Virus record (IMG/VR): IMGVR_UViG_3300034111_000335
Coordinates: 32,001-96,000 of that record
DNA from: a virus
Direction: 5' to 3' (one strand)
DNA length: 64,000 nucleotides
Shown in pieces: positions 1-64,000 of the stretch (within the stretch, counting starts at the first letter, position 1; each line of letters starts with the position of its first letter). Position numbers and translations under genes: made by a program. Below the pieces are notes generated by a model. It ran no database searches. It was not told where the DNA came from and saw only the letters and a program-made list of their open reading frames with translations.

Positions 1-2
1 CT

Positions 3-890
3 ACTTACTCTACTATTAACAACTTTGATTACACTATTGATGGTCGTGATTCTATCACTTACTACGTAGCTGTTAAAGGAGATGCTAACTCTACAGGATT
101 TAAGATGGCTCGTTTGACTCCTATCAAGATTACTAACCCAGCTAATGCTAAGCGTTACATCATTGATGAGACTGTAAGTTATGATTTCCCTGCAGAAACT
201 ATTGAGATTAACATGCCTAAAGTAACTGTAGATGAAGGTAACTTAGTTAACGTTCCTGTTAAAGTTCTTACAGATGGCAAGCAGTTGGGTGCACTTCAAT
301 TAGACTTACGTTATGATACTGCTTACTTAGAGTTTAAGAAAGTAGAGAACACTGAAAAGATGATGAAGTGGACTTCTTACTTAAACCCTTCTAACGGTAC
401 AGTATCTTGGGGAGCAGCTGACTTAACTAACGAAAACTTCTTAAATGATGGAGAGCAAGTATTTACCCTTCAGTTTATTGCTAAGAAGCCACAAGACTCT
501 TGGGCTACTGCAGCTTTATGGACTGGTGCTAAATACGTAGGTGATGCTAAGTCTAAAGACATGAACATTACTCCTGCTATGGGTATCATAGAAGTACGTA
601 GGATTAACAAAGGAGTTGTTTCTTTAAATGATCTTAACTCTATTATCGTATTCCCTAATCCTACAGATGGAGCAGTACAGATCCAATTCCAGATCAAACA
701 AGATGCTGACGTAGACGTAGCTATCTCTGATGAGGTAGGAAGACGCATACAAACGATCCTAAGAGAGAAAATGCCTGCAGGTAAGTACAAGTATAGTACT
801 AACCTAGATCGTCTCTCTAATGGCGTCTATGTGCTTACTGTTGTAACAGAGCATGAGACCTTACATTCTAAAATTATCGTAACTAAATAA
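3..890 (+). CDS. Cohesin-domain protein with C-terminal T9SS (Por) sorting domain, 5'-truncated
   Basis: Frame is open from position 3 (TYSTINNF...VKGDANSTGFK), upstream of the listed M at 105. Cohesin-like VNVPVKV...LGALQLDLRYD..YLEF...FTLQF. Type-A CTD-like tail VFPNPT...LSNGVYVLTV...KIIVTK. Confidence 0.8.
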   Translation, partial: TYSTINNFDYTIDGRDSITYYVAVKGDANSTGFKMARLTPIKITNPANAKRYIIDETVSYDFPAETIEINMPKVTVDEGNLVNVPVKVLTDGKQLGALQLDLRYDTAYLEFKKVENTEKMMKWTSYLNPSNGTVSWGAADLTNENFLNDGEQVFTLQFIAKKPQDSWATAALWTGAKYVGDAKSKDMNITPAMGIIEVRRINKGVVSLNDLNSIIVFPNPTDGAVQIQFQIKQDADVDVAISDEVGRRIQTILREKMPAGKYKYSTNLDRLSNGVYVLTVVTEHETLHSKIIVTK

Positions 891-894
891 AACT

Positions 895-1245
895 ATGAAC
901 ATTAAAAAAACGCTTGGTTTTAGTCAAGCAGAACCAGTCCCAGTAGATCCTAAGAATAGATTCTATTACATGCTGCAGCAAATGCAGGCTAATCGTTGGA
1001 AGATTACAGCTATCGTATTAGGTTTGTTCTTCTTTATTATTCTTGGTATTAACTCTGCAGTATTTTTTGGAATAGAAATCCAAGAGAACTGGAAAGAGAT
1101 GTTACTTATTCTTTTTGGTGCCTTTGTAGGTAACTTAAACAAGGTAGTTGACTACTGGTTTAACTCAGAAGACCGTGACAAAATGTTAATTCAGAAGGTC
1201 GATGAAGAGGACGGTGAATCATTATCTAACCCAAATAACTCCTAA
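895..1245 (+). CDS. Small two-TM membrane protein
   Basis: Hydrophobic segments ITAIVLGLFFFIILGINSAVFFGI and MLLILFGAFVG; A-rich leader. Confidence 0.7.
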   Translation: MNIKKTLGFSQAEPVPVDPKNRFYYMLQQMQANRWKITAIVLGLFFFIILGINSAVFFGIEIQENWKEMLLILFGAFVGNLNKVVDYWFNSEDRDKMLIQKVDEEDGESLSNPNNS

Positions 1246-1249
1246 TACT

Positions 1250-1570
1250 ATGTCAGAAGAACAAGAAGAAAGCGTAATGTCTGCTACTAAGAAAGCAATC
1301 ATTGGCGCAGTCACCACTGCTGTAACTGCAGGAGGTGCATGGTTTGCTACTCAATTCGGTGGCGGTGAAGAACCTAAAGAAGAGGCTAAAACAGAACAAG
1401 CTGCTCAGCCTGTAATTAACGTTAACCTAGAGAACAACAATACTAACCAACAGAAGCAATCTAGCGGAGGTACTAACACAATCATCAAAGAACGTGTAAT
1501 TGAAAAACCTGCTGCTCAACCTGCTGCTCCTGCAACCAAACCCCAAGCTGATGAAGAAGATCCTTGGTAA
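1250..1570 (+). CDS. Membrane-anchored low-complexity protein
   Basis: ATG at 1250 directly follows the upstream stop. One hydrophobic helix (AIIGAVTTAVTAGGAWFA) then an N/Q/P/E-rich tail. Confidence 0.65.
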   Translation: MSEEQEESVMSATKKAIIGAVTTAVTAGGAWFATQFGGGEEPKEEAKTEQAAQPVINVNLENNNTNQQKQSSGGTNTIIKERVIEKPAAQPAAPATKPQADEEDPW

Positions 1571-2252
1571 GTCGCTTAACAGACTTTGGTTAGTCTTACT
1601 ATTAATGGGTTGTGGTTCTATGAAGACTACTACCGAGGAAGATAAAGTAGAGGTGAAAGACATCTCTACTGTATCTAACTATACAGATTCTATTAAAAAA
1701 ACAGTACAAGTAGTAAGCGTGGATATGACTAAAGTTTTAAGTTTGTATCCTGCTTTGCAAGAGAAGAATGTAGGTCTAGGATTTGCTGAGTCTGTACTTG
1801 ATTATTTGGATGAAACAAACAGATTTATATTCACAGAAGAGAAGTCAGAGATCAAAGAAAGAATGGTCACACAATTCAAAGCATCAAAGAAAGGCGTATT
1901 TGATGAGCCTGTTGATGGAAAAGGTAAGATTAAACCTGCTCACTACTTTGTTTACGTTACTGTGGCTGATTTTGCTGTTGATGAAGACGAGCAAGTTGAT
2001 GGCCTTAAGTCAAAGGTTGTGGTTACTACCTTCATCCGTTTACAGGTCCGCTTTGTGGATGCTAAAACAGGTCAGATCTATATTGGATCTGGTGAAGGTG
2101 AATCTACAAAGACAGGCGAATCTTTCTTAAAGTCTTTAGACGATATGAAGTTTTCTCAAAGCACAGTAGGTAAAGCTACCCGTAAATCTCTTGAAACTGC
2201 TTGTACTAATGTGATCCAAAATCTCATTAAGTCAGGTGTATTTAAAAACTAA
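1551..2252 (+). CDS. CsgG-like (curli assembly/transport family) lipoprotein
   Basis: Start at ATG 1551 gives MKKILGK...LLLMG|C lipobox. Family-like elements: LDETNRFIFTEE, IRLQVRFVDAKTGQIYIGSGEG, C-terminal helix VGKATRKSLETA. Confidence 0.72.
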   Translation: MKKILGKSLNRLWLVLLLMGCGSMKTTTEEDKVEVKDISTVSNYTDSIKKTVQVVSVDMTKVLSLYPALQEKNVGLGFAESVLDYLDETNRFIFTEEKSEIKERMVTQFKASKKGVFDEPVDGKGKIKPAHYFVYVTVADFAVDEDEQVDGLKSKVVVTTFIRLQVRFVDAKTGQIYIGSGEGESTKTGESFLKSLDDMKFSQSTVGKATRKSLETACTNVIQNLIKSGVFKN

Positions 2253-3696
2253 GCTTTTTACTTTATTAGTGATTATAGCTCTGTCCGTAAATGGGCAGAG
2301 CTTTATCTATTCATACACAGATCCTTGCACACAGGAGCTAAAATTTATTAATGCTGACATGTCCAGTCCTATAGTAATTGCTTACTATGGACAGGTTAAA
2401 ACATTCTCTTATACAGAATTACAAGATGGAACGTTTGATAATTGGATAAATAGTGTATATTTGAAGTATCAAAATACATCACCCTGTCAAGGAGTTGGAG
2501 TAACTACTACTACAACTACCACAACAAATACGACTCTAAACATTGTAAGCAATGTAATGAACTTAGGGGCTATTTCAAATGTAGGTAGTGTAAATGTAGA
2601 CGTAGGATCTAGCACCTCTTCAGGAACTAACGTAGGAACAACCAATAAAACAAACAATAATGACAGCAGAACTAATTCTCGGAATCGTACTAGTAGCAGC
2701 TCTAGTAATTCTAATTCTTCTAGCAGCTCGTCAGGAGAAACTGGAAGCAGCAGCAATGGAGGAAATGCACCAGAAAATCAAAGCGGGAATACCGACAACG
2801 GAAATCCCGGAAGTAGTGGTAGCAGCGGAGAAGGTAATGGAGGAAGCAGTGGCTCCAGCTCCAGTGGAAACTCCAGTGGTAGTGGAAGCAGTAGTGGAAG
2901 CTCCAAAGGTGGAGGAAGTGGTGGCGGAGGTAAAACCGAAGAAAAAACGGAAGTACAAGAAGAAAAACCCTCCGACCAACAAGTAGAAGAAACTAAGACT
3001 GAGCAACAAAAGTCTCAGTCTAGTGGTACTGCGAAAGCAGCCAATAAAGCTAAAGCCGAAGTTGCTAAGCCCGCAATATTAGTAACTGGTGATTTAGTTG
3101 GTATTCAGACTAAGTCTGATGGAGCACAAGATGCAAGAGGTACTGCCTCCTTTACAAGAGTAAAAGGAGATGGTACTTCTTCTCTTGGGTTTTCAGCTGA
3201 TTACATGCTTAATGCTAGAATCGGTAATATCTCGTGCGTACGCTCGTGGATAGGAGCAAATAAAAAAGGCAACAAACACATTAGTGTTGTATCAGATGGT
3301 CTAAGTCTGATGCCTAAATCAATATCAAATACACTCTTGTTTGTAAGAGTAAACTCAGTTAAGAACTTTACAGCACTTTACGGAGCAGCTGGAACCTATG
3401 GTAAGTTATTTGGAGAAGAGATGATTTCTACAATTGCTATAGGTGGATTTATGTACAAGGGAAAACTTACTAAGAATATAGATGCTACAATTATTGCAGC
3501 AGGAATCTATTCTCCCTACTCTAAATATTATACAGAGTCTTTATTTGAAGCTAAGCCTATTGTAATTCCTTTCTTTAACTTTACCTACAAAATGACCAAG
3601 ACTTTTGGCTTAGGTATTACAGGAGGGGGAACTTACGTAGCAGGACAAGATATCCTAAACTTTCAAATCTTAATGGGAGCTAAGCTATTGATATGA
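2236..3696 (+). CDS. Exported protein with Ser/Gly/Asn-rich linker and probable C-terminal outer-membrane beta-barrel
   Basis: Signal peptide ends SVNG|Q. About 130 aa of low-complexity linker. The C-terminal ~200 aa alternate hydrophobic/polar residues and end FQILMGAKLLI. Confidence 0.6.
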   Translation: MYLKTKLFTLLVIIALSVNGQSFIYSYTDPCTQELKFINADMSSPIVIAYYGQVKTFSYTELQDGTFDNWINSVYLKYQNTSPCQGVGVTTTTTTTTNTTLNIVSNVMNLGAISNVGSVNVDVGSSTSSGTNVGTTNKTNNNDSRTNSRNRTSSSSSNSNSSSSSSGETGSSSNGGNAPENQSGNTDNGNPGSSGSSGEGNGGSSGSSSSGNSSGSGSSSGSSKGGGSGGGGKTEEKTEVQEEKPSDQQVEETKTEQQKSQSSGTAKAANKAKAEVAKPAILVTGDLVGIQTKSDGAQDARGTASFTRVKGDGTSSLGFSADYMLNARIGNISCVRSWIGANKKGNKHISVVSDGLSLMPKSISNTLLFVRVNSVKNFTALYGAAGTYGKLFGEEMISTIAIGGFMYKGKLTKNIDATIIAAGIYSPYSKYYTESLFEAKPIVIPFFNFTYKMTKTFGLGITGGGTYVAGQDILNFQILMGAKLLI

Positions 3697-4844
3697 GGTG
3701 GATCATTGTTTTACTCTTCTTTGTGAACTCACTGAGTGCACAATTCACTTACTCAGGATATATGTACAGTGCTAATGGAGGTGCTGCTATAAACGTTCCT
3801 GTGAAGCTTTATAAAAGAACAACAACTACTACAGGAAATAACTCTACTACAGTAAAGGTTTATAGAACTCATAATGGAACTGGTGCTACCACACAGTACT
3901 CTACTTATCCTTCTACGAGATCAGAAATGGATAGGTGTTTTAACACAAGTTACTCCCACACTAGTTTGTGGTCAACAACTACAATGTCAGGTAACTCTTC
4001 TTTAAATTTTGGAACTTATAGTACATTAACTTCTGCAGGTGCTAGTGTTCCTAGTAGTGGGGATTACTATGCTACAGAAGTAAGTTTTACTTTTACCCCT
4101 GCAGAAACTGGCACCTATTCTTTTGGTATGACTTCTGATGATGGATCAGATCTGTGGTTAGTAAATACAGGAAGTATTATTGAATACTATGGAGGTAAAG
4201 GAGTAGGTACTTACAAATACGGTAGTGTGAGTTTAACCGCAGGTACTTCTTATACGTTTATTGCACGCATGCAAGAATACTCTGGCGGAGATGGATTATA
4301 TCTTATCTGGAGAAGACCTTCTCAATCTGCACATTCTTATCAATCCTCTGAAGTAGGGACAGTAACTACTACAACTTCTTCTTGGACTTTAGATGCTACA
4401 GCCTATACTAACTCTTCAGGATACTATGCTTTCTCTAGAACCACTACTGCAAGTACACAATGGTATATACAAGTAGATGTACCTACAAGAATTCAGGCTT
4501 ACACTAGCACAGATATTCAAACAGTATCTAATATTATCTTAGGTAAGTCTACAGTCAATGGATTATCTTATCACAGATTTGATGTTAATGATGACGGAAG
4601 ATTAAACATTGCAGACAAATACTATGTAGCTGCTAGGAAGTCAGGAAGATTTACTAGATGGAGGTTAGCCTCTGATGTAAGAATATTTACAGCTGCTCAG
4701 TACAATACAATCTCTTCTTCTACTGGTAATGTGCGTACTACATATCCAGGAGTAGCTACCTTCTCAACTTCTACTTTAACTAGTGGAGGAACTTTAAATC
4801 TATATCTAATAGCTCCTGGATACTCTGGAGCAGTAACTTACTAA
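3693..4844 (+). CDS. Exported PA14-domain protein with dockerin-like Ca-binding module
   Basis: Signal peptide SLSA|Q. PA14 motifs FTPAETGTYSFGMTSDDGSDL and MQEYSGGDGLYLIW. Dockerin/EF-hand-like DVNDDGRLNIAD. Confidence 0.75.
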   Translation: MRWIIVLLFFVNSLSAQFTYSGYMYSANGGAAINVPVKLYKRTTTTTGNNSTTVKVYRTHNGTGATTQYSTYPSTRSEMDRCFNTSYSHTSLWSTTTMSGNSSLNFGTYSTLTSAGASVPSSGDYYATEVSFTFTPAETGTYSFGMTSDDGSDLWLVNTGSIIEYYGGKGVGTYKYGSVSLTAGTSYTFIARMQEYSGGDGLYLIWRRPSQSAHSYQSSEVGTVTTTTSSWTLDATAYTNSSGYYAFSRTTTASTQWYIQVDVPTRIQAYTSTDIQTVSNIILGKSTVNGLSYHRFDVNDDGRLNIADKYYVAARKSGRFTRWRLASDVRIFTAAQYNTISSSTGNVRTTYPGVATFSTSTLTSGGTLNLYLIAPGYSGAVTY

Positions 4845-4845
4845 C

Positions 4846-5292
4846 ATGAAAAAACTATTTATACTTTCCGCTTTAGTCATTATGATGACTTCTCTGAGTG
4901 CTCAATGCTACAAAGTTGACACTGTAACTTCAATTGCTTCTGTAACAGAGATAGGAGGAAGACCTATTATCTTCGGAGCACAGACAACTCTAGAAGAGAT
5001 CGCTTCTTCAAAGTACCAATTATGTAATGAGGGCAGTCCTATTTCAGGAGAAATCAAATCCATTGCTATGCCTGAGCAACTCTTAAACATTGTAGGCTTA
5101 CAGTTTCTTAAGCGTGAGTACATTGTAATTACACAGATCAATGTCAATGGAACTGTTGTAACAGGAGAAGCAAAGAAGATTGTCTATGTAAATGCAATGT
5201 TTGTTTCTGTAGAAGGGATTCCTCACAACAGAAAAGCTTACTCTAAGGCCTTGGAGAAGTCGTTTAAGAATGGATTTGAAAACTTGAAATAG
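4846..5292 (+). CDS. Exported protein of unknown function (possibly a degenerate CsgG/TolB-N-like fold)
   Basis: Signal peptide SLSA|Q. C-terminal helix YSKALEKSF resembles the end of the CsgG-like gene. Fold is an inference. Confidence 0.6.
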   Translation: MKKLFILSALVIMMTSLSAQCYKVDTVTSIASVTEIGGRPIIFGAQTTLEEIASSKYQLCNEGSPISGEIKSIAMPEQLLNIVGLQFLKREYIVITQINVNGTVVTGEAKKIVYVNAMFVSVEGIPHNRKAYSKALEKSFKNGFENLK

Positions 5293-5570
5293 GATAATAT
5301 CCTTCTCAAATGAGAAGTTGTCTATTTTGACTTTCTATTCTAACTTATATTACAGCAGTTTTTAACCAAATAGCTCTCGGAGCTAAGTCTCTGTTCTGTC
5401 CACTTATTGCCTACGGTCTATTAGTTGTAGGTCAGAGCACTGTAAACTTCGTAAGAACATTTCGACACTATCGGAGAAACCTCTTTTCACCTCTGAGGGC
5501 TACTCATACTATCCGACTTCTAGCAGATTACTTTCTAATCCTCATCTGCGAACACTAAGAAGTGGTGTCA
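5293..5570 (-). ncRNA. Candidate structured non-coding RNA (~270 nt)
   Basis: No ORF of 60 aa or more in an otherwise gene-dense genome. Two nested multi-stem domains plus a terminal hairpin. A TACATTTG -7 box on the - strand lies immediately upstream. Confidence 0.5.
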
Positions 5571-5575
5571 GTCTA

Positions 5576-5583
5576 CAAATGTA
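5576..5583 (-). promoter_or_regulatory. Bacteroidota -7 promoter box (TACATTTG) inside an inverted repeat
   Basis: caaatgta on the + strand; embedded in IR ctacaaatg (5573-81) / catttgtag (5588-96). No -33 TTG found. Confidence 0.45.
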
Positions 5584-5632
5584 ATAGCATTTGTAGGTCA
5601 GAAGTCTGGTGTGTTGAAAATTTGTGGATTTT

Positions 5633-5905
5633 TTAGAGTCCTGCAGCCTGCTGACCCTTTAGATAATCAGTCTGTTGCATTGGAGGATCATCGTCTACAA
5701 GAGAGTCCATAGCCATTTCTATGTATTCCCACAACATTTCTTCTGTGTATCTCTTTCTGTAGGTAAAGTCTTTGAAGCCTTCGTACAAAGCATTTTTAAA
5801 TCCTTCTATATCCCCTGCTATCTTAATCTCTTCGTCTTGCAAGGCTAAAAGGAATATGTCAAACACTTCCTGAGCTGTGGGTTTTTTAATCTTTTCCATC
5901 GACAT
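5633..5905 (-). CDS. Small acidic hypothetical protein
   Basis: ORF 5633..5926. ATG at 5905 preferred because the listed GTG start overlaps a promoter box. Confidence 0.65.
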   Translation of the reverse strand: MSMEKIKKPTAQEVFDIFLLALQDEEIKIAGDIEGFKNALYEGFKDFTYRKRYTEEMLWEYIEMAMDSLVDDDPPMQQTDYLKGQQAAGL

Positions 5906-5925
5906 AGCAGTGTTTTTAAGTAACA

Positions 5926-5933
5926 CAAATATA
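5926..5933 (-). promoter_or_regulatory. Bacteroidota -7 promoter box TATATTTG (leftward)
   Basis: caaatata on the + strand, 20 nt upstream of ATG 5905. Confidence 0.65.
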
Positions 5934-6015
5934 AGTTTAAATCTTTTTTTGTCTATAGTGTTTGTCTAATACTTATAAACTGTGAAAATAATTATCTAGA
6001 TTAAGAATTTGCTTA

Positions 6016-6044
6016 ACACGTGTAATATAAAATGTTACACGTGT
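6016..6044. promoter_or_regulatory. Candidate operator: two ACACGTGT palindromes forming a 10-bp inverted repeat
   Basis: acacgtgtaa (6016-25) N9 ttacacgtgt (6035-44), between divergent promoters. Confidence 0.5.
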
Positions 6045-6063
6045 CTTTAGACTTAACATTTAA

Positions 6064-6094
6064 CTTGACTTTTTTTGCTATAATGGTATATTTG
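6064..6094 (+). promoter_or_regulatory. Bacteroidota primary-sigma promoter CTTG-N19-TATATTTG
   Basis: TTG 6065-67 and TATATTTG 6087-94, upstream of ATG 6119. Confidence 0.8.
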
Positions 6095-6118
6095 TTTAAG
6101 TAAAAACAAACCAAACCA

Positions 6119-6475
6119 ATGAAAGTAGCACGTAGATATGAAGAAGGAGTCAAGTTACATCAAGCATATATTGATGTATTACTTAGACTTGCAGGGTATA
6201 GATTGTCAGATCTATACACTAGTATATTAGCCCATAGTTCTTACTACGGTACTTTAGACAAGGAAGTAAAAGAAAGAATCGCAAGTGAGTTTAGCACATC
6301 AGTCCAAGTAATTTCTAACGGGATTACTAGACTAAGAAAAATGGGCATCTTAGAAAAAAACACAGTCAACAGAAGATTGTGTCCTACTAGCAAGCAAGAT
6401 GTTACACTCACTTTGATTCTTTCTACAGGAGAAACTAAAAAGGTAGAACCCCAGTTGGAAGCTGCACAAGCATGA
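6119..6475 (+). CDS. Winged-HTH DNA-binding protein
   Basis: KERIASEFSTSVQVISNGITRLRKMGILEK fits the wHTH pattern. Confidence 0.65.
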   Translation: MKVARRYEEGVKLHQAYIDVLLRLAGYRLSDLYTSILAHSSYYGTLDKEVKERIASEFSTSVQVISNGITRLRKMGILEKNTVNRRLCPTSKQDVTLTLILSTGETKKVEPQLEAAQA

Positions 6476-7026
6476 GAACTGTAAAGGATAAATACGACAA
6501 CATCGAAATAAAAACCTACGCAGCTTACTCCGAGGTTGCTAAGGAAATGGATATGACTATAGACCAAGTAAGCACGGTCTACGAGTGGTATCTTAAAAAA
6601 ACCATCGAAGAGATCAAAGAGCTACCCACAGTTAAAGTAAGATTGTCTGGATTAGGAGTTCTAGTATTTAATCCTAACAAGGCAATGAAGACTATAGCTA
6701 CTAAACTTAAGTCTGAAACTTTGCTTACAGATTCTCCTAGAGAAGATCTTACAGCACTCAGAGGATATAATAACTACTACTTGCTAGAGAACTGGATTAA
6801 GTTATTTGAAGACAGATATGAAAGAGGAAAATCTAAAAAACTATACGCACCTGTAGTAGTTGATTACTTTGATAGAACTCTTATAACCTTAAAACAAAAC
6901 CACAAAAAATTATATGAATCCTTACAAAGAGTACATGGCCCTGAGCCTGAAGGGTCTAAAGAATTTGAACAAAGTACTGGAGGGAGTGGCAACGAAGACA
7001 GCGAACCAATTCAAACTATTGAATAA
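6472..7026 (+). CDS. HU/IHF-like DNA-binding protein
   Basis: EVAKEMDMTIDQVSTVY...VKVRLSGLGVLVF matches the HU/IHF helix-helix-strand pattern. Confidence 0.6.
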   Translation: MRTVKDKYDNIEIKTYAAYSEVAKEMDMTIDQVSTVYEWYLKKTIEEIKELPTVKVRLSGLGVLVFNPNKAMKTIATKLKSETLLTDSPREDLTALRGYNNYYLLENWIKLFEDRYERGKSKKLYAPVVVDYFDRTLITLKQNHKKLYESLQRVHGPEPEGSKEFEQSTGGSGNEDSEPIQTIE

Positions 7027-7288
7027 TGAAAAACAGAACATTATCGCAGAGCGAATGGATATTTGTCTCAAGTGTCCCTACAATTCAACAAACGCAGTAT
7101 CTTCCCCTGAGTACTTACAACTCACGGGCGAACACTACAGCACTACCAGGTCAGAACTACACTGTTCGTTTTGTGGGTGTATCTGCACCTTCAAAACAGC
7201 ATCTCTATCTTCGAATTGTGGAGTAGAGAGTTGGAACGCATCTAAACCAGATAAACAAATAGAACTATTATGGCACAAAGTAGAGTAA
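6914..7288 (+). CDS. Cys-rich putative Zn-binding protein
   Basis: ERMDICLKCP...HCSFCGC...KT.S..SNC...W. Overlaps the upstream gene by 113 nt. Confidence 0.65.
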   Translation: MNPYKEYMALSLKGLKNLNKVLEGVATKTANQFKLLNNEKQNIIAERMDICLKCPYNSTNAVSSPEYLQLTGEHYSTTRSELHCSFCGCICTFKTASLSSNCGVESWNASKPDKQIELLWHKVE

Positions 7289-7401
7289 AGAAACTCACAA
7301 TCAAGAATGGTTGTGACAAGAAACCAGGAAGTAAGTGTGGAGTACAGATTTACTTCTTGCCTGCTGACAAACCTTTAACACAGGTTTCTTCTAAAAAATA
7401 A
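7270..7401 (+). CDS. Small basic hypothetical protein (43 aa, not in ORF track)
   Basis: MAQSRVKKLTIKNGCDKKPGSKCGVQIYFLPADKPLTQVSSKK*; fills the gap up to the next ATG at 7406. Confidence 0.45.
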   Translation: MAQSRVKKLTIKNGCDKKPGSKCGVQIYFLPADKPLTQVSSKK

Positions 7402-7405
7402 GATT

Positions 7406-7612
7406 ATGGAAAACCACCAAGCCCCTAGTCAGCAACCCTACGTATCTAAGACTTTACAGGATAACTTATTCGAGACGTTTAAGATTTTCTGGAAAGCAGG
7501 ATACTCGTACGGAAAGACTGGAAGAGATGAAGACTTCTATGCACGTGTTCTTGAAGACATCATGAACATGAACCAGTCAGACTTCTTAAAAAAATACAAC
7601 AATGGCAACTAA
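7406..7612 (+). CDS. Hypothetical protein
   Basis: 68-aa ORF coupled to the next gene. Confidence 0.6.
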   Translation: MENHQAPSQQPYVSKTLQDNLFETFKIFWKAGYSYGKTGRDEDFYARVLEDIMNMNQSDFLKKYNNGN

Positions 7613-7919
7613 AAAACTATCCTATATATCAGCAGAACTTGAATGGGCAGAACAACGCTTAACTGAGTGGAGAGCATATATAGATAACAATCCTATCAAT
7701 GGATTGAAAGACAGAATTGAATGGAAGCCTACAGCCAAAGGAGGAACAATGCCTATGGTTATTGCTAGCCAAGAATCACAAATCAAATCTCTTAGAGATA
7801 CTATGAAAGAATACTTAGCTTTACTTGAAGTAGTAGATCGTCTTAGAGAGAAAGAAGAACAAAAAGCAGAAGCCCGTGGATCTCAAGAGATTAACGGTAA
7901 GATGAAACAATTTAGTTAA
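7602..7919 (+). CDS. Helical protein upstream of TerL (candidate terminase small subunit)
   Basis: Position, TAATG coupling to TerL and helical character. Function inferred from synteny only. Confidence 0.5.
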   Translation: MATKKLSYISAELEWAEQRLTEWRAYIDNNPINGLKDRIEWKPTAKGGTMPMVIASQESQIKSLRDTMKEYLALLEVVDRLREKEEQKAEARGSQEINGKMKQFS

Positions 7920-9931
7920 TGATACATCCTAATCTAGATAGTCCTGAGTTCCTAATCAACGTAAGGAATTTCCCTGATACTGATTCAGAGGAATATACTG
8001 CGTTTTGGGAAAACGAGGATAAGAAGATTACAGAAGGTGTTACTATTAATGGATTTTACTTTTCTCCTTTCATTTATTGGCATTTAAACTATTGGTCTAT
8101 TTATATAGACACTATAGTAGGTAAGCGTCAAGTTCGTAAACTAGATAAACCTCAACTTTGGGACACCTACCTAGCTGTAGATGAAACCATTCACAAGGCA
8201 GAGAATCACGAGGATGGAAAGAAAGGAGTTGTTATGGTAGGATCCAGACGTATCTCTAAATCTGTTTTGACTTCTTCTTATATGGCTCACAAAGCCATTA
8301 CACAGAAGGGTTCTGATAACTTGATATCTGCACTTAACCAACCTGACTTAAAAGTAATTACAGATTACGTAGACTTAGGTATTCGTAATCTTCCTGACTA
8401 CTTTAGATTTCCTCGTATTGAGGATGACTGGAAGAAGCAGGTTACTTTAGGTTTTAAAGATAAAAAGACCAACGCTCGTAATGAGTGGTCTAAATTCCAC
8501 GTACGTAACTTTGATGAAGGCAACAATACGGAAGCAGCTGCTGGTCTTACTCTGTCTTCTTTTCTTTTGGAAGAAGGAGGAAAGGGTAAGATTCTTAGTT
8601 GCTTAGCGGCAACTACTCCGTGTTTCGATAGTCCTTATGGATGGCGTTGTTCTCCTTTTGTTATCGGAACTTCGGGAGACATGAGTAAAGCTGCTGACCT
8701 AGAAGAATTATTTAATAACCCAGAAGCTTACAACTTCCTACCTGTAGAGGCAAACGAAACAGGTAAGAGTTATGGATTGTTTATTCCAGGAACTAAATCT
8801 CTAAAAGTTCCAAAGGAAGAAAAATCTTTAGGACTTTATCTAGGCAAAGAAGAGGCTTCTGAGTTAGACTTAATTAAGATTTGGGTAGCAGACGAAGAGA
8901 AAGGTAAAGAACTTATCTTAAAGTCTAGAGAACAGATTAAAAAGTCTAGTGGATTAGAGACTTACTTAAAAGAAGTAATGTACTATCCCCTCACGCATGA
9001 GGAGTGTTTCTTAGAGTTATCTCAGAACATTTTCCCAGTAGATTTACTTCAAGAACAACTACAGAAGTTAACTGCCCAAGAGATTGTAGCAGACAACGTA
9101 GAACTCTACATGTCAGCAGACGGAACAGTACGTCACAAGTTTACCGAGAAAAAGGCTGTTACGAACTTCCCTGTTAAACCAACAGATAATATTGAGGGTT
9201 GTGTACAGATTTGGGAATATCCTCTGTCAGAAGCCCCCTATGGACTTTATACAGCAGGAACGGATCCATACAAACAGTCACAGGCACACTACTCAACTTC
9301 TTTGGGGTCTACTTACATTTATAAGCGAGTACATAATCTTAACGGAGAAGGCTGGCAGAATATGGTAGTAGCTTGTTATACAGGTCGTCCTAAGAAGATT
9401 GAAACCTGGTACGAGACTACTAAGATGCTTCTTAAGTATTACAATGCTAAGACTCTTTGTGAGAACATGGACTATGGTTTTATTCAGCACTGTGTAGATA
9501 AGCAAGAGTCTCCTAGAGTTTTAGAGAAGACACCTAAGTTTCTTAACGACATCCACCCTAACTCTACAGTTAATCGTGACTATGGAATTCACATGACCAA
9601 GGATATTAAAAACTATTTAATGTCGCTTATCATTGAGTACATCACAGAAGTAGTAGATATAGAAAGAGATGCTGATGGTAACACTATAAAAGAACGTCTA
9701 GGAGTTACTAGAATCTTAGATCCTATTCTAATTAAGGAATTAATTAAGTTCACACCTAAGTTAAACGTTGACCGAGTTATTTCATTTGGTCTTACTTTAG
9801 CTATGGCTAAGTCTTTAAACACTCAAGTAATTATTTCTGATGCAAGTCAAGATACTAGAATGCAAGCATACTTTAGAGAGAAGAAAGGCTCATCTCTTTT
9901 TCGTACAACTTCATCACCTTTCCGCTATTAA
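7919..9931 (+). CDS. terL: Terminase large subunit
   Basis: Walker A-like GSRRISKS, Walker B FLLEEGG, coupling motif IGTSG, RNase H-like nuclease YTAGTDPY...VDRVISFG. Confidence 0.92.
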   Translation: MIHPNLDSPEFLINVRNFPDTDSEEYTAFWENEDKKITEGVTINGFYFSPFIYWHLNYWSIYIDTIVGKRQVRKLDKPQLWDTYLAVDETIHKAENHEDGKKGVVMVGSRRISKSVLTSSYMAHKAITQKGSDNLISALNQPDLKVITDYVDLGIRNLPDYFRFPRIEDDWKKQVTLGFKDKKTNARNEWSKFHVRNFDEGNNTEAAAGLTLSSFLLEEGGKGKILSCLAATTPCFDSPYGWRCSPFVIGTSGDMSKAADLEELFNNPEAYNFLPVEANETGKSYGLFIPGTKSLKVPKEEKSLGLYLGKEEASELDLIKIWVADEEKGKELILKSREQIKKSSGLETYLKEVMYYPLTHEECFLELSQNIFPVDLLQEQLQKLTAQEIVADNVELYMSADGTVRHKFTEKKAVTNFPVKPTDNIEGCVQIWEYPLSEAPYGLYTAGTDPYKQSQAHYSTSLGSTYIYKRVHNLNGEGWQNMVVACYTGRPKKIETWYETTKMLLKYYNAKTLCENMDYGFIQHCVDKQESPRVLEKTPKFLNDIHPNSTVNRDYGIHMTKDIKNYLMSLIIEYITEVVDIERDADGNTIKERLGVTRILDPILIKELIKFTPKLNVDRVISFGLTLAMAKSLNTQVIISDASQDTRMQAYFREKKGSSLFRTTSSPFRY

Positions 9932-9953
9932 CTAAAACTAAATAACAAATACA

Positions 9954-12407
9954 ATGATTATTGAATCTCTCAAAGAGTACACTGATCCAGTCAATCACGC
10001 CTACTTTTATCCTGAGCAGTTTGTAAGCTTATCGGATAAAGAAAAGGAGAGCTGGATTAAGTCTACTATGGACTACTTTGCAAATATTGCATTTGCACAG
10101 TACAAGCAGAATATCACCTTTAGAAAAAACTATAGGTTGCTTAACGGAGAATTTAACTTCTCTGACTACACAAACATCCCTGAGATGCAGGAACTAATCA
10201 GTTACTTAAATGATGTACCTGATCAAGAGCCTGAAGTACCTCAGCACTTAAAGCACTATCCTATTGTTAACCCTCCTATCAATCAGTTGAAGGGAGAGTT
10301 AATTAACCGTCCTCACAAGTACAAGGTTAAAGCAGTAGATGACGAAGCTGTAAACGAGACTATTGATTTCCGTACAGAGTTAATTAAAGAACATTTTGTA
10401 AAGAAGTTAGAAGCTCAGTTAGAAGGTCAGCCTATTGATCCCGAACAAGAAGCTCAGATGCAACAAGAACTACAGAACAAAATTTTGGATTATACTTCTG
10501 TTGCAGAAGAGTGGGGTAACAAAACTTTAAATGCTCTTAAGTACCACTTTAACTTTAGAGAGAAGTCTCAGCAAGCTTTCTTAGATTTCTTGGTAACAGG
10601 TAAAGAGTTTCACCACTTCTACCCAGATAATTCTCGCTTAGGATTTACCTATAAGACAGAGAACCCATCTAACGTATGGTACTTAGCTAATCGTAATGCT
10701 CAGTACACATCTGACTGTTGGGCTTTAGGTTTGATTGAAGTTCTTTCTATGAGTGAAATCGTAGAGAGATATAATCTTACAGGAGAAGAAGTAGAGCATT
10801 TGAAGAATCGTTCTTTACAGAACTTAAGAAACAACGAATACTCTCCCTTAGCTCCAGCTTTGCCAGATCCTAACGATCCTTTGTGGCAGTTAACCTTCGA
10901 GAACGTAGGTGACTTTGCTAACGGAGGTATTGATCATAACGTATTCTCATTTAACTCTCAGCACTCTTACACAGTTGTTACTTCTTACTGGCAGTCTAAG
11001 AAACGTATCTTCAAACGTACCTACTTAGATGAGGAAGGATTCCAACAAGAGATGTTTGTATCTGAAGATTACAAGATGGATAAAACCTTAGGTGATATTA
11101 CTCTTGAGGAACTTTGGATCAACGAATGGTGGAGAGGTATTAAGATTGGTGCAGACATCTACGTAAATGTAGAACCTTTAGAGTTTACTCAGAGTGCTCC
11201 TATTGTAGGTATTATTAATACCACTCGTAACACTCAAGGTAAGTCTTTGTTAGATCTTCTTAAACCCTATCAGGTTCTTTACAACATCTGTATGAATCAG
11301 TTGTGGGAATTGCTTGAGAAAGAGATCGGTGTTGTATTCTTGGGTGACTTGAAAGTAGTTCCTAAGAAAGACTCTCAGGATCCTATTGAGACAATGCTAT
11401 GGAATGCTAAGAACAGAGGAACTCTTTTGATTGATACCTCAATCGAAAATACAGGAGGAGCTGTACAGTTCAACCAATTCTCTCGTCTTGATCTTACTCG
11501 TTCACAAGAGATTCAAGCACGTATTCAATTAGCTCAACAACTTCGCTTAGAAGCTTATGAGTTAGTAGGTCTTACTCGTCAACGTCTAGGTAACTCTCAA
11601 GCATCAGATACAGCTACTGCTGCTAACAATGCTTTGATTCAATCCTTTGCTCAAACAGAAACTTGGTTTGCTTGGCATGATAACATCTTACAGAAAGTTT
11701 ATCAGACTATCTTGGATATGGCTCAGTACATCGAGTTACAGAAGCCTACTTCTACTTTAAACTACTTAAACTCTGAACTAGAGACTGTATTCTTACAGGT
11801 ATCTAAGAATGAATTACTTCATGAGTTGTTTGTATTTGTTTCTTCTTATGCAGAAGACAAAGTTACTCTTGAACAGTTAAAGCAGTTGGCTCAACCTGCT
11901 ATGCAGAATGGAGCAGAGCTTTCTGAGATGGTAGATTTGTTTACTGCTAATTCTGAAAGAAGCTTACGTAAGACTTTGTCTGATGTACAGAAACGTAAAG
12001 AGGCTATCCGTCAACAAGAACAAGCGCTTAAGCAACAGCAGTTGGAGCAACAACAAGCACAGTTTGAACAGAAGATGCAGATGGATGCAGCTCAGAAAGC
12101 AGAAGATGCTAGAAGAGATGACATGAATAAGCAGCTTGATCGTGAGAACAGACTGCAAGTAGTTCAACTCCAAGGTATTGCCAATGAAGGTTCTTACAAC
12201 CCAGATGTAGATACTACAGGTCTCTTAATTGAACAGACTAAAATAGCTCAAGACATTTCTAAACAAACCTTTGAAAAGGTAACTAAGAATAAAGAGTTAA
12301 GTCTTAAAGAAAAAGAGCTAGCACTCAAGGAGAAAGACATAGATACTAAGCTTAAAATAGCACAAACAAATAAAAACAAGTACGATTCAGGCTCAAAAAA
12401 GAAATAA
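9954..12407 (+). CDS. Portal protein (crAss-like)
   Basis: 817 aa after TerL. HYPIVNPPINQLKGE, WINEWWRG.KIG and SLLDLLKPYQVLYNI motifs; Q-rich coiled-coil C-terminus. Confidence 0.88.
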   Translation: MIIESLKEYTDPVNHAYFYPEQFVSLSDKEKESWIKSTMDYFANIAFAQYKQNITFRKNYRLLNGEFNFSDYTNIPEMQELISYLNDVPDQEPEVPQHLKHYPIVNPPINQLKGELINRPHKYKVKAVDDEAVNETIDFRTELIKEHFVKKLEAQLEGQPIDPEQEAQMQQELQNKILDYTSVAEEWGNKTLNALKYHFNFREKSQQAFLDFLVTGKEFHHFYPDNSRLGFTYKTENPSNVWYLANRNAQYTSDCWALGLIEVLSMSEIVERYNLTGEEVEHLKNRSLQNLRNNEYSPLAPALPDPNDPLWQLTFENVGDFANGGIDHNVFSFNSQHSYTVVTSYWQSKKRIFKRTYLDEEGFQQEMFVSEDYKMDKTLGDITLEELWINEWWRGIKIGADIYVNVEPLEFTQSAPIVGIINTTRNTQGKSLLDLLKPYQVLYNICMNQLWELLEKEIGVVFLGDLKVVPKKDSQDPIETMLWNAKNRGTLLIDTSIENTGGAVQFNQFSRLDLTRSQEIQARIQLAQQLRLEAYELVGLTRQRLGNSQASDTATAANNALIQSFAQTETWFAWHDNILQKVYQTILDMAQYIELQKPTSTLNYLNSELETVFLQVSKNELLHELFVFVSSYAEDKVTLEQLKQLAQPAMQNGAELSEMVDLFTANSERSLRKTLSDVQKRKEAIRQQEQALKQQQLEQQQAQFEQKMQMDAAQKAEDARRDDMNKQLDRENRLQVVQLQGIANEGSYNPDVDTTGLLIEQTKIAQDISKQTFEKVTKNKELSLKEKELALKEKDIDTKLKIAQTNKNKYDSGSKKK

Positions 12408-12442
12408 GAGATACAAATAAGTAATAGATTATAGCACTAAAG

Positions 12443-12476
12443 TAGGGGGTTTTTGAGCCTAAAAATCCCCTATTTT
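12443..12476 (+). terminator. Stem-loop / intrinsic terminator after portal
   Basis: tagggggttttt-gagcct-aaaaatccccta followed by tttt. Confidence 0.6.
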
Positions 12477-12513
12477 AACTTATTGTGCATATCGTAACCT
12501 AATTTATTAATCT

Positions 12514-12544
12514 CTTGTGTTAATTTTTTAAAATATTACTTTTG
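12514..12544 (+). promoter_or_regulatory. Promoter CTTG-N19-TACTTTTG for the capsid operon
   Basis: TTG 12515-17 and TACTTTTG 12537-44. Confidence 0.75.
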
Positions 12545-12564
12545 AATTAAACCAAACTAACCTT

Positions 12565-13689
12565 ATGACAACCAATAGTCCATTAGAGAATTTAGAGTTC
12601 TTTGACAGTTTTTCCGTAGATGATCCACTAGATTTAGATACCACTACAGAAGATCCTAATGCCCACATTAAACCAGATATTTTAGGAGGAGAAGACTTTG
12701 ATCCCCTAGAAGAAGATGAAAATCCTGAACCTATAAATCCTCCTAAAGCTCCAGCACCTGTTGAAGAAGAAGAGGAAGAAGAGGAAGAAGTAGATTTAGA
12801 AGGAGATGAAGACGAAGAAGATAATTACTTTGAAGTCTTTGGTAAGGGTCTTGCTAAAGCAGGAATGCTTAACGTAGAAGAAGGAGAAGAAATAGAGTGG
12901 AATGAGCAAACATTCTTAGCTAAGATGAACGAGACTATCGAAGATAGAGCTTGGAATCAATTAGAAGAACTTGCTACTGAAACTTACGGAGAAGCAGGAG
13001 TACAGATGATTGAAGATATCTTCATCAATAAAGTGCCTGTGCAAGAATACTTACAGATGTTCTCAAACGAACAAGTAGTCGAGAATGTAGACTTATCTGT
13101 AGAAGGAAACCAAGAAAGAGTTTTCCGTTTGTATTTAGCTAAGACAGGAATGGATGAAGATGAAATCGAAGATCAACTGAACTACGCTAGAGATAATGAT
13201 CGCTTAGAAGCATACTCTCAAAAGTATCAAGTTAAATTGGTAGAGAAGATGCAACAGGAAAGAGCAGTACTTGCACAACAAAGTGAAGCTCGTGTACAAG
13301 CGATTAAACAGAAAGAAGAAGAAAGAGAACAACTCTACGCTGATGTATTAGATGGAGCAATTGCTTCAGGTGCTATTGAAGGGTATCCTATCAACGAGCA
13401 ATCAGCTACAGAGTTATTTGACTTCGTTCTTTCGAGACCACACGTTCTTCCAAACGGTCAGCGTATCAGTGAGTTTGAATACAAACTTGCTAAGATGCGT
13501 CAAGAGGATCCTTCTAAGTTTTTAGCTGTAGCTAGATTAGTTCAAAATGATTTAGATCTAACTCCTGTAAAAAGAAAAGCTGTAACTGATGAGACCAATT
13601 CTCTATTCAATGATTTAAAGACCAAGAGTAAAAAGTCTGGTAAGACCTCAAAATCTAACGATGACTTATTTTCACGGTACTTCAAATAA
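12565..13689 (+). CDS. Acidic protein between portal and MCP (scaffold-like)
   Basis: Very D/E-rich N-terminus and coiled coil, in the position conserved in crAss-like phages. Confidence 0.65.
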   Translation: MTTNSPLENLEFFDSFSVDDPLDLDTTTEDPNAHIKPDILGGEDFDPLEEDENPEPINPPKAPAPVEEEEEEEEEVDLEGDEDEEDNYFEVFGKGLAKAGMLNVEEGEEIEWNEQTFLAKMNETIEDRAWNQLEELATETYGEAGVQMIEDIFINKVPVQEYLQMFSNEQVVENVDLSVEGNQERVFRLYLAKTGMDEDEIEDQLNYARDNDRLEAYSQKYQVKLVEKMQQERAVLAQQSEARVQAIKQKEEEREQLYADVLDGAIASGAIEGYPINEQSATELFDFVLSRPHVLPNGQRISEFEYKLAKMRQEDPSKFLAVARLVQNDLDLTPVKRKAVTDETNSLFNDLKTKSKKSGKTSKSNDDLFSRYFK

Positions 13690-13720
13690 AACATAAAAAC
13701 AAAAATAATAAATTACTACT

Positions 13721-15244
13721 ATGCCTAATCAAAGTATTCCAAGGGTTAACGGGAGAGTTATAGCTAACGCTCACATGACCAGCTCATTCTATTCTAAAAA
13801 TGGTTTGGGTAAATTGACAGACAAGAACTTCGTTGAAACCATGCTGCGCACTAAGCCTGATCAGTATGACAAAATGATGATTCGCCTTTTCACCGACACT
13901 AAATTGTACAAGAACGACTTGTTGGATTTGGTAATGAAGACTGGTAAGCCTTTTATGGTTAACGATCCTAACGGAGTTTTCACCTACAAAATCAAGAAGC
14001 GTGCTGAGTTACCTAAGATCATTGTATCTACTGCTGCTACCTACCCAGGTCGTGATGGTTCTACTTTCGAATTGGTATTTGACAAGAACGTGTTTGTTGT
14101 TAACGACATTATCACCGGCCACCGCTATGAGCAAGAAACTCAAATTCAAATCGTTTCTGAAGGTGAAAAACACCAGAACGGTTTCAAGTACAAGTGTACT
14201 GCAGTAGGTGCTTCTTCTAGCGACTACGTAGCTGCTACTTTCTTGGCTGTAGGTGTTGAGTACTTCAAGATCGGTAACGTATTGGGTGAGTACACCACTT
14301 CATTCTCTAGCTTGGGATTGTTCGATGGTAACTTAGAAGTTATGGCTGATGTATTGCAACAGTATGGTGTTGAACACACTATCACTGACTGGGCTGATGC
14401 AACCAAATTGGGTATGCAGACAGACGCTTCAGGCAATCCTATGGACATCACTTACTACTCTGTAAGCGATCCTATGGCTGAAGGTGAGAAAACCAAAATC
14501 GTTGGTTGGGAGCCTACAGTATCTCGTTTGCTCCGTATGGAGATGATGCGCATGAAAGCTAACACTTTGATGTGGGGTCGTCAAGGTAACGGTAAAGATG
14601 AAAAAGGTCGTCCTACTCGTGCTAAGCAAGGCTTATGGCAGCAATTGCACTTGGGTAACGTTATCTACTACGATCGTGGTCAGTTCTCTTTGAACTTGAT
14701 TCGTACTGCTATCGGTGACTTGTTCTACAACCGTGTGTTGTTGAAAGACCGTAGCGTGAAGATCTACACCAACCGTTCTGGTATGGAGTTGGCTTCTACT
14801 GCTATCCGCAAAGACTTCAACGGTCAGAACTTCATGGTATCTGCTGATAAGTTCTTGGATGGTAAAGATCGTACTAAGCAAGGTTATGCTTTCCAATTCG
14901 ATCACTTTATGACTACTGAGACTGGTCCAGTTGAATTCGTAGAATTAGAGCAATTGAATGAGCATGCTACTTTCTTGGAGTTGGGTCCTAACAAGAAGAC
15001 TCCTCCAATCTTCATCATCTTGGATGTAAGTGGTCAAGATGACGCAGGTATCCGTGAGGTAAAATTGTCTACTCGTCCTAACATGTACTATCAGTACATT
15101 GCAGGTTCAGTAGGATTCGGTGCTCAACAGACATCAATCGCTAGCAAAGATCCTTATTCTACCTACATCATGAAAGACTTCGCAGGTATCTTCTTGGAAG
15201 ATCCTACCAAGACTGTGATCATTAAAGAATTCCCTCGCATCTAA
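13721..15244 (+). CDS. Major capsid protein
   Basis: 507 aa in the crAss-like MCP position. NTLMWG...GLWQQL motif. Codon bias suggests high expression, and a strong hairpin follows. Confidence 0.85.
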   Translation: MPNQSIPRVNGRVIANAHMTSSFYSKNGLGKLTDKNFVETMLRTKPDQYDKMMIRLFTDTKLYKNDLLDLVMKTGKPFMVNDPNGVFTYKIKKRAELPKIIVSTAATYPGRDGSTFELVFDKNVFVVNDIITGHRYEQETQIQIVSEGEKHQNGFKYKCTAVGASSSDYVAATFLAVGVEYFKIGNVLGEYTTSFSSLGLFDGNLEVMADVLQQYGVEHTITDWADATKLGMQTDASGNPMDITYYSVSDPMAEGEKTKIVGWEPTVSRLLRMEMMRMKANTLMWGRQGNGKDEKGRPTRAKQGLWQQLHLGNVIYYDRGQFSLNLIRTAIGDLFYNRVLLKDRSVKIYTNRSGMELASTAIRKDFNGQNFMVSADKFLDGKDRTKQGYAFQFDHFMTTETGPVEFVELEQLNEHATFLELGPNKKTPPIFIILDVSGQDDAGIREVKLSTRPNMYYQYIAGSVGFGAQQTSIASKDPYSTYIMKDFAGIFLEDPTKTVIIKEFPRI

Positions 15245-15259
15245 TTGCGAATCTATGAC

Positions 15260-15283
15260 GGAGGGGGTTTAATAGCCCCCTCC
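15260..15283 (+). terminator. GC-rich hairpin after MCP (weak terminator or mRNA stabiliser)
   Basis: ggagggggt-ttaata-gccccctcc with no U-tract. Confidence 0.6.
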
Positions 15284-15325
15284 TAAATAGATAAAGTTAG
15301 AACCAAAAATTAAACCAAACCAAAA

Positions 15326-16264
15326 ATGAGTAAAGAAATAGCACAGGGAGTGCGAATTATTCGTCCCTACAAAAGACAACCTTCTAGCATGCGCACATTA
15401 GAAGGATCATTGTACCAGAATGGATATAACTTCATTCCAGGAACAGTAAGAAAGTTTTTCCCACGAGTTGATTCACGTGGAGTAATTAGAACAGGATTAG
15501 ATGAGAACTCTCCGAAGTTCCGTGGAATCTTGGACACAAAAGCTAGAGAGCAAGAGATGCAGAGAGTTAAGCAACTTAGAGAATACTATGAGTCGCTTCT
15601 TGATGAATCATTACTGCCTGCTAGTACGTTCTATGACGAAATTAAAGAAAACGGATATACCCTAGAAGACGGAGACAACGTCTTCAATATGGAGAATCCT
15701 AGAGAAGCAATTAACTTTTATTGGTTAATGGAAACCGAAATGGTTGCTCACTCTATGGATGATATAGAAAGTGGTAAGATAGATACAGCTATTGTAAAGT
15801 TCTACGTTTACAATGGTGATGTAGAAACTAAGACTACTTTTGAACGTAAGAAGCGCATTAACAGTGCAATTGCATCTTTAGATAAGATGACTGCAACTAA
15901 GCGTAAGAAGGTTCAAAAGCTTATTGGCTTAGGATTACCGATGGATGCTACAGAAGAAGAAGTTTACAATGCAGTAGATGAGTTCTTACGTACACCAGCA
16001 TCAGCTCTTGATCGAGATCCTATTGATCAGTTTAACAAGATTATGTCATACAGTGACGACTTGTTAGATGTGAAGGCTCTTGTAAAAGATCTAGTAGATA
16101 AAAACATCATTAGAATTAAAGGTTCTATTGTATACGAAGGAGAGCATGTATGGGCTAAGTCAATCGAAGAGTTTGAATTGTTCCTTGCAGATCCTAAGAA
16201 TACAGAAGAGTATACATCCTTTAAGGATAAGTTGAAAAACAAAGCACGAATTGACGCTCTATAA
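15326..16264 (+). CDS. Conserved crAss-like protein downstream of MCP
   Basis: 312-aa ORF; identified by synteny. Confidence 0.6.
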   Translation: MSKEIAQGVRIIRPYKRQPSSMRTLEGSLYQNGYNFIPGTVRKFFPRVDSRGVIRTGLDENSPKFRGILDTKAREQEMQRVKQLREYYESLLDESLLPASTFYDEIKENGYTLEDGDNVFNMENPREAINFYWLMETEMVAHSMDDIESGKIDTAIVKFYVYNGDVETKTTFERKKRINSAIASLDKMTATKRKKVQKLIGLGLPMDATEEEVYNAVDEFLRTPASALDRDPIDQFNKIMSYSDDLLDVKALVKDLVDKNIIRIKGSIVYEGEHVWAKSIEEFELFLADPKNTEEYTSFKDKLKNKARIDAL

Positions 16265-16280
16265 AAACTAAATATATAAC

Positions 16281-16997
16281 ATGATCCCTGTTGAGGAACT
16301 CATCTATGAGTTTAAACTAACTTTAAATAAAATCAATCGTCAGGATAATATAGATATCCCGATTGAAGATATTATAGTTTACCTCAACAAGGCTCAGGTT
16401 AGTTGGATTAAAACTAAACTTAATCCTAACAATATTTATAAAGTAGGCTACGATTCTATCAGAAAGCGTATTGATGATCTCCAGATATTGAAGACCAGCA
16501 ATGTGCCTCTGAATCCCGTAAAAACAAATGATCTTTTTCACGTTGGCTATGATTGTCCTCTGAAAGACGCAGCAAACTATATGTTCTATATTTCGTCTTA
16601 CGCAATAGCAAAGAATGGAACCTGTTCTGAGCCCATTACTATAGACTTAGTTAGACATGGAGAACTTACTACTAAGTACCTTGACAACAATTACAGCCCT
16701 TCGTTTGAGTGGAGAACAACTTTAGCCACACTGGGGAATGATAACTTGACAGTCTACACTGATAGTAAGTTTAAGATCGAAAAAGTGTTTGTAACATACT
16801 TACGTTATCCCTTAGATATAGATGTAGAGGGCTACGTTAAGTTTGATGGAACAAACTCTAAGAATCAAAACTCAGAACTCCCTGAGTATGCTCAGTCAGA
16901 CTTAGTCGACTTAGCTGTTAAGTTCGCTGCTCAATCAACTGATAATCAAGCACAAGCTGTGTTTGCTGAAGATCGTTTAAACAAAAACTCTGAATAA
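16281..16997 (+). CDS. Head-tail adaptor / tail ring protein
   Basis: YLNKAQ, VTYLRYP and ELPE...LVDLAV motifs typical of podophage ring proteins. Confidence 0.65.
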   Translation: MIPVEELIYEFKLTLNKINRQDNIDIPIEDIIVYLNKAQVSWIKTKLNPNNIYKVGYDSIRKRIDDLQILKTSNVPLNPVKTNDLFHVGYDCPLKDAANYMFYISSYAIAKNGTCSEPITIDLVRHGELTTKYLDNNYSPSFEWRTTLATLGNDNLTVYTDSKFKIEKVFVTYLRYPLDIDVEGYVKFDGTNSKNQNSELPEYAQSDLVDLAVKFAAQSTDNQAQAVFAEDRLNKNSE

Positions 16998-17008
16998 TAT
17001 ATAAAACT

Positions 17009-18193
17009 ATGAATCACAAGATCACACAAATCTTCGTACCTAGCGCTATCTCTAACGCTACTAGTACTTTTGCAATGGCTGCAAAATCACTTGCTGCCTT
17101 TGATGCTGATGGTAACACTAACTTAGGTGCTACCCCTTCTACTCCTGATGCTTTCAAATTGGTTTTTGGAACTGGTACTAACAATAAATATGGTACTTTC
17201 AAAACTGGTGTTATCAAGCAAAAGAACATTTTGTCTGTAACCAAGACTAGTCCTGATTTGAGCGTAACTCAACAGGTTTCTTACTTAGGTTGGGACGAAG
17301 CTTCTGCTGCTACTCCTGTTTTCAAATGTGACGAAGAATACGTTGTTACTTTGAAAATTGACGAGTACTGGAGCAAAGGCATTTACCAGCCAATGATTCA
17401 AGAGTCTGTAGTTGTTAAAACTGCATGCTGCTCTGAATGTGGTGGTGACTGCGATGCTTTGTCTGCTTCTACCTACATGACTGCTATCGTTACTAAGATC
17501 AATGCTTCTCCTTTGTTGAGCAAGTATGTTGTTGCTTCTTTGGTATCTAGCGGATCTAACTACGGTGTTAAATTGGTAGGTAAGGCTTTGGATGAATTCG
17601 GTAACGCTTGTGTTCCTGATGCAGTTCCTTACGTATTCAACTTGGTACGTTTCAAAGCTCACGTTCATGAAGGTCCTTACAACACTCAAGATTTCGATAT
17701 CGAAAATTCTTGTGCTGCTTGGACTATCACCTATGCAACTCCTGTTAAATACCCTATCGGTGTTAAGGCTGCTATGGCTGAAATGGAGCGTCACTACTTC
17801 ACTAACAACTTGCCTGCTGTTGCTGAAGCTCGCTACTACTGGAATCCTATCTACAACGAAGATGTAAATGGTTTCTTCTACGTACCTACATACACTGCTG
17901 CTTCTGGTTTCACTATGTATGAAATCACTTACTTAGAAGATTCTGCAGTAGGTTTCGAAAAGAAAACCCAGAACACTCACTCTGTAATCATCTTGGTTGA
18001 GACTGGTAGTGCAAATGCTGCTGCTATTGAAATTTTCATCAATAACTTGTTCAGCAACCAAACTACTGTGAACTCTTACACTACTACTGAGCGTGATGCC
18101 TTAACTGGTGTAGCTGTAGGTACTGTTATCTACAACACTACCACACAGGTATTCAACGTTTGGGATGGTTCTGCTTGGGACGTTACTGTCTAA
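17009..18193 (+). CDS. Abundant virion structural protein (auxiliary capsid-like) with C-terminal fibre-type module
   Basis: MCP-like codon bias, own terminator, C-terminal SYTTTERDALTG...GTVIYNTTT...WDGSAW module. Confidence 0.6.
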   Translation: MNHKITQIFVPSAISNATSTFAMAAKSLAAFDADGNTNLGATPSTPDAFKLVFGTGTNNKYGTFKTGVIKQKNILSVTKTSPDLSVTQQVSYLGWDEASAATPVFKCDEEYVVTLKIDEYWSKGIYQPMIQESVVVKTACCSECGGDCDALSASTYMTAIVTKINASPLLSKYVVASLVSSGSNYGVKLVGKALDEFGNACVPDAVPYVFNLVRFKAHVHEGPYNTQDFDIENSCAAWTITYATPVKYPIGVKAAMAEMERHYFTNNLPAVAEARYYWNPIYNEDVNGFFYVPTYTAASGFTMYEITYLEDSAVGFEKKTQNTHSVIILVETGSANAAAIEIFINNLFSNQTTVNSYTTTERDALTGVAVGTVIYNTTTQVFNVWDGSAWDVTV

Positions 18194-18207
18194 CTAATTT
18201 AGAATAT

Positions 18208-18235
18208 AGTAGGGGATTAACCTCCCCTACTTTTT
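18208..18235 (+). terminator. Intrinsic terminator
   Basis: agtagggga-ttaacc-tcccctact followed by tttt. Confidence 0.8.
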
Positions 18236-18258
18236 CTTACCTATTAACTTAAAACAAA

Positions 18259-18555
18259 ATGAAAGATATTAATCTCAAACCTGGAACATTTAGTGAAACC
18301 TTGGAAAATGCTTCTGGCAAAGGTCCTGGGAAATCACTTGTAAAATTTATCTTGGGAGTTTTATCTAGCAACTCAACTTGCTGCGATAAGACTTTTGCTT
18401 ATGGTAAAGTTAACAACTCTACTATTACTCTTCTTTCTTACAGTACCACAGAATTAGGTGCTTTGACTGGAATGACTGAAGGAACTTTAGCTTACGATAC
18501 TACCTTGAACAAAGTTCATGTGTATAACGGATCTGCTTGGGTAGCTCTCCACTAA
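18259..18555 (+). CDS. Small structural (head fibre-like) protein
   Basis: C-terminal SYSTTELGALTG...GTLAYDTT...YNGSAW is paralogous to the end of 17009..18193. Confidence 0.6.
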   Translation: MKDINLKPGTFSETLENASGKGPGKSLVKFILGVLSSNSTCCDKTFAYGKVNNSTITLLSYSTTELGALTGMTEGTLAYDTTLNKVHVYNGSAWVALH

Positions 18556-18568
18556 TCTCTAAATAAAT

Positions 18569-18594
18569 GGGGGAGATAACACTCCCCCTTTTTT
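18569..18594 (+). terminator. Intrinsic terminator
   Basis: gggggag-ataaca-ctccccc followed by tttttt. Confidence 0.8.
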
Positions 18595-18602
18595 AAAAAA
18601 CT

Positions 18603-19109
18603 ATGAACGTACAACTTAACTTAGAAGCACTTAAAGCAAAGGATTGCTCTTACTTGTCTATCCTTGATACATCAGTATACCCATTAGCTCCTGATACTGC
18701 AGAGATTTCTATCTCAGTACCTGGCTATGATAATCCTTTTACTTTCAATTACACTATTGGCGAAGTAAACATATTCAACTCTTATAACTTTGGATTCACT
18801 ACTTCTTCTACCAGTGGCTTTACTGCTTTACCTGATGGCGTTTATACTTTAACTATTACCACTTGTCCTGATACTGGTATCAACACTCGCTACCACTTGA
18901 GGACTTGTAAGATTGATTGTCGTCTTGGAGTACAGTGGGCTAAGTATGTAGACTGCTGTGATGACGAGAAGACTCTTATTTACTTGGACAAAATTGAGTT
19001 TTTGCTTAAGGGTGCTGAAGCACATGCTGATTTATGCAACCCTGCAAAAGCTACTGAATTATATAGAAAAGCCGATGACTTACTCAGAAGACTTGAGTCT
19101 GACTGTTAA
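18603..19109 (+). CDS. Cys-rich virion structural protein (tail hub/adaptor-like)
   Basis: Ig-like segment LPDGVYTLTI plus a helical Cys-rich C-terminus; lies in the structural module. Confidence 0.55.
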   Translation: MNVQLNLEALKAKDCSYLSILDTSVYPLAPDTAEISISVPGYDNPFTFNYTIGEVNIFNSYNFGFTTSSTSGFTALPDGVYTLTITTCPDTGINTRYHLRTCKIDCRLGVQWAKYVDCCDDEKTLIYLDKIEFLLKGAEAHADLCNPAKATELYRKADDLLRRLESDC

Positions 19110-19263
19110 GAAGAAACTTGCTCATGCTGCTTACAAAGAGTTACAGCATATGAAGTACTTAACAAAACCCTATTATAAAAAGTCTAAAGCATTAGCACGC
19201 TTCTTGAAGTATGCTGAATGCATAGACTGCGATACAAAAGCAACTCTGAAAATTAAACTTTAA
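19075..19263 (+). CDS. Small basic protein with CxxC
   Basis: In-frame ATG 19075 within ORF 18958..19263 reduces overlap with the upstream gene; ECIDCD. Confidence 0.5.
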   Translation: MTYSEDLSLTVKKKLAHAAYKELQHMKYLTKPYYKKSKALARFLKYAECIDCDTKATLKIKL

Positions 19264-19267
19264 AACA

Positions 19268-19798
19268 ATGACTAACTGCTGCCCTAATAACAACTGCGTA
19301 GAAATCGTTCCTTCTGGGTGCGTAAAGTATACAGGTACTCCTACTCCAGGAGGTCTGATTGATTCTTTTTCTTCTTGTGACCATCCTTATTTAAATGACT
19401 TACTTAAGTTATTAGATGATAAAGTAGTTAATATAGATACTCGTGTAGGATTAAATAAAACTGCATTTGATGCAGCTAACACTGCATGTGGAACTACTTC
19501 AGTAATTTCGACAGTAGGCCTTACAGTAACAGATGATAAATATTATTCTGCTGAGGTAGTACTTAAACTTGTAGGAGTTATTTGTGAGTTGCGTTCTCGT
19601 TTAAACTATTTGTCTGCAGAAAACATCAATACTAATAACGGAAACTTACATTGGGAAGATCTTCCATTAAGTCCTGATTTTCTTGCTTATATAAGAACTA
19701 AATGCTTAGGAGATGATCCTTGTGGTACTGGAGTACCTACTACCCTTGGAGGAGTTCTTAGAGCTATCATTAATAAACTTTGTACTTGCTGCCCATAA
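19268..19798 (+). CDS. Cys-rich fibre-associated protein
   Basis: MTNCCPNNNC...GCVKYTG...AIINKLCTCCP; shares C[VI]xY[TS]G with the next gene. Confidence 0.6.
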   Translation: MTNCCPNNNCVEIVPSGCVKYTGTPTPGGLIDSFSSCDHPYLNDLLKLLDDKVVNIDTRVGLNKTAFDAANTACGTTSVISTVGLTVTDDKYYSAEVVLKLVGVICELRSRLNYLSAENINTNNGNLHWEDLPLSPDFLAYIRTKCLGDDPCGTGVPTTLGGVLRAIINKLCTCCP

Positions 19799-19800
19799 CT

Positions 19801-21480
19801 ATGTCTACTTGTCTTGATTGTTTCGGAACACATATATCAACTACACCTTGCACTTCTGTAGGATGTTTGTCAACTAACTACGCTAAATGTATTACCTATT
19901 CTGGGTTGCCTTTAGCTTGCGGCACAGGAGCTATTTCAACTGTAAGTAAAGCAGGTTTAGCTTTAAGTCCTACAGTTATTACCGAATACACTGTATCTCC
20001 TACAGGAGGATCAGGTTCGGGTGCATCTGTTAAAGTTACTCGTACTCCAGGTTCTAATGTTTATACAGTTACTTTACTCAACGGTGGGTCTGGATACACA
20101 GTAGGAAACTTCTTAACTGTGTTAGGAACTTCATTAGGTGGAGCTACTCCTGCAAATGATTTGACTTTGCAAGTAACTACTCTTGCAGCTATCATTGCAA
20201 CAGGAACTGACTTAGATGTAGTTGTATCTAATCTTCACCAACGTATCTGTAACTTAACAGCTTCTGGCTTAGATTACTCAGCATATAGCTATGGTTGCTT
20301 ACGTTTAGGCGGTAACTTAGATAGTATTGGTACGCCTATTACTAGTGCTCAAGGATTTGTAGAATCAGTTGCTGCAGCTCTTTGTTCTGTAGACAATAGA
20401 GTAGTTGCTTTAGAAGTTCCTACTTTTACTGCACCTGGTTGTATTTCTGTAACTTCTGGCGTATCTACTTTAAGTCAAATCTTAACTGCTTACGGATCTA
20501 AGATCTGTACTATCAATACTAATGTAGATATGACAGGTGTATTGGGTAATCCTTGTATAGCTTATTCTTTCACTACTAAGCCTACTACTGCTGTAGTTTC
20601 AGATTACTTTAACTGGATTACAACTAATATGTGTGGTATGTACGGTGATCTACAAGGCGACTTGGTTACTGTAGGTGCAACTGTAGATAGTTTGAAAGCA
20701 TACATTGCAGGTGTAGGATCTATTCCTACTTCAATTAATACTTCTTGCATTTCTGGAGGTTCTGCTACTAGTACTTTGAGTGCAGCTGCTATCTTGTTTA
20801 CAAGTCAGATTTGTGCAATTAATACTGCTTTAGCTTCTATCCCAGCTACAAACTATGCTTTGACTTGGGCTACCAACTTTGGTTCTACTGCATACTATGG
20901 TTATACTTTTAACTACACCAACACTTCTACTACTTTACAAACTCAATTAAATAGAATAGTAGATACTTTAGGTAGATTAAAACTTAAGTTGAATCCAGCA
21001 CACTTTACTGCTACTAGTGATTCAGATGGTTTGAATATATCTTTAGTTAGTACTGGTGGATCAACTACTCCAAGTTTTGTAAACTTAACTGCAGGAACTT
21101 TAACTAATGCAGTTGTAGTTTCTTCTGCTAGATTCCCTATCGGTAGTTTGCCTAAACTCCAGAAGTATGGTAACGTAGTTACAATCATTGGAAGCTTAGC
21201 TGTAAATGCTACAGGTTCATTTACTTGGACTCACGGTCAATCTTTAACAATCGCAAACATTCCTGCAGGATATGCTCCTCTTTATACTCAAGTCTTTAGT
21301 GTTCTTATTCTTAAGTATGCAACAACTTCTGGTACTCCTTCAACCGCAGTTTATCAAGGTGCATGCTATATGAACGGTACAGACTTAGTAGTAGAGTTAA
21401 ACAATCCCGCAGCTTCAGTGACTTTATCTGGTACAGAGTCTTTAGAGATTTTTGTAGGAGGTAATTCATACGCAGTATAA
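19801..21480 (+). CDS. Tail fibre/spike protein
   Basis: ATG 19801 preferred. T/S/G-rich with repeated helix-Cys units. C-terminal KYGNVVTIIG...IANIPAGYAP receptor-binding-head-like motif. Confidence 0.7.
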   Translation: MSTCLDCFGTHISTTPCTSVGCLSTNYAKCITYSGLPLACGTGAISTVSKAGLALSPTVITEYTVSPTGGSGSGASVKVTRTPGSNVYTVTLLNGGSGYTVGNFLTVLGTSLGGATPANDLTLQVTTLAAIIATGTDLDVVVSNLHQRICNLTASGLDYSAYSYGCLRLGGNLDSIGTPITSAQGFVESVAAALCSVDNRVVALEVPTFTAPGCISVTSGVSTLSQILTAYGSKICTINTNVDMTGVLGNPCIAYSFTTKPTTAVVSDYFNWITTNMCGMYGDLQGDLVTVGATVDSLKAYIAGVGSIPTSINTSCISGGSATSTLSAAAILFTSQICAINTALASIPATNYALTWATNFGSTAYYGYTFNYTNTSTTLQTQLNRIVDTLGRLKLKLNPAHFTATSDSDGLNISLVSTGGSTTPSFVNLTAGTLTNAVVVSSARFPIGSLPKLQKYGNVVTIIGSLAVNATGSFTWTHGQSLTIANIPAGYAPLYTQVFSVLILKYATTSGTPSTAVYQGACYMNGTDLVVELNNPAASVTLSGTESLEIFVGGNSYAV

Positions 21481-21490
21481 TAAAAATCTT

Positions 21491-21559
21491 GGCAGGGTTT
21501 TTTTGGTTGGTTTTCCTGTCATCTTGCTAGTAGGAGCCTGCGAAAGTGGGCTCTTCTAG
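21491..21559 (+). terminator. Tandem hairpins after the fibre gene
   Basis: ggcaggg...tcctgtc (21491-520) and aggagcctgc-GAAA-gtgggctctt (21532-555) with GNRA loop and G-U pairs. Confidence 0.55.
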
Positions 21560-21573
21560 TTCTTAAATAAACA

Positions 21574-21605
21574 CTTGACTTAAAGTTAAAATTAATTTAT
21601 ATTTG
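21574..21605 (+). promoter_or_regulatory. Promoter CTTG-N20-TATATTTG for the tail operon
   Basis: TTG 21575-77 and TATATTTG 21598-605. Confidence 0.8.
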
Positions 21606-21639
21606 TAATAAGCCTTAAATTAACCCAAACTATATACTA

Positions 21640-22281
21640 ATGTATACTAACTCAGACTTAATCGCTAGGGTAAAGAGCGCTAACAAGTTCATCAGTGATG
21701 ATGATATGATTAGTGACCGCTATATTTACGGCTTATTAAAAACTAAAGCGTCTACACTATTACGTAGAGAAATCAACTTACGAAGACTTCTTACTTCAGA
21801 TAATGTGTATCAAGCATATGAGTGTTTACATTTAATTGAGGCTCCTGGTTCTGAATGTGATCTTAACTGTCCTATACGTAGAAGCAAAAACAAACTACCA
21901 AAGATAGATGAGGGGTTGTATTCGTACTTTATTCAGGGGGTGTTCAACACTTCTAACTCGCAGGAACTTTTTCCTACTACTATTAGAGATTTTATTAATC
22001 ATAATTCTTTACGTTTTAAGACCCCTAAAAAGTACTATACTATCCGCAATGGATATCTTTACGTTTTAGATCCAGATGTAGAGTGTGTGAATATGTACGC
22101 TTACTTTACTGAGTCTATCGAAGATCTTGATGGTACACAGTGTATGAGTATGTATGATAAACAATTTAAGTTTCCTGGCTACTTGCTAGATACTTTGATT
22201 GAAATGTGTAATCAGTCTTTAATCAACTATCATAAGTTGCCTTACGAGACTGAGGACAACAACAGGGATGAACCCAACTAA
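21640..22281 (+). CDS. Tail ring/adaptor protein
   Basis: DDDMISDRYI...KYYTIRNGYLYV...FKFPGYL pattern; synteny. Confidence 0.6.
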   Translation: MYTNSDLIARVKSANKFISDDDMISDRYIYGLLKTKASTLLRREINLRRLLTSDNVYQAYECLHLIEAPGSECDLNCPIRRSKNKLPKIDEGLYSYFIQGVFNTSNSQELFPTTIRDFINHNSLRFKTPKKYYTIRNGYLYVLDPDVECVNMYAYFTESIEDLDGTQCMSMYDKQFKFPGYLLDTLIEMCNQSLINYHKLPYETEDNNRDEPN

Positions 22282-22283
22282 TT

Positions 22284-22772
22284 ATGTCGAAAGACTTTAT
22301 AAAACCAAACCCAAGAAAACAAGTTAGGAAAAAAGAGAAAGATACAACTTCGGATACGAACTATCTTTCCCTTAGAGCCTATCATCTGTTCTTAAAAGAA
22401 ACTAAACGCAAAGACATTACCTATAAGCAGTTTTGTGGCATTCCTAAAAAGATTCACATTAAACTTATAGAGAGGTTATTACGTGGAAGATACTCACTGC
22501 GGTTTCCAAACTTCGGATCAATTAAAATTGTAAAGACTGAAAATGCGATTAAAGAAGGTAAACATACAATTATTAACTGGAAGCTCTACAATGAAACTGG
22601 CATCAAAGTGCCTTATAGAAATTCACATACCGATGGTGCAGTCTATAAATTTCATTTGTATCCATATTCTAAACGAATAGTTGAGTTTGGTTTCTACGAT
22701 CTAAGAATGTCTAACAGACATAAGACAGCCTTAGCTCAAGCAATCAAAGACAACAAACTAAATATAAGGTAA
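22284..22772 (+). CDS. IHF/HU-like protein of the crAss-like tail module
   Basis: Basic; LRFPNFGSIKIVK, INWK and YRNSHTDG; lies before the tail tubular gene. Confidence 0.65.
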   Translation: MSKDFIKPNPRKQVRKKEKDTTSDTNYLSLRAYHLFLKETKRKDITYKQFCGIPKKIHIKLIERLLRGRYSLRFPNFGSIKIVKTENAIKEGKHTIINWKLYNETGIKVPYRNSHTDGAVYKFHLYPYSKRIVEFGFYDLRMSNRHKTALAQAIKDNKLNIR

Positions 22773-22783
22773 ACTAAAATAAA

Positions 22784-23626
22784 ATGAAATACGATAACAC
22801 TAACTTTATTTCCTCTGAGCCTTTAGTTGCTGAAGTAAAGCAAGAGCTCAAGTCGTACTTTGAAGCTGGTGCTATCAGTGAGGTTCTTATTCCTACTTTC
22901 ATTGATCAGGCTTTACGCAAACTTCGTGTAATGGTATTGAAGCCTGAAGAAGCCGTACTTACTTTCTCTAATTATAAATCTGAATTACCCTGTGACTTTT
23001 CTTTGTTAGACTATGCTTTGATTTACGAAGCAGATGTACAATGGACTTCAGGTGTTAATTCTATGCAGGGATACTGGTGGCAGAATCTAGAATGTACTGG
23101 AGGTTGTGATGCAGGAGACTGTGTCAAGCAAGAAAACTATTACGAGACTATCAGTGTACCTACACCCGGTTTTAAGATTACTATGCAACACCCTAAGATG
23201 CTTAGAGTGTATCATGGTTCTAAGACTATGTGTATTGAGGGTTGTGAAAACCTCAATGTGTCGTCAGCTGATGTATTACAAATTTATCCAAATAAAACAG
23301 TTAGTGCAACGTTTGAAACAGGTTGTGTTTTCCTTAGATATTACTCACGTCCAATGGACGATGATAACATACCTATGGTGCCAGAAATTCTTGAGGTTGA
23401 AGAGTATGTCAAGTCTTATCTTAAGTTTAAATTTTTTGAGCAGCTTTGGCATTCAGTAGTAGACGAAAGTCAACGTCAAGTAGAGTCTAAGTTTCAGTAC
23501 TACAGACAAGATCAATTAAATAAGTTACAGGCTGCTAATGGTTACTTGTTAACCTACACTAAACAGCAGATGGCTGATAACGTAGTCCGTACTAAAAATC
23601 GCTTCACTAAGTTCCATATCTCTTAA
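22784..23626 (+). CDS. Tail tubular / ring protein (P22 gp4-like position)
   Basis: YKSELPCDF and GCVFLRYYSRPMDDDNIPMVPE; directly upstream of the large tail stabilisation gene. Confidence 0.65.
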   Translation: MKYDNTNFISSEPLVAEVKQELKSYFEAGAISEVLIPTFIDQALRKLRVMVLKPEEAVLTFSNYKSELPCDFSLLDYALIYEADVQWTSGVNSMQGYWWQNLECTGGCDAGDCVKQENYYETISVPTPGFKITMQHPKMLRVYHGSKTMCIEGCENLNVSSADVLQIYPNKTVSATFETGCVFLRYYSRPMDDDNIPMVPEILEVEEYVKSYLKFKFFEQLWHSVVDESQRQVESKFQYYRQDQLNKLQAANGYLLTYTKQQMADNVVRTKNRFTKFHIS

Positions 23627-23631
23627 GTTTA

Positions 23632-26600
23632 ATGGATAACAAGATCAATCAGAATGTAGCAGGTTTAAACCTTGATTCGGTTAATTACCAGATCAAGGAG
23701 AACATGATTACGTTTGCTCTAAACGCAAACATTCAGTCTCATGATGGTAACTCTACCACATACACTAATGAACCTTCTAACCAAATCTGTTATGACTTTA
23801 CAACTAGTTATCCTGGCTATAGAATAGTAGGCACACTTAATATTACAGAACAATCTAAGTTAATTGTATTCCTGGCTCATCCTGATGGACGTTCCTTAAT
23901 AGGTGAGATAACTAACTTAAGTAAAGATTGTACTAGTCTTATAGAAACAGAAAAAGATTGTGGATGTATTTCTGGAACTGTTGTTACAAACGTAGTTACA
24001 GAAGATAGTTCTTGTTGTTTGTTTACTCCTTTAGTAGTCGACAACTGTTGTGACTGTACAGACTGCTATAGATATGATGTACAGGCTACAGACAACCAAC
24101 CTTTTACAGTTGTATTTGTAGACTGTAATGGAGTAGAGACAAGTGAGACGTTTCCTTCAGGAATAGGAACTTTTAAAGCAAAACGAAATAGGTTTATTTT
24201 ACCTGTTAATGTAGAGATTTTATATTCAGTTTTAGACTCTCAAGGAATATGTATTCCTAAAAGTGCTCCTTGTTGTTTGGGTTTATCTCCAGACTTTCCT
24301 GTATACTCAGAATACAGAATAGATAACTGTGAGACTAAGGTTTACTTTATTGCTCGTAATATACAACCTCGTTATTTCTCATTAGAAGAACCTTATGGCA
24401 GAGATCAATGTGGAGATGCCATTGACTGTATTACAGACTCTTGTGAACGCTTAAAACTATTTCCAGACTTCTGCCAACCTGATATCTATCCTACTGCGGT
24501 AGACTCAGGAGGAACTTTAAAAGGTGGAGTATATTCTTTCTCTCTTGCTTACGCAGATGAGAATGGTAAAGAACTTACAGACTACGTAGATTTCTCTAAC
24601 CCGATTCCAATCTTTGAGAGGGCTATTACTGAACAGACTGAATACGAAACCTCTCAGTCTATTAGAGTTTCTATAGATCACAGTACAGCAATCTTTGATT
24701 ACTTTAACTTAGTTGTAGCTGAGAACATTAACGAAGTAACTACATACCAGTTGGTAGGTACTTATAGAGTCAACCAATCTACCTACAGAGATTCTTTGGT
24801 TTATACAGGAGATTACTCTTCTACTTTCTCTTCTATTGTTCCTTTGATTCGTAGTCCTCACTACGAGACTGCTGAGATTATTGAAAAGCAGAATGACATT
24901 CTGATGTTAGCTGACTTAGTAGAAACTCCTAAATACAACTTCCAACTATTAGCAAACCAGATTAAACTTCGTTGGGAAACAGTTAAGATGCCTGTAGATA
25001 ATAAGTTTGACTTCTCTAATCCAGAGATTGCTTATTTCTTCCGCACTTATCAAAGAGATGAAGTTTATCCTTTTGGTATTAAGTTTAAACTAAAGAACGG
25101 AAAGTATACAGATGTATTCCACATTCCTGGTAGAGAAGTATTTGTAAACTCTAACGAAGAAGAATTACTTTACTCTTCTAGTAATCCTGATGCTTTTGGT
25201 ACATCTAATGATTGCATTGTAACTACAGCACAACCTAGATGGAAAGTTTACAACACAGCTACTACAGGACTTACTCCTCCAAACAATACTCCTTCTTTGC
25301 AGGAAGTTCAATACTCTTGTAAGATTACTGTTGAAACATCTGGAGAGTTTGCTTACTGGGAGTCCACTGAAACTTACCCTTGTTATGAGGATGTTTGGGG
25401 AACCTTAGCAGGTAAAGCTATACGTCACCACAAGTTTCCTGAGAATGCTAAGTCTCACATCCACGCAGATGGAGATGACTTTATTTATCCTATTGGAGTA
25501 CGTATTTGGAATGAGTCTTTATTCGAAGGCATACTAGACCAAGAAACTGTATACGATCCCTTAAACACTTACGGTAATCACCAGATTCCTGTGAAGGAAC
25601 TTATCTGTGGTTACGAATTGGTAAGAGGTAATCGTGTAAATAACAAATCAGTTGTTGCTAAGGGACTTATCTATGACGTAGGAACTTTTATAAATGCTAA
25701 AACTCAAAAGTCTTACTACTATCCTAACTACCCCTATAACTCTTTAGAGGATGATCCATACATTAAATCTACTCCTGATTGGTATAATAAAGCAGATAGA
25801 GGCATTGAGGAGGATCAGTACGGAATGGAATTGCATAAAGGATTCGATACAATTGGGTCTCGTTATACATTCCACTCCCCTGACACACACTTCCAGTATC
25901 CTAAGATTGGTACAGAACTTAAACTAGAAACTGTAGAATACGGTAAAGTACAAGGACACTTTGTTCCTGTATTAGATCACCCTAAACATAAGTTTTTAAC
26001 CTTAGCTGATTATAGTACTGCTGCAACACTCGCTAATGCATTAGCTCTGGCATTTGAAAGTGATACAGCCGTAGATACTACCGTTCCACCTCCTCCTGGA
26101 GTAAGTACAACTGTTAGTAATAAATCTAAAACAGATGCACTTTCTATTATAACTAACAACCAAGCGTTTATAGACTTAATAGAAAAGTTAATTCCTTTAG
26201 CAAACTTTGCTTATCAGTTTAACTCTGTTGGGGAATATAAAAGATTCTTACCGATTACTACAGTAGGTAATAGAAGAAGATTCTTAGACATTGGACTTTA
26301 CGCTAATGATAAGATTGTAGAACTGAATGATGACAAACCTATTCATAACAGATTAAGAGAGACTTCTGTTTATCTTAAGACAAACGGATCTTTCTCTACA
26401 GAATATGCAAGTATCATAGATAATAGTCGCTATACTATTGGACAAAAAAACTTAGCAAAGGATCCAGAGCAGATAGTAGAATCTGATACTAGAGCTTACT
26501 ATGCTTCTATCAAGAGAGATTTTCCAAATCAGTATGGACAGATAGAAAACATTAGATACGTTTCTACTGGATATTCTTGTTCTGTATACACAGATATCTC

Positions 26601-28713
26601 AGGAACACTTAAGATTAAAACTAAGTACTATCCTGCATTCGGTGGAGACACTTACATTAATAAGTTTGCACTTAAGCGTAAGCACTCTTTCTTTACTCGT
26701 AACTTAGCTAACTTACCAGCTAAAGTAGATAATGTTCCTTTTGATTATTGGCTGTATCCTAACTTAGGATATCCTACTTACTACATTGGAGAGTCTCCTG
26801 AAGATTTAAGTTCAGCAGCAACCGAAGCTTTAATAGCTGGGGTTGCAGCAGCTGCGGCTGCGGCATTAGCTGCAGGAGTTGTTACAGGAGCTTTAGTAGC
26901 AGGCGGTGTTTTAAATGCTGCTCTTACAGGAGTATTAGCTTCAATCTACAGTTTGTTTGTAAAGAAGAATAACTTAGATGCAGATCCTCAACCTTTCTTC
27001 TATCAGAAAGGATTTTTCTACACAGCTTCTTATGGTATTCCAGTATTCTATGTAGAGTCTGACATTAACGTAGACTTACGTCATGGAAGAAATGAATTAG
27101 AAGAAAACTTCTATCCTAACGTAGGAGATGGTATTCCTGATGACTGGTTGCATGAAGTAAACGTACCTATCAAGTTTGATAATTTTTATAGTTACAATGC
27201 TACTTACTCTGCACAGAACTTAAGTCCTAACTTTCCATATAGATTAAAGTACCCTAAATTAGAGTGTTTGTCTATTCACCATAATCGTGTAATTTACTCT
27301 GATCCTGCAAACTCCTCTAACTATCTTTCAGATGCTTGGAGAGTATTCCGTCCAGGTAATTTCTATGACTTCCCTAAGCAAGGAGGACGCTTAATAGATC
27401 TAAATGCAGGAGAGAACGAAAGAGTATATGCTAGGTTTGAAAATACTACTAAGGTTTACAACTCTCGTATTACTTTAAGTACTACTTCTCCTTATCAGTT
27501 GGAGATTGGTAATGCAGAGATGTTCAAACAAAAACCTGTAGAACTTTCTAAAACAGATCTAGGTTACATAGGAACTCAACACAAAGCTTACGTTAAGTGT
27601 GAGTATGGAACATTCTGGGTAGATGCTAAACGTGGGCATATTTATCAGTTAACAAGTGAAGGCTTTAACGAGATTAAGACTGAAAATAACTTTAACTGGT
27701 TTAAGCAAAACCTACCCTTCCAGATTCTTAAAGACATTCCTAATGCAGACATTGACAATCCTCCTATTGGATTAGGTATTGTAATGGGATGGGATGAAAG
27801 ATACGAGAGAGTATTTATTACTAAGTTAGACTATAGAGTTAAGCCTGAGTACAGACCTGGTAACTCATCATTTATCAAATACATTACAGACACATCTGAT
27901 AGCAACTATCGTAAGTATGTTTTGGATAGTGGAAGTATTGAAGTAGAGATTACTTTTGGTGATCCAGCATTCTTCGAGAATAAGTCTTGGACAGTAGCTT
28001 ACTCACCTAAGTTGAAAAACTTTATTTCTTTCTATTCTTTCCTTCCTAACTTCTTTGTTCCCCAATTAGGGCACTTCCAAACTATAATCAATACTTCTAC
28101 AGGAGCATCTACTTGGAATCATAACTTATCTCTTTACAGTTATCAGACTTATTACAATATACTCTATCCTTATATAATCGAGTATAATGTAAACTCTTTC
28201 CCACAAGTATCTACAATCAACTCTGTTACTTTGATGCAGGACATTCAAGAGTACTATTCTGATTACGAGTACTATTCTTTGTCTACTGCTAACAAGAAGA
28301 ACTTAGCAAACTTTACTAAGGCTATCATCTACAACAAAGAACAGTCTTCTGGTATCATTAAGTTGATTCCTGAAGAGTTTGGTAACACAAGACAGAAGAT
28401 TACCTATCCTAGAATGACAGCAACAGGCATAGAAGCTCTTATCTCTCGTAGAGAACACTTGTATACCTTTAATGGATTTTGGAACGTTGCAGCTCAAGGA
28501 AATGGTCAACCTCTATGGTCGACTCAGTGGAGTGACTTAGTTACTCAGTACCCTATAGACAAAGTACCTAATACTAAGAGTGTAAGACCTGTGTCTGTAT
28601 CTTATCAGAAGTCTAAGATTAAGTCTGACTTTGCTAAAGTCAGACTGATTCAGGATCAATACTCTAGATTTAAGTTTATTAACACCATTCAAATAACCCA
28701 AACCAACCCATAA
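23632..28713 (+). CDS. Tail stabilisation / muzzle protein (P22 gp10-like)
   Basis: 1693 aa, beta-rich. GLNLD...ALNA, RTYQRDEVYPFGI, IRHHKFP, FGGDTYI and WTVAYS...FISFYSF motifs typical of the crAss-like family. Confidence 0.8.
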   Translation: MDNKINQNVAGLNLDSVNYQIKENMITFALNANIQSHDGNSTTYTNEPSNQICYDFTTSYPGYRIVGTLNITEQSKLIVFLAHPDGRSLIGEITNLSKDCTSLIETEKDCGCISGTVVTNVVTEDSSCCLFTPLVVDNCCDCTDCYRYDVQATDNQPFTVVFVDCNGVETSETFPSGIGTFKAKRNRFILPVNVEILYSVLDSQGICIPKSAPCCLGLSPDFPVYSEYRIDNCETKVYFIARNIQPRYFSLEEPYGRDQCGDAIDCITDSCERLKLFPDFCQPDIYPTAVDSGGTLKGGVYSFSLAYADENGKELTDYVDFSNPIPIFERAITEQTEYETSQSIRVSIDHSTAIFDYFNLVVAENINEVTTYQLVGTYRVNQSTYRDSLVYTGDYSSTFSSIVPLIRSPHYETAEIIEKQNDILMLADLVETPKYNFQLLANQIKLRWETVKMPVDNKFDFSNPEIAYFFRTYQRDEVYPFGIKFKLKNGKYTDVFHIPGREVFVNSNEEELLYSSSNPDAFGTSNDCIVTTAQPRWKVYNTATTGLTPPNNTPSLQEVQYSCKITVETSGEFAYWESTETYPCYEDVWGTLAGKAIRHHKFPENAKSHIHADGDDFIYPIGVRIWNESLFEGILDQETVYDPLNTYGNHQIPVKELICGYELVRGNRVNNKSVVAKGLIYDVGTFINAKTQKSYYYPNYPYNSLEDDPYIKSTPDWYNKADRGIEEDQYGMELHKGFDTIGSRYTFHSPDTHFQYPKIGTELKLETVEYGKVQGHFVPVLDHPKHKFLTLADYSTAATLANALALAFESDTAVDTTVPPPPGVSTTVSNKSKTDALSIITNNQAFIDLIEKLIPLANFAYQFNSVGEYKRFLPITTVGNRRRFLDIGLYANDKIVELNDDKPIHNRLRETSVYLKTNGSFSTEYASIIDNSRYTIGQKNLAKDPEQIVESDTRAYYASIKRDFPNQYGQIENIRYVSTGYSCSVYTDISGTLKIKTKYYPAFGGDTYINKFALKRKHSFFTRNLANLPAKVDNVPFDYWLYPNLGYPTYYIGESPEDLSSAATEALIAGVAAAAAAALAAGVVTGALVAGGVLNAALTGVLASIYSLFVKKNNLDADPQPFFYQKGFFYTASYGIPVFYVESDINVDLRHGRNELEENFYPNVGDGIPDDWLHEVNVPIKFDNFYSYNATYSAQNLSPNFPYRLKYPKLECLSIHHNRVIYSDPANSSNYLSDAWRVFRPGNFYDFPKQGGRLIDLNAGENERVYARFENTTKVYNSRITLSTTSPYQLEIGNAEMFKQKPVELSKTDLGYIGTQHKAYVKCEYGTFWVDAKRGHIYQLTSEGFNEIKTENNFNWFKQNLPFQILKDIPNADIDNPPIGLGIVMGWDERYERVFITKLDYRVKPEYRPGNSSFIKYITDTSDSNYRKYVLDSGSIEVEITFGDPAFFENKSWTVAYSPKLKNFISFYSFLPNFFVPQLGHFQTIINTSTGASTWNHNLSLYSYQTYYNILYPYIIEYNVNSFPQVSTINSVTLMQDIQEYYSDYEYYSLSTANKKNLANFTKAIIYNKEQSSGIIKLIPEEFGNTRQKITYPRMTATGIEALISRREHLYTFNGFWNVAAQGNGQPLWSTQWSDLVTQYPIDKVPNTKSVRPVSVSYQKSKIKSDFAKVRLIQDQYSRFKFINTIQITQTNP

Positions 28714-28717
28714 TATC

Positions 28718-29098
28718 ATGAAAGAAAAAGAACTCTTTACAACAGTTAAACCCGAAATAGTACTGGGACAGTTATTTCAGTCTAGGGACATCATTCACTT
28801 AGCTCACTTACAAACAACTTCGTTTAGTGAGCACAAAGCTTTAGACGGTTACTACTCAGAAGTAATTGGTCTATTAGATGATTTAGTAGAAGCATACTTC
28901 GGAACTATTGGAAAACGCTTAAACTTTAAAATTCCTGGATCAGAGTATATGAATGCTAAAGCTCATCTTACTTACATGAAAGATTATGTAATGAAGCATC
29001 GTAACGTATTTGGAAACGAAAACACCCACCTACAAAACATCGTAGATGAGATCATTGCTTTGATTACTTCTACCTTATATCAATTGACACTAAACTAA
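28718..29098 (+). CDS. Ferritin-like four-helix bundle protein (DUF5856-like)
   Basis: HLAHLQTTSFSEHKALDGYY...DDLVEAY...LQNIVDEI...YQLTL. Confidence 0.7.
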   Translation: MKEKELFTTVKPEIVLGQLFQSRDIIHLAHLQTTSFSEHKALDGYYSEVIGLLDDLVEAYFGTIGKRLNFKIPGSEYMNAKAHLTYMKDYVMKHRNVFGNENTHLQNIVDEIIALITSTLYQLTLN

Positions 29099-29106
29099 AT
29101 AACTAT

Positions 29107-30000
29107 ATGAACCGTTTAAAGAAATCTTACTCTACTTGCATGAGTTGCGGAGGTAAGAAAATGAAATCAGGAGGTAACTGGATCAAGAGTGCTATTAAAA
29201 AGCCAGGATCTTTTACTGCACAAGCTAAGAATGCTGGTATGTCTGTACCTGCATTCCGTAATAAAGTACTTAGCAATAAGAACGCTTACTCTGCTACTAC
29301 TGTAAAGAGAGCGAACCTAGCTAAGACTCTTGCAGGAATGCGTAAAGGAGAAGATGGTATGATTACACGTAAAGGAACAAAGGATGTAATAAAGTATGCT
29401 TCACGTGTAGAGCCTAGAGGTATTACTACTGAGTCTTCTATGGGTATGCCTGTTGCTCCTACTCCAATTGAAAGTCCAGCAAACTGGTATAACGAAAGTA
29501 CTTGGGATAAAGCACAAGCTGAAAATGCAGCTCGTCCTGTAGCTAATACTCCAGTATCTTCAGATAATCCTTCTCCGTTAGTTAAAGGAGGAACAGAAAA
29601 AGTTAGAGCATACCAAGAAATGCTTCGTAGTTATGGCTACGATATTAAAGCAGATGGTGCTTGGGGTCCTAAAACACAAGCCGCATACGAATCTTATATT
29701 AAAGCAAAGGCTTCAGGTACAGCTAAACCTGCAGCTGTGACTCCTGCTAAAACAACTAGTAAAGCTTCTTCTGAGACTTGGAACTATACTCCAGAACAGT
29801 GGGATAAATCTATGGCAGAAAACAAAGCAAGAGAAGCAGCACAGAGTATGAAGTCGTTTAACACAACTGTAAATACTGTTGTTGAGCCTGCATACGTTAA
29901 TAAAGCAATTAGTAACTCAGGTAAGTATAAGGCATCTAAAGCAGCTAATGCTAAAAAGTACGTAATGAATAAACTTGACAAGTTTAATAAAAAGCCATAA
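29107..30000 (+). CDS. Basic virion protein with peptidoglycan-binding domain
   Basis: WIKSAIKKPGSFTAQAK module; PG_binding_1-like VRAYQEMLRSYGYDIKADGAWGPKTQAAY. Confidence 0.7.
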   Translation: MNRLKKSYSTCMSCGGKKMKSGGNWIKSAIKKPGSFTAQAKNAGMSVPAFRNKVLSNKNAYSATTVKRANLAKTLAGMRKGEDGMITRKGTKDVIKYASRVEPRGITTESSMGMPVAPTPIESPANWYNESTWDKAQAENAARPVANTPVSSDNPSPLVKGGTEKVRAYQEMLRSYGYDIKADGAWGPKTQAAYESYIKAKASGTAKPAAVTPAKTTSKASSETWNYTPEQWDKSMAENKAREAAQSMKSFNTTVNTVVEPAYVNKAISNSGKYKASKAANAKKYVMNKLDKFNKKP

Positions 30001-31430
30001 TGTTTGTCCCAGGAGTAAATGGTTCTGTAATTCCTAGTGTGTCCTCAGGCTCTAAGCTTAAGAGTGCATATAAGAATTCCAAAAAACGTAAGATGCCTAA
30101 TGGGGGATGGGCTAACTGGACTCCTAATACAGGAAAGCCTTACTTAAGAACTAGTCCTGCAGGTAATGCTGGTTACTCTGATAATACTAAAGTAATTACT
30201 CAAAATACAAACGTTACTGCAGCTAATAGAAAAGCAGCAGAAGCTGCAGAGTACGCTAAACGTGTGGGTAGTATTAGTCAGGGTAAAGTTAAATCAAATT
30301 ATGAGAAAGCGAAGGAAGCTACTTCTTTTGTAGCTCAAGCAGAGCAACGTAATGGTTCTGCATCCCCATTAGACTATGTATTAGATGTTGTAAATCCTGT
30401 CAATTATGTTACTAATGCTATTGATTTAGTCGGTAATACAGGATCTGCGGTTGTTAATGCTTCTCAAGGCAATTTTGCACAAGCAGGTAGTGATTTATTA
30501 GGTGCAGGATTAAATGCACTTGACGTTGTGCCTTTAACCAGAGGATTAGGAAAAGTAGCAAAGCCTGCAATTAAGAATGCTGCAAGGCCTTTTTTAAACT
30601 ATGCAGACGATATAGTACAAACCTCTAAAATTGCAGGTAAACCTGCACTACCTACTTATAAGAACGTATACAGAGCAGAGCATGCAAACTTTAATACTAT
30701 GGCAAAACCTGACGATCTTACGGGTAGGTGGGCACTAGATAATCCTAAAGACGCAGAGTTTTATGTGAGAAACTTAAAAACTCCTAGAGGAGATTCTTAT
30801 ACTACAAGTAATTATTTTAAAGGAGAAGTAGAGCCTGTAAGAATAATGAGGGATAGACTTCCTGAGTATAAAATGAAACAACAATTTGCGGAAGGTATGC
30901 CAGAGGAAGCACGAATTATGAGTATGGGTAGAGGTAAGTTGACTGATAAAGAACTTGCTAGTGTTTTAGGTGACGATGCTGCTGATAGAATGCGGAAGGG
31001 TATCCTAACAGAAATGGATTACAACACTATGTCTACTGCTCCTTTTATGTACAATACAACAGAGGGTATACTTGATGCAAACAGAATGAATCAACTACGT
31101 AAGGGTGAAAATACTTTTTTAGGTCGGGGAAAAACTAACTTGTTTCCAGATCAAAAGCAAGCTATTGACTATATAAGTAATCAGTCAAAAGGACAAAAAA
31201 ATAGTTCTTTAATTAGTAAATACCTACCTTTTAGTACTTATAAAAACGGAGGAGAAGTAGAAGATGATGATGATAAGGAAATGGTTGATGGAGTAGCAAG
31301 TATTCTTCGGAGAGTTAAGGACCCTAAGAACAGATTACAACTAGCTAATCAATTATCTAAACAGTTTAACAGAGAAAATGTAAAGTATAATTTACCTTCC
31401 TTTTTAAATAAATCAAAAGTAAAGAAATGA
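30000..31430 (+). CDS. Putative cargo protein with polymorphic-toxin-like architecture
   Basis: Gly/Ala-rich segment ending ALDVVPLTRGLGKVAK, then a globular domain (VYRAE...GRWA.D...AEFY); flanked by MPNGG and YKNGG motifs. Confidence 0.5.
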   Translation: MFVPGVNGSVIPSVSSGSKLKSAYKNSKKRKMPNGGWANWTPNTGKPYLRTSPAGNAGYSDNTKVITQNTNVTAANRKAAEAAEYAKRVGSISQGKVKSNYEKAKEATSFVAQAEQRNGSASPLDYVLDVVNPVNYVTNAIDLVGNTGSAVVNASQGNFAQAGSDLLGAGLNALDVVPLTRGLGKVAKPAIKNAARPFLNYADDIVQTSKIAGKPALPTYKNVYRAEHANFNTMAKPDDLTGRWALDNPKDAEFYVRNLKTPRGDSYTTSNYFKGEVEPVRIMRDRLPEYKMKQQFAEGMPEEARIMSMGRGKLTDKELASVLGDDAADRMRKGILTEMDYNTMSTAPFMYNTTEGILDANRMNQLRKGENTFLGRGKTNLFPDQKQAIDYISNQSKGQKNSSLISKYLPFSTYKNGGEVEDDDDKEMVDGVASILRRVKDPKNRLQLANQLSKQFNRENVKYNLPSFLNKSKVKK

Positions 31431-31876
31431 AACAGATGATAAAACGCAAAGATGGATCTTACTCACAACGTGGTTTGTGGGATAACATCCGTGCTAACAA
31501 AGGATCTGGTAAGAAGCCTACAAAAGAAATGCTTAAGCAAGAGACTAAGATTAAAAAAGAAAGTCGCTTAAAGAAAGCATACATGGCTAAGGGAGGAAAC
31601 ATTGCTAAGACTACTAAAGGTCCAGGAGCAAACTATCGTCCTACTAAATCAGGAGCAGGTATGACTCAGAAAGGTGTAATGGCTTATCGTAGAGCAAACC
31701 CTGGATCTAAACTAAGCACTGCTGTTACAGGTAATGTAAAGGCTGGTAGCAAAGCAGCCAATCGTAGAAAGTCTTATTGTGCTAGATCATTAGGTCAGTT
31801 ACGTAGATCTAAACAGTCTACACAGAATGATCCTAATAGCAGAATCAGACAAGCACGTAGACGTTGGAAGTGCTAA
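31427..31876 (+). CDS. Basic phage protein (DUF6321-like)
   Basis: GLWDNIRA module plus GMTQKGV.AYRRANPGSKL...RRKSYCARS...RRRWKC. Confidence 0.7.
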   Translation: MKQMIKRKDGSYSQRGLWDNIRANKGSGKKPTKEMLKQETKIKKESRLKKAYMAKGGNIAKTTKGPGANYRPTKSGAGMTQKGVMAYRRANPGSKLSTAVTGNVKAGSKAANRRKSYCARSLGQLRRSKQSTQNDPNSRIRQARRRWKC

Positions 31877-31911
31877 GAACTAAATAAACTAAATAAACTA
31901 AAACTAAATAT

Positions 31912-32067
31912 ATGGCCGCTAAAGCATCTAAATCAAAATCAACTTCTACTGCTTCTAAGTTTAAAGTTAAACCGAAAGTAAGAAGGAAGGGAGTAGTAGC
32001 AAAAACTAAAGCTTCAAAGTTAAAGTCTAGTAAGAACTACTTAAAGAAATCAAGAGGTCAGGGGTAA
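31912..32067 (+). CDS. Very basic 51-aa protein (not in ORF track)
   Basis: MAAKASKSKSTSTASKFKVKPKVRRKGVVAKTKASKLKSSKNYLKKSRGQG*. Strong A-rich leader, stop inside a terminator, no acidic residues. Confidence 0.75.
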   Translation: MAAKASKSKSTSTASKFKVKPKVRRKGVVAKTKASKLKSSKNYLKKSRGQG

Positions 32068-32090
32068 GCAATTACCCCTTGCTTTTTTTT
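32060..32090 (+). terminator. Intrinsic terminator with GCAA tetraloop
   Basis: aggggtaa-gcaa-ttacccct then tgc and a T8 run. Confidence 0.75.
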
Positions 32091-32108
32091 ATTAATCTTG
32101 TATATTTG
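32078..32108 (+). promoter_or_regulatory. Promoter CTTG-N19-TATATTTG for cargo genes
   Basis: TTG 32079-81 and TATATTTG 32101-108; overlaps the terminator. Confidence 0.75.
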
Positions 32109-32171
32109 TATAACTAGCTTATTCTCAAGCACTTATTAACATACTAAGTTAATAACATTAATCATTAAAAC

Positions 32172-34646
32172 ATGTTAAGATACTCTCTTTATAAAAAGTT
32201 TGTTAGTGGAGGAGGGGTAGATCCTGAGGTTGAAAAAATTAAACCAAAAGGAATTGCTTATCCTGTTGAAGGCACAACTAACGATCAGCCAAATACAACT
32301 ACTGTAAATAATTCAGAGTCGTATCAAGATGCTTTTCAAATTCCTAACTTATCTTTAGCAGGATTCAAAACTACTGATTCTCCTGAGGGTACTGTAACAG
32401 ACACTAAAAAGTCTTACGCTCCTGGAACTTTCAGTAATCAAGATTCTCTTCCTACGTTTGGTTCTATGTTAAGTCCTTTAAATCCTTTTGATGTAGATCA
32501 AACAACTCCTGGAGTAGAACAAGGTCCCTTAAGTGAAGAAGAGAGTACAGCTAGAGGTATTACTGTCGCACCTGTAACTAAACCTACGTCCGAGGAACCT
32601 TCTTTTTGGCAACAAAATAAAGGGGCAATAGCTACACTAGGTTTACTAGGAACAAAAGCTTTACTATCTAAAAACGAAGATTTAAAAAATCAACAAGACT
32701 TAACGGAGTCAATTCAAGAAAGAAACTCTAAGCCTTTATATGACTATAACTATATGTATGGTCGCACAAGTAGTGGAGGCACAAATAGAAAAAATGTAAT
32801 CTCAGTCGAAATGGGTGGAAAAATAAATAAACGTTATGCTAGTGAAGGCATAAACGATGTAGAAATTGAGGGAGGAGAATTCATTCAACTTCCTAACTTT
32901 GATACTGAAATGGCTGAAGGACCATCTCATGCAAATGGAGGTATTCCTACAAACCTGCCTGATCAAACTCGTGTATATTCTAACAATCTGAAACCAGAAG
33001 GTTCTAAGAAAACTTTTGCTCAACTTGCTAAGAACTACGATACTACTTCATATAAGAAAACTTTAGAGAATCCTTTTGCTAAACAAGTAGATAAAGAGAC
33101 TGCTTCTATTATGATGAAACGTAATCAGAAGATTTTAGATCAATTGTTTGATGATCAACAAGCAATGAATGGAAACTCTAACGGAGAACTAGAAGCTAGA
33201 AATGGAGCAGGTATCAATAACCCAGGATTTAAATCATTGCCTGGTTATGTACAAGCTAAAATTACTGCTAATATGGCTGATGGAGGAACTAAGTATAAAG
33301 TTCCTGAAGGAGTAACTATTAAGCAAAAAGGAGATCCTTCTATTCAAGTAGGAGATTACGTAATGGGTGAGAATAACAGGCCCATGAAAGTAACTGCTGC
33401 TAACAAGAAAACCAGTTTAGGAGAATACAATAAAACTTATGACGAGTTAACAAAGACGTTTAATCGTCCTGAGTTTGATAAGGTTAAAGATGCAATGTAT
33501 TCTAAATACATGCAAAAGAATCCTAATGCTAACATTAGCAAAGAGCAGTTTATGAACAACTTTATGGAAGCTCAAAAACAAGTCTATGCTATACAAGATG
33601 CTGCTAAAAACAATCCTAATCTAGATATTAAAACAGAAGATTTAGATAGAACAGCTGGTGGGATGAAGAATAAAGTATACAACCAGATAGCAAAACAGTT
33701 AGGAATGACTCCTTTAACAGAAGATCAAACTTCAATGTTTCAGCAATCTTACTTAGACTTAGCAGACTTGCAGAACACTCCAGAGTTTAAAGAAACCTTG
33801 TCTGATTTTGATCTTACTCCTAAAGGAGTTTATGATGATGTTTACTTAGGTAAACCTATATCAAAAGCAGATGCTATTTTTGGTAATACAACTATTGGTC
33901 AAGCTGTAAGAGCTAAGAGTAGAAATGACGGGATGGACTATCAATACGAAAATGCACCTATTGATCCAGGAGAAGTTCAATTTAATCAACCTGGTAATCC
34001 TCCGAGAGGAAAGTACATTGAAGGTAAGTTTCCTATGTATCAAGCTATTCCTGAAGCTATGGGTTTAGCCCAAGCACAAGAAATATATCCTTACGCTATT
34101 CCTGAAGTAGACGCTCCCTATCTAAAAAACCAGACTTATAATACTAGAAGTCAAATGCAGTCTGTAGATAACTCAGGTACTGCAGCAGTAAGAGCAGGAG
34201 CAGATCCTTTAGATGTTTATATTGCAGGATTAGATGCTAAGCAAAAAATCTCTGAGACTGCAGAAAACTATGACATGCAGAGTAGAGCCAATACAGATCA
34301 AGCAAATGCTCAAATGAGAATGAATGCCAACCAACTTAATATGGCTGCATTTGATAAAGTTTATAATAATCAAATAGCTCAAGCAAGAGATGCTCAGTCT
34401 GCAGAAAAACAAGCAGCTATTGCAAATCTAACTACTAAGAAAGCCATGTTTGATCAAAGTGAATCTAGAAAAGCTGCATTTATTAATAATTTAGTACCTT
34501 CGTTTAATACAACCTCAAAAGGACAAATGGACGTAGTAGATGGTCAATTACCCTTTTACTTTAATCAGTTTAATGATTATGTAGATAATACCTCTACTCA
34601 GAAAAAGACTGCTAAGAAGGGAATGTATAAAAAATCTAAAAAATAA
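32172..34646 (+). CDS. Internal/ejected cargo protein
   Basis: VEIEGGE...GPSHANGG...RVYSN motif, several xxGG motifs, Q/A-rich helical C-terminus; no Cys seen. Confidence 0.65.
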   Translation: MLRYSLYKKFVSGGGVDPEVEKIKPKGIAYPVEGTTNDQPNTTTVNNSESYQDAFQIPNLSLAGFKTTDSPEGTVTDTKKSYAPGTFSNQDSLPTFGSMLSPLNPFDVDQTTPGVEQGPLSEEESTARGITVAPVTKPTSEEPSFWQQNKGAIATLGLLGTKALLSKNEDLKNQQDLTESIQERNSKPLYDYNYMYGRTSSGGTNRKNVISVEMGGKINKRYASEGINDVEIEGGEFIQLPNFDTEMAEGPSHANGGIPTNLPDQTRVYSNNLKPEGSKKTFAQLAKNYDTTSYKKTLENPFAKQVDKETASIMMKRNQKILDQLFDDQQAMNGNSNGELEARNGAGINNPGFKSLPGYVQAKITANMADGGTKYKVPEGVTIKQKGDPSIQVGDYVMGENNRPMKVTAANKKTSLGEYNKTYDELTKTFNRPEFDKVKDAMYSKYMQKNPNANISKEQFMNNFMEAQKQVYAIQDAAKNNPNLDIKTEDLDRTAGGMKNKVYNQIAKQLGMTPLTEDQTSMFQQSYLDLADLQNTPEFKETLSDFDLTPKGVYDDVYLGKPISKADAIFGNTTIGQAVRAKSRNDGMDYQYENAPIDPGEVQFNQPGNPPRGKYIEGKFPMYQAIPEAMGLAQAQEIYPYAIPEVDAPYLKNQTYNTRSQMQSVDNSGTAAVRAGADPLDVYIAGLDAKQKISETAENYDMQSRANTDQANAQMRMNANQLNMAAFDKVYNNQIAQARDAQSAEKQAAIANLTTKKAMFDQSESRKAAFINNLVPSFNTTSKGQMDVVDGQLPFYFNQFNDYVDNTSTQKKTAKKGMYKKSKK

Positions 34647-34649
34647 ACC

Positions 34650-36371
34650 ATGCCAATTTCAGCACAACATACCAAATTTGTCTACCCTGACTACATTGAG
34701 TCGCTTCCTGCAGATGACTTAATTAAACTTGCTGTGAAGAAGCAGGAAATGTTTGATGAGGGTAGATCTAAAGTACAACAGAGTATAGACGCTTATGGTA
34801 AGATTCGTAATAGTCTTGTACGAGATGTAGACAAAGAGTACTTTGACAAGAACATGAATAACTTGGTTAAGGCTATTAACCAGAATGCAGGCTTGGACTT
34901 TTCTGTTAAAGGAAATGTAGACTCTGTTCTTAACATAGGAAGACCATTAGAAAATGATGCTACTTTATTAGGTGCAGTAGATTCTGCTAAGACGTACAAC
35001 TCTATGATGGAAGAGTATAAAAAACTTGATCCAAAACTTAAGAGTCCTGTAAACGATTACTTTTATTTTAAAGATATCGCAGCTTGGAAAAACAATGGGG
35101 ACGTAGGTACTAAGTTAAATTACCAAAGTTACAAACCCTATCAAGAAGGAACAGGTAAGAAATGGGGAGAAGCTTTCTCTAAAATTAAGCCTAACATTGA
35201 AACACAATTTGAATTTACCCCTGACGGAAGACGTATTCAAAAAACAGTAGTAAGTAGTGTAGATCAAGGACGTGTTAGAGATGCATATATGTCTATGCTT
35301 ACTCCTGCTGAAATGGAACAGTTGCAAATGGATGCTCAGTATAAGTATCTGAATTCTAATCAAGATGCAATTAAAGGTCAGTATCAAGGACACATGAATG
35401 AAACTCTTCAGTTAAGTAACGCTCAAATTGAAGACCTAGAGAATAGAAAAGTAATTGCTAAACAAAAGAATATTCCTATGGACGATCCAAGAATTCTTGA
35501 GATTGACCGTAACTTGAGTAAAGCTTACATGCAAAGAGATATCTTAGAAGGAAGAGCTTCTAGAGGACTAGCAGATATTCCAGACAATGAAGTAATAAAC
35601 TTCTTACAAGATCAAACTATATTTGATGCAAGTAACGCTTACGCTTATACTCAGGTAGAAAAAGATCTAGATGAGGATCAATATGCTTTGAAAGCTTATG
35701 AGTCTCAATTAGCTATTCAAAAAGAAGTTACACTAGACAGATTAGGACTTAGTGCAAGAAAGAAAGACGAAAAGGTTCCTTTACCTCCAGGAAGTTTTGA
35801 AGTAGATGGTGGATTTATAAAAGACACTGAAAGTGTTTCAGGTAAACCTACAGGTTTGACTCTTAAGAATGACTTGTTGTCTGGAGTTGGTACTAACGAT
35901 TTACAGAAACAACAACAGTTAATGGTTGCTCTTAAGAAAGTTCTTTCTAAGGGAGTAGATGATAAAGGACAAGATATACCTGTAAATGTAAAAGATGCTT
36001 TACTTCGTGCAGTACTTAGTGGAACTTGGGACCCACAAGATGCTAAGGTAATCAAGGCAACTTTTGGAGACGACAATAAGTACAGGAAGACTATGGAAAA
36101 TCTTAAGAGTCTTGCTACTGGCTTATACGATATTCAAGATAGAAATGGTGACATTGTAGATATCAGTCAAGTAAACGCAAGAGACGCAAACATGGGTTCA
36201 GGCTATACCTTAGTTCCCAAGAAAGATAAAGCAGCTGAAGAGTACTACTTAACTGATGCAGGTGGATTTGGTTTTAAATTTGACTTAGAGGAATTAGGAA
36301 GTATGGATGCAATGGCTTTATTTAATGCTCAAGATATTAGAAAAGTTAAACCAGAAACAAATCCAAACTAA
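34650..36371 (+). CDS. Internal/ejected cargo protein
   Basis: Helical 573-aa protein preceding the giant genes; no Cys seen. Confidence 0.6.
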   Translation: MPISAQHTKFVYPDYIESLPADDLIKLAVKKQEMFDEGRSKVQQSIDAYGKIRNSLVRDVDKEYFDKNMNNLVKAINQNAGLDFSVKGNVDSVLNIGRPLENDATLLGAVDSAKTYNSMMEEYKKLDPKLKSPVNDYFYFKDIAAWKNNGDVGTKLNYQSYKPYQEGTGKKWGEAFSKIKPNIETQFEFTPDGRRIQKTVVSSVDQGRVRDAYMSMLTPAEMEQLQMDAQYKYLNSNQDAIKGQYQGHMNETLQLSNAQIEDLENRKVIAKQKNIPMDDPRILEIDRNLSKAYMQRDILEGRASRGLADIPDNEVINFLQDQTIFDASNAYAYTQVEKDLDEDQYALKAYESQLAIQKEVTLDRLGLSARKKDEKVPLPPGSFEVDGGFIKDTESVSGKPTGLTLKNDLLSGVGTNDLQKQQQLMVALKKVLSKGVDDKGQDIPVNVKDALLRAVLSGTWDPQDAKVIKATFGDDNKYRKTMENLKSLATGLYDIQDRNGDIVDISQVNARDANMGSGYTLVPKKDKAAEEYYLTDAGGFGFKFDLEELGSMDAMALFNAQDIRKVKPETNPN

Positions 36372-39300
36372 TGCCAGACAAGTTTACAGGTAATGTAGGT
36401 CCCTATGCTAAACCTCTAGCAGGAGCAGCCCCTGGGGATATGAGGAGCAGGTTTAACGAACTTGTTCCTATGGAGGTTCAAAACGCTTACCAGCAGAAAG
36501 CGGAGATAGATGTATTAGAGGCAGATAGACTAGAGAACCAGAAACTTCTACAAGAACAAAGAAACGTTAAGTTAAACTCTCTTAAGAGTTTATACAGGCA
36601 AGCTATGCCTAATCCTCAGTTTGCAGATAGAGCTGCTTCTTCTGTCTTTGATAGAATAGAAAATGCTGGATCTAAACAGGAACTTAATGACATCTATTCA
36701 GAGATAGAAGGTATTAGGGAGAAAGCACAAGATAGTTTATTCTTGTTTGATGGTATGGAAACTTTTTCTGGTATAGCCCAGAGTTTAGCTTCTACTGCTG
36801 AAGGATTCTTTTTCGGTAAAGAAACTGAAGTAAATAAGAAAAAGAAACTTTTGAAGCAAGCAAATCCTGACTTAAATGATGTAGCAGGATCTGTTCTTCC
36901 TAGAGATTTATTTTCTGAAGGAGTTAATGCAATTAAAGAAGCTGAGTTTAAATCTTACGGCCAAAAAATATTAACACAGTACGAAAGTCCTTTAGCTTTA
37001 AATCAAGCTTTAGAGAAGGCAAGACATGGATCATCAGGAGCATATAAAGACTTTGATGCGTTTGTTGCTCCAAGATTAGATGATGCTTTTGCTACAAAAG
37101 GCCACTATCTATATAGGGAAGGGGAAGAAGCTGCACAGTTTCAAAAAGATGCAAGAAATGCCTTTGCTAATCCTACATATAATCAAGTAAGTGCAAACTT
37201 TAAACACGACCTAGAGAAAGAATCTTTGTCTTCTTTAAAGGGTGCTGTTATGCAAAAACTTCAAGGAGAGTTATTAAAGCCTAGAGATGCAGTAGACTAC
37301 AATGCAGATAACATTAAGTACTACAGAAACTCTTTAAACATAATAGACCAAAGATTAAACTCTCTTGCAGGTGTCTACAAAGTAGACAAGTATGCTCCAG
37401 ATATAACTTTATTTGGAGAAAAGAGTTCTGCACGTAGAAGTACTTTTAAAGCTTTGGGAGACACTCTTCCAGGACAATGGGTACTAGATTTAATTGGGGG
37501 AAGTGATTTTGATAAAGCAGTATTCAGTGAGTCTTTCTATAAGCCTGAAGTAATAACTTACGATGCAGAGAATAGACCTGTAATGTCTAATCAGTTTATG
37601 TACACTAAAGCTGATGGATCTAAAGGTTTTAACTATGGTGCAATTCCTGAAGCAGGTGGAGCTATGGTTGCTCAGATGCTTCCAATTATTGCAACTGGGG
37701 GTCTTGTTGGTGGAGCAGTAAAAGGATTAGCAGGAGCAGAATTAGGTTGGGCATCTAGTGCAGCTGCAGGAATAGCTAGAGGATATGATGCTTTAAACAA
37801 AGTTTCTGCTTTTGGAAAAGAACTTCAGTTAGCAGACAGGGCAGCAACCTTTGCTTCTGTTGCTGCTAACACTATTCCCCACTTTGTAGAACAAGAAAAA
37901 CGTTGGGGAGGTAATTATGTAAAAAGAGGTTTTGCAGGAGGTATCGTAGAAGCATCTGCAGAAGCAATAGGATTTCCTGATGTAGGAGCACTTAAGATGC
38001 GTCCTATGACTACTACTCTAGCATCTTCTGCTATGAGGTCCGCAGGTCTAGAATTAAACTTTGGACAGAGATTAGGTGCGTACCTAAATAACTCTTACGA
38101 GTTTGCTAAGATGGCTACAAAGCAAAACGCAGTAGAGGCACTAGAAGAAGAACTTTCTTTAATAGGTAACTCTATTGTTCAAAATACTTTGATGCCTGAG
38201 GAGTATGCTTTGAGGGACCGTGAACAAGTTACTGCAAAAACACTAACAGATACATTAGTAGAATCATTTGCTGCAGGTTTAATTTATAGTTTTGGTACTA
38301 CAGGTGCAGGAGCTTACTCTTATACTAGACCAGAAAACTTAAAGAACATGGCTAACTGGGAAGCAGCGAATAACGCTGACTTATTTGTAGCTAAGTTAAG
38401 TGACCTAAAAGACAAAGGAAAGATTACAGATCAAGACTTTGTTCAAGGTATGGCTAAGGTACGTAACCTTCAAGGCACACTTAAGTCTATGGTAGGCTTT
38501 GATAGTATTAGAGACTTAAAGACTTTAAACGTAGACAAAGACGAACAATACAATCTGTTTACAAATCTTCTTAGAAAGAATGAGTTACTTACAATAGACT
38601 ACGATAGTTTATCAGAGGATGAAAAAAACACTCTTGCTAAGTACAAAATAGCAAACAAGATTTCTCAAAAAGAAGCAGGCAAGATAGAAGAGATCAAAAA
38701 ACAATTAGCAGAGATATCTACTAAAGAAAATCCTACTCCTGCAGAAATAGAGAAAAGTGTAGAACTTACTTTACTTTATCAAAGAATCAAAAGAGCTAAT
38801 ATCCAATCTGTAAAGAAAGGAGAAATTAGCGAAGAAGATAAGAAATTCTTCTACGAGAAAGGATTACTTCAAGATGCTGATCTTCAATTTACTAGAGAAG
38901 ACATAGATAAAGAAATAGCCTCTATAGATAAATCTATTCTTAAGACACAGAAGAGAATAGATCGTTATGCTAACTTGACTGACTCAGAAAAACGTGATGT
39001 TATTAGACAGGTTTATGACGAAAAGATAGATGCTGTAATGAACATAGATGGTACAGCTGAGTTGGTATCTTCAATGTCTGCACTGAAAAAAGATTTAGAC
39101 TATCTTAAGTTAAAAGGAGAAGAAGAAGTACCTGGACAAATCGAACATAAAGAAAGACTTCTTGATGCTTACGGAAAGAAGATGTATGATCTTACTAACG
39201 AAAGAGACGAGTTTGGTCAAAACAAAATAGAGCAAAAGGTTAGTACATTTGATGCTGTTGCTTTAGAACAAGAAGGAGACTTCTATTCTATGTTAGAAGC

Positions 39301-42300
39301 ACAAGAGTACTTATCAGCAAACAAAGATCACGTTAATCAAGAGTTGTATGATACTGTTCAAGAAAACTTAAACGATAGTTTTGAAAGAGCACAAGCTGCT
39401 TTAGCAGAAGCAACTCCTGAGGTTAGATCTAAGATACTTACAGACTTCTTAGATAAAGTAACTTTAAAGAATACTAAGTACGCTTACAATGTAAACTTAG
39501 TAAACAGTTTGTTTCCTAGTGCAGAATATACCCAAGAAGAACTAGACAACTCTAGAGAGGAATTAATTCAAAGAAGAGCACAACGTAGATCTGCACAGGT
39601 TCTTGGTACTGAAACTTTATCAGAAGACGAAGAAGAACAAAAAGACCAAAAAGAATTTAACGAAGTAGCAACACAGGCAGCTCAAACTCCTGAAGTAGTT
39701 GATGAATCAGGAAACTCTAATAGGGATGAGATTTATCTTGCTGGATATAATAGGATGCTTGAGAAAGCAAAAAATAATCCAATGGGATTTGATAAAGCAT
39801 TTGAGTCAGCTGTTAAGAGTAGATTAAGTAGAGTATTTACTCGTGGTACAAAAGACTACAACACTTTAACAAATGCGTTTGATAACTTACTAGATAAGAA
39901 GATTACTCCTGAAGAGTTTAGAAATATATTTTTATCTGTATGGAGGGACAACAAAGCAGACGAGAAAAAAGCTAATGCTGTCATCTTTCTTAAGTTTATT
40001 GCAGACAGGTATTTTGCAAATGATATGCCTGCAGACAGAGTAGCTTCTACTACTCCTGCAGCTAAGACTACTCCTGTTACCCCCGCTGCTACTGGTACTA
40101 CTACTACTACTCCCCCTAAAACGGTTGCTAAGAATGCACCTACTCCTAAACAAGGAGGTAAAGTAGATAGATTAAATGAAGTAGTTACACAAGAAGTAAA
40201 GGCTAGGATGACTCAGTTAGAGTACTTAGCTTCTCCTCTTAGAAGTATTGCTTTTGAATACAATAGACAGAATGAAAAAAATCAAGATCCTGCAGTTCTT
40301 AGAAACATCGCTTTACTAGAGAAACTTTCTAGTATTCCAGGTTCTCGCATTAGGGTTATGAATAGAAAACTATTCTTAACCTATCATATAATGCAGAGGA
40401 ATGCTGAAGTAGATCCAACAGAAGAGTTTGAGAAGATTGCAACTTATATCTCTGAAAACCAAATGTCTGTAGATACTTGGAATGCTTTGAGCGAGGAAGA
40501 GAAAGAAAGTTTAATGTCCCCCATAGATGCAATCTTAGGAAAGAACTTCTACGATGAAGGTATGGTTAGATTCTTCTTTACTTCTACTGATTCTAAGGGT
40601 AAGTTGTATCCTGTAGGTTCTGGTTTGTTTACAAATGCTGAACCTATCATCACTGCTGTAGACGGAGAAGAAAATTTAATAACCATAGACGGTCTTCCTA
40701 TGGAGTTAAATATGCCTACTGTCTCTAAGGGAGAGTATCCTATTAGTGATAGAATTATTGAGGAATACTCTAAGTTAGGAGGATCAGAACAAGAACTTAG
40801 AAATAAAAATGCAGACACATTTGAACGCTTAAAGGCTTTAAAGAAATCTATATCTGCTGCAAACTCTTTTAATGACTCTTTACCTTATATGGACTTTGAC
40901 TTCAATGTTTCATCTGGGGTAATGCTTCCTACACCTATTAACACTTTTGAGAAAGGAAATACTACAGAAGTAGAGAATGTAAAGAAAGCTAGAATCAGTG
41001 ACTTCAAGATTATAGAAGATCCTAGAGAGTCTGTCTTTGGTAAAAGTTTTGCTTTTGAAAAAGGTCGTGTATACTTTAATAACAATGGTAACCCTACTTT
41101 ATTAACTAACAACAAGATTGACCCAGCAGAAGCAGATGCATTAGCAGAAGTATATTTCTCTGAAGAGAATCCTTACTTTGCTAGTCCTAAAGAGGCAGAA
41201 GCTTATTTGTTTAACTTAATTAACCAAGTAGACAAGAAAACTCGCTTACATTTCTTTGTAAACGAAGAGTATCCAGGACCAGGTCAGTTTCCTGTAATCA
41301 TTGTTAAGTCCGTAGAAACAGGTACAGGATTTCAAAATACTGTTTTAACTAAGGAAGAGTTTGCAAGTACTCTTAAGAACCATTATTACAAAGCAAGTCT
41401 TGCTTTAATGAAGAGTGGTGAACCTGTCCTAAGATTTAAACCTGAAGGAGCAGTAACTCAGAACTATGCAGAGTATTTAAAAGATACTCATAACTTTCCT
41501 ATCAAAGACGGAGAGGTTGCTAAGCCTGTAAACAAGATAGTATATCTATCTACTGAGTCTTTAGCAGAACAGTTTCCAGAAATAACGGGTATTGTACCTA
41601 AAGTAGAAACTCCTAAGCAAGTACCAACTACTCCAGTTGTTCCTGCTCAACCTGTTTCAGTTGCCGATACTACTTTACCTGCATTACAGACCCTATCTAT
41701 TCTTTTGTTTCCTAGAGCTTTGGATGCTATAAGTCAGAGTGCTGTAGCAGACGCTCCTCAACTATCAGCAGTTAAGACTGTAGGAGAGGAATTCTATCAG
41801 ATGGCAATTAATACAGTTCTTGCAGATCCTAGCAAACTTTCTACTGTGTACTATCCTAAATTAATAAAGAATAATACTGGAGGTACTGGAGCTAGTGTGT
41901 ATTTTGAACTGACTCCGTATGATCCAACAGATCCAGGTGCTTTGGGTTCTCCTTTCTATATTGCTCGAGTACAAATAGCAGAAAGAGAAAAACCTGTAAC
42001 TCTTGTTTTAGTAAAACCTAAGTCTCCTTTTGGAGGTAAATTTGGTACTCCTAGATTCCTCGCAGAAATAGACTTAGCAAATCCTTCTGAAGGTAAGATG
42101 TCTTCTACTATACCAAGTGCACCTGTAGCTCCTGTAGTTCCTATAGCTCCCGTAGAACCCCCAGCCACTAAGAAAGCTAGACCTGTTCTTACAGCAAACA
42201 CATTTGAAGAACCTCAAGCAGAGGTAACAAGTGAGTCTCCTTTCTTAGATTCTTTACAAGATGAAGAAGAACTTAGAGCAGCAGCTAAAGAAGTCAAAGA

Positions 42301-42334
42301 CGCTTGTAAAGGTGACTTAGACGATATTGCTTAA
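36371..42334 (+). CDS. Giant cargo protein with membrane-inserting Gly/Ala-rich region
   Basis: 1987 aa. Hydrophobic segment GAMVAQMLPIIATGGLVGGAVKGLAGA, long coiled coils, Pro/Thr linkers. Single Cys near the C-terminus. Confidence 0.7.
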   Translation: MPDKFTGNVGPYAKPLAGAAPGDMRSRFNELVPMEVQNAYQQKAEIDVLEADRLENQKLLQEQRNVKLNSLKSLYRQAMPNPQFADRAASSVFDRIENAGSKQELNDIYSEIEGIREKAQDSLFLFDGMETFSGIAQSLASTAEGFFFGKETEVNKKKKLLKQANPDLNDVAGSVLPRDLFSEGVNAIKEAEFKSYGQKILTQYESPLALNQALEKARHGSSGAYKDFDAFVAPRLDDAFATKGHYLYREGEEAAQFQKDARNAFANPTYNQVSANFKHDLEKESLSSLKGAVMQKLQGELLKPRDAVDYNADNIKYYRNSLNIIDQRLNSLAGVYKVDKYAPDITLFGEKSSARRSTFKALGDTLPGQWVLDLIGGSDFDKAVFSESFYKPEVITYDAENRPVMSNQFMYTKADGSKGFNYGAIPEAGGAMVAQMLPIIATGGLVGGAVKGLAGAELGWASSAAAGIARGYDALNKVSAFGKELQLADRAATFASVAANTIPHFVEQEKRWGGNYVKRGFAGGIVEASAEAIGFPDVGALKMRPMTTTLASSAMRSAGLELNFGQRLGAYLNNSYEFAKMATKQNAVEALEEELSLIGNSIVQNTLMPEEYALRDREQVTAKTLTDTLVESFAAGLIYSFGTTGAGAYSYTRPENLKNMANWEAANNADLFVAKLSDLKDKGKITDQDFVQGMAKVRNLQGTLKSMVGFDSIRDLKTLNVDKDEQYNLFTNLLRKNELLTIDYDSLSEDEKNTLAKYKIANKISQKEAGKIEEIKKQLAEISTKENPTPAEIEKSVELTLLYQRIKRANIQSVKKGEISEEDKKFFYEKGLLQDADLQFTREDIDKEIASIDKSILKTQKRIDRYANLTDSEKRDVIRQVYDEKIDAVMNIDGTAELVSSMSALKKDLDYLKLKGEEEVPGQIEHKERLLDAYGKKMYDLTNERDEFGQNKIEQKVSTFDAVALEQEGDFYSMLEAQEYLSANKDHVNQELYDTVQENLNDSFERAQAALAEATPEVRSKILTDFLDKVTLKNTKYAYNVNLVNSLFPSAEYTQEELDNSREELIQRRAQRRSAQVLGTETLSEDEEEQKDQKEFNEVATQAAQTPEVVDESGNSNRDEIYLAGYNRMLEKAKNNPMGFDKAFESAVKSRLSRVFTRGTKDYNTLTNAFDNLLDKKITPEEFRNIFLSVWRDNKADEKKANAVIFLKFIADRYFANDMPADRVASTTPAAKTTPVTPAATGTTTTTPPKTVAKNAPTPKQGGKVDRLNEVVTQEVKARMTQLEYLASPLRSIAFEYNRQNEKNQDPAVLRNIALLEKLSSIPGSRIRVMNRKLFLTYHIMQRNAEVDPTEEFEKIATYISENQMSVDTWNALSEEEKESLMSPIDAILGKNFYDEGMVRFFFTSTDSKGKLYPVGSGLFTNAEPIITAVDGEENLITIDGLPMELNMPTVSKGEYPISDRIIEEYSKLGGSEQELRNKNADTFERLKALKKSISAANSFNDSLPYMDFDFNVSSGVMLPTPINTFEKGNTTEVENVKKARISDFKIIEDPRESVFGKSFAFEKGRVYFNNNGNPTLLTNNKIDPAEADALAEVYFSEENPYFASPKEAEAYLFNLINQVDKKTRLHFFVNEEYPGPGQFPVIIVKSVETGTGFQNTVLTKEEFASTLKNHYYKASLALMKSGEPVLRFKPEGAVTQNYAEYLKDTHNFPIKDGEVAKPVNKIVYLSTESLAEQFPEITGIVPKVETPKQVPTTPVVPAQPVSVADTTLPALQTLSILLFPRALDAISQSAVADAPQLSAVKTVGEEFYQMAINTVLADPSKLSTVYYPKLIKNNTGGTGASVYFELTPYDPTDPGALGSPFYIARVQIAEREKPVTLVLVKPKSPFGGKFGTPRFLAEIDLANPSEGKMSSTIPSAPVAPVVPIAPVEPPATKKARPVLTANTFEEPQAEVTSESPFLDSLQDEEELRAAAKEVKDACKGDLDDIA

Positions 42335-42372
42335 CTATCATAGATAATTAAAGCAAAACTAGATTAACAACT

Positions 42373-42380
42373 TATATTTG
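42373..42380 (+). promoter_or_regulatory. -7 promoter box TATATTTG upstream of the virion RNAP gene
   Basis: Exact box in an intergenic gap, 22 nt before ATG; no -33 TTG. Confidence 0.6.
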
Positions 42381-42402
42381 TAATAATAGCAACTAAAATA
42401 AA

Positions 42403-45400
42403 ATGATTTGTCCTAACTTAAGTGATAGTAAGATACGTGCTGAGTTTACTCACCTTAGTAACCTAGTAGGAGAAGACTTTGCTTATTTCGTATGGAATAG
42501 GAATGGTGGATACCCTCTAGATAAAACTGTGATAAAAATAAAAGGAAAAGAAACAGTAGTTGACAATCCTTTATATGCTCATTTTTTAGACTCTTACAAA
42601 AATGTAAAGCAAGCTACTTTAGCTACTTCTATTTTTTACAGTAAGAAGTTACATAAGAATAATCCTAACTTCAAAGATCTTCCAGTCCAAGAGCAGGCAA
42701 ACATTATACACAACTTTGTACAGGAGAATGAAACTCTAGAGAAAGCTTCTGAAAGAGTAATGAAGTTTATTGCTCAGGGTTTTAAGGCAGAAAGAATCAT
42801 AAGCGAAAATCTACAAAAGGTTGCTTTTGATGAAGCACGTAAGATTGCTAACGGTAGACAGTTGTTAGATTCTTATATGTGGTTTAAGAGTTCTCCTTTA
42901 TCTCAGCACTTAGACTTTGTGAACATGCAGAACAAAGAAGAAAGTTCTTTTGCTACATGGACTAAGTCTGCAATTACTTTATACAAAGGATCTGATTACT
43001 CTGATCTATACCATGAAGGATGGCATGAATTCACACAACGATTCATGACTAAGGAACAAAGGACTGCTTTATACCAAACGGTTAAATCAAGACCTTCTAC
43101 CGCTACTATTAATGGAGTTCAAGTACCTTACTATGCTTTGACTAATCGTCAGATAGAAGAAGTACTTGCAGAAGAATTTAGAAGGTTTGCTTTAAATAAG
43201 TCTAACCCTGAGGTTATCCCTCCAGTAGTAGAGACTCCTGTAAGAAATGTTTTCCAAAGAATTTGGGACTTCCTTACAAGTTTGTTTATAGTAAGCCCAC
43301 AAGAAGTTGCTCAGCAAGATCAAGACGCATTAGTAGAGGGTGTTGTAGGTTTATTTGAGAAACTATATGCTAACCAACTATCTGAGTATAGACCTAATGC
43401 AAGTAACATCTCTGAGAAAGTATTAAATAGAAATAAAGAATTCCAAATTAACTACAAAGCAAAGGACGGAAGAATAATTCCTTTTGGTTACAATGCTTTA
43501 GAGGCTGCTGAAATCTTTAGTGCTATTGACTACTTCTTAGCAGACGCAATGGATAACTTTACAGATGCAGAAGGTAATCCAACTAAGCTAGAGATGTCTT
43601 TCTTAATGGATCCTAAACTTAAGTCTATATATCTACCTAAGTTGTATGAGAGTGCCAGGGATTCTATGTTGCAGTATATCAATGCTTTACAAGGTGAAGT
43701 ACCTACTGCTGATGAAGCTACTGCTGCTGTTTTAAACTCTAGAATCAAAAACTTAAAAGGACTTGTAGTACGTACTGCAGAGAATGATGGTTGGGCAGAG
43801 GTAGTTAAGAATCACCAAAAGAACTCTAAGGGTGGAGTATTCTACTCAGGTAATAACTTAAACACTGCTGACGTAGACAATCGCTTAGATGAAACTAACG
43901 AAGAAAACTTTACTAGGGATAGTAGAAGTTTTGCAAATGCAGAGGATGTAGATCCTATGAGCTTAGCTTCTCCTGAAATTCTACAACTTATTAAGACTCT
44001 TCCTGGAATCTATTATAATAACAAAGGAGAACTTATTACAGCTACAGGTAACTCTTTTGGTTTACCACAAGCAGGAGACTTCCTTAGAAATAAAAACTTA
44101 GTTTTAAATAAGGTAAGTGGAGCCATTAATTATGAGGAAGCTATTCAGAGACTTAGAAACTCTCTAGATATTGCTCCACAATTGCAGAACTTAATCAACA
44201 GATTACCTAATACCTCTGACACACTTTCGTTGGCTCAGATGGCTTTAAAAGCACAATTTATGCAGTTTGCAGCTATGCCTACTGTGGCTCCTTACGAAGT
44301 TAAGTCTAGGATTAAGTCTACAGCTGCTAAAGTGTCTAAGAATAAGGACAGTGTAATGGAGCACGTAACTTTCTTGAACAATACAATGTCTCAAGAAAAA
44401 CTTATTGAACACTTTGATCAGAACTTTGTAACTAACAGACTTCGTAAGTATAGAATAACTGATCCTACAGAAAGTACATTAGCTGTATTTGACTCTGCTG
44501 GAATACTTAGCGACTATGCTGCATACAAAGAAGTAGGCTTTACTTCTGATAAAGCAGTGTTTGAATTCTTAAACGATGCTTTTGGTATCGACTTAGTTAA
44601 TAATAAAAACCCTAACTTACTCTTTAATAAAAAAGGAGAAGTACAGCTTAGTGTAAATCCTATCTTTACTCCTACCAACATAAGAAACATCAATAAGATT
44701 GCAAACAATGCTTTGTTTAAGTTAAATCTTATTTCTATGCTTCCATCAGAAGTAACTGTTCCTACTGTTGGGTCTAATCCTTTGTTGACTTTATCTTCAG
44801 ACATATCTAAGCAACTTAAAGCTCAGATAGACGCACTGCCTAATAATCCAAAGAACAAAGAAATTAAAGAGTACTTAGCTAAACACTTTAAGGCTGCAAC
44901 ACTAGACAACGAAAGAACTTCTGCTTTCTCTACGTTTGAAAAGATTTACAATATCTCTAACTCTGCTTCTTATATTAGTCCTGAGGGTAATTTAGAATAT
45001 GCAATTAGAGAATGGAATCACTTACTAGATACAGTTTCTAAGATCAACAGTGTACAGACTAAGTTTGATCTTACAGGACATTTGAATCCTGAAACAAATA
45101 ATTTTATTGAACACAGTATCATTATGAAGCGGATGTTCCGTGCTGATAATGGTGAAAGGAGACTTACTAATTCAGGAGAGGACGTTGAACTAAGAGTTAC
45201 TAATATGTCTGGTTACACTATAGGAACTACTATGGGAGACAAGACAACTAACCTTACTGGAGATGGAAAACTACTACAAGACTTTATAGCTTTTAAGAAA
45301 GATGCTGTAGTAGAAAATATGAGAGTAGGAGCTAAGAGTAGTTCTTTTGCTACATTCCTAAATGGTAACAAGTTAGACAGAGAGTACTTTCCTTTAGAAG

Positions 45401-48400
45401 AATATAATTTTAAAAACAAAGCAGTATTGTCTTCCTCTTTCATAGCTCAGATGCAACAGTATTTGTACTTTGAAGCTATGCGTATGTTTGATGATAAGGC
45501 TAAGTCCAACAAGAAAGAAATCTTAGGATCTGATTTTATCATATTCAAAGACATGATTCCTGACTCTATTCAAAGTAGAGTTAAGGAAGCTGTGGCTAAT
45601 GCTGAAAGTAAAGCAGCTCTTAAAGGTGCTTTAACAGGAATGTTTGGCATGTCTAGTAACTCTCTTTACGGAGAATTCAAGAATGCTTTAACAGATTACT
45701 TTGCAAACTCTGTACAAACTCTTAGAACTTCTTTTAAAGAAATCTTAAGCAAAGGAGAAAACAAAGACTTAGCTCAACAATTTAACCGACTCTATCCAAA
45801 AAATAGTGGATCAGCGTATACGGATGAAGAGATTGATTCTAATCTTATGCACTTTACAACTAACTATTATGTGCATCAGGTAGAACTACTCCACTTAACT
45901 GTAGGAGATCCTTCTAACTTCCAAATTAAAAACTCAGATTGGAGAGGATTGTTTAAACGCTTAGGTGCTACTATCTCTCCAGGAAAACAACCTAGACTTG
46001 ACTCTCAAGATATAAACTCTTGGAACACTAGTTCTAATGGTAGCCTCTCTAGAGGACTTGAAGAAATTCAAAGAGGTACAGGAAAGTCCAGACAATACGA
46101 TAATAACCTTAACTACGTACAGTACGAAGATGTAAAGACTTTTGACTACTTAGATGAAAGTACAAAAGAAAGCATCAGAGAAAGTATGAGAGAAAACTAC
46201 TTGAGTGCATTAGCTACTGTTAAGGGTGCTCTTACTCCTGAGGACATAAGCAGAGAAACTGCTAAGATTGACAAAAACCTTGATGCTGTATTCGAACAAG
46301 GAAAAGAATCAGATGCTCAGGCTTATGCAGGTTTAGATTTTATTCGTTTCTACCTTAACTCTGTTGGGGAATGGCCTAATGACTTAGAACAAGCATATAA
46401 ACACGAGTTAGAAGTATTCAAGGCAATTAAAAAATATAGACAGTCAAACTCAGATCAAGACAAAGCTGAAGTCTATTCCTTGATTGCAAAAAGTAATCTA
46501 GGTATTTTGACATCTTTAAAGCTTGGATACTATGGTTCTCCTACAGACTTTACTAAATACAACGTATTAGGTAAGTACTCTGTGTTTCCATTAAGTCCTT
46601 CTATGGTTTTTGACACAGACTTAGAAGATGTTATGATGGACTACTTAGACAAAGGTGTAGACTTAGCGACTTTCTCTAGCGGTAATAAAATGGCTCTTCC
46701 TACAAAAGAACTTCCCTACTATGAAAAGAAAGTAGTAAAGGGTAAATCGGAGTATGTAGAAGGAGACAACGGGCAGTTAAAGATTGGTAAAGTAGATCCT
46801 GAAGCCGTAATTAGACTTCCTATTGACGGTCTTCGTAGACAACAGTACATTGCTCCTAAAACAAAGAATGAAGCTACTTTATCTACACAGATGGTTAAAC
46901 TTATCTTTAGTAACTTTTATGTTGGAGGAGATATTAATCCTGCTTATGCTCACCTAGAAGAAAAGATTAACAATCTTCAAGAAGCATTTATTGATAATAT
47001 TAAAGTTATCGTAGATGTAGAGAAAGCAAAAATCTACTCTAAGATTGGTGCTACAGTAGGTGCTGATGGTAACATAACAGGTATCAATACTGCAGACTTT
47101 ACTAGCTGGTTGCATAGTGAGTTTGATAAGAAAGACGTACCTACTTCTGTGTATTCTTTCTTAAGACCTACTGTTAATAATTCTTTTGTATTCTCTGTAG
47201 ATGCAGGAGTACAACGTTCTTTGATAGATCAGATTATTTCTTCTGCTTTATCTAAGCGTGTATTGAGACCTAAGTTATTTGGTGAAGCTTACATACAGTT
47301 AGCTTCTACTGGTTTTAACAAATTAGGTACTCGTATGAAGAAGCCTACTACTTCTCAATTGAAATCTATAGCTAAGGGCTTCAATGTAAGCGGTCTAAGA
47401 GACTATCGTATTGAGAATGGAGTAGTACAGCCTGCGGATGTTTTAATTCCATTTAATCCAAAGAAACACACTCCCCTATTAAACTTAGAGTGGAATGGTG
47501 CACCTATCCAAACACTAGATAGATTAAACCAAGCCTTAGAGGATGATGCTTGGGTAGCAGAACACTCTGCTAAGATTAGTATAGTAGGGGTACGTATTCC
47601 TGTTCAGGGATTAAACTCTATGGAACACTTTAGAGTACGTAGGTTCTTATCTAATGTAGGAGGTCCTGTAATGGTTGTTCCTCCTTCTATTGTAACTAAG
47701 TCTGGATCGGATTTTGACATAGATAAATTGTTTATGTATGAGCCAGAGTTAGACGATAACGGAAACTTAGTATCTAATTCTAGACTAAGTGACCCTGAGT
47801 TTAGAACACAAGTCATAGATAATATCTTGGCAAAGAATGAATTCTTAGCTCTTAGAGCAGATAGTTTACAAACTTTGTTTGCCTCTGCTGACTTTAAAGA
47901 AGCGGGCTTAGTATCTAAAGAAATTGAAACTCTTAAGAAGTTTATAGACGATTTAAAAGAAGCTAAGAATTCTGGAGACCAAGATGCAATTACAGAATTT
48001 AAAGAAAACATTGGTCCGTTAAACATGAAGTTAGGTATTGCTATTGAGAGATTTAAAACTCTTCGTAGTCAAGACCCTAAAGTAGTAGAGATGTTACAGA
48101 ATTTAGTTAGTGCTAATGAAATACTTGCTGATATGAAAGACATTTCAGAGAAAGCTCTTAAGGGTTCTGCTTCTAATAATATGATCTCTGTAATAGCTTC
48201 TGTGTTGTCTGAGCCAAGTATCTTTACAGAATTTACCAAGCCTAACACTAACGTTATTCTTCCTGCTATTGCAGAAGAATATCAAAAACTAAAAGGTAAA
48301 GAGAGTCGTATTTCTTCTAGTGCTATGTTCTTGATTGAAACTTCTGTTAGAATCTTTACAGAGAATAACTTAGGTAAGAAGTCTTTGGGTGTAGATGCTA

Positions 48401-50940
48401 AGACTAACGCTTTGCATAAACTATTCCAACAAACTGGACTTAGATTTAAAAGTAATCCAGAAGAAGTAGACATAAATAAGTTCTACTTACTTAAGTCAAA
48501 CAAGAATAAAAATACTAAAGAGATTGAGTTAGGTGGTTTGTATGACGCTGATGGAGTAAATCTTATATCTGACGTAATCAACGAGTTTATTAACGGTCAC
48601 GTAGATATTGAAAACGAAGACTGGATTAACTTCTTTAACGCAGATAGAGAAAGAACACCTTTAATTCTTCAGATGGTTCTTAACGGTACTCCTGTAGATG
48701 AAGCTATTTTATTGGTTAACCAACCTATCATCCAACATTATATTAGATCTAGTAAGATTACTAAAGTAGGTAAAGCATTAGGACAGAAACCTGCTGACTT
48801 GTTTAAGGACTACATTATTCCTGCACTAAACTTTTTAGGAGAAAAACCAGTCTTTGTAGAAGGTCAGATAGACGAAGCTCTTACTGTAGAAAAGGTTCTT
48901 AGCACACCTAGTATTACAAGTGCTTTATCTGCAGAAAACTTTAACAAAGAAAACTATCCTCCTAACCCTAATGTAATTAGAAGTTCTTACGAAAAGATCA
49001 AAGCTAATAGAAATAGTAAAGAAGGAACTGAAGCACTAAGAGCACAGTTAGCATTTATAACTCAGTACTATGTTGTTAAGCAACAGAACCAAATTTTATT
49101 GTCGTTAACCAGTAACATAGATTTCAACACAGCTAACTATCGTATTAATACAGAATTCTATGCTACTTCTACAGGTATTAATGAAGCGAGAGAAAACTTT
49201 AACAGTGAGGCAATTGATAAAATTCTTACAAACAGTGTTGTTTCTCCATTTAACGTCCTTGAAGCCAATCAATCTGTAGTAGATCAAGTGTGGGACTTCT
49301 TTTCTCTTCCGCTAGTTAAGGATTATTTATATAAAGTTAAGCAAGAGTATGGTAAGTATTGGAGTAGAGACAAGACAGTTAGAAACTTTAACCAACTTAT
49401 GAACTCTATGATGCTGTCTTTCTTTCAGAATATTCCAGAACTTAAACCTTTGTATGCTAAGTATAGTGCTGAATCAGGTCTATTAGATATTAAGTCTGGA
49501 AATAACTTACGTGCTAGGTTTGACAGAATATTTAACAACACAGAAGATCCAAAGATAAAAGCCTTTGCCTCTAATAATATTATCCTAAATAACTTTACTT
49601 CTATCATGGTAGAAGGAACTAGCATGTTCTATCCTGGTATGCTAACTAACGAGAAGGATGTAGACACAGTAAACGCAGGACAAAAAGACTTCTCTGATGG
49701 ACTTAATCATCCTAATCCAGAAGTAAGAGGATTCTTTAGTGATCTAGCTAATGCTGTTTTATTAGGACAAGGATCTAACATTAGGTATCGTTCTATCCAT
49801 AACTTTATTCCTATGGAAGCTCAGACTGAAAGTATGATTGAATTGTCTATTGTTCTTAAAAAGATTAAAGAGTCTATAGATAACCTAGAGACTGCAGAAT
49901 TCTTAAAGGATCTTTTAAATAAGACTACAAAGACTCATGCATCTATCTACTGGCCAAGTAAACAAAACAAAGTAGTAGTTACTAATAAGATGAAAACTTT
50001 CCCTGACTTTAGACAAGTAATAGAAGAGAAGCCTCAGATTACTAGTAACGATGACTTAGATGAAGCTATGATCTATGCACAAGAATCTTCTAGTGATGCT
50101 CCTGAACCTGACTTCAATAGTATGGATGAGGAGTTTATCATAGCTAAGAAGCTTGAGGAAAAGAAAGCAAAGGCAACTGTTCCTCCACAGAAAATTACTA
50201 CTCAATCATCTACTATTGTTAAAATAGATTTCCAGGAAGAACCTACATCAGGATATAAAAATAGAACTATTAAGAATGCAAGTGCTGATGCTACAATAGC
50301 AATAGCCGTTGACTTTAATACAGCTGGAGAGAAACTAACCAAGTCATCTGTAGAAAGCCAGGGTAAGAAATACATAGCCAGAAACCTTGACGAGATGTTT
50401 GTTCCTGTAGATCCGTTTAACGCAAGTAAAGGATATGAGCTCAATGACAAGGCAATATTTAATATGGCAGAAAGTATTGTAGCTGATTTGAACAACGCAA
50501 ATGCCAGGACGCTTAACATAGCCGGTAATGGTATCTACACAATGAAAGGAAAATATCCTCAAGCTTTGTTAGATGGTGCCATGGAACGTTTGCTGGAATA
50601 TGTCACTCTATCTGATAACTTGAAAAACAAGATTGTTTCAGTTAGAAGTGGTGGGCAAACTGGGATAGATGAAGCAGGAGCTAAAGCAGGTATCAAACTG
50701 GGTATTCCTACTACTGTTCTTGCTCCTAAAGGATGGAAATTTAGAAATGAATCTGGTACAGATATATCTAATGAACAAGCATTTAAAGCTAGATTTGTTT
50801 CTACTCAACCATCTACTCTACCTAAAAATCTAACACTTAAGAACGGAGTTTCCTACCCAATAACAGATATAGACATACCCTTACTAGAAAGCTTAGGGTA
50901 TAGTGCAAAAGAAATGAACGAAGTATTTAATAACTGCTAA
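42403..50940 (+). CDS. Virion-packaged DNA-dependent RNA polymerase (crAss-like, single-chain double-psi-barrel) with N-terminal zincin-like and C-terminal SLOG-like domains
   Basis: Catalytic GSDFDIDK (DFDID at 47710-24) preceded by RIPVQG. HEGWH...EEVLAEEF zincin-like motif (43012-26). C-terminal SGGQTGID domain. Confidence 0.9.
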   Translation: MICPNLSDSKIRAEFTHLSNLVGEDFAYFVWNRNGGYPLDKTVIKIKGKETVVDNPLYAHFLDSYKNVKQATLATSIFYSKKLHKNNPNFKDLPVQEQANIIHNFVQENETLEKASERVMKFIAQGFKAERIISENLQKVAFDEARKIANGRQLLDSYMWFKSSPLSQHLDFVNMQNKEESSFATWTKSAITLYKGSDYSDLYHEGWHEFTQRFMTKEQRTALYQTVKSRPSTATINGVQVPYYALTNRQIEEVLAEEFRRFALNKSNPEVIPPVVETPVRNVFQRIWDFLTSLFIVSPQEVAQQDQDALVEGVVGLFEKLYANQLSEYRPNASNISEKVLNRNKEFQINYKAKDGRIIPFGYNALEAAEIFSAIDYFLADAMDNFTDAEGNPTKLEMSFLMDPKLKSIYLPKLYESARDSMLQYINALQGEVPTADEATAAVLNSRIKNLKGLVVRTAENDGWAEVVKNHQKNSKGGVFYSGNNLNTADVDNRLDETNEENFTRDSRSFANAEDVDPMSLASPEILQLIKTLPGIYYNNKGELITATGNSFGLPQAGDFLRNKNLVLNKVSGAINYEEAIQRLRNSLDIAPQLQNLINRLPNTSDTLSLAQMALKAQFMQFAAMPTVAPYEVKSRIKSTAAKVSKNKDSVMEHVTFLNNTMSQEKLIEHFDQNFVTNRLRKYRITDPTESTLAVFDSAGILSDYAAYKEVGFTSDKAVFEFLNDAFGIDLVNNKNPNLLFNKKGEVQLSVNPIFTPTNIRNINKIANNALFKLNLISMLPSEVTVPTVGSNPLLTLSSDISKQLKAQIDALPNNPKNKEIKEYLAKHFKAATLDNERTSAFSTFEKIYNISNSASYISPEGNLEYAIREWNHLLDTVSKINSVQTKFDLTGHLNPETNNFIEHSIIMKRMFRADNGERRLTNSGEDVELRVTNMSGYTIGTTMGDKTTNLTGDGKLLQDFIAFKKDAVVENMRVGAKSSSFATFLNGNKLDREYFPLEEYNFKNKAVLSSSFIAQMQQYLYFEAMRMFDDKAKSNKKEILGSDFIIFKDMIPDSIQSRVKEAVANAESKAALKGALTGMFGMSSNSLYGEFKNALTDYFANSVQTLRTSFKEILSKGENKDLAQQFNRLYPKNSGSAYTDEEIDSNLMHFTTNYYVHQVELLHLTVGDPSNFQIKNSDWRGLFKRLGATISPGKQPRLDSQDINSWNTSSNGSLSRGLEEIQRGTGKSRQYDNNLNYVQYEDVKTFDYLDESTKESIRESMRENYLSALATVKGALTPEDISRETAKIDKNLDAVFEQGKESDAQAYAGLDFIRFYLNSVGEWPNDLEQAYKHELEVFKAIKKYRQSNSDQDKAEVYSLIAKSNLGILTSLKLGYYGSPTDFTKYNVLGKYSVFPLSPSMVFDTDLEDVMMDYLDKGVDLATFSSGNKMALPTKELPYYEKKVVKGKSEYVEGDNGQLKIGKVDPEAVIRLPIDGLRRQQYIAPKTKNEATLSTQMVKLIFSNFYVGGDINPAYAHLEEKINNLQEAFIDNIKVIVDVEKAKIYSKIGATVGADGNITGINTADFTSWLHSEFDKKDVPTSVYSFLRPTVNNSFVFSVDAGVQRSLIDQIISSALSKRVLRPKLFGEAYIQLASTGFNKLGTRMKKPTTSQLKSIAKGFNVSGLRDYRIENGVVQPADVLIPFNPKKHTPLLNLEWNGAPIQTLDRLNQALEDDAWVAEHSAKISIVGVRIPVQGLNSMEHFRVRRFLSNVGGPVMVVPPSIVTKSGSDFDIDKLFMYEPELDDNGNLVSNSRLSDPEFRTQVIDNILAKNEFLALRADSLQTLFASADFKEAGLVSKEIETLKKFIDDLKEAKNSGDQDAITEFKENIGPLNMKLGIAIERFKTLRSQDPKVVEMLQNLVSANEILADMKDISEKALKGSASNNMISVIASVLSEPSIFTEFTKPNTNVILPAIAEEYQKLKGKESRISSSAMFLIETSVRIFTENNLGKKSLGVDAKTNALHKLFQQTGLRFKSNPEEVDINKFYLLKSNKNKNTKEIELGGLYDADGVNLISDVINEFINGHVDIENEDWINFFNADRERTPLILQMVLNGTPVDEAILLVNQPIIQHYIRSSKITKVGKALGQKPADLFKDYIIPALNFLGEKPVFVEGQIDEALTVEKVLSTPSITSALSAENFNKENYPPNPNVIRSSYEKIKANRNSKEGTEALRAQLAFITQYYVVKQQNQILLSLTSNIDFNTANYRINTEFYATSTGINEARENFNSEAIDKILTNSVVSPFNVLEANQSVVDQVWDFFSLPLVKDYLYKVKQEYGKYWSRDKTVRNFNQLMNSMMLSFFQNIPELKPLYAKYSAESGLLDIKSGNNLRARFDRIFNNTEDPKIKAFASNNIILNNFTSIMVEGTSMFYPGMLTNEKDVDTVNAGQKDFSDGLNHPNPEVRGFFSDLANAVLLGQGSNIRYRSIHNFIPMEAQTESMIELSIVLKKIKESIDNLETAEFLKDLLNKTTKTHASIYWPSKQNKVVVTNKMKTFPDFRQVIEEKPQITSNDDLDEAMIYAQESSSDAPEPDFNSMDEEFIIAKKLEEKKAKATVPPQKITTQSSTIVKIDFQEEPTSGYKNRTIKNASADATIAIAVDFNTAGEKLTKSSVESQGKKYIARNLDEMFVPVDPFNASKGYELNDKAIFNMAESIVADLNNANARTLNIAGNGIYTMKGKYPQALLDGAMERLLEYVTLSDNLKNKIVSVRSGGQTGIDEAGAKAGIKLGIPTTVLAPKGWKFRNESGTDISNEQAFKARFVSTQPSTLPKNLTLKNGVSYPITDIDIPLLESLGYSAKEMNEVFNNC
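50198..50817 (+). repeat. 17-nt direct repeats (1 mismatch) bracketing an in-frame domain cassette
   Basis: ctactcaatcatctact (50198-214) and ctactcaaccatctact (50801-817), 603 nt apart, encoding TQSST and TQPST. Confidence 0.7.
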
Positions 50941-50942
50941 AA

Positions 50943-51929
50943 ATGATTTGCCCTAACAAAAATACACCTGAGTGGAAAGCTATATCAAATGCTCATCCTA
51001 CACTAGCATATTACCTGTGGAATAAGTACGAGGGTAATATACCTTCGTACTATACACAATCCGTAGGTAAGGAAGGAGTAACAGAACTGTTTGAATCTAC
51101 TCCTGAGTTAGCTAATATAGGTACACCTCAACAATACTCTCAGTACTTAGATTCTATCTTTCCTGAAAGTAAAGTAAAAGATATTGTTTATCATGGTACT
51201 CATACTAGATTCAATAAGTTTGATAAAAGTTTATCTGGAAGTAAAACAAAAGCCTCTATTAACGGTAAAGGGTTTTTCTTTTCAAACAGTTTAGGTATAG
51301 CACAAGGATATAGACAAAGTTTAGAGCAGTCCAATATTTATAACGATGTTATATTTTATTACTATTTTAAAAGAGATCTGGCTAATAAAAATATTAAAGA
51401 TGTAACTCAAGAAGAGTGGCAAGAAATAGTATTAAATTATTTTGGATCTGAAGACTTAAATGTTCAATATTTACAAAGACAGTCTTTAGATAAAACAAAA
51501 GAACTTTTTGAAAAATTTAAAAATGATAAACAATTTAATACTGTTCAATATGTAGATGAACTTGATTTTTCAGAATATTTAAAAGATGATTCTATAGTTT
51601 ATTCAGCATTATTAGAAGTAAATAATCCTTTGGTTGTTGAAGGAAATAATTACCAAATGCTATCTATTGTTAAAAAAGAAATAGAAAAATTAGAAGAAAA
51701 TAATGATTCTATTATATTTAACAATGTAGAAGATGGAATGTCTGGTAGTTATAGAGGTGTTGCCAATACTTATACAGTATTTGAACCAGAACAAATTCAC
51801 ATACTAGGAAACAAACAAGACATAGAAGGGTTTAAACAATTTGTAAGCAACTCTAACCCTATGACTTCACCAGATATGTCTAACCTAGAAAATACTGAGT
51901 TCGAAGTGATTAAGTGTAGGGAAGATTAA
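50943..51929 (+). CDS. ADP-ribosyltransferase-like (ART-PolyVal-type) cargo protein
   Basis: VYHGT...FNKFD...GKGFFFS...AQGY...VNNPL...DSIIFNNV.D...YTVFEPEQI. N-terminal MICPN module shared with the RNAP. Confidence 0.72.
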   Translation: MICPNKNTPEWKAISNAHPTLAYYLWNKYEGNIPSYYTQSVGKEGVTELFESTPELANIGTPQQYSQYLDSIFPESKVKDIVYHGTHTRFNKFDKSLSGSKTKASINGKGFFFSNSLGIAQGYRQSLEQSNIYNDVIFYYYFKRDLANKNIKDVTQEEWQEIVLNYFGSEDLNVQYLQRQSLDKTKELFEKFKNDKQFNTVQYVDELDFSEYLKDDSIVYSALLEVNNPLVVEGNNYQMLSIVKKEIEKLEENNDSIIFNNVEDGMSGSYRGVANTYTVFEPEQIHILGNKQDIEGFKQFVSNSNPMTSPDMSNLENTEFEVIKCRED

Positions 51930-51937
51930 AAACCAAC

Positions 51938-51945
51938 TATATTTG
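51938..51945 (+). promoter_or_regulatory. -7 promoter box TATATTTG
   Basis: Exact box in the gap before ATG 51986. Confidence 0.6.
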
Positions 51946-51985
51946 TAAGTAAACAAGTAAACAATTTAAATTTAAATAAAACAAG

Positions 51986-54900
51986 ATGTCTAAAGGCTGT
52001 GTTATAAAATATACTAATCCCGTAACAGGGATGAATCAAACTTCTGTACTTGCTTATACTCTATCACAAGTAGGATATAGTAACGAGCAAGCTATAGACT
52101 TAGTTAAGCAAGGAAGTCTATATTCTAAAAAAGATGGATACAATACCTGGCCTAAACCTCTTAACAAGGATAAGAGTAGGTTTGGAAATTTTGTAGAAAT
52201 AGACTCAGACAACTTACTTAGAAACGTAGGTATTGATTCGTTAACCTCCGATCAAGTTAAGTATCTTAGAGCAGCTCAGGATTTATTTGAAGATGTTCAA
52301 GTAAGAATAGATAATCCTATTAATCTTACTACTCTAGTAGAGATGGCAAACTACATTAAAAACAATGGACTTGCCTCTGTAAGTATAGAGATTGTTAATC
52401 CAGAAGCACCAGTATTAGAAAGGATGTACAAAGTATATCCTATACCTTTTACTGAACTAAACATGGTATATCTTTCTAGTTTTATTGAAGGAGAAGTATT
52501 TAATAAACGTCTAGTAAATGGAGAAGAGTCACGTATAGAGTTCTTAAAGAAGTACGTAGACTTTCAAAATCCTGATGTCTATGATACTTTAGTTAAGATT
52601 CTAAACGACCCAGAGACTCCTGACTACGAGAAGTTTGTGATTAAAAAACTTTTACCTATTATAGACTTGATCCCTACAATCGGTTTAGACTTTTTTACAG
52701 GTAAAGACTTACAAAACAGAGATGTAATTCCTATGGGAGAGTATGTTCCTGAACTACATAAAATTAAACTAAATGTATTTGGATTAAAGAATAGAGGACT
52801 AGATTATTCTAGACGTGTTATTCTCCACGAGATTCTACACTCTGTTCTATCATCTACGTTACAAAATCCTACAAGCGAGATAGACAAAGAACTTGTAAAT
52901 AGTCTTAAGCCTATCCTTGCCTACTATCAACAGAAATATTCTACAAAAAAAAGAACAGACACTTACTATGGTTTTAAAGACATACACGAGTTTGTATCAG
53001 AGTTTTTTACTAATCCTGATTTCCGCAACACTCTAGAGTCGGAAGAACCAAACTGGTTTATTAAAATTATAGATGCTATCTTTAAGTTCTTTGGTAAGAA
53101 GTTAAATCTAAATCAAAATCCTAATAGCCTAGAGAATATAGATCTATTGATGGAAAACTTCTTCAATGAGATACTCCTTGCTCAAGATATTAATACTAGT
53201 ATTATATATACTAAGTTTGATTCTATACCCTATACTATGAGTGTGCCTCAAATGCTTGAGATGGATACGTTTGTAGAGGAGAATTCAGACTTCCTTACTC
53301 GTTTAGATGAACTATTACAGGACGAAAATCTAATCAACTGGAGTAAGGTAAGAGATCAAGCAGAGATTCTAGGAGTAAACGTAGGCAGTGTATTAAGAAC
53401 TAAGGACATGTTCGTAGAGATTTCTGCAGCTGAGGCTAAAGAGTCTTTTAAATCTTTAGTAAGTTTCTTCCATGATAGCTCTAAGTACTTAGCAAGTGTT
53501 CGTACTTCTCTTAACAAGATGTCTTCTGATCCTACAATAACCAAAGATCAACTGTTTAGACAAGCTTACCATGCTAAAGAGTTAGGAGAGCAGTATACAA
53601 ACCTAGCACAAAATTATCGTAGAGTTATGGGAGACCTAGGAGCAAACACTATTTTGGGTCAACAGTTGTTAAACTTAGAAGCTACTGCAGATTCTTTGTC
53701 TAAGGCTTATTTTAACAACGCTGTAGAGGCTTTAGCTATTAAGTTGGCAGATGAGTTCGCACCACAGACAAAAGACGCTCAGAAGCGAATCCAAGACAAT
53801 ATAGATAGGTTTAAAGTTTCATTAGCAAGTGCACAAAAACTAGGAAACACTAGACTTATAAAACTTACCGAAGATCGTATTAGGAATGAAGAAGCAAGAA
53901 TGTCTACCCTAGCTACTAAGACTAACTTACTAAAAGCACTTAGAGGTCAGATAAAAGACGTAGGAAACTTCTCTCTTTTCTTAGAGTCAGCAGGATTATC
54001 AGGAAACATTCTTACAGGTACTGTAGGAGGTATGATTGCTAATCAGTTTGATACAGCTAACGTAAAGGCTCAAGCAATGGAAGTTAAATTAAAGAAGATT
54101 GCAGATGAGTTACAAAACCACCTAAAGAGTAAAGGGATGGGAGTAAATACTGCATTCGACTTTGAAAATGTATTTGGACGTTTCATTAAGAAAGTAGAGA
54201 TTGTAGAAAACAAGAATGGAAAAATCTCTAAGAGAGAAACACTAGTTCTGTTGAGTGAGATGGATGAAGTTCGTTACAACAATCTTATAACTAAACTTAA
54301 AGCAGAGTTAAGAGAATTAAAACAAACTAAGGTACAAGACTCTACAGTAAAAGATTTAATCAGAGCTAAAGAAGAAGAGATTCGTAGAACAAGATCTGAG
54401 TTTGAAGTACAGCCTTTTGAAGATATCTACTATCAAATTCAGAACATGCTTAGTGCAGAAGCTAAAGAAGCTAGAGACTTAATCTTTGAAGAGATGAATA
54501 AGATCCAAGTAGGAAGTCTTACAGAAGAAAACTCAGAAGAACAGTTAGATAAATTAGATGACTTAAAAGAAGAACTAGACTTACTAGAATCTGATTACGA
54601 TAAAAACAAAAACTTAAAAGATGAAGCAGGACTTAGAATTGCTGCTAACATTAGAGAATGGAAGAAGAGTAGAGCTGCTGCAGAACTTTATACTTACACT
54701 ATCAGTAAAGAAAACCAAGCACTTTTTGACTCTCAACTAAATTCTAAAAAAACAGCTTACGATAAAGCAGCTGCTGACTATCAACAAGCAGTAGACGACA
54801 ATGCTGATGCTGATACCTTAGACTACAAGAAACAAACAGTAGATTACTATAAGAAACAGTTTGAGTTGTGGAAAGCAAACAACTGCGTAAGAAAAATTGA

Positions 54901-57772
54901 TCCTGAGTTCTATAAACAAAGAAAAAAAATAGTAGATGCAGTTGCTGCTATTCAGTCTAGGTATCCTGTTCCTTCAGGTGTTCGTAAAATGGATGAAGTA
55001 TGGAATGATATATTCGGGGTATTGAAGGGATATAAGAACACAGATAACTTCTACGAAGGTTCTAAGATCGCTTCTCCTAATCCAGATGGAACTCCTTCTA
55101 ATCTCTCTACTCTTGTTAGAGCATTAGAAGAAGAAATAGAAGCAATTAAAACTGCTTACAAGACTGATGTAGATATGTCTAAAGAAGATTCTGACAATCT
55201 CAAGGATCTGTTTTCTTCTTTTGGAGACATCCAAGAAAAGGTCTACACTCCTGATTATGTAAGGGAATACACTAGTAAGTTAAATCTAATTAAAACTTCT
55301 TTAATTGCTCAAAACAATGTAAAGTACCAAGACCAAACTGATGACTCTCTATTAGAGTTAGATGCAACTAAAGAACTTAGAAAGACTGATTGGTACAAAC
55401 AAAACCACAAAAAAGTAAACGTATGGGATGAGAACAATCAGATATGGACTTTATCTGATGAACCTTTATATTTCTGGATGTCTACCGAACCTACAGATAA
55501 AACTTTGATTAGCGATACTTCTCCTTCTTTTAGATGGAATACTATTGCAGTGAACCCTAGATACATTAAACCAGAAGTAAAGAATGTAAAATACAGTAAG
55601 CGTGTTCCTTTACGTACAGACAGAACTGAATATAGAAACAAAGAGTACGATAAATTAGATGCTAAGGAAAAAGAAATTCTTCAGAAGATTACAGATCTTT
55701 ATTTAGATCTTCAGAAAGGAACACCTATGAATCTTAAGAAAGGATTAGAGTTGCCTAGTGTTATGATGGACCCTGTAGAAAGGTCTCTGAAAGATACTAA
55801 TATGGGTACACTTAAATCCAAAATAGGATCTACTTTTCAAGGTATTTGGGATAGAGCTACTTTTGAAGATGACGAAGAAACAGCAAGGACTGAAGAAGGG
55901 GGATCTGTTATACAAAAGGTAAGTAAGAAACTTTATTTAAAATATAATAGACCTATTCCTGCAGATAAAATGAGTCTAAACATTCTTAACAGTATTGGAA
56001 TGTATGGTGCAGACTTAATCAGATTCAAAGAAGCTTATGAAGTAATGCCTTACATCTATGGTATGCAAGACGTATTAAAAGAGTCTTTGCCTGGTACTAA
56101 GATTGAGAAGATGATTAATAACTTGTTTGAACGTAAGTTACAAGGTAAGAATCGTAAGTTCTTAGTAAACAACAAAGCGGGTAGAATGGTAGAGAAAGTA
56201 CTTGATATGTCTTTATCTGTCAACTCTCCTATTGTACTTGCTTACCGTCTTCCTTCTAGTGTAAAAAACTTTATGGCAGGATCTGCTAACATCTTTATAC
56301 AAGCTGGTATATATGGTTTAAGTCGTAAGGAAATTTTTAAGGCTATGGGTAGAAATGCTGTACATATAGCAGACTTGTTTCAGTCAGAAGTAGAAGATGG
56401 TAGAGATTCTGAATACATTGCTCGTATGAGATACTTTAATGTTATGCCAGAAGATCAACTAAGTGAAACAGGACGTAAGTTATTTATTTCTAAGTTAGGC
56501 AAGTATCGTAAGTACAATCCATTTAACTTTCTAGGATTCTTTAGAACCTTTGGTGAATTTGAAATGAGAAGTGCAGTTGCAGAGGCTATGTCTCAGCAGT
56601 TTTTAGTTCCTTTGATAGATAAACCTGAAGGAGTTCCTTTGTTTGAAGCATACGACTTTAAAGACGGAATTCTTGTTCCTAAGGATACGATTGTAGACTT
56701 AGAAGGATTTTCAAAAATAGAACAATACTACAGAGGTAAACTTAACCACGTTAACGCTGCTATCCAAGGTGCTTATGGATCTATGGACAAAGGAGAGTAT
56801 AGTAGATACACTCTTGGTAGAATTATAGGAAACATGAAAGGATGGGTTGCTTATCAAGGTATGAGGAGATTTAAAGTAGGCAGAACTATTAATCCTAGAT
56901 CAGGAGAAGAGTTTCAAGGTTTCTACGTGACAGTAATTCAAGCGCTTAAATTACTTTATCAAACAAACTTCTCATTACCGGCAACTAGAAATCTTATGAC
57001 TCCTGCAGAACGCAGAGAAACAGAAGGTGCAGCTATAGATATGCTTGCATTAGCTTTAATTATGGGAGTATCTGCCTTGCTTAATAGTTTAAGATATGAT
57101 GATGAGGATGATGAAGATATGTATGTAGTGTATTTCTTGCTTTATAACTTGTTATTGATTGAAGACGAGTTAAACAGTTTGAACCCTGTATTTAGTCCTT
57201 TGTCTATTTACCATTCTAGGTTTGAAAACAACGTAGACGGACAAAACTTTGCTCAGTATTACTTGAATAGAAACGTATTACTTCCGTTTGCAGGTGCTAC
57301 AGATGCTGTAAAACTAACTGTAGAAATGCTTAATCCTTTTGACGATGCAAGTCCCTTTGATGAGTATGTTCCTAGGAGTAGAAGTGGTAAGATCTCTAAC
57401 CCTAAAAGATACCCACCAGATCCTACTCTTAAAGGAGATATAGAAATATCTGCTCGTATCCAAAAACTATTTGGATTAAACGCTTCTATAAACTACTTCT
57501 TAAACCCTGAGTATCTGTTTAGAAAGTACGAAAAGTATAACCCTAAGTGGTATGTAAGTAGTTTAGAAGCAGACTTAAGAGGAGAGAAACGTTCTGTAAA
57601 CTCCATAGATAAACAAATAAAATCTATTGAAAGACAAATAGACTACGTAGACGATGTAGATACTAAGGAAAGTCTATTGAATAAAATAGAATCCTTACAG
57701 ATGGAAAGATCAGAGTCTAGAGATAGGACATCTTCTTTAACAGAAATATACTCAGAGACTGGGAGGAAATAA
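51986..57772 (+). CDS. Giant cargo protein with zincin-like metallopeptidase motif
   Basis: 1928 aa. ILHEILH (52826-40) plus HEFVSEFFTNPDF; long coiled coils; hydrophobic segments near the C-terminus. Confidence 0.75.
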   Translation: MSKGCVIKYTNPVTGMNQTSVLAYTLSQVGYSNEQAIDLVKQGSLYSKKDGYNTWPKPLNKDKSRFGNFVEIDSDNLLRNVGIDSLTSDQVKYLRAAQDLFEDVQVRIDNPINLTTLVEMANYIKNNGLASVSIEIVNPEAPVLERMYKVYPIPFTELNMVYLSSFIEGEVFNKRLVNGEESRIEFLKKYVDFQNPDVYDTLVKILNDPETPDYEKFVIKKLLPIIDLIPTIGLDFFTGKDLQNRDVIPMGEYVPELHKIKLNVFGLKNRGLDYSRRVILHEILHSVLSSTLQNPTSEIDKELVNSLKPILAYYQQKYSTKKRTDTYYGFKDIHEFVSEFFTNPDFRNTLESEEPNWFIKIIDAIFKFFGKKLNLNQNPNSLENIDLLMENFFNEILLAQDINTSIIYTKFDSIPYTMSVPQMLEMDTFVEENSDFLTRLDELLQDENLINWSKVRDQAEILGVNVGSVLRTKDMFVEISAAEAKESFKSLVSFFHDSSKYLASVRTSLNKMSSDPTITKDQLFRQAYHAKELGEQYTNLAQNYRRVMGDLGANTILGQQLLNLEATADSLSKAYFNNAVEALAIKLADEFAPQTKDAQKRIQDNIDRFKVSLASAQKLGNTRLIKLTEDRIRNEEARMSTLATKTNLLKALRGQIKDVGNFSLFLESAGLSGNILTGTVGGMIANQFDTANVKAQAMEVKLKKIADELQNHLKSKGMGVNTAFDFENVFGRFIKKVEIVENKNGKISKRETLVLLSEMDEVRYNNLITKLKAELRELKQTKVQDSTVKDLIRAKEEEIRRTRSEFEVQPFEDIYYQIQNMLSAEAKEARDLIFEEMNKIQVGSLTEENSEEQLDKLDDLKEELDLLESDYDKNKNLKDEAGLRIAANIREWKKSRAAAELYTYTISKENQALFDSQLNSKKTAYDKAAADYQQAVDDNADADTLDYKKQTVDYYKKQFELWKANNCVRKIDPEFYKQRKKIVDAVAAIQSRYPVPSGVRKMDEVWNDIFGVLKGYKNTDNFYEGSKIASPNPDGTPSNLSTLVRALEEEIEAIKTAYKTDVDMSKEDSDNLKDLFSSFGDIQEKVYTPDYVREYTSKLNLIKTSLIAQNNVKYQDQTDDSLLELDATKELRKTDWYKQNHKKVNVWDENNQIWTLSDEPLYFWMSTEPTDKTLISDTSPSFRWNTIAVNPRYIKPEVKNVKYSKRVPLRTDRTEYRNKEYDKLDAKEKEILQKITDLYLDLQKGTPMNLKKGLELPSVMMDPVERSLKDTNMGTLKSKIGSTFQGIWDRATFEDDEETARTEEGGSVIQKVSKKLYLKYNRPIPADKMSLNILNSIGMYGADLIRFKEAYEVMPYIYGMQDVLKESLPGTKIEKMINNLFERKLQGKNRKFLVNNKAGRMVEKVLDMSLSVNSPIVLAYRLPSSVKNFMAGSANIFIQAGIYGLSRKEIFKAMGRNAVHIADLFQSEVEDGRDSEYIARMRYFNVMPEDQLSETGRKLFISKLGKYRKYNPFNFLGFFRTFGEFEMRSAVAEAMSQQFLVPLIDKPEGVPLFEAYDFKDGILVPKDTIVDLEGFSKIEQYYRGKLNHVNAAIQGAYGSMDKGEYSRYTLGRIIGNMKGWVAYQGMRRFKVGRTINPRSGEEFQGFYVTVIQALKLLYQTNFSLPATRNLMTPAERRETEGAAIDMLALALIMGVSALLNSLRYDDEDDEDMYVVYFLLYNLLLIEDELNSLNPVFSPLSIYHSRFENNVDGQNFAQYYLNRNVLLPFAGATDAVKLTVEMLNPFDDASPFDEYVPRSRSGKISNPKRYPPDPTLKGDIEISARIQKLFGLNASINYFLNPEYLFRKYEKYNPKWYVSSLEADLRGEKRSVNSIDKQIKSIERQIDYVDDVDTKESLLNKIESLQMERSESRDRTSSLTEIYSETGRK

Positions 57773-57785
57773 TCCTCCTAGTTTC
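57755..57785 (+). terminator. Hairpin overlapping the stop of the last giant gene
   Basis: gagactgggagga-aataa-tcctcctagtttc followed by T-rich sequence. Confidence 0.65.
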
Positions 57786-57815
57786 TTGACTTTATTTTTA
57801 ATTAAAGTATTTTTG
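57785..57815 (+). promoter_or_regulatory. Promoter CTTG-N19-TATTTTTG
   Basis: TTG 57786-88 and TATTTTTG 57808-15. Confidence 0.75.
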
Positions 57816-57861
57816 TTATACGGACTAAGGTCGGACTTAACAGTCGTAAAGATAAATATTT

Positions 57862-58200
57862 ATGGAAACACATGACATTCTCAGAGAGCAATCAAAGAAA
57901 CTTCGTCACATCGAAGGTCAACTTTGTTGCATCAACGCTAGCGTAACTGCGGAAGCAGGTATGAACGGCAGTAAAGTAATCTCAGGCACATCACCAGTTA
58001 CAGGTACTTTTCAGTACTTTGTTGTTAACGCATCAGCTGTAGTTAGTGCTATCTTAGATCAGAACGCAGCTAGTCTTATGACAAGCTTAGGTCTTTCAGG
58101 AGTTACTTTGGCACCAGGAATGAAGATTAGCGTAGCTAAAGGAACAACTATCTCTTCTATAACACTTGCTTCAGGATCTATTATTGCTTACAACGCTTAA
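57862..58200 (+). CDS. Small beta-rich protein, probably structural
   Basis: 112 aa, S/T/A/G-rich, ends ITLASGSIIAYNA, contains a CC motif like the tail proteins. Confidence 0.55.
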   Translation: METHDILREQSKKLRHIEGQLCCINASVTAEAGMNGSKVISGTSPVTGTFQYFVVNASAVVSAILDQNAASLMTSLGLSGVTLAPGMKISVAKGTTISSITLASGSIIAYNA

Positions 58201-58203
58201 TTG

Positions 58204-58629
58204 ATGAAGACCCTTTTAGTAACTATCACCACAGTATGTGCCTTTTTGGGCACATATTTTTTAAATCTAACTGCAGATAACGCAGAACAATACTTAGCGA
58301 TTGTTGCTGTTGTATTTGTAGATGGATTTTTTGGTGTATGGGCAGGTACTAAGAAGATTGGTTTTCAAACAAGAAAAGCAGTTAAAGTACTTCAGACTTT
58401 GTTTGCTTGGGTAATGATTCTTTCTGCTATCTTAATGGTAGAGAAAGGATTTGATGGTACGTTCTGGCTTTCAGAAACTTTCTGTGCTCCTTTTATTGTC
58501 TTCCAACTTATTAGTGCTCTTAAGAATGCTAACACAGTAGGAGTAATAAACAACAGTGTACTATCTCAGATCTTAGCAAAGATAGACCAGCATAAATTTA
58601 ACCACGATAATGAAAAACCTCTCGATTAA
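58204..58629 (+). CDS. Holin (phage holin family 4-like)
   Basis: 3-4 TM segments; VFVDGFFGVWAG...K and QLISALKNA...G pattern. Confidence 0.7.
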   Translation: MKTLLVTITTVCAFLGTYFLNLTADNAEQYLAIVAVVFVDGFFGVWAGTKKIGFQTRKAVKVLQTLFAWVMILSAILMVEKGFDGTFWLSETFCAPFIVFQLISALKNANTVGVINNSVLSQILAKIDQHKFNHDNEKPLD

Positions 58630-58927
58630 ACTTAATATTATCTTTTTCTTCATCATTGCTTACTTACTTTTTAAGTATGAGTATGTACAGGAACAAGATA
58701 CTAATCAAGTAATATCTTTTATTGATTCTATAGATAAACAAAACGATACTTACTTTGAAAAGATTGACTCTCTAGAACATATAAAGCACGAAGAGTATTT
58801 CCGTTACGAACAAATCACCCTAAAGTATGACACAATTCAGATTGCTATTGACACTATGCCTGATATTGACGGCACAAAATTCTTACTCACAATCAGTAGA
58901 CAGCTTACCCTTAAAGGAGTTGAATAA
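58610..58927 (+). CDS. Membrane-anchored coiled-coil protein (i-spanin-like)
   Basis: N-terminal TM IIFFFIIAYLLF followed by a periplasmic helix; follows the holin. Confidence 0.5.
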   Translation: MKNLSIKLNIIFFFIIAYLLFKYEYVQEQDTNQVISFIDSIDKQNDTYFEKIDSLEHIKHEEYFRYEQITLKYDTIQIAIDTMPDIDGTKFLLTISRQLTLKGVE

Positions 58928-59186
58928 TGAGTTCCTAAAAGGAATTCAAGCACGTGAGAGAGTAGTAAGTCTTAAGAAGATTATCAAGACAGATAGCGTT
59001 CAGTTATCCTTGTATAAAGATTCTATTATCCCTAACTATAAGAAGGCTTTAGATACCGCTAAAGTAGAGATAGTTCGCTTAGATACTAAAGTTAGGTCTC
59101 AAGCAGAAACAATTAAAACTTTAAAGAACGTTTTGAAAGGCGGGTTATTTGCTATAGCTTTGTTAACCATAGGGTTAATACTTTAA
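58827..59186 (+). CDS. Signal peptide + coiled coil + C-terminal TM protein (spanin-like)
   Basis: MTQFRLLLTLCLILTAQNSYS|Q and C-terminal GGLFAIALLTIGLIL; 101-nt overlap with the upstream gene. Confidence 0.5.
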   Translation: MTQFRLLLTLCLILTAQNSYSQSVDSLPLKELNNEFLKGIQARERVVSLKKIIKTDSVQLSLYKDSIIPNYKKALDTAKVEIVRLDTKVRSQAETIKTLKNVLKGGLFAIALLTIGLIL

Positions 59187-59197
59187 CCTACCAGCCT

Positions 59198-60517
59198 ATG
59201 ATGCCAATCTCAAAACAGATTATCCAACACTACATGGATAATCCAAATACGGATGAGTCAGCTTTAGAAGTTGCTATTCGTTTCAACTACCAACCAGAAG
59301 TATATAATGAACTAAGAGCTAAGCGAGTTCGTGACTTAAAAAGAACTGCTATGTATAAGTTGGGTGCAGATAAACCTTTAACGCCTAACGATCAACCTAC
59401 ACAAATTACAGGAACTTATGATGAGAATCTAGATAAAGGTACACTTGAGGTATCTAAACTAGTTTCTACTCAGCCTAGATCTTCTGAAGAAATCATTGAA
59501 ATTCACAAGATAGACAGAACTAAGTGGAGATTAGTACAGTATTGGAGTAAAGAAAAACAATCAGGTTGGCTAGTGTCAGCCTTATTTGCTTCTATAAAGC
59601 CTGAGGACACTTTTCCTCAAGACATAGAGAACGTTCTCAGAGAGGTTTTCCTAGAATCTAATATAACTCCGTACCCAACACCTAGAAAGTCTCCTATAGC
59701 GTCTAAGAAAGGCTTATTCGTCTACATGAGTGACAAACACGTAGGTGCTCTTACTCATCCTAACTCTATTTTCAACAATCAGTACAACGAAGATGTCTTC
59801 GAAGTACGTATGATGAGAGTATTAGAAGAGATAGAGAAGCAAGTAAAGACCTATGGAAGGTTAGAAGATCTTTTTATTTGTGATTTAGGAGATTCATTAG
59901 ATGGTTGGAGTGGTCAAACTACTAGAGGAGGACATGCACTTCCCCAGAACATGAACAATAAGGAGTCTTTTATGACGTATCTTTATGCTCATAAGCGATT
60001 CTTTGACCTGTTAGTAGAAAAAAACTTAGCTAATAACATTCATGCTATTATGCAGACAGAAGATAACCACTCAGGTTCTTTTGGCTACATAACTAACCAA
60101 GCACTAACTCTTTATTTAAATACGGCTTATCCTTTTATCAAAGTAACGATAATGGAGAAGTTCTTAGAACATTTTGACTATGGAAAACATACATTTATTT
60201 TTACTCATGGAAAAGACTCTGAGGATCTTAAGCATGGTCTTCCCCTTTTCTTAACTGAGAAAGCAGAAAATTTCCTTAACAAGTATATAGATCACCACAA
60301 TTTAGGAGAGAATAAAAACATCTCAATAGTAAAAGGTGACCTACATACAGAGAGCATGCAGCAAGTTTACAAGTTTAGATATAGGAATGTATTGTCTATG
60401 TACGGCTCTTCTAAGTGGATAATGAATAACTTTGGTCCTGGTTATCCAGGAGTTTCGTTTGATTTAGTAGAAAAAGATACGGATTTAATATATTCGTTTT
60501 ATATTCGCTTTAAATAA
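59198..60517 (+). CDS. Calcineurin-like metallophosphoesterase with N-terminal extension
   Basis: Motifs SDKHVG, LGDSLDG, DNH, FTHG and GDLH in canonical order. Confidence 0.8.
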   Translation: MMPISKQIIQHYMDNPNTDESALEVAIRFNYQPEVYNELRAKRVRDLKRTAMYKLGADKPLTPNDQPTQITGTYDENLDKGTLEVSKLVSTQPRSSEEIIEIHKIDRTKWRLVQYWSKEKQSGWLVSALFASIKPEDTFPQDIENVLREVFLESNITPYPTPRKSPIASKKGLFVYMSDKHVGALTHPNSIFNNQYNEDVFEVRMMRVLEEIEKQVKTYGRLEDLFICDLGDSLDGWSGQTTRGGHALPQNMNNKESFMTYLYAHKRFFDLLVEKNLANNIHAIMQTEDNHSGSFGYITNQALTLYLNTAYPFIKVTIMEKFLEHFDYGKHTFIFTHGKDSEDLKHGLPLFLTEKAENFLNKYIDHHNLGENKNISIVKGDLHTESMQQVYKFRYRNVLSMYGSSKWIMNNFGPGYPGVSFDLVEKDTDLIYSFYIRFK

Positions 60518-60524
60518 AATTAAG

Positions 60525-60755
60525 ATGATTAAGATAGCAGATATAGATAAACTTATAAACCAGTTCTATTTAGACTCAGAGAAGGATGGGTTAGCAGTAA
60601 GACCTAATGTGGTACTGCTTACAGAGGATCAGTTTGAGGATCTATTAAAAGAAATGGGAGTAGAGGAAGAAGACGATGTTGTGATAGAAAGTATACTAGG
60701 ATTAGATGTCGTCATAGCAAACGGGATAGAACATCCAAGAGTAATAAGATTATAA
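60525..60755 (+). CDS. Small acidic hypothetical protein
   Basis: 76-aa ORF with A-rich leader, ending at a terminator. Confidence 0.65.
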   Translation: MIKIADIDKLINQFYLDSEKDGLAVRPNVVLLTEDQFEDLLKEMGVEEEDDVVIESILGLDVVIANGIEHPRVIRL

Positions 60756-60790
60756 AAAAAGGGGCCCTATTAAGAGCCCCTTTTCTTTTG
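60754..60790. terminator. Bidirectional intrinsic terminator between convergent blocks
   Basis: A7-ggggc-cctattaaga-gcccc-ttttctttt. Confidence 0.8.
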
Positions 60791-60796
60791 GTTGGT

Positions 60797-60838
60797 AAAC
60801 TAAATAACTAAAAACTAAAACTAAATAAACTAAAACTA
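60797..60838. repeat. Short tandem AACTA repeat (6 imperfect copies)
   Basis: aaactaaataactaaaaactaaaactaaataaactaaaacta; 21 nt identical to 31886-31906. Confidence 0.7.
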
Positions 60839-60841
60839 TGA

Positions 60842-61165
60842 TTACATCGCTTGTGGTCCTCCTGTAGCAGCTAAGAAAGCAAGAACTTCTTCTTTTACTT
60901 TCAGCTCTACTACGATTGGCTCACTTGTGATTTCAAATTTAGTGATTTTTACTGGAACTTTTTGCTTAGTTGCAGGATCAATTTTGTATTGATAGTCTAC
61001 AGGGTTAAGTTTATCAGCGTTACCTTCTAAGACAACGGCTAAACCATTCTCTGTAGGGTAAGTCATAAGAACCTTGTGGATGTTAAAAGAGAAACCTTTC
61101 TTGATGATCAATTCCATCTCTTCACCGTTCTCTACTTTTTCTTTTTCTGTGTAATAGAATAACAT
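60842..61165 (-). CDS. Hypothetical protein
   Basis: ORF 60842..61186; ATG 61165 preferred (MLFYYTEK...). Confidence 0.65.
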   Translation of the reverse strand: MLFYYTEKEKVENGEEMELIIKKGFSFNIHKVLMTYPTENGLAVVLEGNADKLNPVDYQYKIDPATKQKVPVKITKFEITSEPIVVELKVKEEVLAFLAATGGPQAM

Positions 61166-61179
61166 ATTTGTCTTTTTAA

Positions 61180-61461
61180 TTACCAAACGATAGCAATGTC
61201 TCGATCACTTACCATGATCTTTTCTTCTCCTTCTACTTCAACTAACTCTGCTGATTGAAGGTACATGATGTTTACATAAACGAAGTCTCCTACTTTTACG
61301 TTGGTTACTTCTTCTCCGAGAGCGTATACTTCTAAACGCTTAAGGTTAGCCAACTCTTTCATGTTCAACTCTTCTTCCATCTCTGGTGTAAGTTGAATGA
61401 GTCTTTCTTCTCTCTTAGGACGGTTGAGTAATACTCGGTGTCCTTTTACTGTGATTGCCAT
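61180..61461 (-). CDS. groES: GroES/Cpn10-like co-chaperonin
   Basis: GHRVLL...LEVYALGEEVTNVKVGDFVYV...VEVEGEEKIMVSDRDIAIV. Confidence 0.8.
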   Translation of the reverse strand: MAITVKGHRVLLNRPKREERLIQLTPEMEEELNMKELANLKRLEVYALGEEVTNVKVGDFVYVNIMYLQSAELVEVEGEEKIMVSDRDIAIVW

Positions 61462-61467
61462 ATTGTT

Positions 61468-61908
61468 TTAATTTGTTTTTGCTTTGATTACATCTAGACC
61501 TGCTGCTATTAATAGTTCTAATCCTGTTCTATCTCTATAATCTTCTAGATATACAAATGTAGTGATTCCACTTTGAATAATCAACTTAGCACAATGCACA
61601 CAGCATGCATGAGTACAGTACATAACGGCTCCTTCTGTACTGATAGGACTCTTGCATGCTTTAGTAATTGCATTGGATTCTGAGTGGAGTACGTATTCAA
61701 AGGTTGTATCATTCTCTTCACATACATTTGGAAACCCTGAAGGAGTTCCATTATACCCAAAAGAGATAATGTTTCCGTTCTTTACGATTAAAGATCCTAC
61801 CTGGAGTCTCTTACAGTAAGATTCTTGAGCGATTCTTACAGCTAAATCTAAGTAAAGTTCAGACTTATCAGTCTTAGGCATGTTATATATGATAGGTATT
61901 TTATACAT
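61468..61908 (-). CDS. dCMP deaminase
   Basis: SYCKRLQVGSLIVK...GYNGTPSG...LHSESNAI...CVHCAKLIIQSGI. Confidence 0.9.
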   Translation of the reverse strand: MYKIPIIYNMPKTDKSELYLDLAVRIAQESYCKRLQVGSLIVKNGNIISFGYNGTPSGFPNVCEENDTTFEYVLHSESNAITKACKSPISTEGAVMYCTHACCVHCAKLIIQSGITTFVYLEDYRDRTGLELLIAAGLDVIKAKTN

Positions 61909-62359
61909 TATTGTTTATTAAAAATTGTTCAGGTGGTACAAATCTACAAAGTTCTCTTGGTATTCTGTAGAAATAATCTTCTCCAGATCTTTCTCTCGTA
62001 TTAATATATAACCTCTCTAAGTACTCTTTTTTAAAAATCTTATCAGATCTTACAATTAGAGCTGCATATGTTTTACTGCTTATAATTATATAAAAGAACA
62101 AATGATCTTTACTAAATTTTTTCTTTCTATCTAAAAAAGAAACAGTAGAATATGGAAAACTATTCATATCAGTAAAAGCGGTATTTTTCATTTCTACTTC
62201 AAAGAAGTATCTTTTACCGTCTTTGTAGGCTACAATGTCTATGTTGTAATCTTCTTCCTCCTTTGGCTCAATTGTATAACCATGACTTTCTAAGAAGGAA
62301 CATGTAAGTTTCCTTCCTAGAGCGTCATATCGGTCATATTGATCTTTTACAAATTTCAA
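61901..62359 (-). CDS. PD-(D/E)XK nuclease-like protein
   Basis: IDIVAYKDGKRYFFEVEMK; TTG start. Confidence 0.65.
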   Translation of the reverse strand: MKFVKDQYDRYDALGRKLTCSFLESHGYTIEPKEEEDYNIDIVAYKDGKRYFFEVEMKNTAFTDMNSFPYSTVSFLDRKKKFSKDHLFFYIIISSKTYAALIVRSDKIFKKEYLERLYINTRERSGEDYFYRIPRELCRFVPPEQFLINNNV

Positions 62360-62361
62360 AA

Positions 62362-62820
62362 CTATCTTAAACTGAGTTCAAATCTAAAGATTTCTTTTGG
62401 AATATCTACAACTACGTCTTTAAAATTTATATCACGATGTAAAAGAGATTTATAATCTTTGGACATGTCATTAAACCTACCTTGCTTAAACAATTCAATG
62501 TCTCTATGATATAAAGAACTAGGTCTAAAGACATACATAACCATGTTATCTACTTCATAATAGTCGTAGAAAGAGTCAAATCCTGTAATTTTAGTTTCAA
62601 ACATCTCAAAAGCATCTTTGTCTGTAGGCTTAAACAAAAAGAACAAACAGTTAGTGTACTTACTTTTATACCCGTAATCATCTATGTAAACATTAACTAA
62701 CCCAAAGTTAGCAAGTAAACGAGCAGCATTAGCCCCTGATGTAAATATCATGGGGCTAAGAAACTTGGTGGTATTGTTTGTAGTATCTGAGTACACTTTA
62801 CACAATTCTAAGTCCGTCAT
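62362..62820 (-). CDS. Hypothetical protein
   Basis: 152-aa ORF within the operon. Confidence 0.65.
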   Translation of the reverse strand: MTDLELCKVYSDTTNNTTKFLSPMIFTSGANAARLLANFGLVNVYIDDYGYKSKYTNCLFFLFKPTDKDAFEMFETKITGFDSFYDYYEVDNMVMYVFRPSSLYHRDIELFKQGRFNDMSKDYKSLLHRDINFKDVVVDIPKEIFRFELSLR

Positions 62821-63766
62821 TCCAGTAGTCCTCCATTGTATATGCCCACATATCGTTTTCTGAGTGCCATTTTAAGCGTTGAATTGCTTGGTGGAACCCT
62901 TCATACTCCTTACCTAAGTAAGTGCCTCCCATCTTTCCTAAATCCATTAGCTTGTCTGACATCTCATAGATCAAAGGACTACCTGGATACTTCTGACTCT
63001 CTACGATAAATCTAAAGTTATGTATAGTCAAGTTCTCTCCGTAGATATTTAGGTCTGTCTGCTTAAGAGCTTCTGTGTAGAAAGCTGCTTGGAAATCATA
63101 TCTGTGTTTAAGCAACATCTCTACCCAATAGTTTAAAGAAGTTGTGGTTGTTTTAAGGTCAATAGGATATAAGATGTTGTTCACTGTGTCAACTACCACT
63201 AAATCCAAAAGACCCTTACAAGCAATTCCTTCGTATTCAAACTGAAGAGACTGTTGGGTAAATACTTTAAACTGTGAATTCCCTACTACGTACTTAGAAG
63301 TAAAGGGACTCATCTTAAGAGTGTTTGCTACGTTCTGAATGGTTGCATACTGAATAGGACTTACTACTTTCTTTCCTTCCCCAGCAATCAAGTCATCATA
63401 ATAGGCTTTACCCTCTTTCTCGAATCTTTCTCTTACCTTAGCGAGAGTATCACGCTTAAATCCTGCTAATTCGTAGGCTATGTTTTCTGCCATAGTATCA
63501 TTACGATTAGCAAATAGATGCCATACAAAGTCTCCCATCTGTCCTGTAGGTCTTTCTACAGTACTGAAATAGAATTGCTCCATGAATACATCTTCTCCTT
63601 GAGTTAATAATAAATCTACTCCATCACCTATAACTGTTACTTCTGCTGGTTCATCCATGTCAGAATTAGGATCGTAGTTAATATAAAGGTTAGGGTGTAA
63701 AAGTATTTTCTTTAGCCTACTCTGGCTTTGTGCTGTGTTGGATAAATAATCCTCGTCTAAAATCAT
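62798..63766 (-). CDS. RecE/exonuclease VIII-like PD-(D/E)XK nuclease
   Basis: SQSRLK, CKGLLDLV...IDLKTT and YDFQAAFY motifs. Confidence 0.8.
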   Translation of the reverse strand: MILDEDYLSNTAQSQSRLKKILLHPNLYINYDPNSDMDEPAEVTVIGDGVDLLLTQGEDVFMEQFYFSTVERPTGQMGDFVWHLFANRNDTMAENIAYELAGFKRDTLAKVRERFEKEGKAYYDDLIAGEGKKVVSPIQYATIQNVANTLKMSPFTSKYVVGNSQFKVFTQQSLQFEYEGIACKGLLDLVVVDTVNNILYPIDLKTTTTSLNYWVEMLLKHRYDFQAAFYTEALKQTDLNIYGENLTIHNFRFIVESQKYPGSPLIYEMSDKLMDLGKMGGTYLGKEYEGFHQAIQRLKWHSENDMWAYTMEDYWNDGLRIV

Positions 63767-63939
63767 TGCTTCGTAAATTTAATAGTTAGTGTAAACCATA
63801 AGAACCCTAAATGAATACTAAACCTCTCTCTAGAGTTAGTGCGACTAAAAGTTAATATGGGTAAAGGATAGAAGAACCAATAAGGATAATTCCTTTGGCC
63901 TTTGGTTAGTTTGGAAAAGTTACTTACTTGAATCTTCAT
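63763..63939 (-). CDS. Small aromatic-rich hypothetical protein (58 aa, not in ORF track)
   Basis: MKIQVSNFSK...FTLTIKFTKQ*; ATGA overlap with the nuclease start. Confidence 0.55.
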   Translation of the reverse strand: MKIQVSNFSKLTKGQRNYPYWFFYPLPILTFSRTNSRERFSIHLGFLWFTLTIKFTKQ

Positions 63940-64000
63940 GGGTCAAATCATTAAACTCAGGCTTCTCTCTTAAGATATAGGCAATAAACATAGCATTACA
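63920..64000 (-). CDS. C-terminal fragment, possibly dATP/dGTP diphosphohydrolase (DUF5664-like)
   Basis: Only 26 residues visible: CNAMFIAYILREKPEFNDLTHEDSSK*. CNAMF resembles that family's C-terminal motif. Confidence 0.35.
   Translation of the reverse strand, partial: CNAMFIAYILREKPEFNDLTHEDSSK

Follow-up and report, generated by a model that had tools for sequence, protein, structure and literature searches.

Facing terminal cysteines in the cargo proteins of crAss-like phages suggest a disulfide-linked chain

Four consecutive genes of this window, a 64,000-nucleotide stretch of the IMG/VR virus record IMGVR_UViG_3300034111_000335, encode proteins that are most likely, as judged from their homologues, the packed and injected cargo of a crAss-like phage, and six of the seven Cys residues in these proteins lie at ends that face the next protein in gene order. 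This sequence rule is conserved, the facing Cys are lost where neighboring proteins are fused, and they are gained where a protein is split. By analogy with a solved phage structure, a head-to-tail disulfide between facing terminal Cys is likely the best reading, and we put at roughly 65% the probability of the whole explanation, in which Cys has been purged from the cargo and the facing terminal Cys are disulfide-linked into one thread. The first-pass annotation of this DNA had proposed such a link and was aware of no earlier description. One such bond has been published for phage A4, which corrects that statement for phages at large, but for Crassvirales a full-text literature search found no description of terminal-Cys links.

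Cysteines of the cargo proteins in the window

The cargo block and its features are listed here with their coordinates in the window.

32172..36371, plus strand: two Cys-free proteins (824 aa and 573 aa) upstream of p1987, listed by position only
36371..42334, plus strand: p1987 (1987 aa), first member of the proposed chain; nearest relative in locus L090
42373..42383, plus strand: TATATTTGTAA, a promoter-like 11-mer in the 68-base gap 5' of the RNAP gene
42403..50940, plus strand: virion RNA polymerase (RNAP), 2845 aa, identified by its DFDID motif and crassvirus RNAP matches
42403..42537, plus strand: N-connector module of RNAP, approximately residues 1-45 (MICPN..AYFVWN..G), from alignment A2 and an HMM
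50788..50937, plus strand: RNAP C-terminal tail with Cys as its last residue (..SYPI..LLESLGYSAKEMNEVFNNC), a homologue of the tail of locus L073
50943..51929, plus strand: ART link, 328 aa, with an N-connector, an ART-PolyVal domain and a Cys tail
51938-51948: second copy of TATATTTGTAA, before the p1928 gene
51986..57772, plus strand: p1928 (1928 aa), last member of the proposed chain, related to phi14:2 g065 and PhiCrAss001 gp49

The genome carries capsid and muzzle genes of the crass type (Pfam Crass_capsid, 2.4e-31; crAss_MUZ, 7.9e-39), and the RNAP, with its DFDID catalytic motif at residue 1770 (47710-47724), is similar to PhiCrAss001 gp50, phi14:2 g066, crAss002 gp33 and p-crAssphage gp44. 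It also contains HEGWH at residue 204 and a SLOG/cpYpsA-like domain close to the C-terminus. In the ART link, the N-connector (residues 1-45) precedes a predicted ADP-ribosyltransferase domain, ART-PolyVal, at residues 81-286 (51183-51800; Pfam PF18760, 42.9 bits against a gathering cut-off of 31.2), which in relatives forms part of a neighboring protein, at the C-terminal end of RNAP in some and at the N-terminal end of the following protein in others. A HEILH zincin motif lies at residue 281 of p1928 (52826-52840). The N-terminal 330 aa of p1928 gave an AF2 model with a pLDDT of 78.6 (6 sequences), for which Foldseek found no match in the PDB at E 0.001; the weak Foldseek rows contain zincin-type peptidases together with unrelated proteins, and A4 gp26 is absent from them. 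PHROGs assigned no function to any of the four cargo proteins and returned no family match for the two Cys-free upstream proteins, which sit where PhiCrAss001 has its C1/C2 cargo proteins. The RNAP (DFDxD) and its zincin-motif partner are homologous in the cargo sets of PhiCrAss001, phi14:2 and p-crAssphage; relative to those sets, the window is larger by the 328-aa ART link, its fourth member, and has two copies of the MICPN module. The 11-mer TATATTTGTAA matches three times in the window, where 0.13 matches are expected, and its promoter-like character suggests that chain members have their own putative expression signals.

The four proteins contain 7 Cys in 7088 residues. The only Cys of p1987 is residue 1979 (codon 42305-42307), 8 residues before the end (..EVKDACKGDLDDIA). 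RNAP has exactly two, Cys3 (MICPN; 42409-42411) and the final residue, Cys2845 (..EVFNNC; 50935-50937), and the ART link likewise has two, Cys3 (MICPN; 50949-50951) and Cys325 (..EVIKCRED; 51915-51917). In p1928, Cys5 (MSKGC; 51998-52000) is accompanied by an internal, non-conserved Cys967 (54884-54886); the homologue in locus L058 has Cys5 only. The six terminal Cys thus lie at residues 3-5 from an N-terminus or 0-8 residues from a C-terminus; no Cys is present at either outer end of the block, the p1987 N-terminus or the p1928 C-terminus. Inspection of the codons upheld every Cys count in the first-pass annotation, as well as its statement that 6 of 7 Cys sit at abutting termini and that the free chain ends lack Cys. 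Its observation that the MICPN N-termini are alike was also correct (37% identity over 60 aa), and this likeness is part of a wider N-terminal module. The EVxx(x)C motif that it assigned to the C-termini is present in the three C-tails of the window but does not extend beyond them; among the aligned tails of relatives the Cys alone is invariant.

The chance of finding at least 6 of 7 Cys in the terminal zones (the first 6 and last 10 residues of the four proteins, 0.9% of the 7088 residues) is 3.8e-12, a value to be read with the caveat that the two MICPN Cys belong to a duplicated module and are not independent. Cys makes up 0.82% of residues genome-wide (118,886 bases), 0.099% in the four proteins and 0.99% in the remainder. 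A Cys among the first 6 residues occurs in just 5 of 123 ORFs, three of which encode the cargo proteins with an N-terminal Cys and the other two Cys-rich tail proteins. The terminal Cys are encoded by TGT as well as by TGC.

Facing cysteines across Crassvirales

The first-pass annotation had proposed a check across Crassvirales for terminal enrichment and gene-order pairing, and both were found in two sets of loci and in the reference crassviruses. Set 1 comprises 80 IMG/VR loci retrieved by homology to the ART protein. Set 2, which is independent of set 1, comprises 76 loci retrieved through the RNAP catalytic motif, after 4 of 80 were removed for DNA shared with set 1. ORFs of at least 100 aa were called from the first ATG after a stop on the plus strand of each locus, with shorter overlapping ORFs removed, and a Cys was counted as terminal when it was among the 6 residues at the start or the 10 at the end of a protein. 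This definition misses Cys that are 12-19 residues from the end (4 cases), and the ORF cut-off misses partners shorter than 100 aa (2 cases).

Set 1 yielded 133 distinct ORFs of at least 1000 aa with 218 Cys in 304,453 residues, of which 137 are terminal, and a Cys is found within the first 6 residues at 72 of 89 complete N-termini. At the junctions between adjacent genes, Cys is present on both sides in 80 cases, on the C-terminal side only in 24, on one side otherwise in 28 and on neither in 134 (odds ratio 16, p 1.4e-22). For approximately 16 of the 24 junctions with a C-terminal Cys only, the explanation is a single inserted gene, beyond which an MxC protein follows. The N-terminal Cys of the paired junctions is at position 3-6 in 79 of 80 and at position 2 in the other; the C-terminal Cys lies 0-8 residues before the stop, and the spacing between genes runs from -13 to +68 bases. 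In set 2, 228 of 257 Cys are terminal, in 419,775 residues, and the junctions divide into 122 with Cys on both sides, 3 + 4 with Cys on one side and 27 with none.

Among 64 complete RNAP ORFs, 58 have both terminal Cys and 50 have exactly two Cys, one per end. Five RNAPs have no N-terminal Cys, and four of these, at 4378-4798 aa, are fusions with the upstream protein. In L058, where the ART domain is fused to RNAP, the junction has no Cys, and the one Cys in 2925 aa is the last residue. The cultured and reference phages follow the same rule. In phi14:2, the single Cys of g067 is the final residue, the Cys of g066 are limited to Cys3 and Cys2179, and Cys3 is the sole one in g065. In PhiCrAss001, the sole Cys of gp47 lies 2 residues before its C-terminus, gp50 carries Cys5 together with another located 8 residues before its C-terminus, and gp49 carries Cys5; gp47 lies on the strand opposite to gp50 and gp49. 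In p-crAssphage, gp45 ends in ..SFSCM and gp44 begins with MSCGN. The rule is also kept in crAss002 and in a further four crassviruses of the gut, cr108_1, cr52_1, cr109_1 and cr4_1, and small links of 128-330 aa with Cys at both ends occur. The pattern is not peculiar to this one genome, and the proposal that the terminal Cys form pairs facing across genes holds: the pairs persist across the order where the neighboring sequence varies, are absent on fusion and are present at every new gene break. As far as these comparisons go, they support strong selection on the terminal Cys as facing pairs. As a separate observation, the annotated start of crAss002 gp33 is apparently 32 codons too long by the MxC rule.

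Several observations count against the chain. Three loci (L006, L059 and L073) have a giant protein with an N-terminal Cys for which no upstream partner was detected, and in several p1987-type tails the Cys is 8-19 residues from the end and not at the tip; in L090, the nearest relative, the single Cys is 18 residues from the end of a homologous tail. This genome encodes two more small Cys-ending proteins with no evident partner (one at 31427-31876, the other outside the window), as is also the case for p-crAssphage gp47 and gp48 and crAss002 gp30. Gut crassviruses inhabit an anoxic habitat, and the timing of oxidation there is a difficulty for a disulfide. No thioredoxin-family gene was found in the phage genome, which neither favors nor disfavors a disulfide.

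Inserted genes of 117-226 aa occur at some junctions (of 17 such ORFs listed, one is an artefact, being the L014 RNAP itself, and 9 were compared with Pfam). At several junctions a GIY-YIG endonuclease gene is located exactly at the break, with Cys on both sides, and ferritin-like genes are found at junctions in five loci.

Connector peptides and comparable systems

Alignments of the C-tails (A1) and N-connectors (A2) cover 34 of 35 listed junctions, with L051 omitted and L014 dropped, and alignment A3 covers 30 of 53 listed RNAP core segments. In the 34 aligned C-tails, Cys is the only invariant column, at a mean column identity of 15%. The RNAP C-tail is homologous to the L073 tail, which precedes an N-connector of the same kind, and the matches of the N-connector HMM are N-terminal in 39 of 39 cases. 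The 34 N-connector members have no shared Pfam family, and their profile returned only chance-level rows against PDB sequences (best E 0.025). The AF2 model of the N-connector (pLDDT 73.6) places predicted helices at residues 9-17, 19-28 and 46-52 and the Cys in a short extended N-terminal stub.

Facing peptides co-vary (n=51 throughout). The upstream tail correlates with the RNAP N-terminus at r 0.64 (0.51 without RNAP-core similarity) and the RNAP tail with the downstream N-terminus at r 0.59 (0.56), compared with r 0.26-0.30 (0.11-0.20) for non-facing combinations, the two ends of the same RNAP included; this co-variation could stem in part from adjacency on the DNA. A prediction of the complex between the RNAP C-terminal 50 aa (A1) and the ART N-terminal 60 aa (A2), run as a single short-peptide job, gave scores of 0.19 and 0.22, where the mark is 0.32, and counts neither for nor against binding. 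We note that one MICPN module serves two junctions of the window, so that the ends need not pair specifically and the order need not be fixed.

The closest precedent is cyanopodophage A4 (Anabaena phage A-4L, Saffermanviridae), for which the cryo-EM study describes a gp27 C-terminal helix inserted into gp26 and a Cys1715-Cys5 disulfide (PNAS 2025, PMC12002296). In the A4 genome, gp27 (1717 aa) ends in ..NPCQF, with its Cys 2 residues from the C-terminus, and gp26 (1114 aa) begins with MSKHC; these are the only Cys of each protein, and the genes are adjacent. Like the crass cargo, these are large ejection proteins encoded by adjacent genes, with facing terminal Cys and otherwise free of Cys, and the window shows the same signature at three junctions, where the partners are otherwise nearly Cys-free. 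The A4 bond differs in being a single link, presented as a structural detail of a pentameric core that has no RNAP, multi-link chain or plug-in links. No sequence similarity between A4 gp26/gp27 and the crass cargo was found by BLAST or phmmer at E 0.01, and on this comparison the resemblance is one of signature, not of family.

For PhiCrAss001, the portions available of the virion study report disulfides in the tail and portal vertex and the detection of cargo proteins in virions by mass spectrometry (Bayfield 2023), with masses of 262.5 kDa for gp47, 276.9 kDa for gp50 and 154.5 kDa for gp49. In those portions, mentions of disulfides or cysteine are limited to the tail and portal-vertex bonds and the methods, and the Cys of the cargo goes unmentioned; the Drobysheva preprint does not mention cargo Cys or disulfides. 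The phi14:2 cargo is found in virions by mass spectrometry according to its record annotation. Disulfide chemistry is likely because the A4 gp27-gp26 bond has been solved and because disulfides have been seen in the PhiCrAss001 virion. In the Schitoviridae (N4, DEV), the giant ejected RNAP is thought to traverse the tail unfolded, and Cys is strongly suppressed in gp71 homologues (0.00075%). That RNAP is one polypeptide of ~3500 aa with no terminal Cys reported, whereas crassviruses split the string and have Cys only at the breaks.

Other systems offer likenesses without homology. The two chains of AB toxins are joined by one disulfide until cytosolic reduction, and the chain proposed here would resemble them in tethering cargo by a single disulfide through a narrow channel, in an otherwise different biology. 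In modular PKS/NRPS systems, docking domains made of short C-terminal and N-terminal partner peptides fix the order of consecutive gene products; the proposed connectors are comparable, their non-covalent docking being putative. Split inteins and phage genes split by homing endonucleases also have breaks, sometimes with a GIY-YIG gene, but the crass chain would need no peptide bond.

The proposed chain, its alternatives and its meaning

In the mechanism that we propose, the four genes would encode ejected cargo, namely a first giant protein, a virion RNAP, a small ADP-ribosyltransferase link and a zincin-motif RNAP-associated protein. Stray Cys would be purged from this cargo, as in other phage proteins that leave the capsid via the tail, and one Cys would be retained wherever an end faces a neighboring protein. 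In the virion, the Cys in the C-terminal region of protein n would bond to Cys3-5 of protein n+1, turning separate polypeptides into one nearly linear thread, p1987-RNAP-ART-p1928, a covalent counterpart of the single giant polyprotein encoded by some relatives. An amphipathic C-tail and a ~45-aa N-terminal module, the short conserved peptides flanking the Cys, probably match the correct ends. The bond would form after assembly or lysis, would hold the proteins together and ordered during ejection, and would be reduced in the host cytoplasm; we infer from this arrangement that the chain would influence stoichiometry and the order of ejection and would come apart on reduction. The most specific version, a disulfide-concatenated thread of multi-subunit RNAP and effectors whose order is set by cognate, modular and mobile C-tail/N-connector pairs and which is released by cytoplasmic reduction, is tentative, and we rate it at somewhat below even odds.

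The same disulfides could instead be static staples of a folded internal core (a pre-ejectosome) that organizes cargo and DNA, with no thread and no ejection order. The A4 bond, which stabilizes a 'mortise-and-tenon' gp27-gp26 ring with DNA spooled around it, is a precedent for this arrangement, but we consider it unlikely for the crass cargo. The published PhiCrAss001 maps do not resolve the RNAP-associated cargo, which has no ordered density; a linear string rather than a fixed ring is favored by links of 128-330 aa with Cys at both ends and by fused polyproteins that substitute for Cys pairs; and the N4 vRNAP structure is described as beads on a string for ejection. It is less probable again that the bonds are intramolecular or join like ends, with RNAP forming an N-to-C ring and the outer proteins dimers. 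The 50 of 64 RNAPs with exactly one Cys per end would suit a ring, yet each protein of a two-member system has a single Cys (p-crAssphage gp45/gp44; A4 gp27/gp26), and in the A4 structure the bonded partners are different proteins. For the RNAP N-terminus, co-variation is seen with the upstream tail (r 0.64) and not with the C-tail of RNAP itself (r 0.30), and fusion with the upstream protein loses exactly the two facing Cys.

A different chemistry, in which the terminal Cys would form a shared metal site, react through a thioester or ligation to make a peptide bond, or attach to a third component (portal, capsid or DNA), would account for a single Cys per end, for dangling terminal Cys with no partner and perhaps for the ferritin-like genes at junctions. 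We find it improbable, though a little less so than a ring or dimers. The 34 C-tails have no conserved His, Asp or second Cys beside the invariant Cys, for which reason a metal site was rejected; native-ligation-like chemistry was rejected on the N-terminal Cys being at 3-6 and not at residue 1; searches of the ends gave no Hint/intein or other catalytic family; and attachment to a third component would not be expected to produce a rule of adjacent-gene pairing. A split intein was discarded on length, as the 0-8 residues after the C-terminal Cys and the 1-5 before the N-terminal Cys are too short for intein halves, and on the lack of a Hint family at E 0.01. The least credible reading gives the Cys no present function, as a by-product of gene splitting by homing-endonuclease cassettes or as a nucleotide signal (translational coupling or bypass with matching Cys codons). 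GIY-YIG genes right at several junctions and the apparent modularity of the connector pairs speak for it. Against it, PhiCrAss001 gp47 and gp50 are on opposite strands, the spacing varies as given above with the Cys ranging over residues 2-6 from the start and 0-8 from the stop, both Cys codons are used, promoter-like motifs stand in two gaps, and the Cys is kept at 15% background identity while other Cys are purged. Translational bypass or coupling was rejected on the opposite strands in PhiCrAss001, the inserted genes of 117-226 aa and the variable spacing, and stop-codon recoding on the gene boundaries not being in frame.

How a cargo of ~5 MDa is packed, how three RNAP-associated proteins are kept together and how they pass the tail in order are described as open questions in the PhiCrAss001 atlas and in a 2026 N4 paper. 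The sequence rule, seen in every crassvirus family examined, p-crAssphage included, gives a covalent-string hypothesis that can be tested at little cost with cultured phages. The rule is also of use in annotation, where it helps to place start codons by MxC, to recognize small genes of the ejected set and to separate gene fusions from splits. If the cargo is a disulfide-linked thread, connector pairs would sometimes travel with a homing endonuclease, and a gene could be divided or a new effector added to the chain, the 328-aa ADP-ribosyltransferase being an example, with co-delivery kept. The single structural observation in A4 would then become a general principle for ejected phage proteins.

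Cysteines at the ends of the cargo proteins

The window lies in a complete virus record (118,886 bases, with terminal repeats). Pfam matches identify two of the encoded proteins as a major capsid protein of the crass type and a muzzle protein. The four consecutive cargo genes and their upstream neighbors are as follows:

just before the four-gene set: two upstream proteins of 824 and 573 aa, zero Cys
36371-42334, + strand: p1987, first of the four cargo genes
42403-50940, + strand: RNAP, 2845 aa, carrying DFDID, a motif of the virion RNA polymerases of crassviruses
50943-51929, + strand: ART protein, 328 aa, with an ART-PolyVal domain
51986-57772, + strand: p1928, with an HExxH motif; similar to phi14:2 g065 and PhiCrAss001 gp49

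The RNAP is weakly but consistently similar to PhiCrAss001 gp50, phi14:2 g066, crAss002 gp33, and p-crAssphage gp44. Together, the four cargo proteins contain 7 Cys in 7088 residues: Cys1979 of p1987, followed by 8 more residues; Cys3 and the last residue of the RNAP; Cys3 and Cys325 of the ART protein; and Cys5 and an internal Cys967 in p1928. The outer ends of the set carry none. The positions and codons confirm the claim of the first-pass annotation that six of the seven cargo Cys sit at abutting ends with the outer ends free, and the chance that at least six of seven randomly placed Cys fall within the first 6 or last 10 residues (hereafter terminal Cys) is 3.8e-12. Cys amounts to 0.82% in the whole genome, and only 5 of its 123 ORFs have a Cys within the first six residues.

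The reference crassviruses show the same arrangement. In phi14:2, g067 (1797 aa) has one Cys, which is its last residue, the RNAP g066 (2180 aa) has only Cys3 and Cys2179, and g065 (1421 aa) has only Cys3. In PhiCrAss001, the sole Cys of gp47 (2341 aa) is 2 residues from the end; gp50 has Cys5, a Cys 8 residues from its end, and one internal Cys; gp49 has only Cys5. Because gp47 lies on the strand opposite to gp50 and gp49, any explanation that requires the partners to share one mRNA is excluded. In p-crAssphage, gp45 ends ..SFSCM and gp44 begins MSCGN, and the pattern recurs in crAss002, cr108_1, cr52_1, cr109_1, and cr4_1. The gene for crAss002 gp33 (L082, MN917146.1, locus 16203 onward) contains an in-frame MSC 32 codons downstream of the annotated start, and by the family rule the ATG of this MSC is probably the true start.

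Other features of these genomes can be set beside the cargo genes. The 11-mer TATATTTGTAA has three exact copies in the window (21598-21608, 42373-42383, and 51938-51948; 0.13 expected), each 30-48 bases 5' of a + strand start codon, those of the RNAP and p1928 genes among them; it is compatible with TAnnTTTG, a Bacteroidota promoter element. Three Cys-rich tail-region proteins (window 18603-21480; 8, 12, and 16 Cys) have terminal Cys too (..ESDC; MTNCC....CTCCP; MSTCLDC) and may be counterparts of the tail components that disulfides staple in PhiCrAss001. Two small proteins, of 149 and 168 aa (window 31427-31876 and, outside the window, genome C1:28527-29033), terminate in Cys, and no protein with an N-terminal Cys that could partner them lies close by; p-crAssphage gp47 and gp48 and crAss002 gp30 have a Cys close to a basic C-terminus. 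That an unpartnered Cys ends several small basic proteins counts against the pairing rule.

Facing cysteines in two samples of related loci

The 80 best-ranking IMG/VR loci with a gene for a relative of the ART protein made up sample 1. Its ORFs of 1000 aa or longer (133 distinct, with 304,453 residues) hold 218 Cys, 137 of them terminal, and internal Cys are absent from 88 of the ORFs. A Cys lies in the first six residues of 72 of 89 complete N-termini, 48 times at position 3. At deduplicated junctions between adjacent genes, terminal Cys were present on both sides in 80 cases, on the C-terminal side only in 24, on the N-terminal side only in 28, and on neither in 134 (odds ratio 16, p 1.4e-22); at about 16 of the 24 C-terminal-only junctions, one extra gene is inserted before a protein beginning MxC. 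Because the rule had been found in sample 1, sample 2 was drawn with a query unrelated to termini, an alignment of the region surrounding the catalytic motif of the RNAP, and comprised 76 loci with no DNA in common with sample 1. Here 178 distinct large ORFs, with 419,775 residues in total, hold 257 Cys, 228 of them terminal, and the corresponding junction counts are 122, 3, 4, and 27. The two samples agree on the terminal enrichment and gene-order rule anticipated by the first-pass annotation, and these sequence comparisons confirm that facing terminal Cys are a rule of the family rather than a peculiarity of this locus, and that the observation generalizes to the order.

Between them, the samples contain 147 distinct chains, each with 2 to 5 members. 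Of 97 last members that are complete, just 1 ends in a Cys that has no partner, and among the 64 complete RNAP ORFs, 50 carry one Cys at each end and no other. There are exceptions to the rule. Some C-terminal Cys-bearing peptides (C-tails) extend 8-19 residues beyond the Cys, and for the N-terminal Cys in three loci (L006, L059, and L073), no partner was detectable. A complete record of 154,840 bases (L074) has an ART-PolyVal relative but neither a Crass_capsid match nor a terminal-Cys junction; the ART domain therefore occurs outside this terminal-Cys system too.

Gene fusions and splits have the effects expected of a linking function. In a close relative (L058), RNAP and ART domain share one fused stretch of 2925 aa whose single Cys is its last residue, and the next protein begins MPKFC. 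Of the five RNAPs whose N-terminus lacks a Cys, four measure 4378-4798 aa because they are joined to the protein upstream; one of these four, of 4665 aa, contains just one Cys. Conversely, pieces of 128-330 aa between giant genes have a Cys at each end, like the ART protein of the window. Nine inserted junction genes were scanned, giving four GIY-YIG homing endonucleases, three ferritin-like proteins, and two DUF5856 proteins:

L009:10727-11218, L016:9507-9998, L049:9016-9513; L025:10782-11135, L059:8553-8963: ferritin-like (PF00210 in Pfam, E-values from 7e-14 to 3e-24) or DUF5856
L069:9201-9866, L069:10648-11292, L031:10980-11654, L054:1715-2257: GIY-YIG/NUMOD3 homing endonucleases at cargo junctions

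The ferritin-like/DUF5856 genes, with L022 and L037 added to the first three by N-terminal likeness only, lie exactly between a Cys-ending protein and the following MxC protein in several crass-like phages; a redox or iron link is speculation. ORFs resembling the GIY-YIG/NUMOD3 genes also occur in L015, L046, L066, L070, and L075. A GII..C tail and an MxCxIxYKGKxY N-terminus recur beside these inserted genes, as if connector pair and homing endonuclease travel together.

Peptides that flank the facing cysteines

Both MICPN N-termini of the window belong to a module of ∼45 aa, the N-connector, with the consensus MxCPNxxxxE[WF]K..A...W (alignment A2). All 39 matches of its HMM among all ORFs of the loci are at N-termini, and searches of Pfam and the PDB found no relative. 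An AF2 model (pLDDT 73.6) places the Cys on a short N-terminal stub that precedes a helical hairpin. In the C-tails, the Cys is the sole invariant position (34 sequences, 15% mean identity), and recognizable tail types accompany particular N-terminal types.

Across 51 RNAPs with both neighbors present, similarity of the upstream tail tracks that of the RNAP N-terminus with r 0.64 (0.51 with RNAP-core similarity removed), and similarity of the RNAP tail tracks that of the downstream N-terminus with r 0.59 (0.56), versus 0.26-0.30 (0.11-0.20 core-corrected) for nonfacing combinations, including both ends of one RNAP. DNA adjacency may contribute to this covariation. Head-to-tail pairing of the cargo proteins is strongly supported by the sequence comparisons. 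Since one N-connector type serves two junctions of the window, the order of its chain may not be strict.

Probable nature of the link and precedent

In the virion of cyanopodophage A4, gp27 Cys1715 and gp26 Cys5 are reported to form a disulfide (PNAS 2025, PMC12002296). Neighboring genes in A4 encode the two proteins, 1717 aa for gp27 and 1114 aa for gp26, and each has a single Cys, at its bonded position; they share the Cys signature of the window cargo but no detectable sequence similarity with it. Two further papers describe disulfides in the tail and portal vertex of the PhiCrAss001 virion (Bayfield 2023) and Cys suppression, tied to periplasm passage, in Schitoviridae ejected proteins (DEV paper). 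Because of the A4 bond, the PhiCrAss001 disulfides, and this suppression, a disulfide is the best reading of the facing Cys and, by precedent, a likely one. As Cys suppression is already known in ejected proteins, the unusual part is that Cys is kept only at facing ends.

Full-text searches of main articles in the literature found no mention of terminal Cys in crassvirus cargo. A term search of the Drobysheva preprint found neither cysteine nor disulfide, the search listing for the 2017 polyvalent-protein paper has zero occurrences of "cysteine", and the N4 2026 paper terms crassvirus ejection proteins unresolved. The pattern had been thought undescribed, which holds for crassvirus cargo in the literature searched but not for such a bond as such, given phage A4. 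It is a plausible inference that such a linkage would act on stoichiometry, on the order of ejection, and on release by reduction. The cargo pattern would be a multilink version of a link for which a single bond, in an unrelated phage, is the known case.
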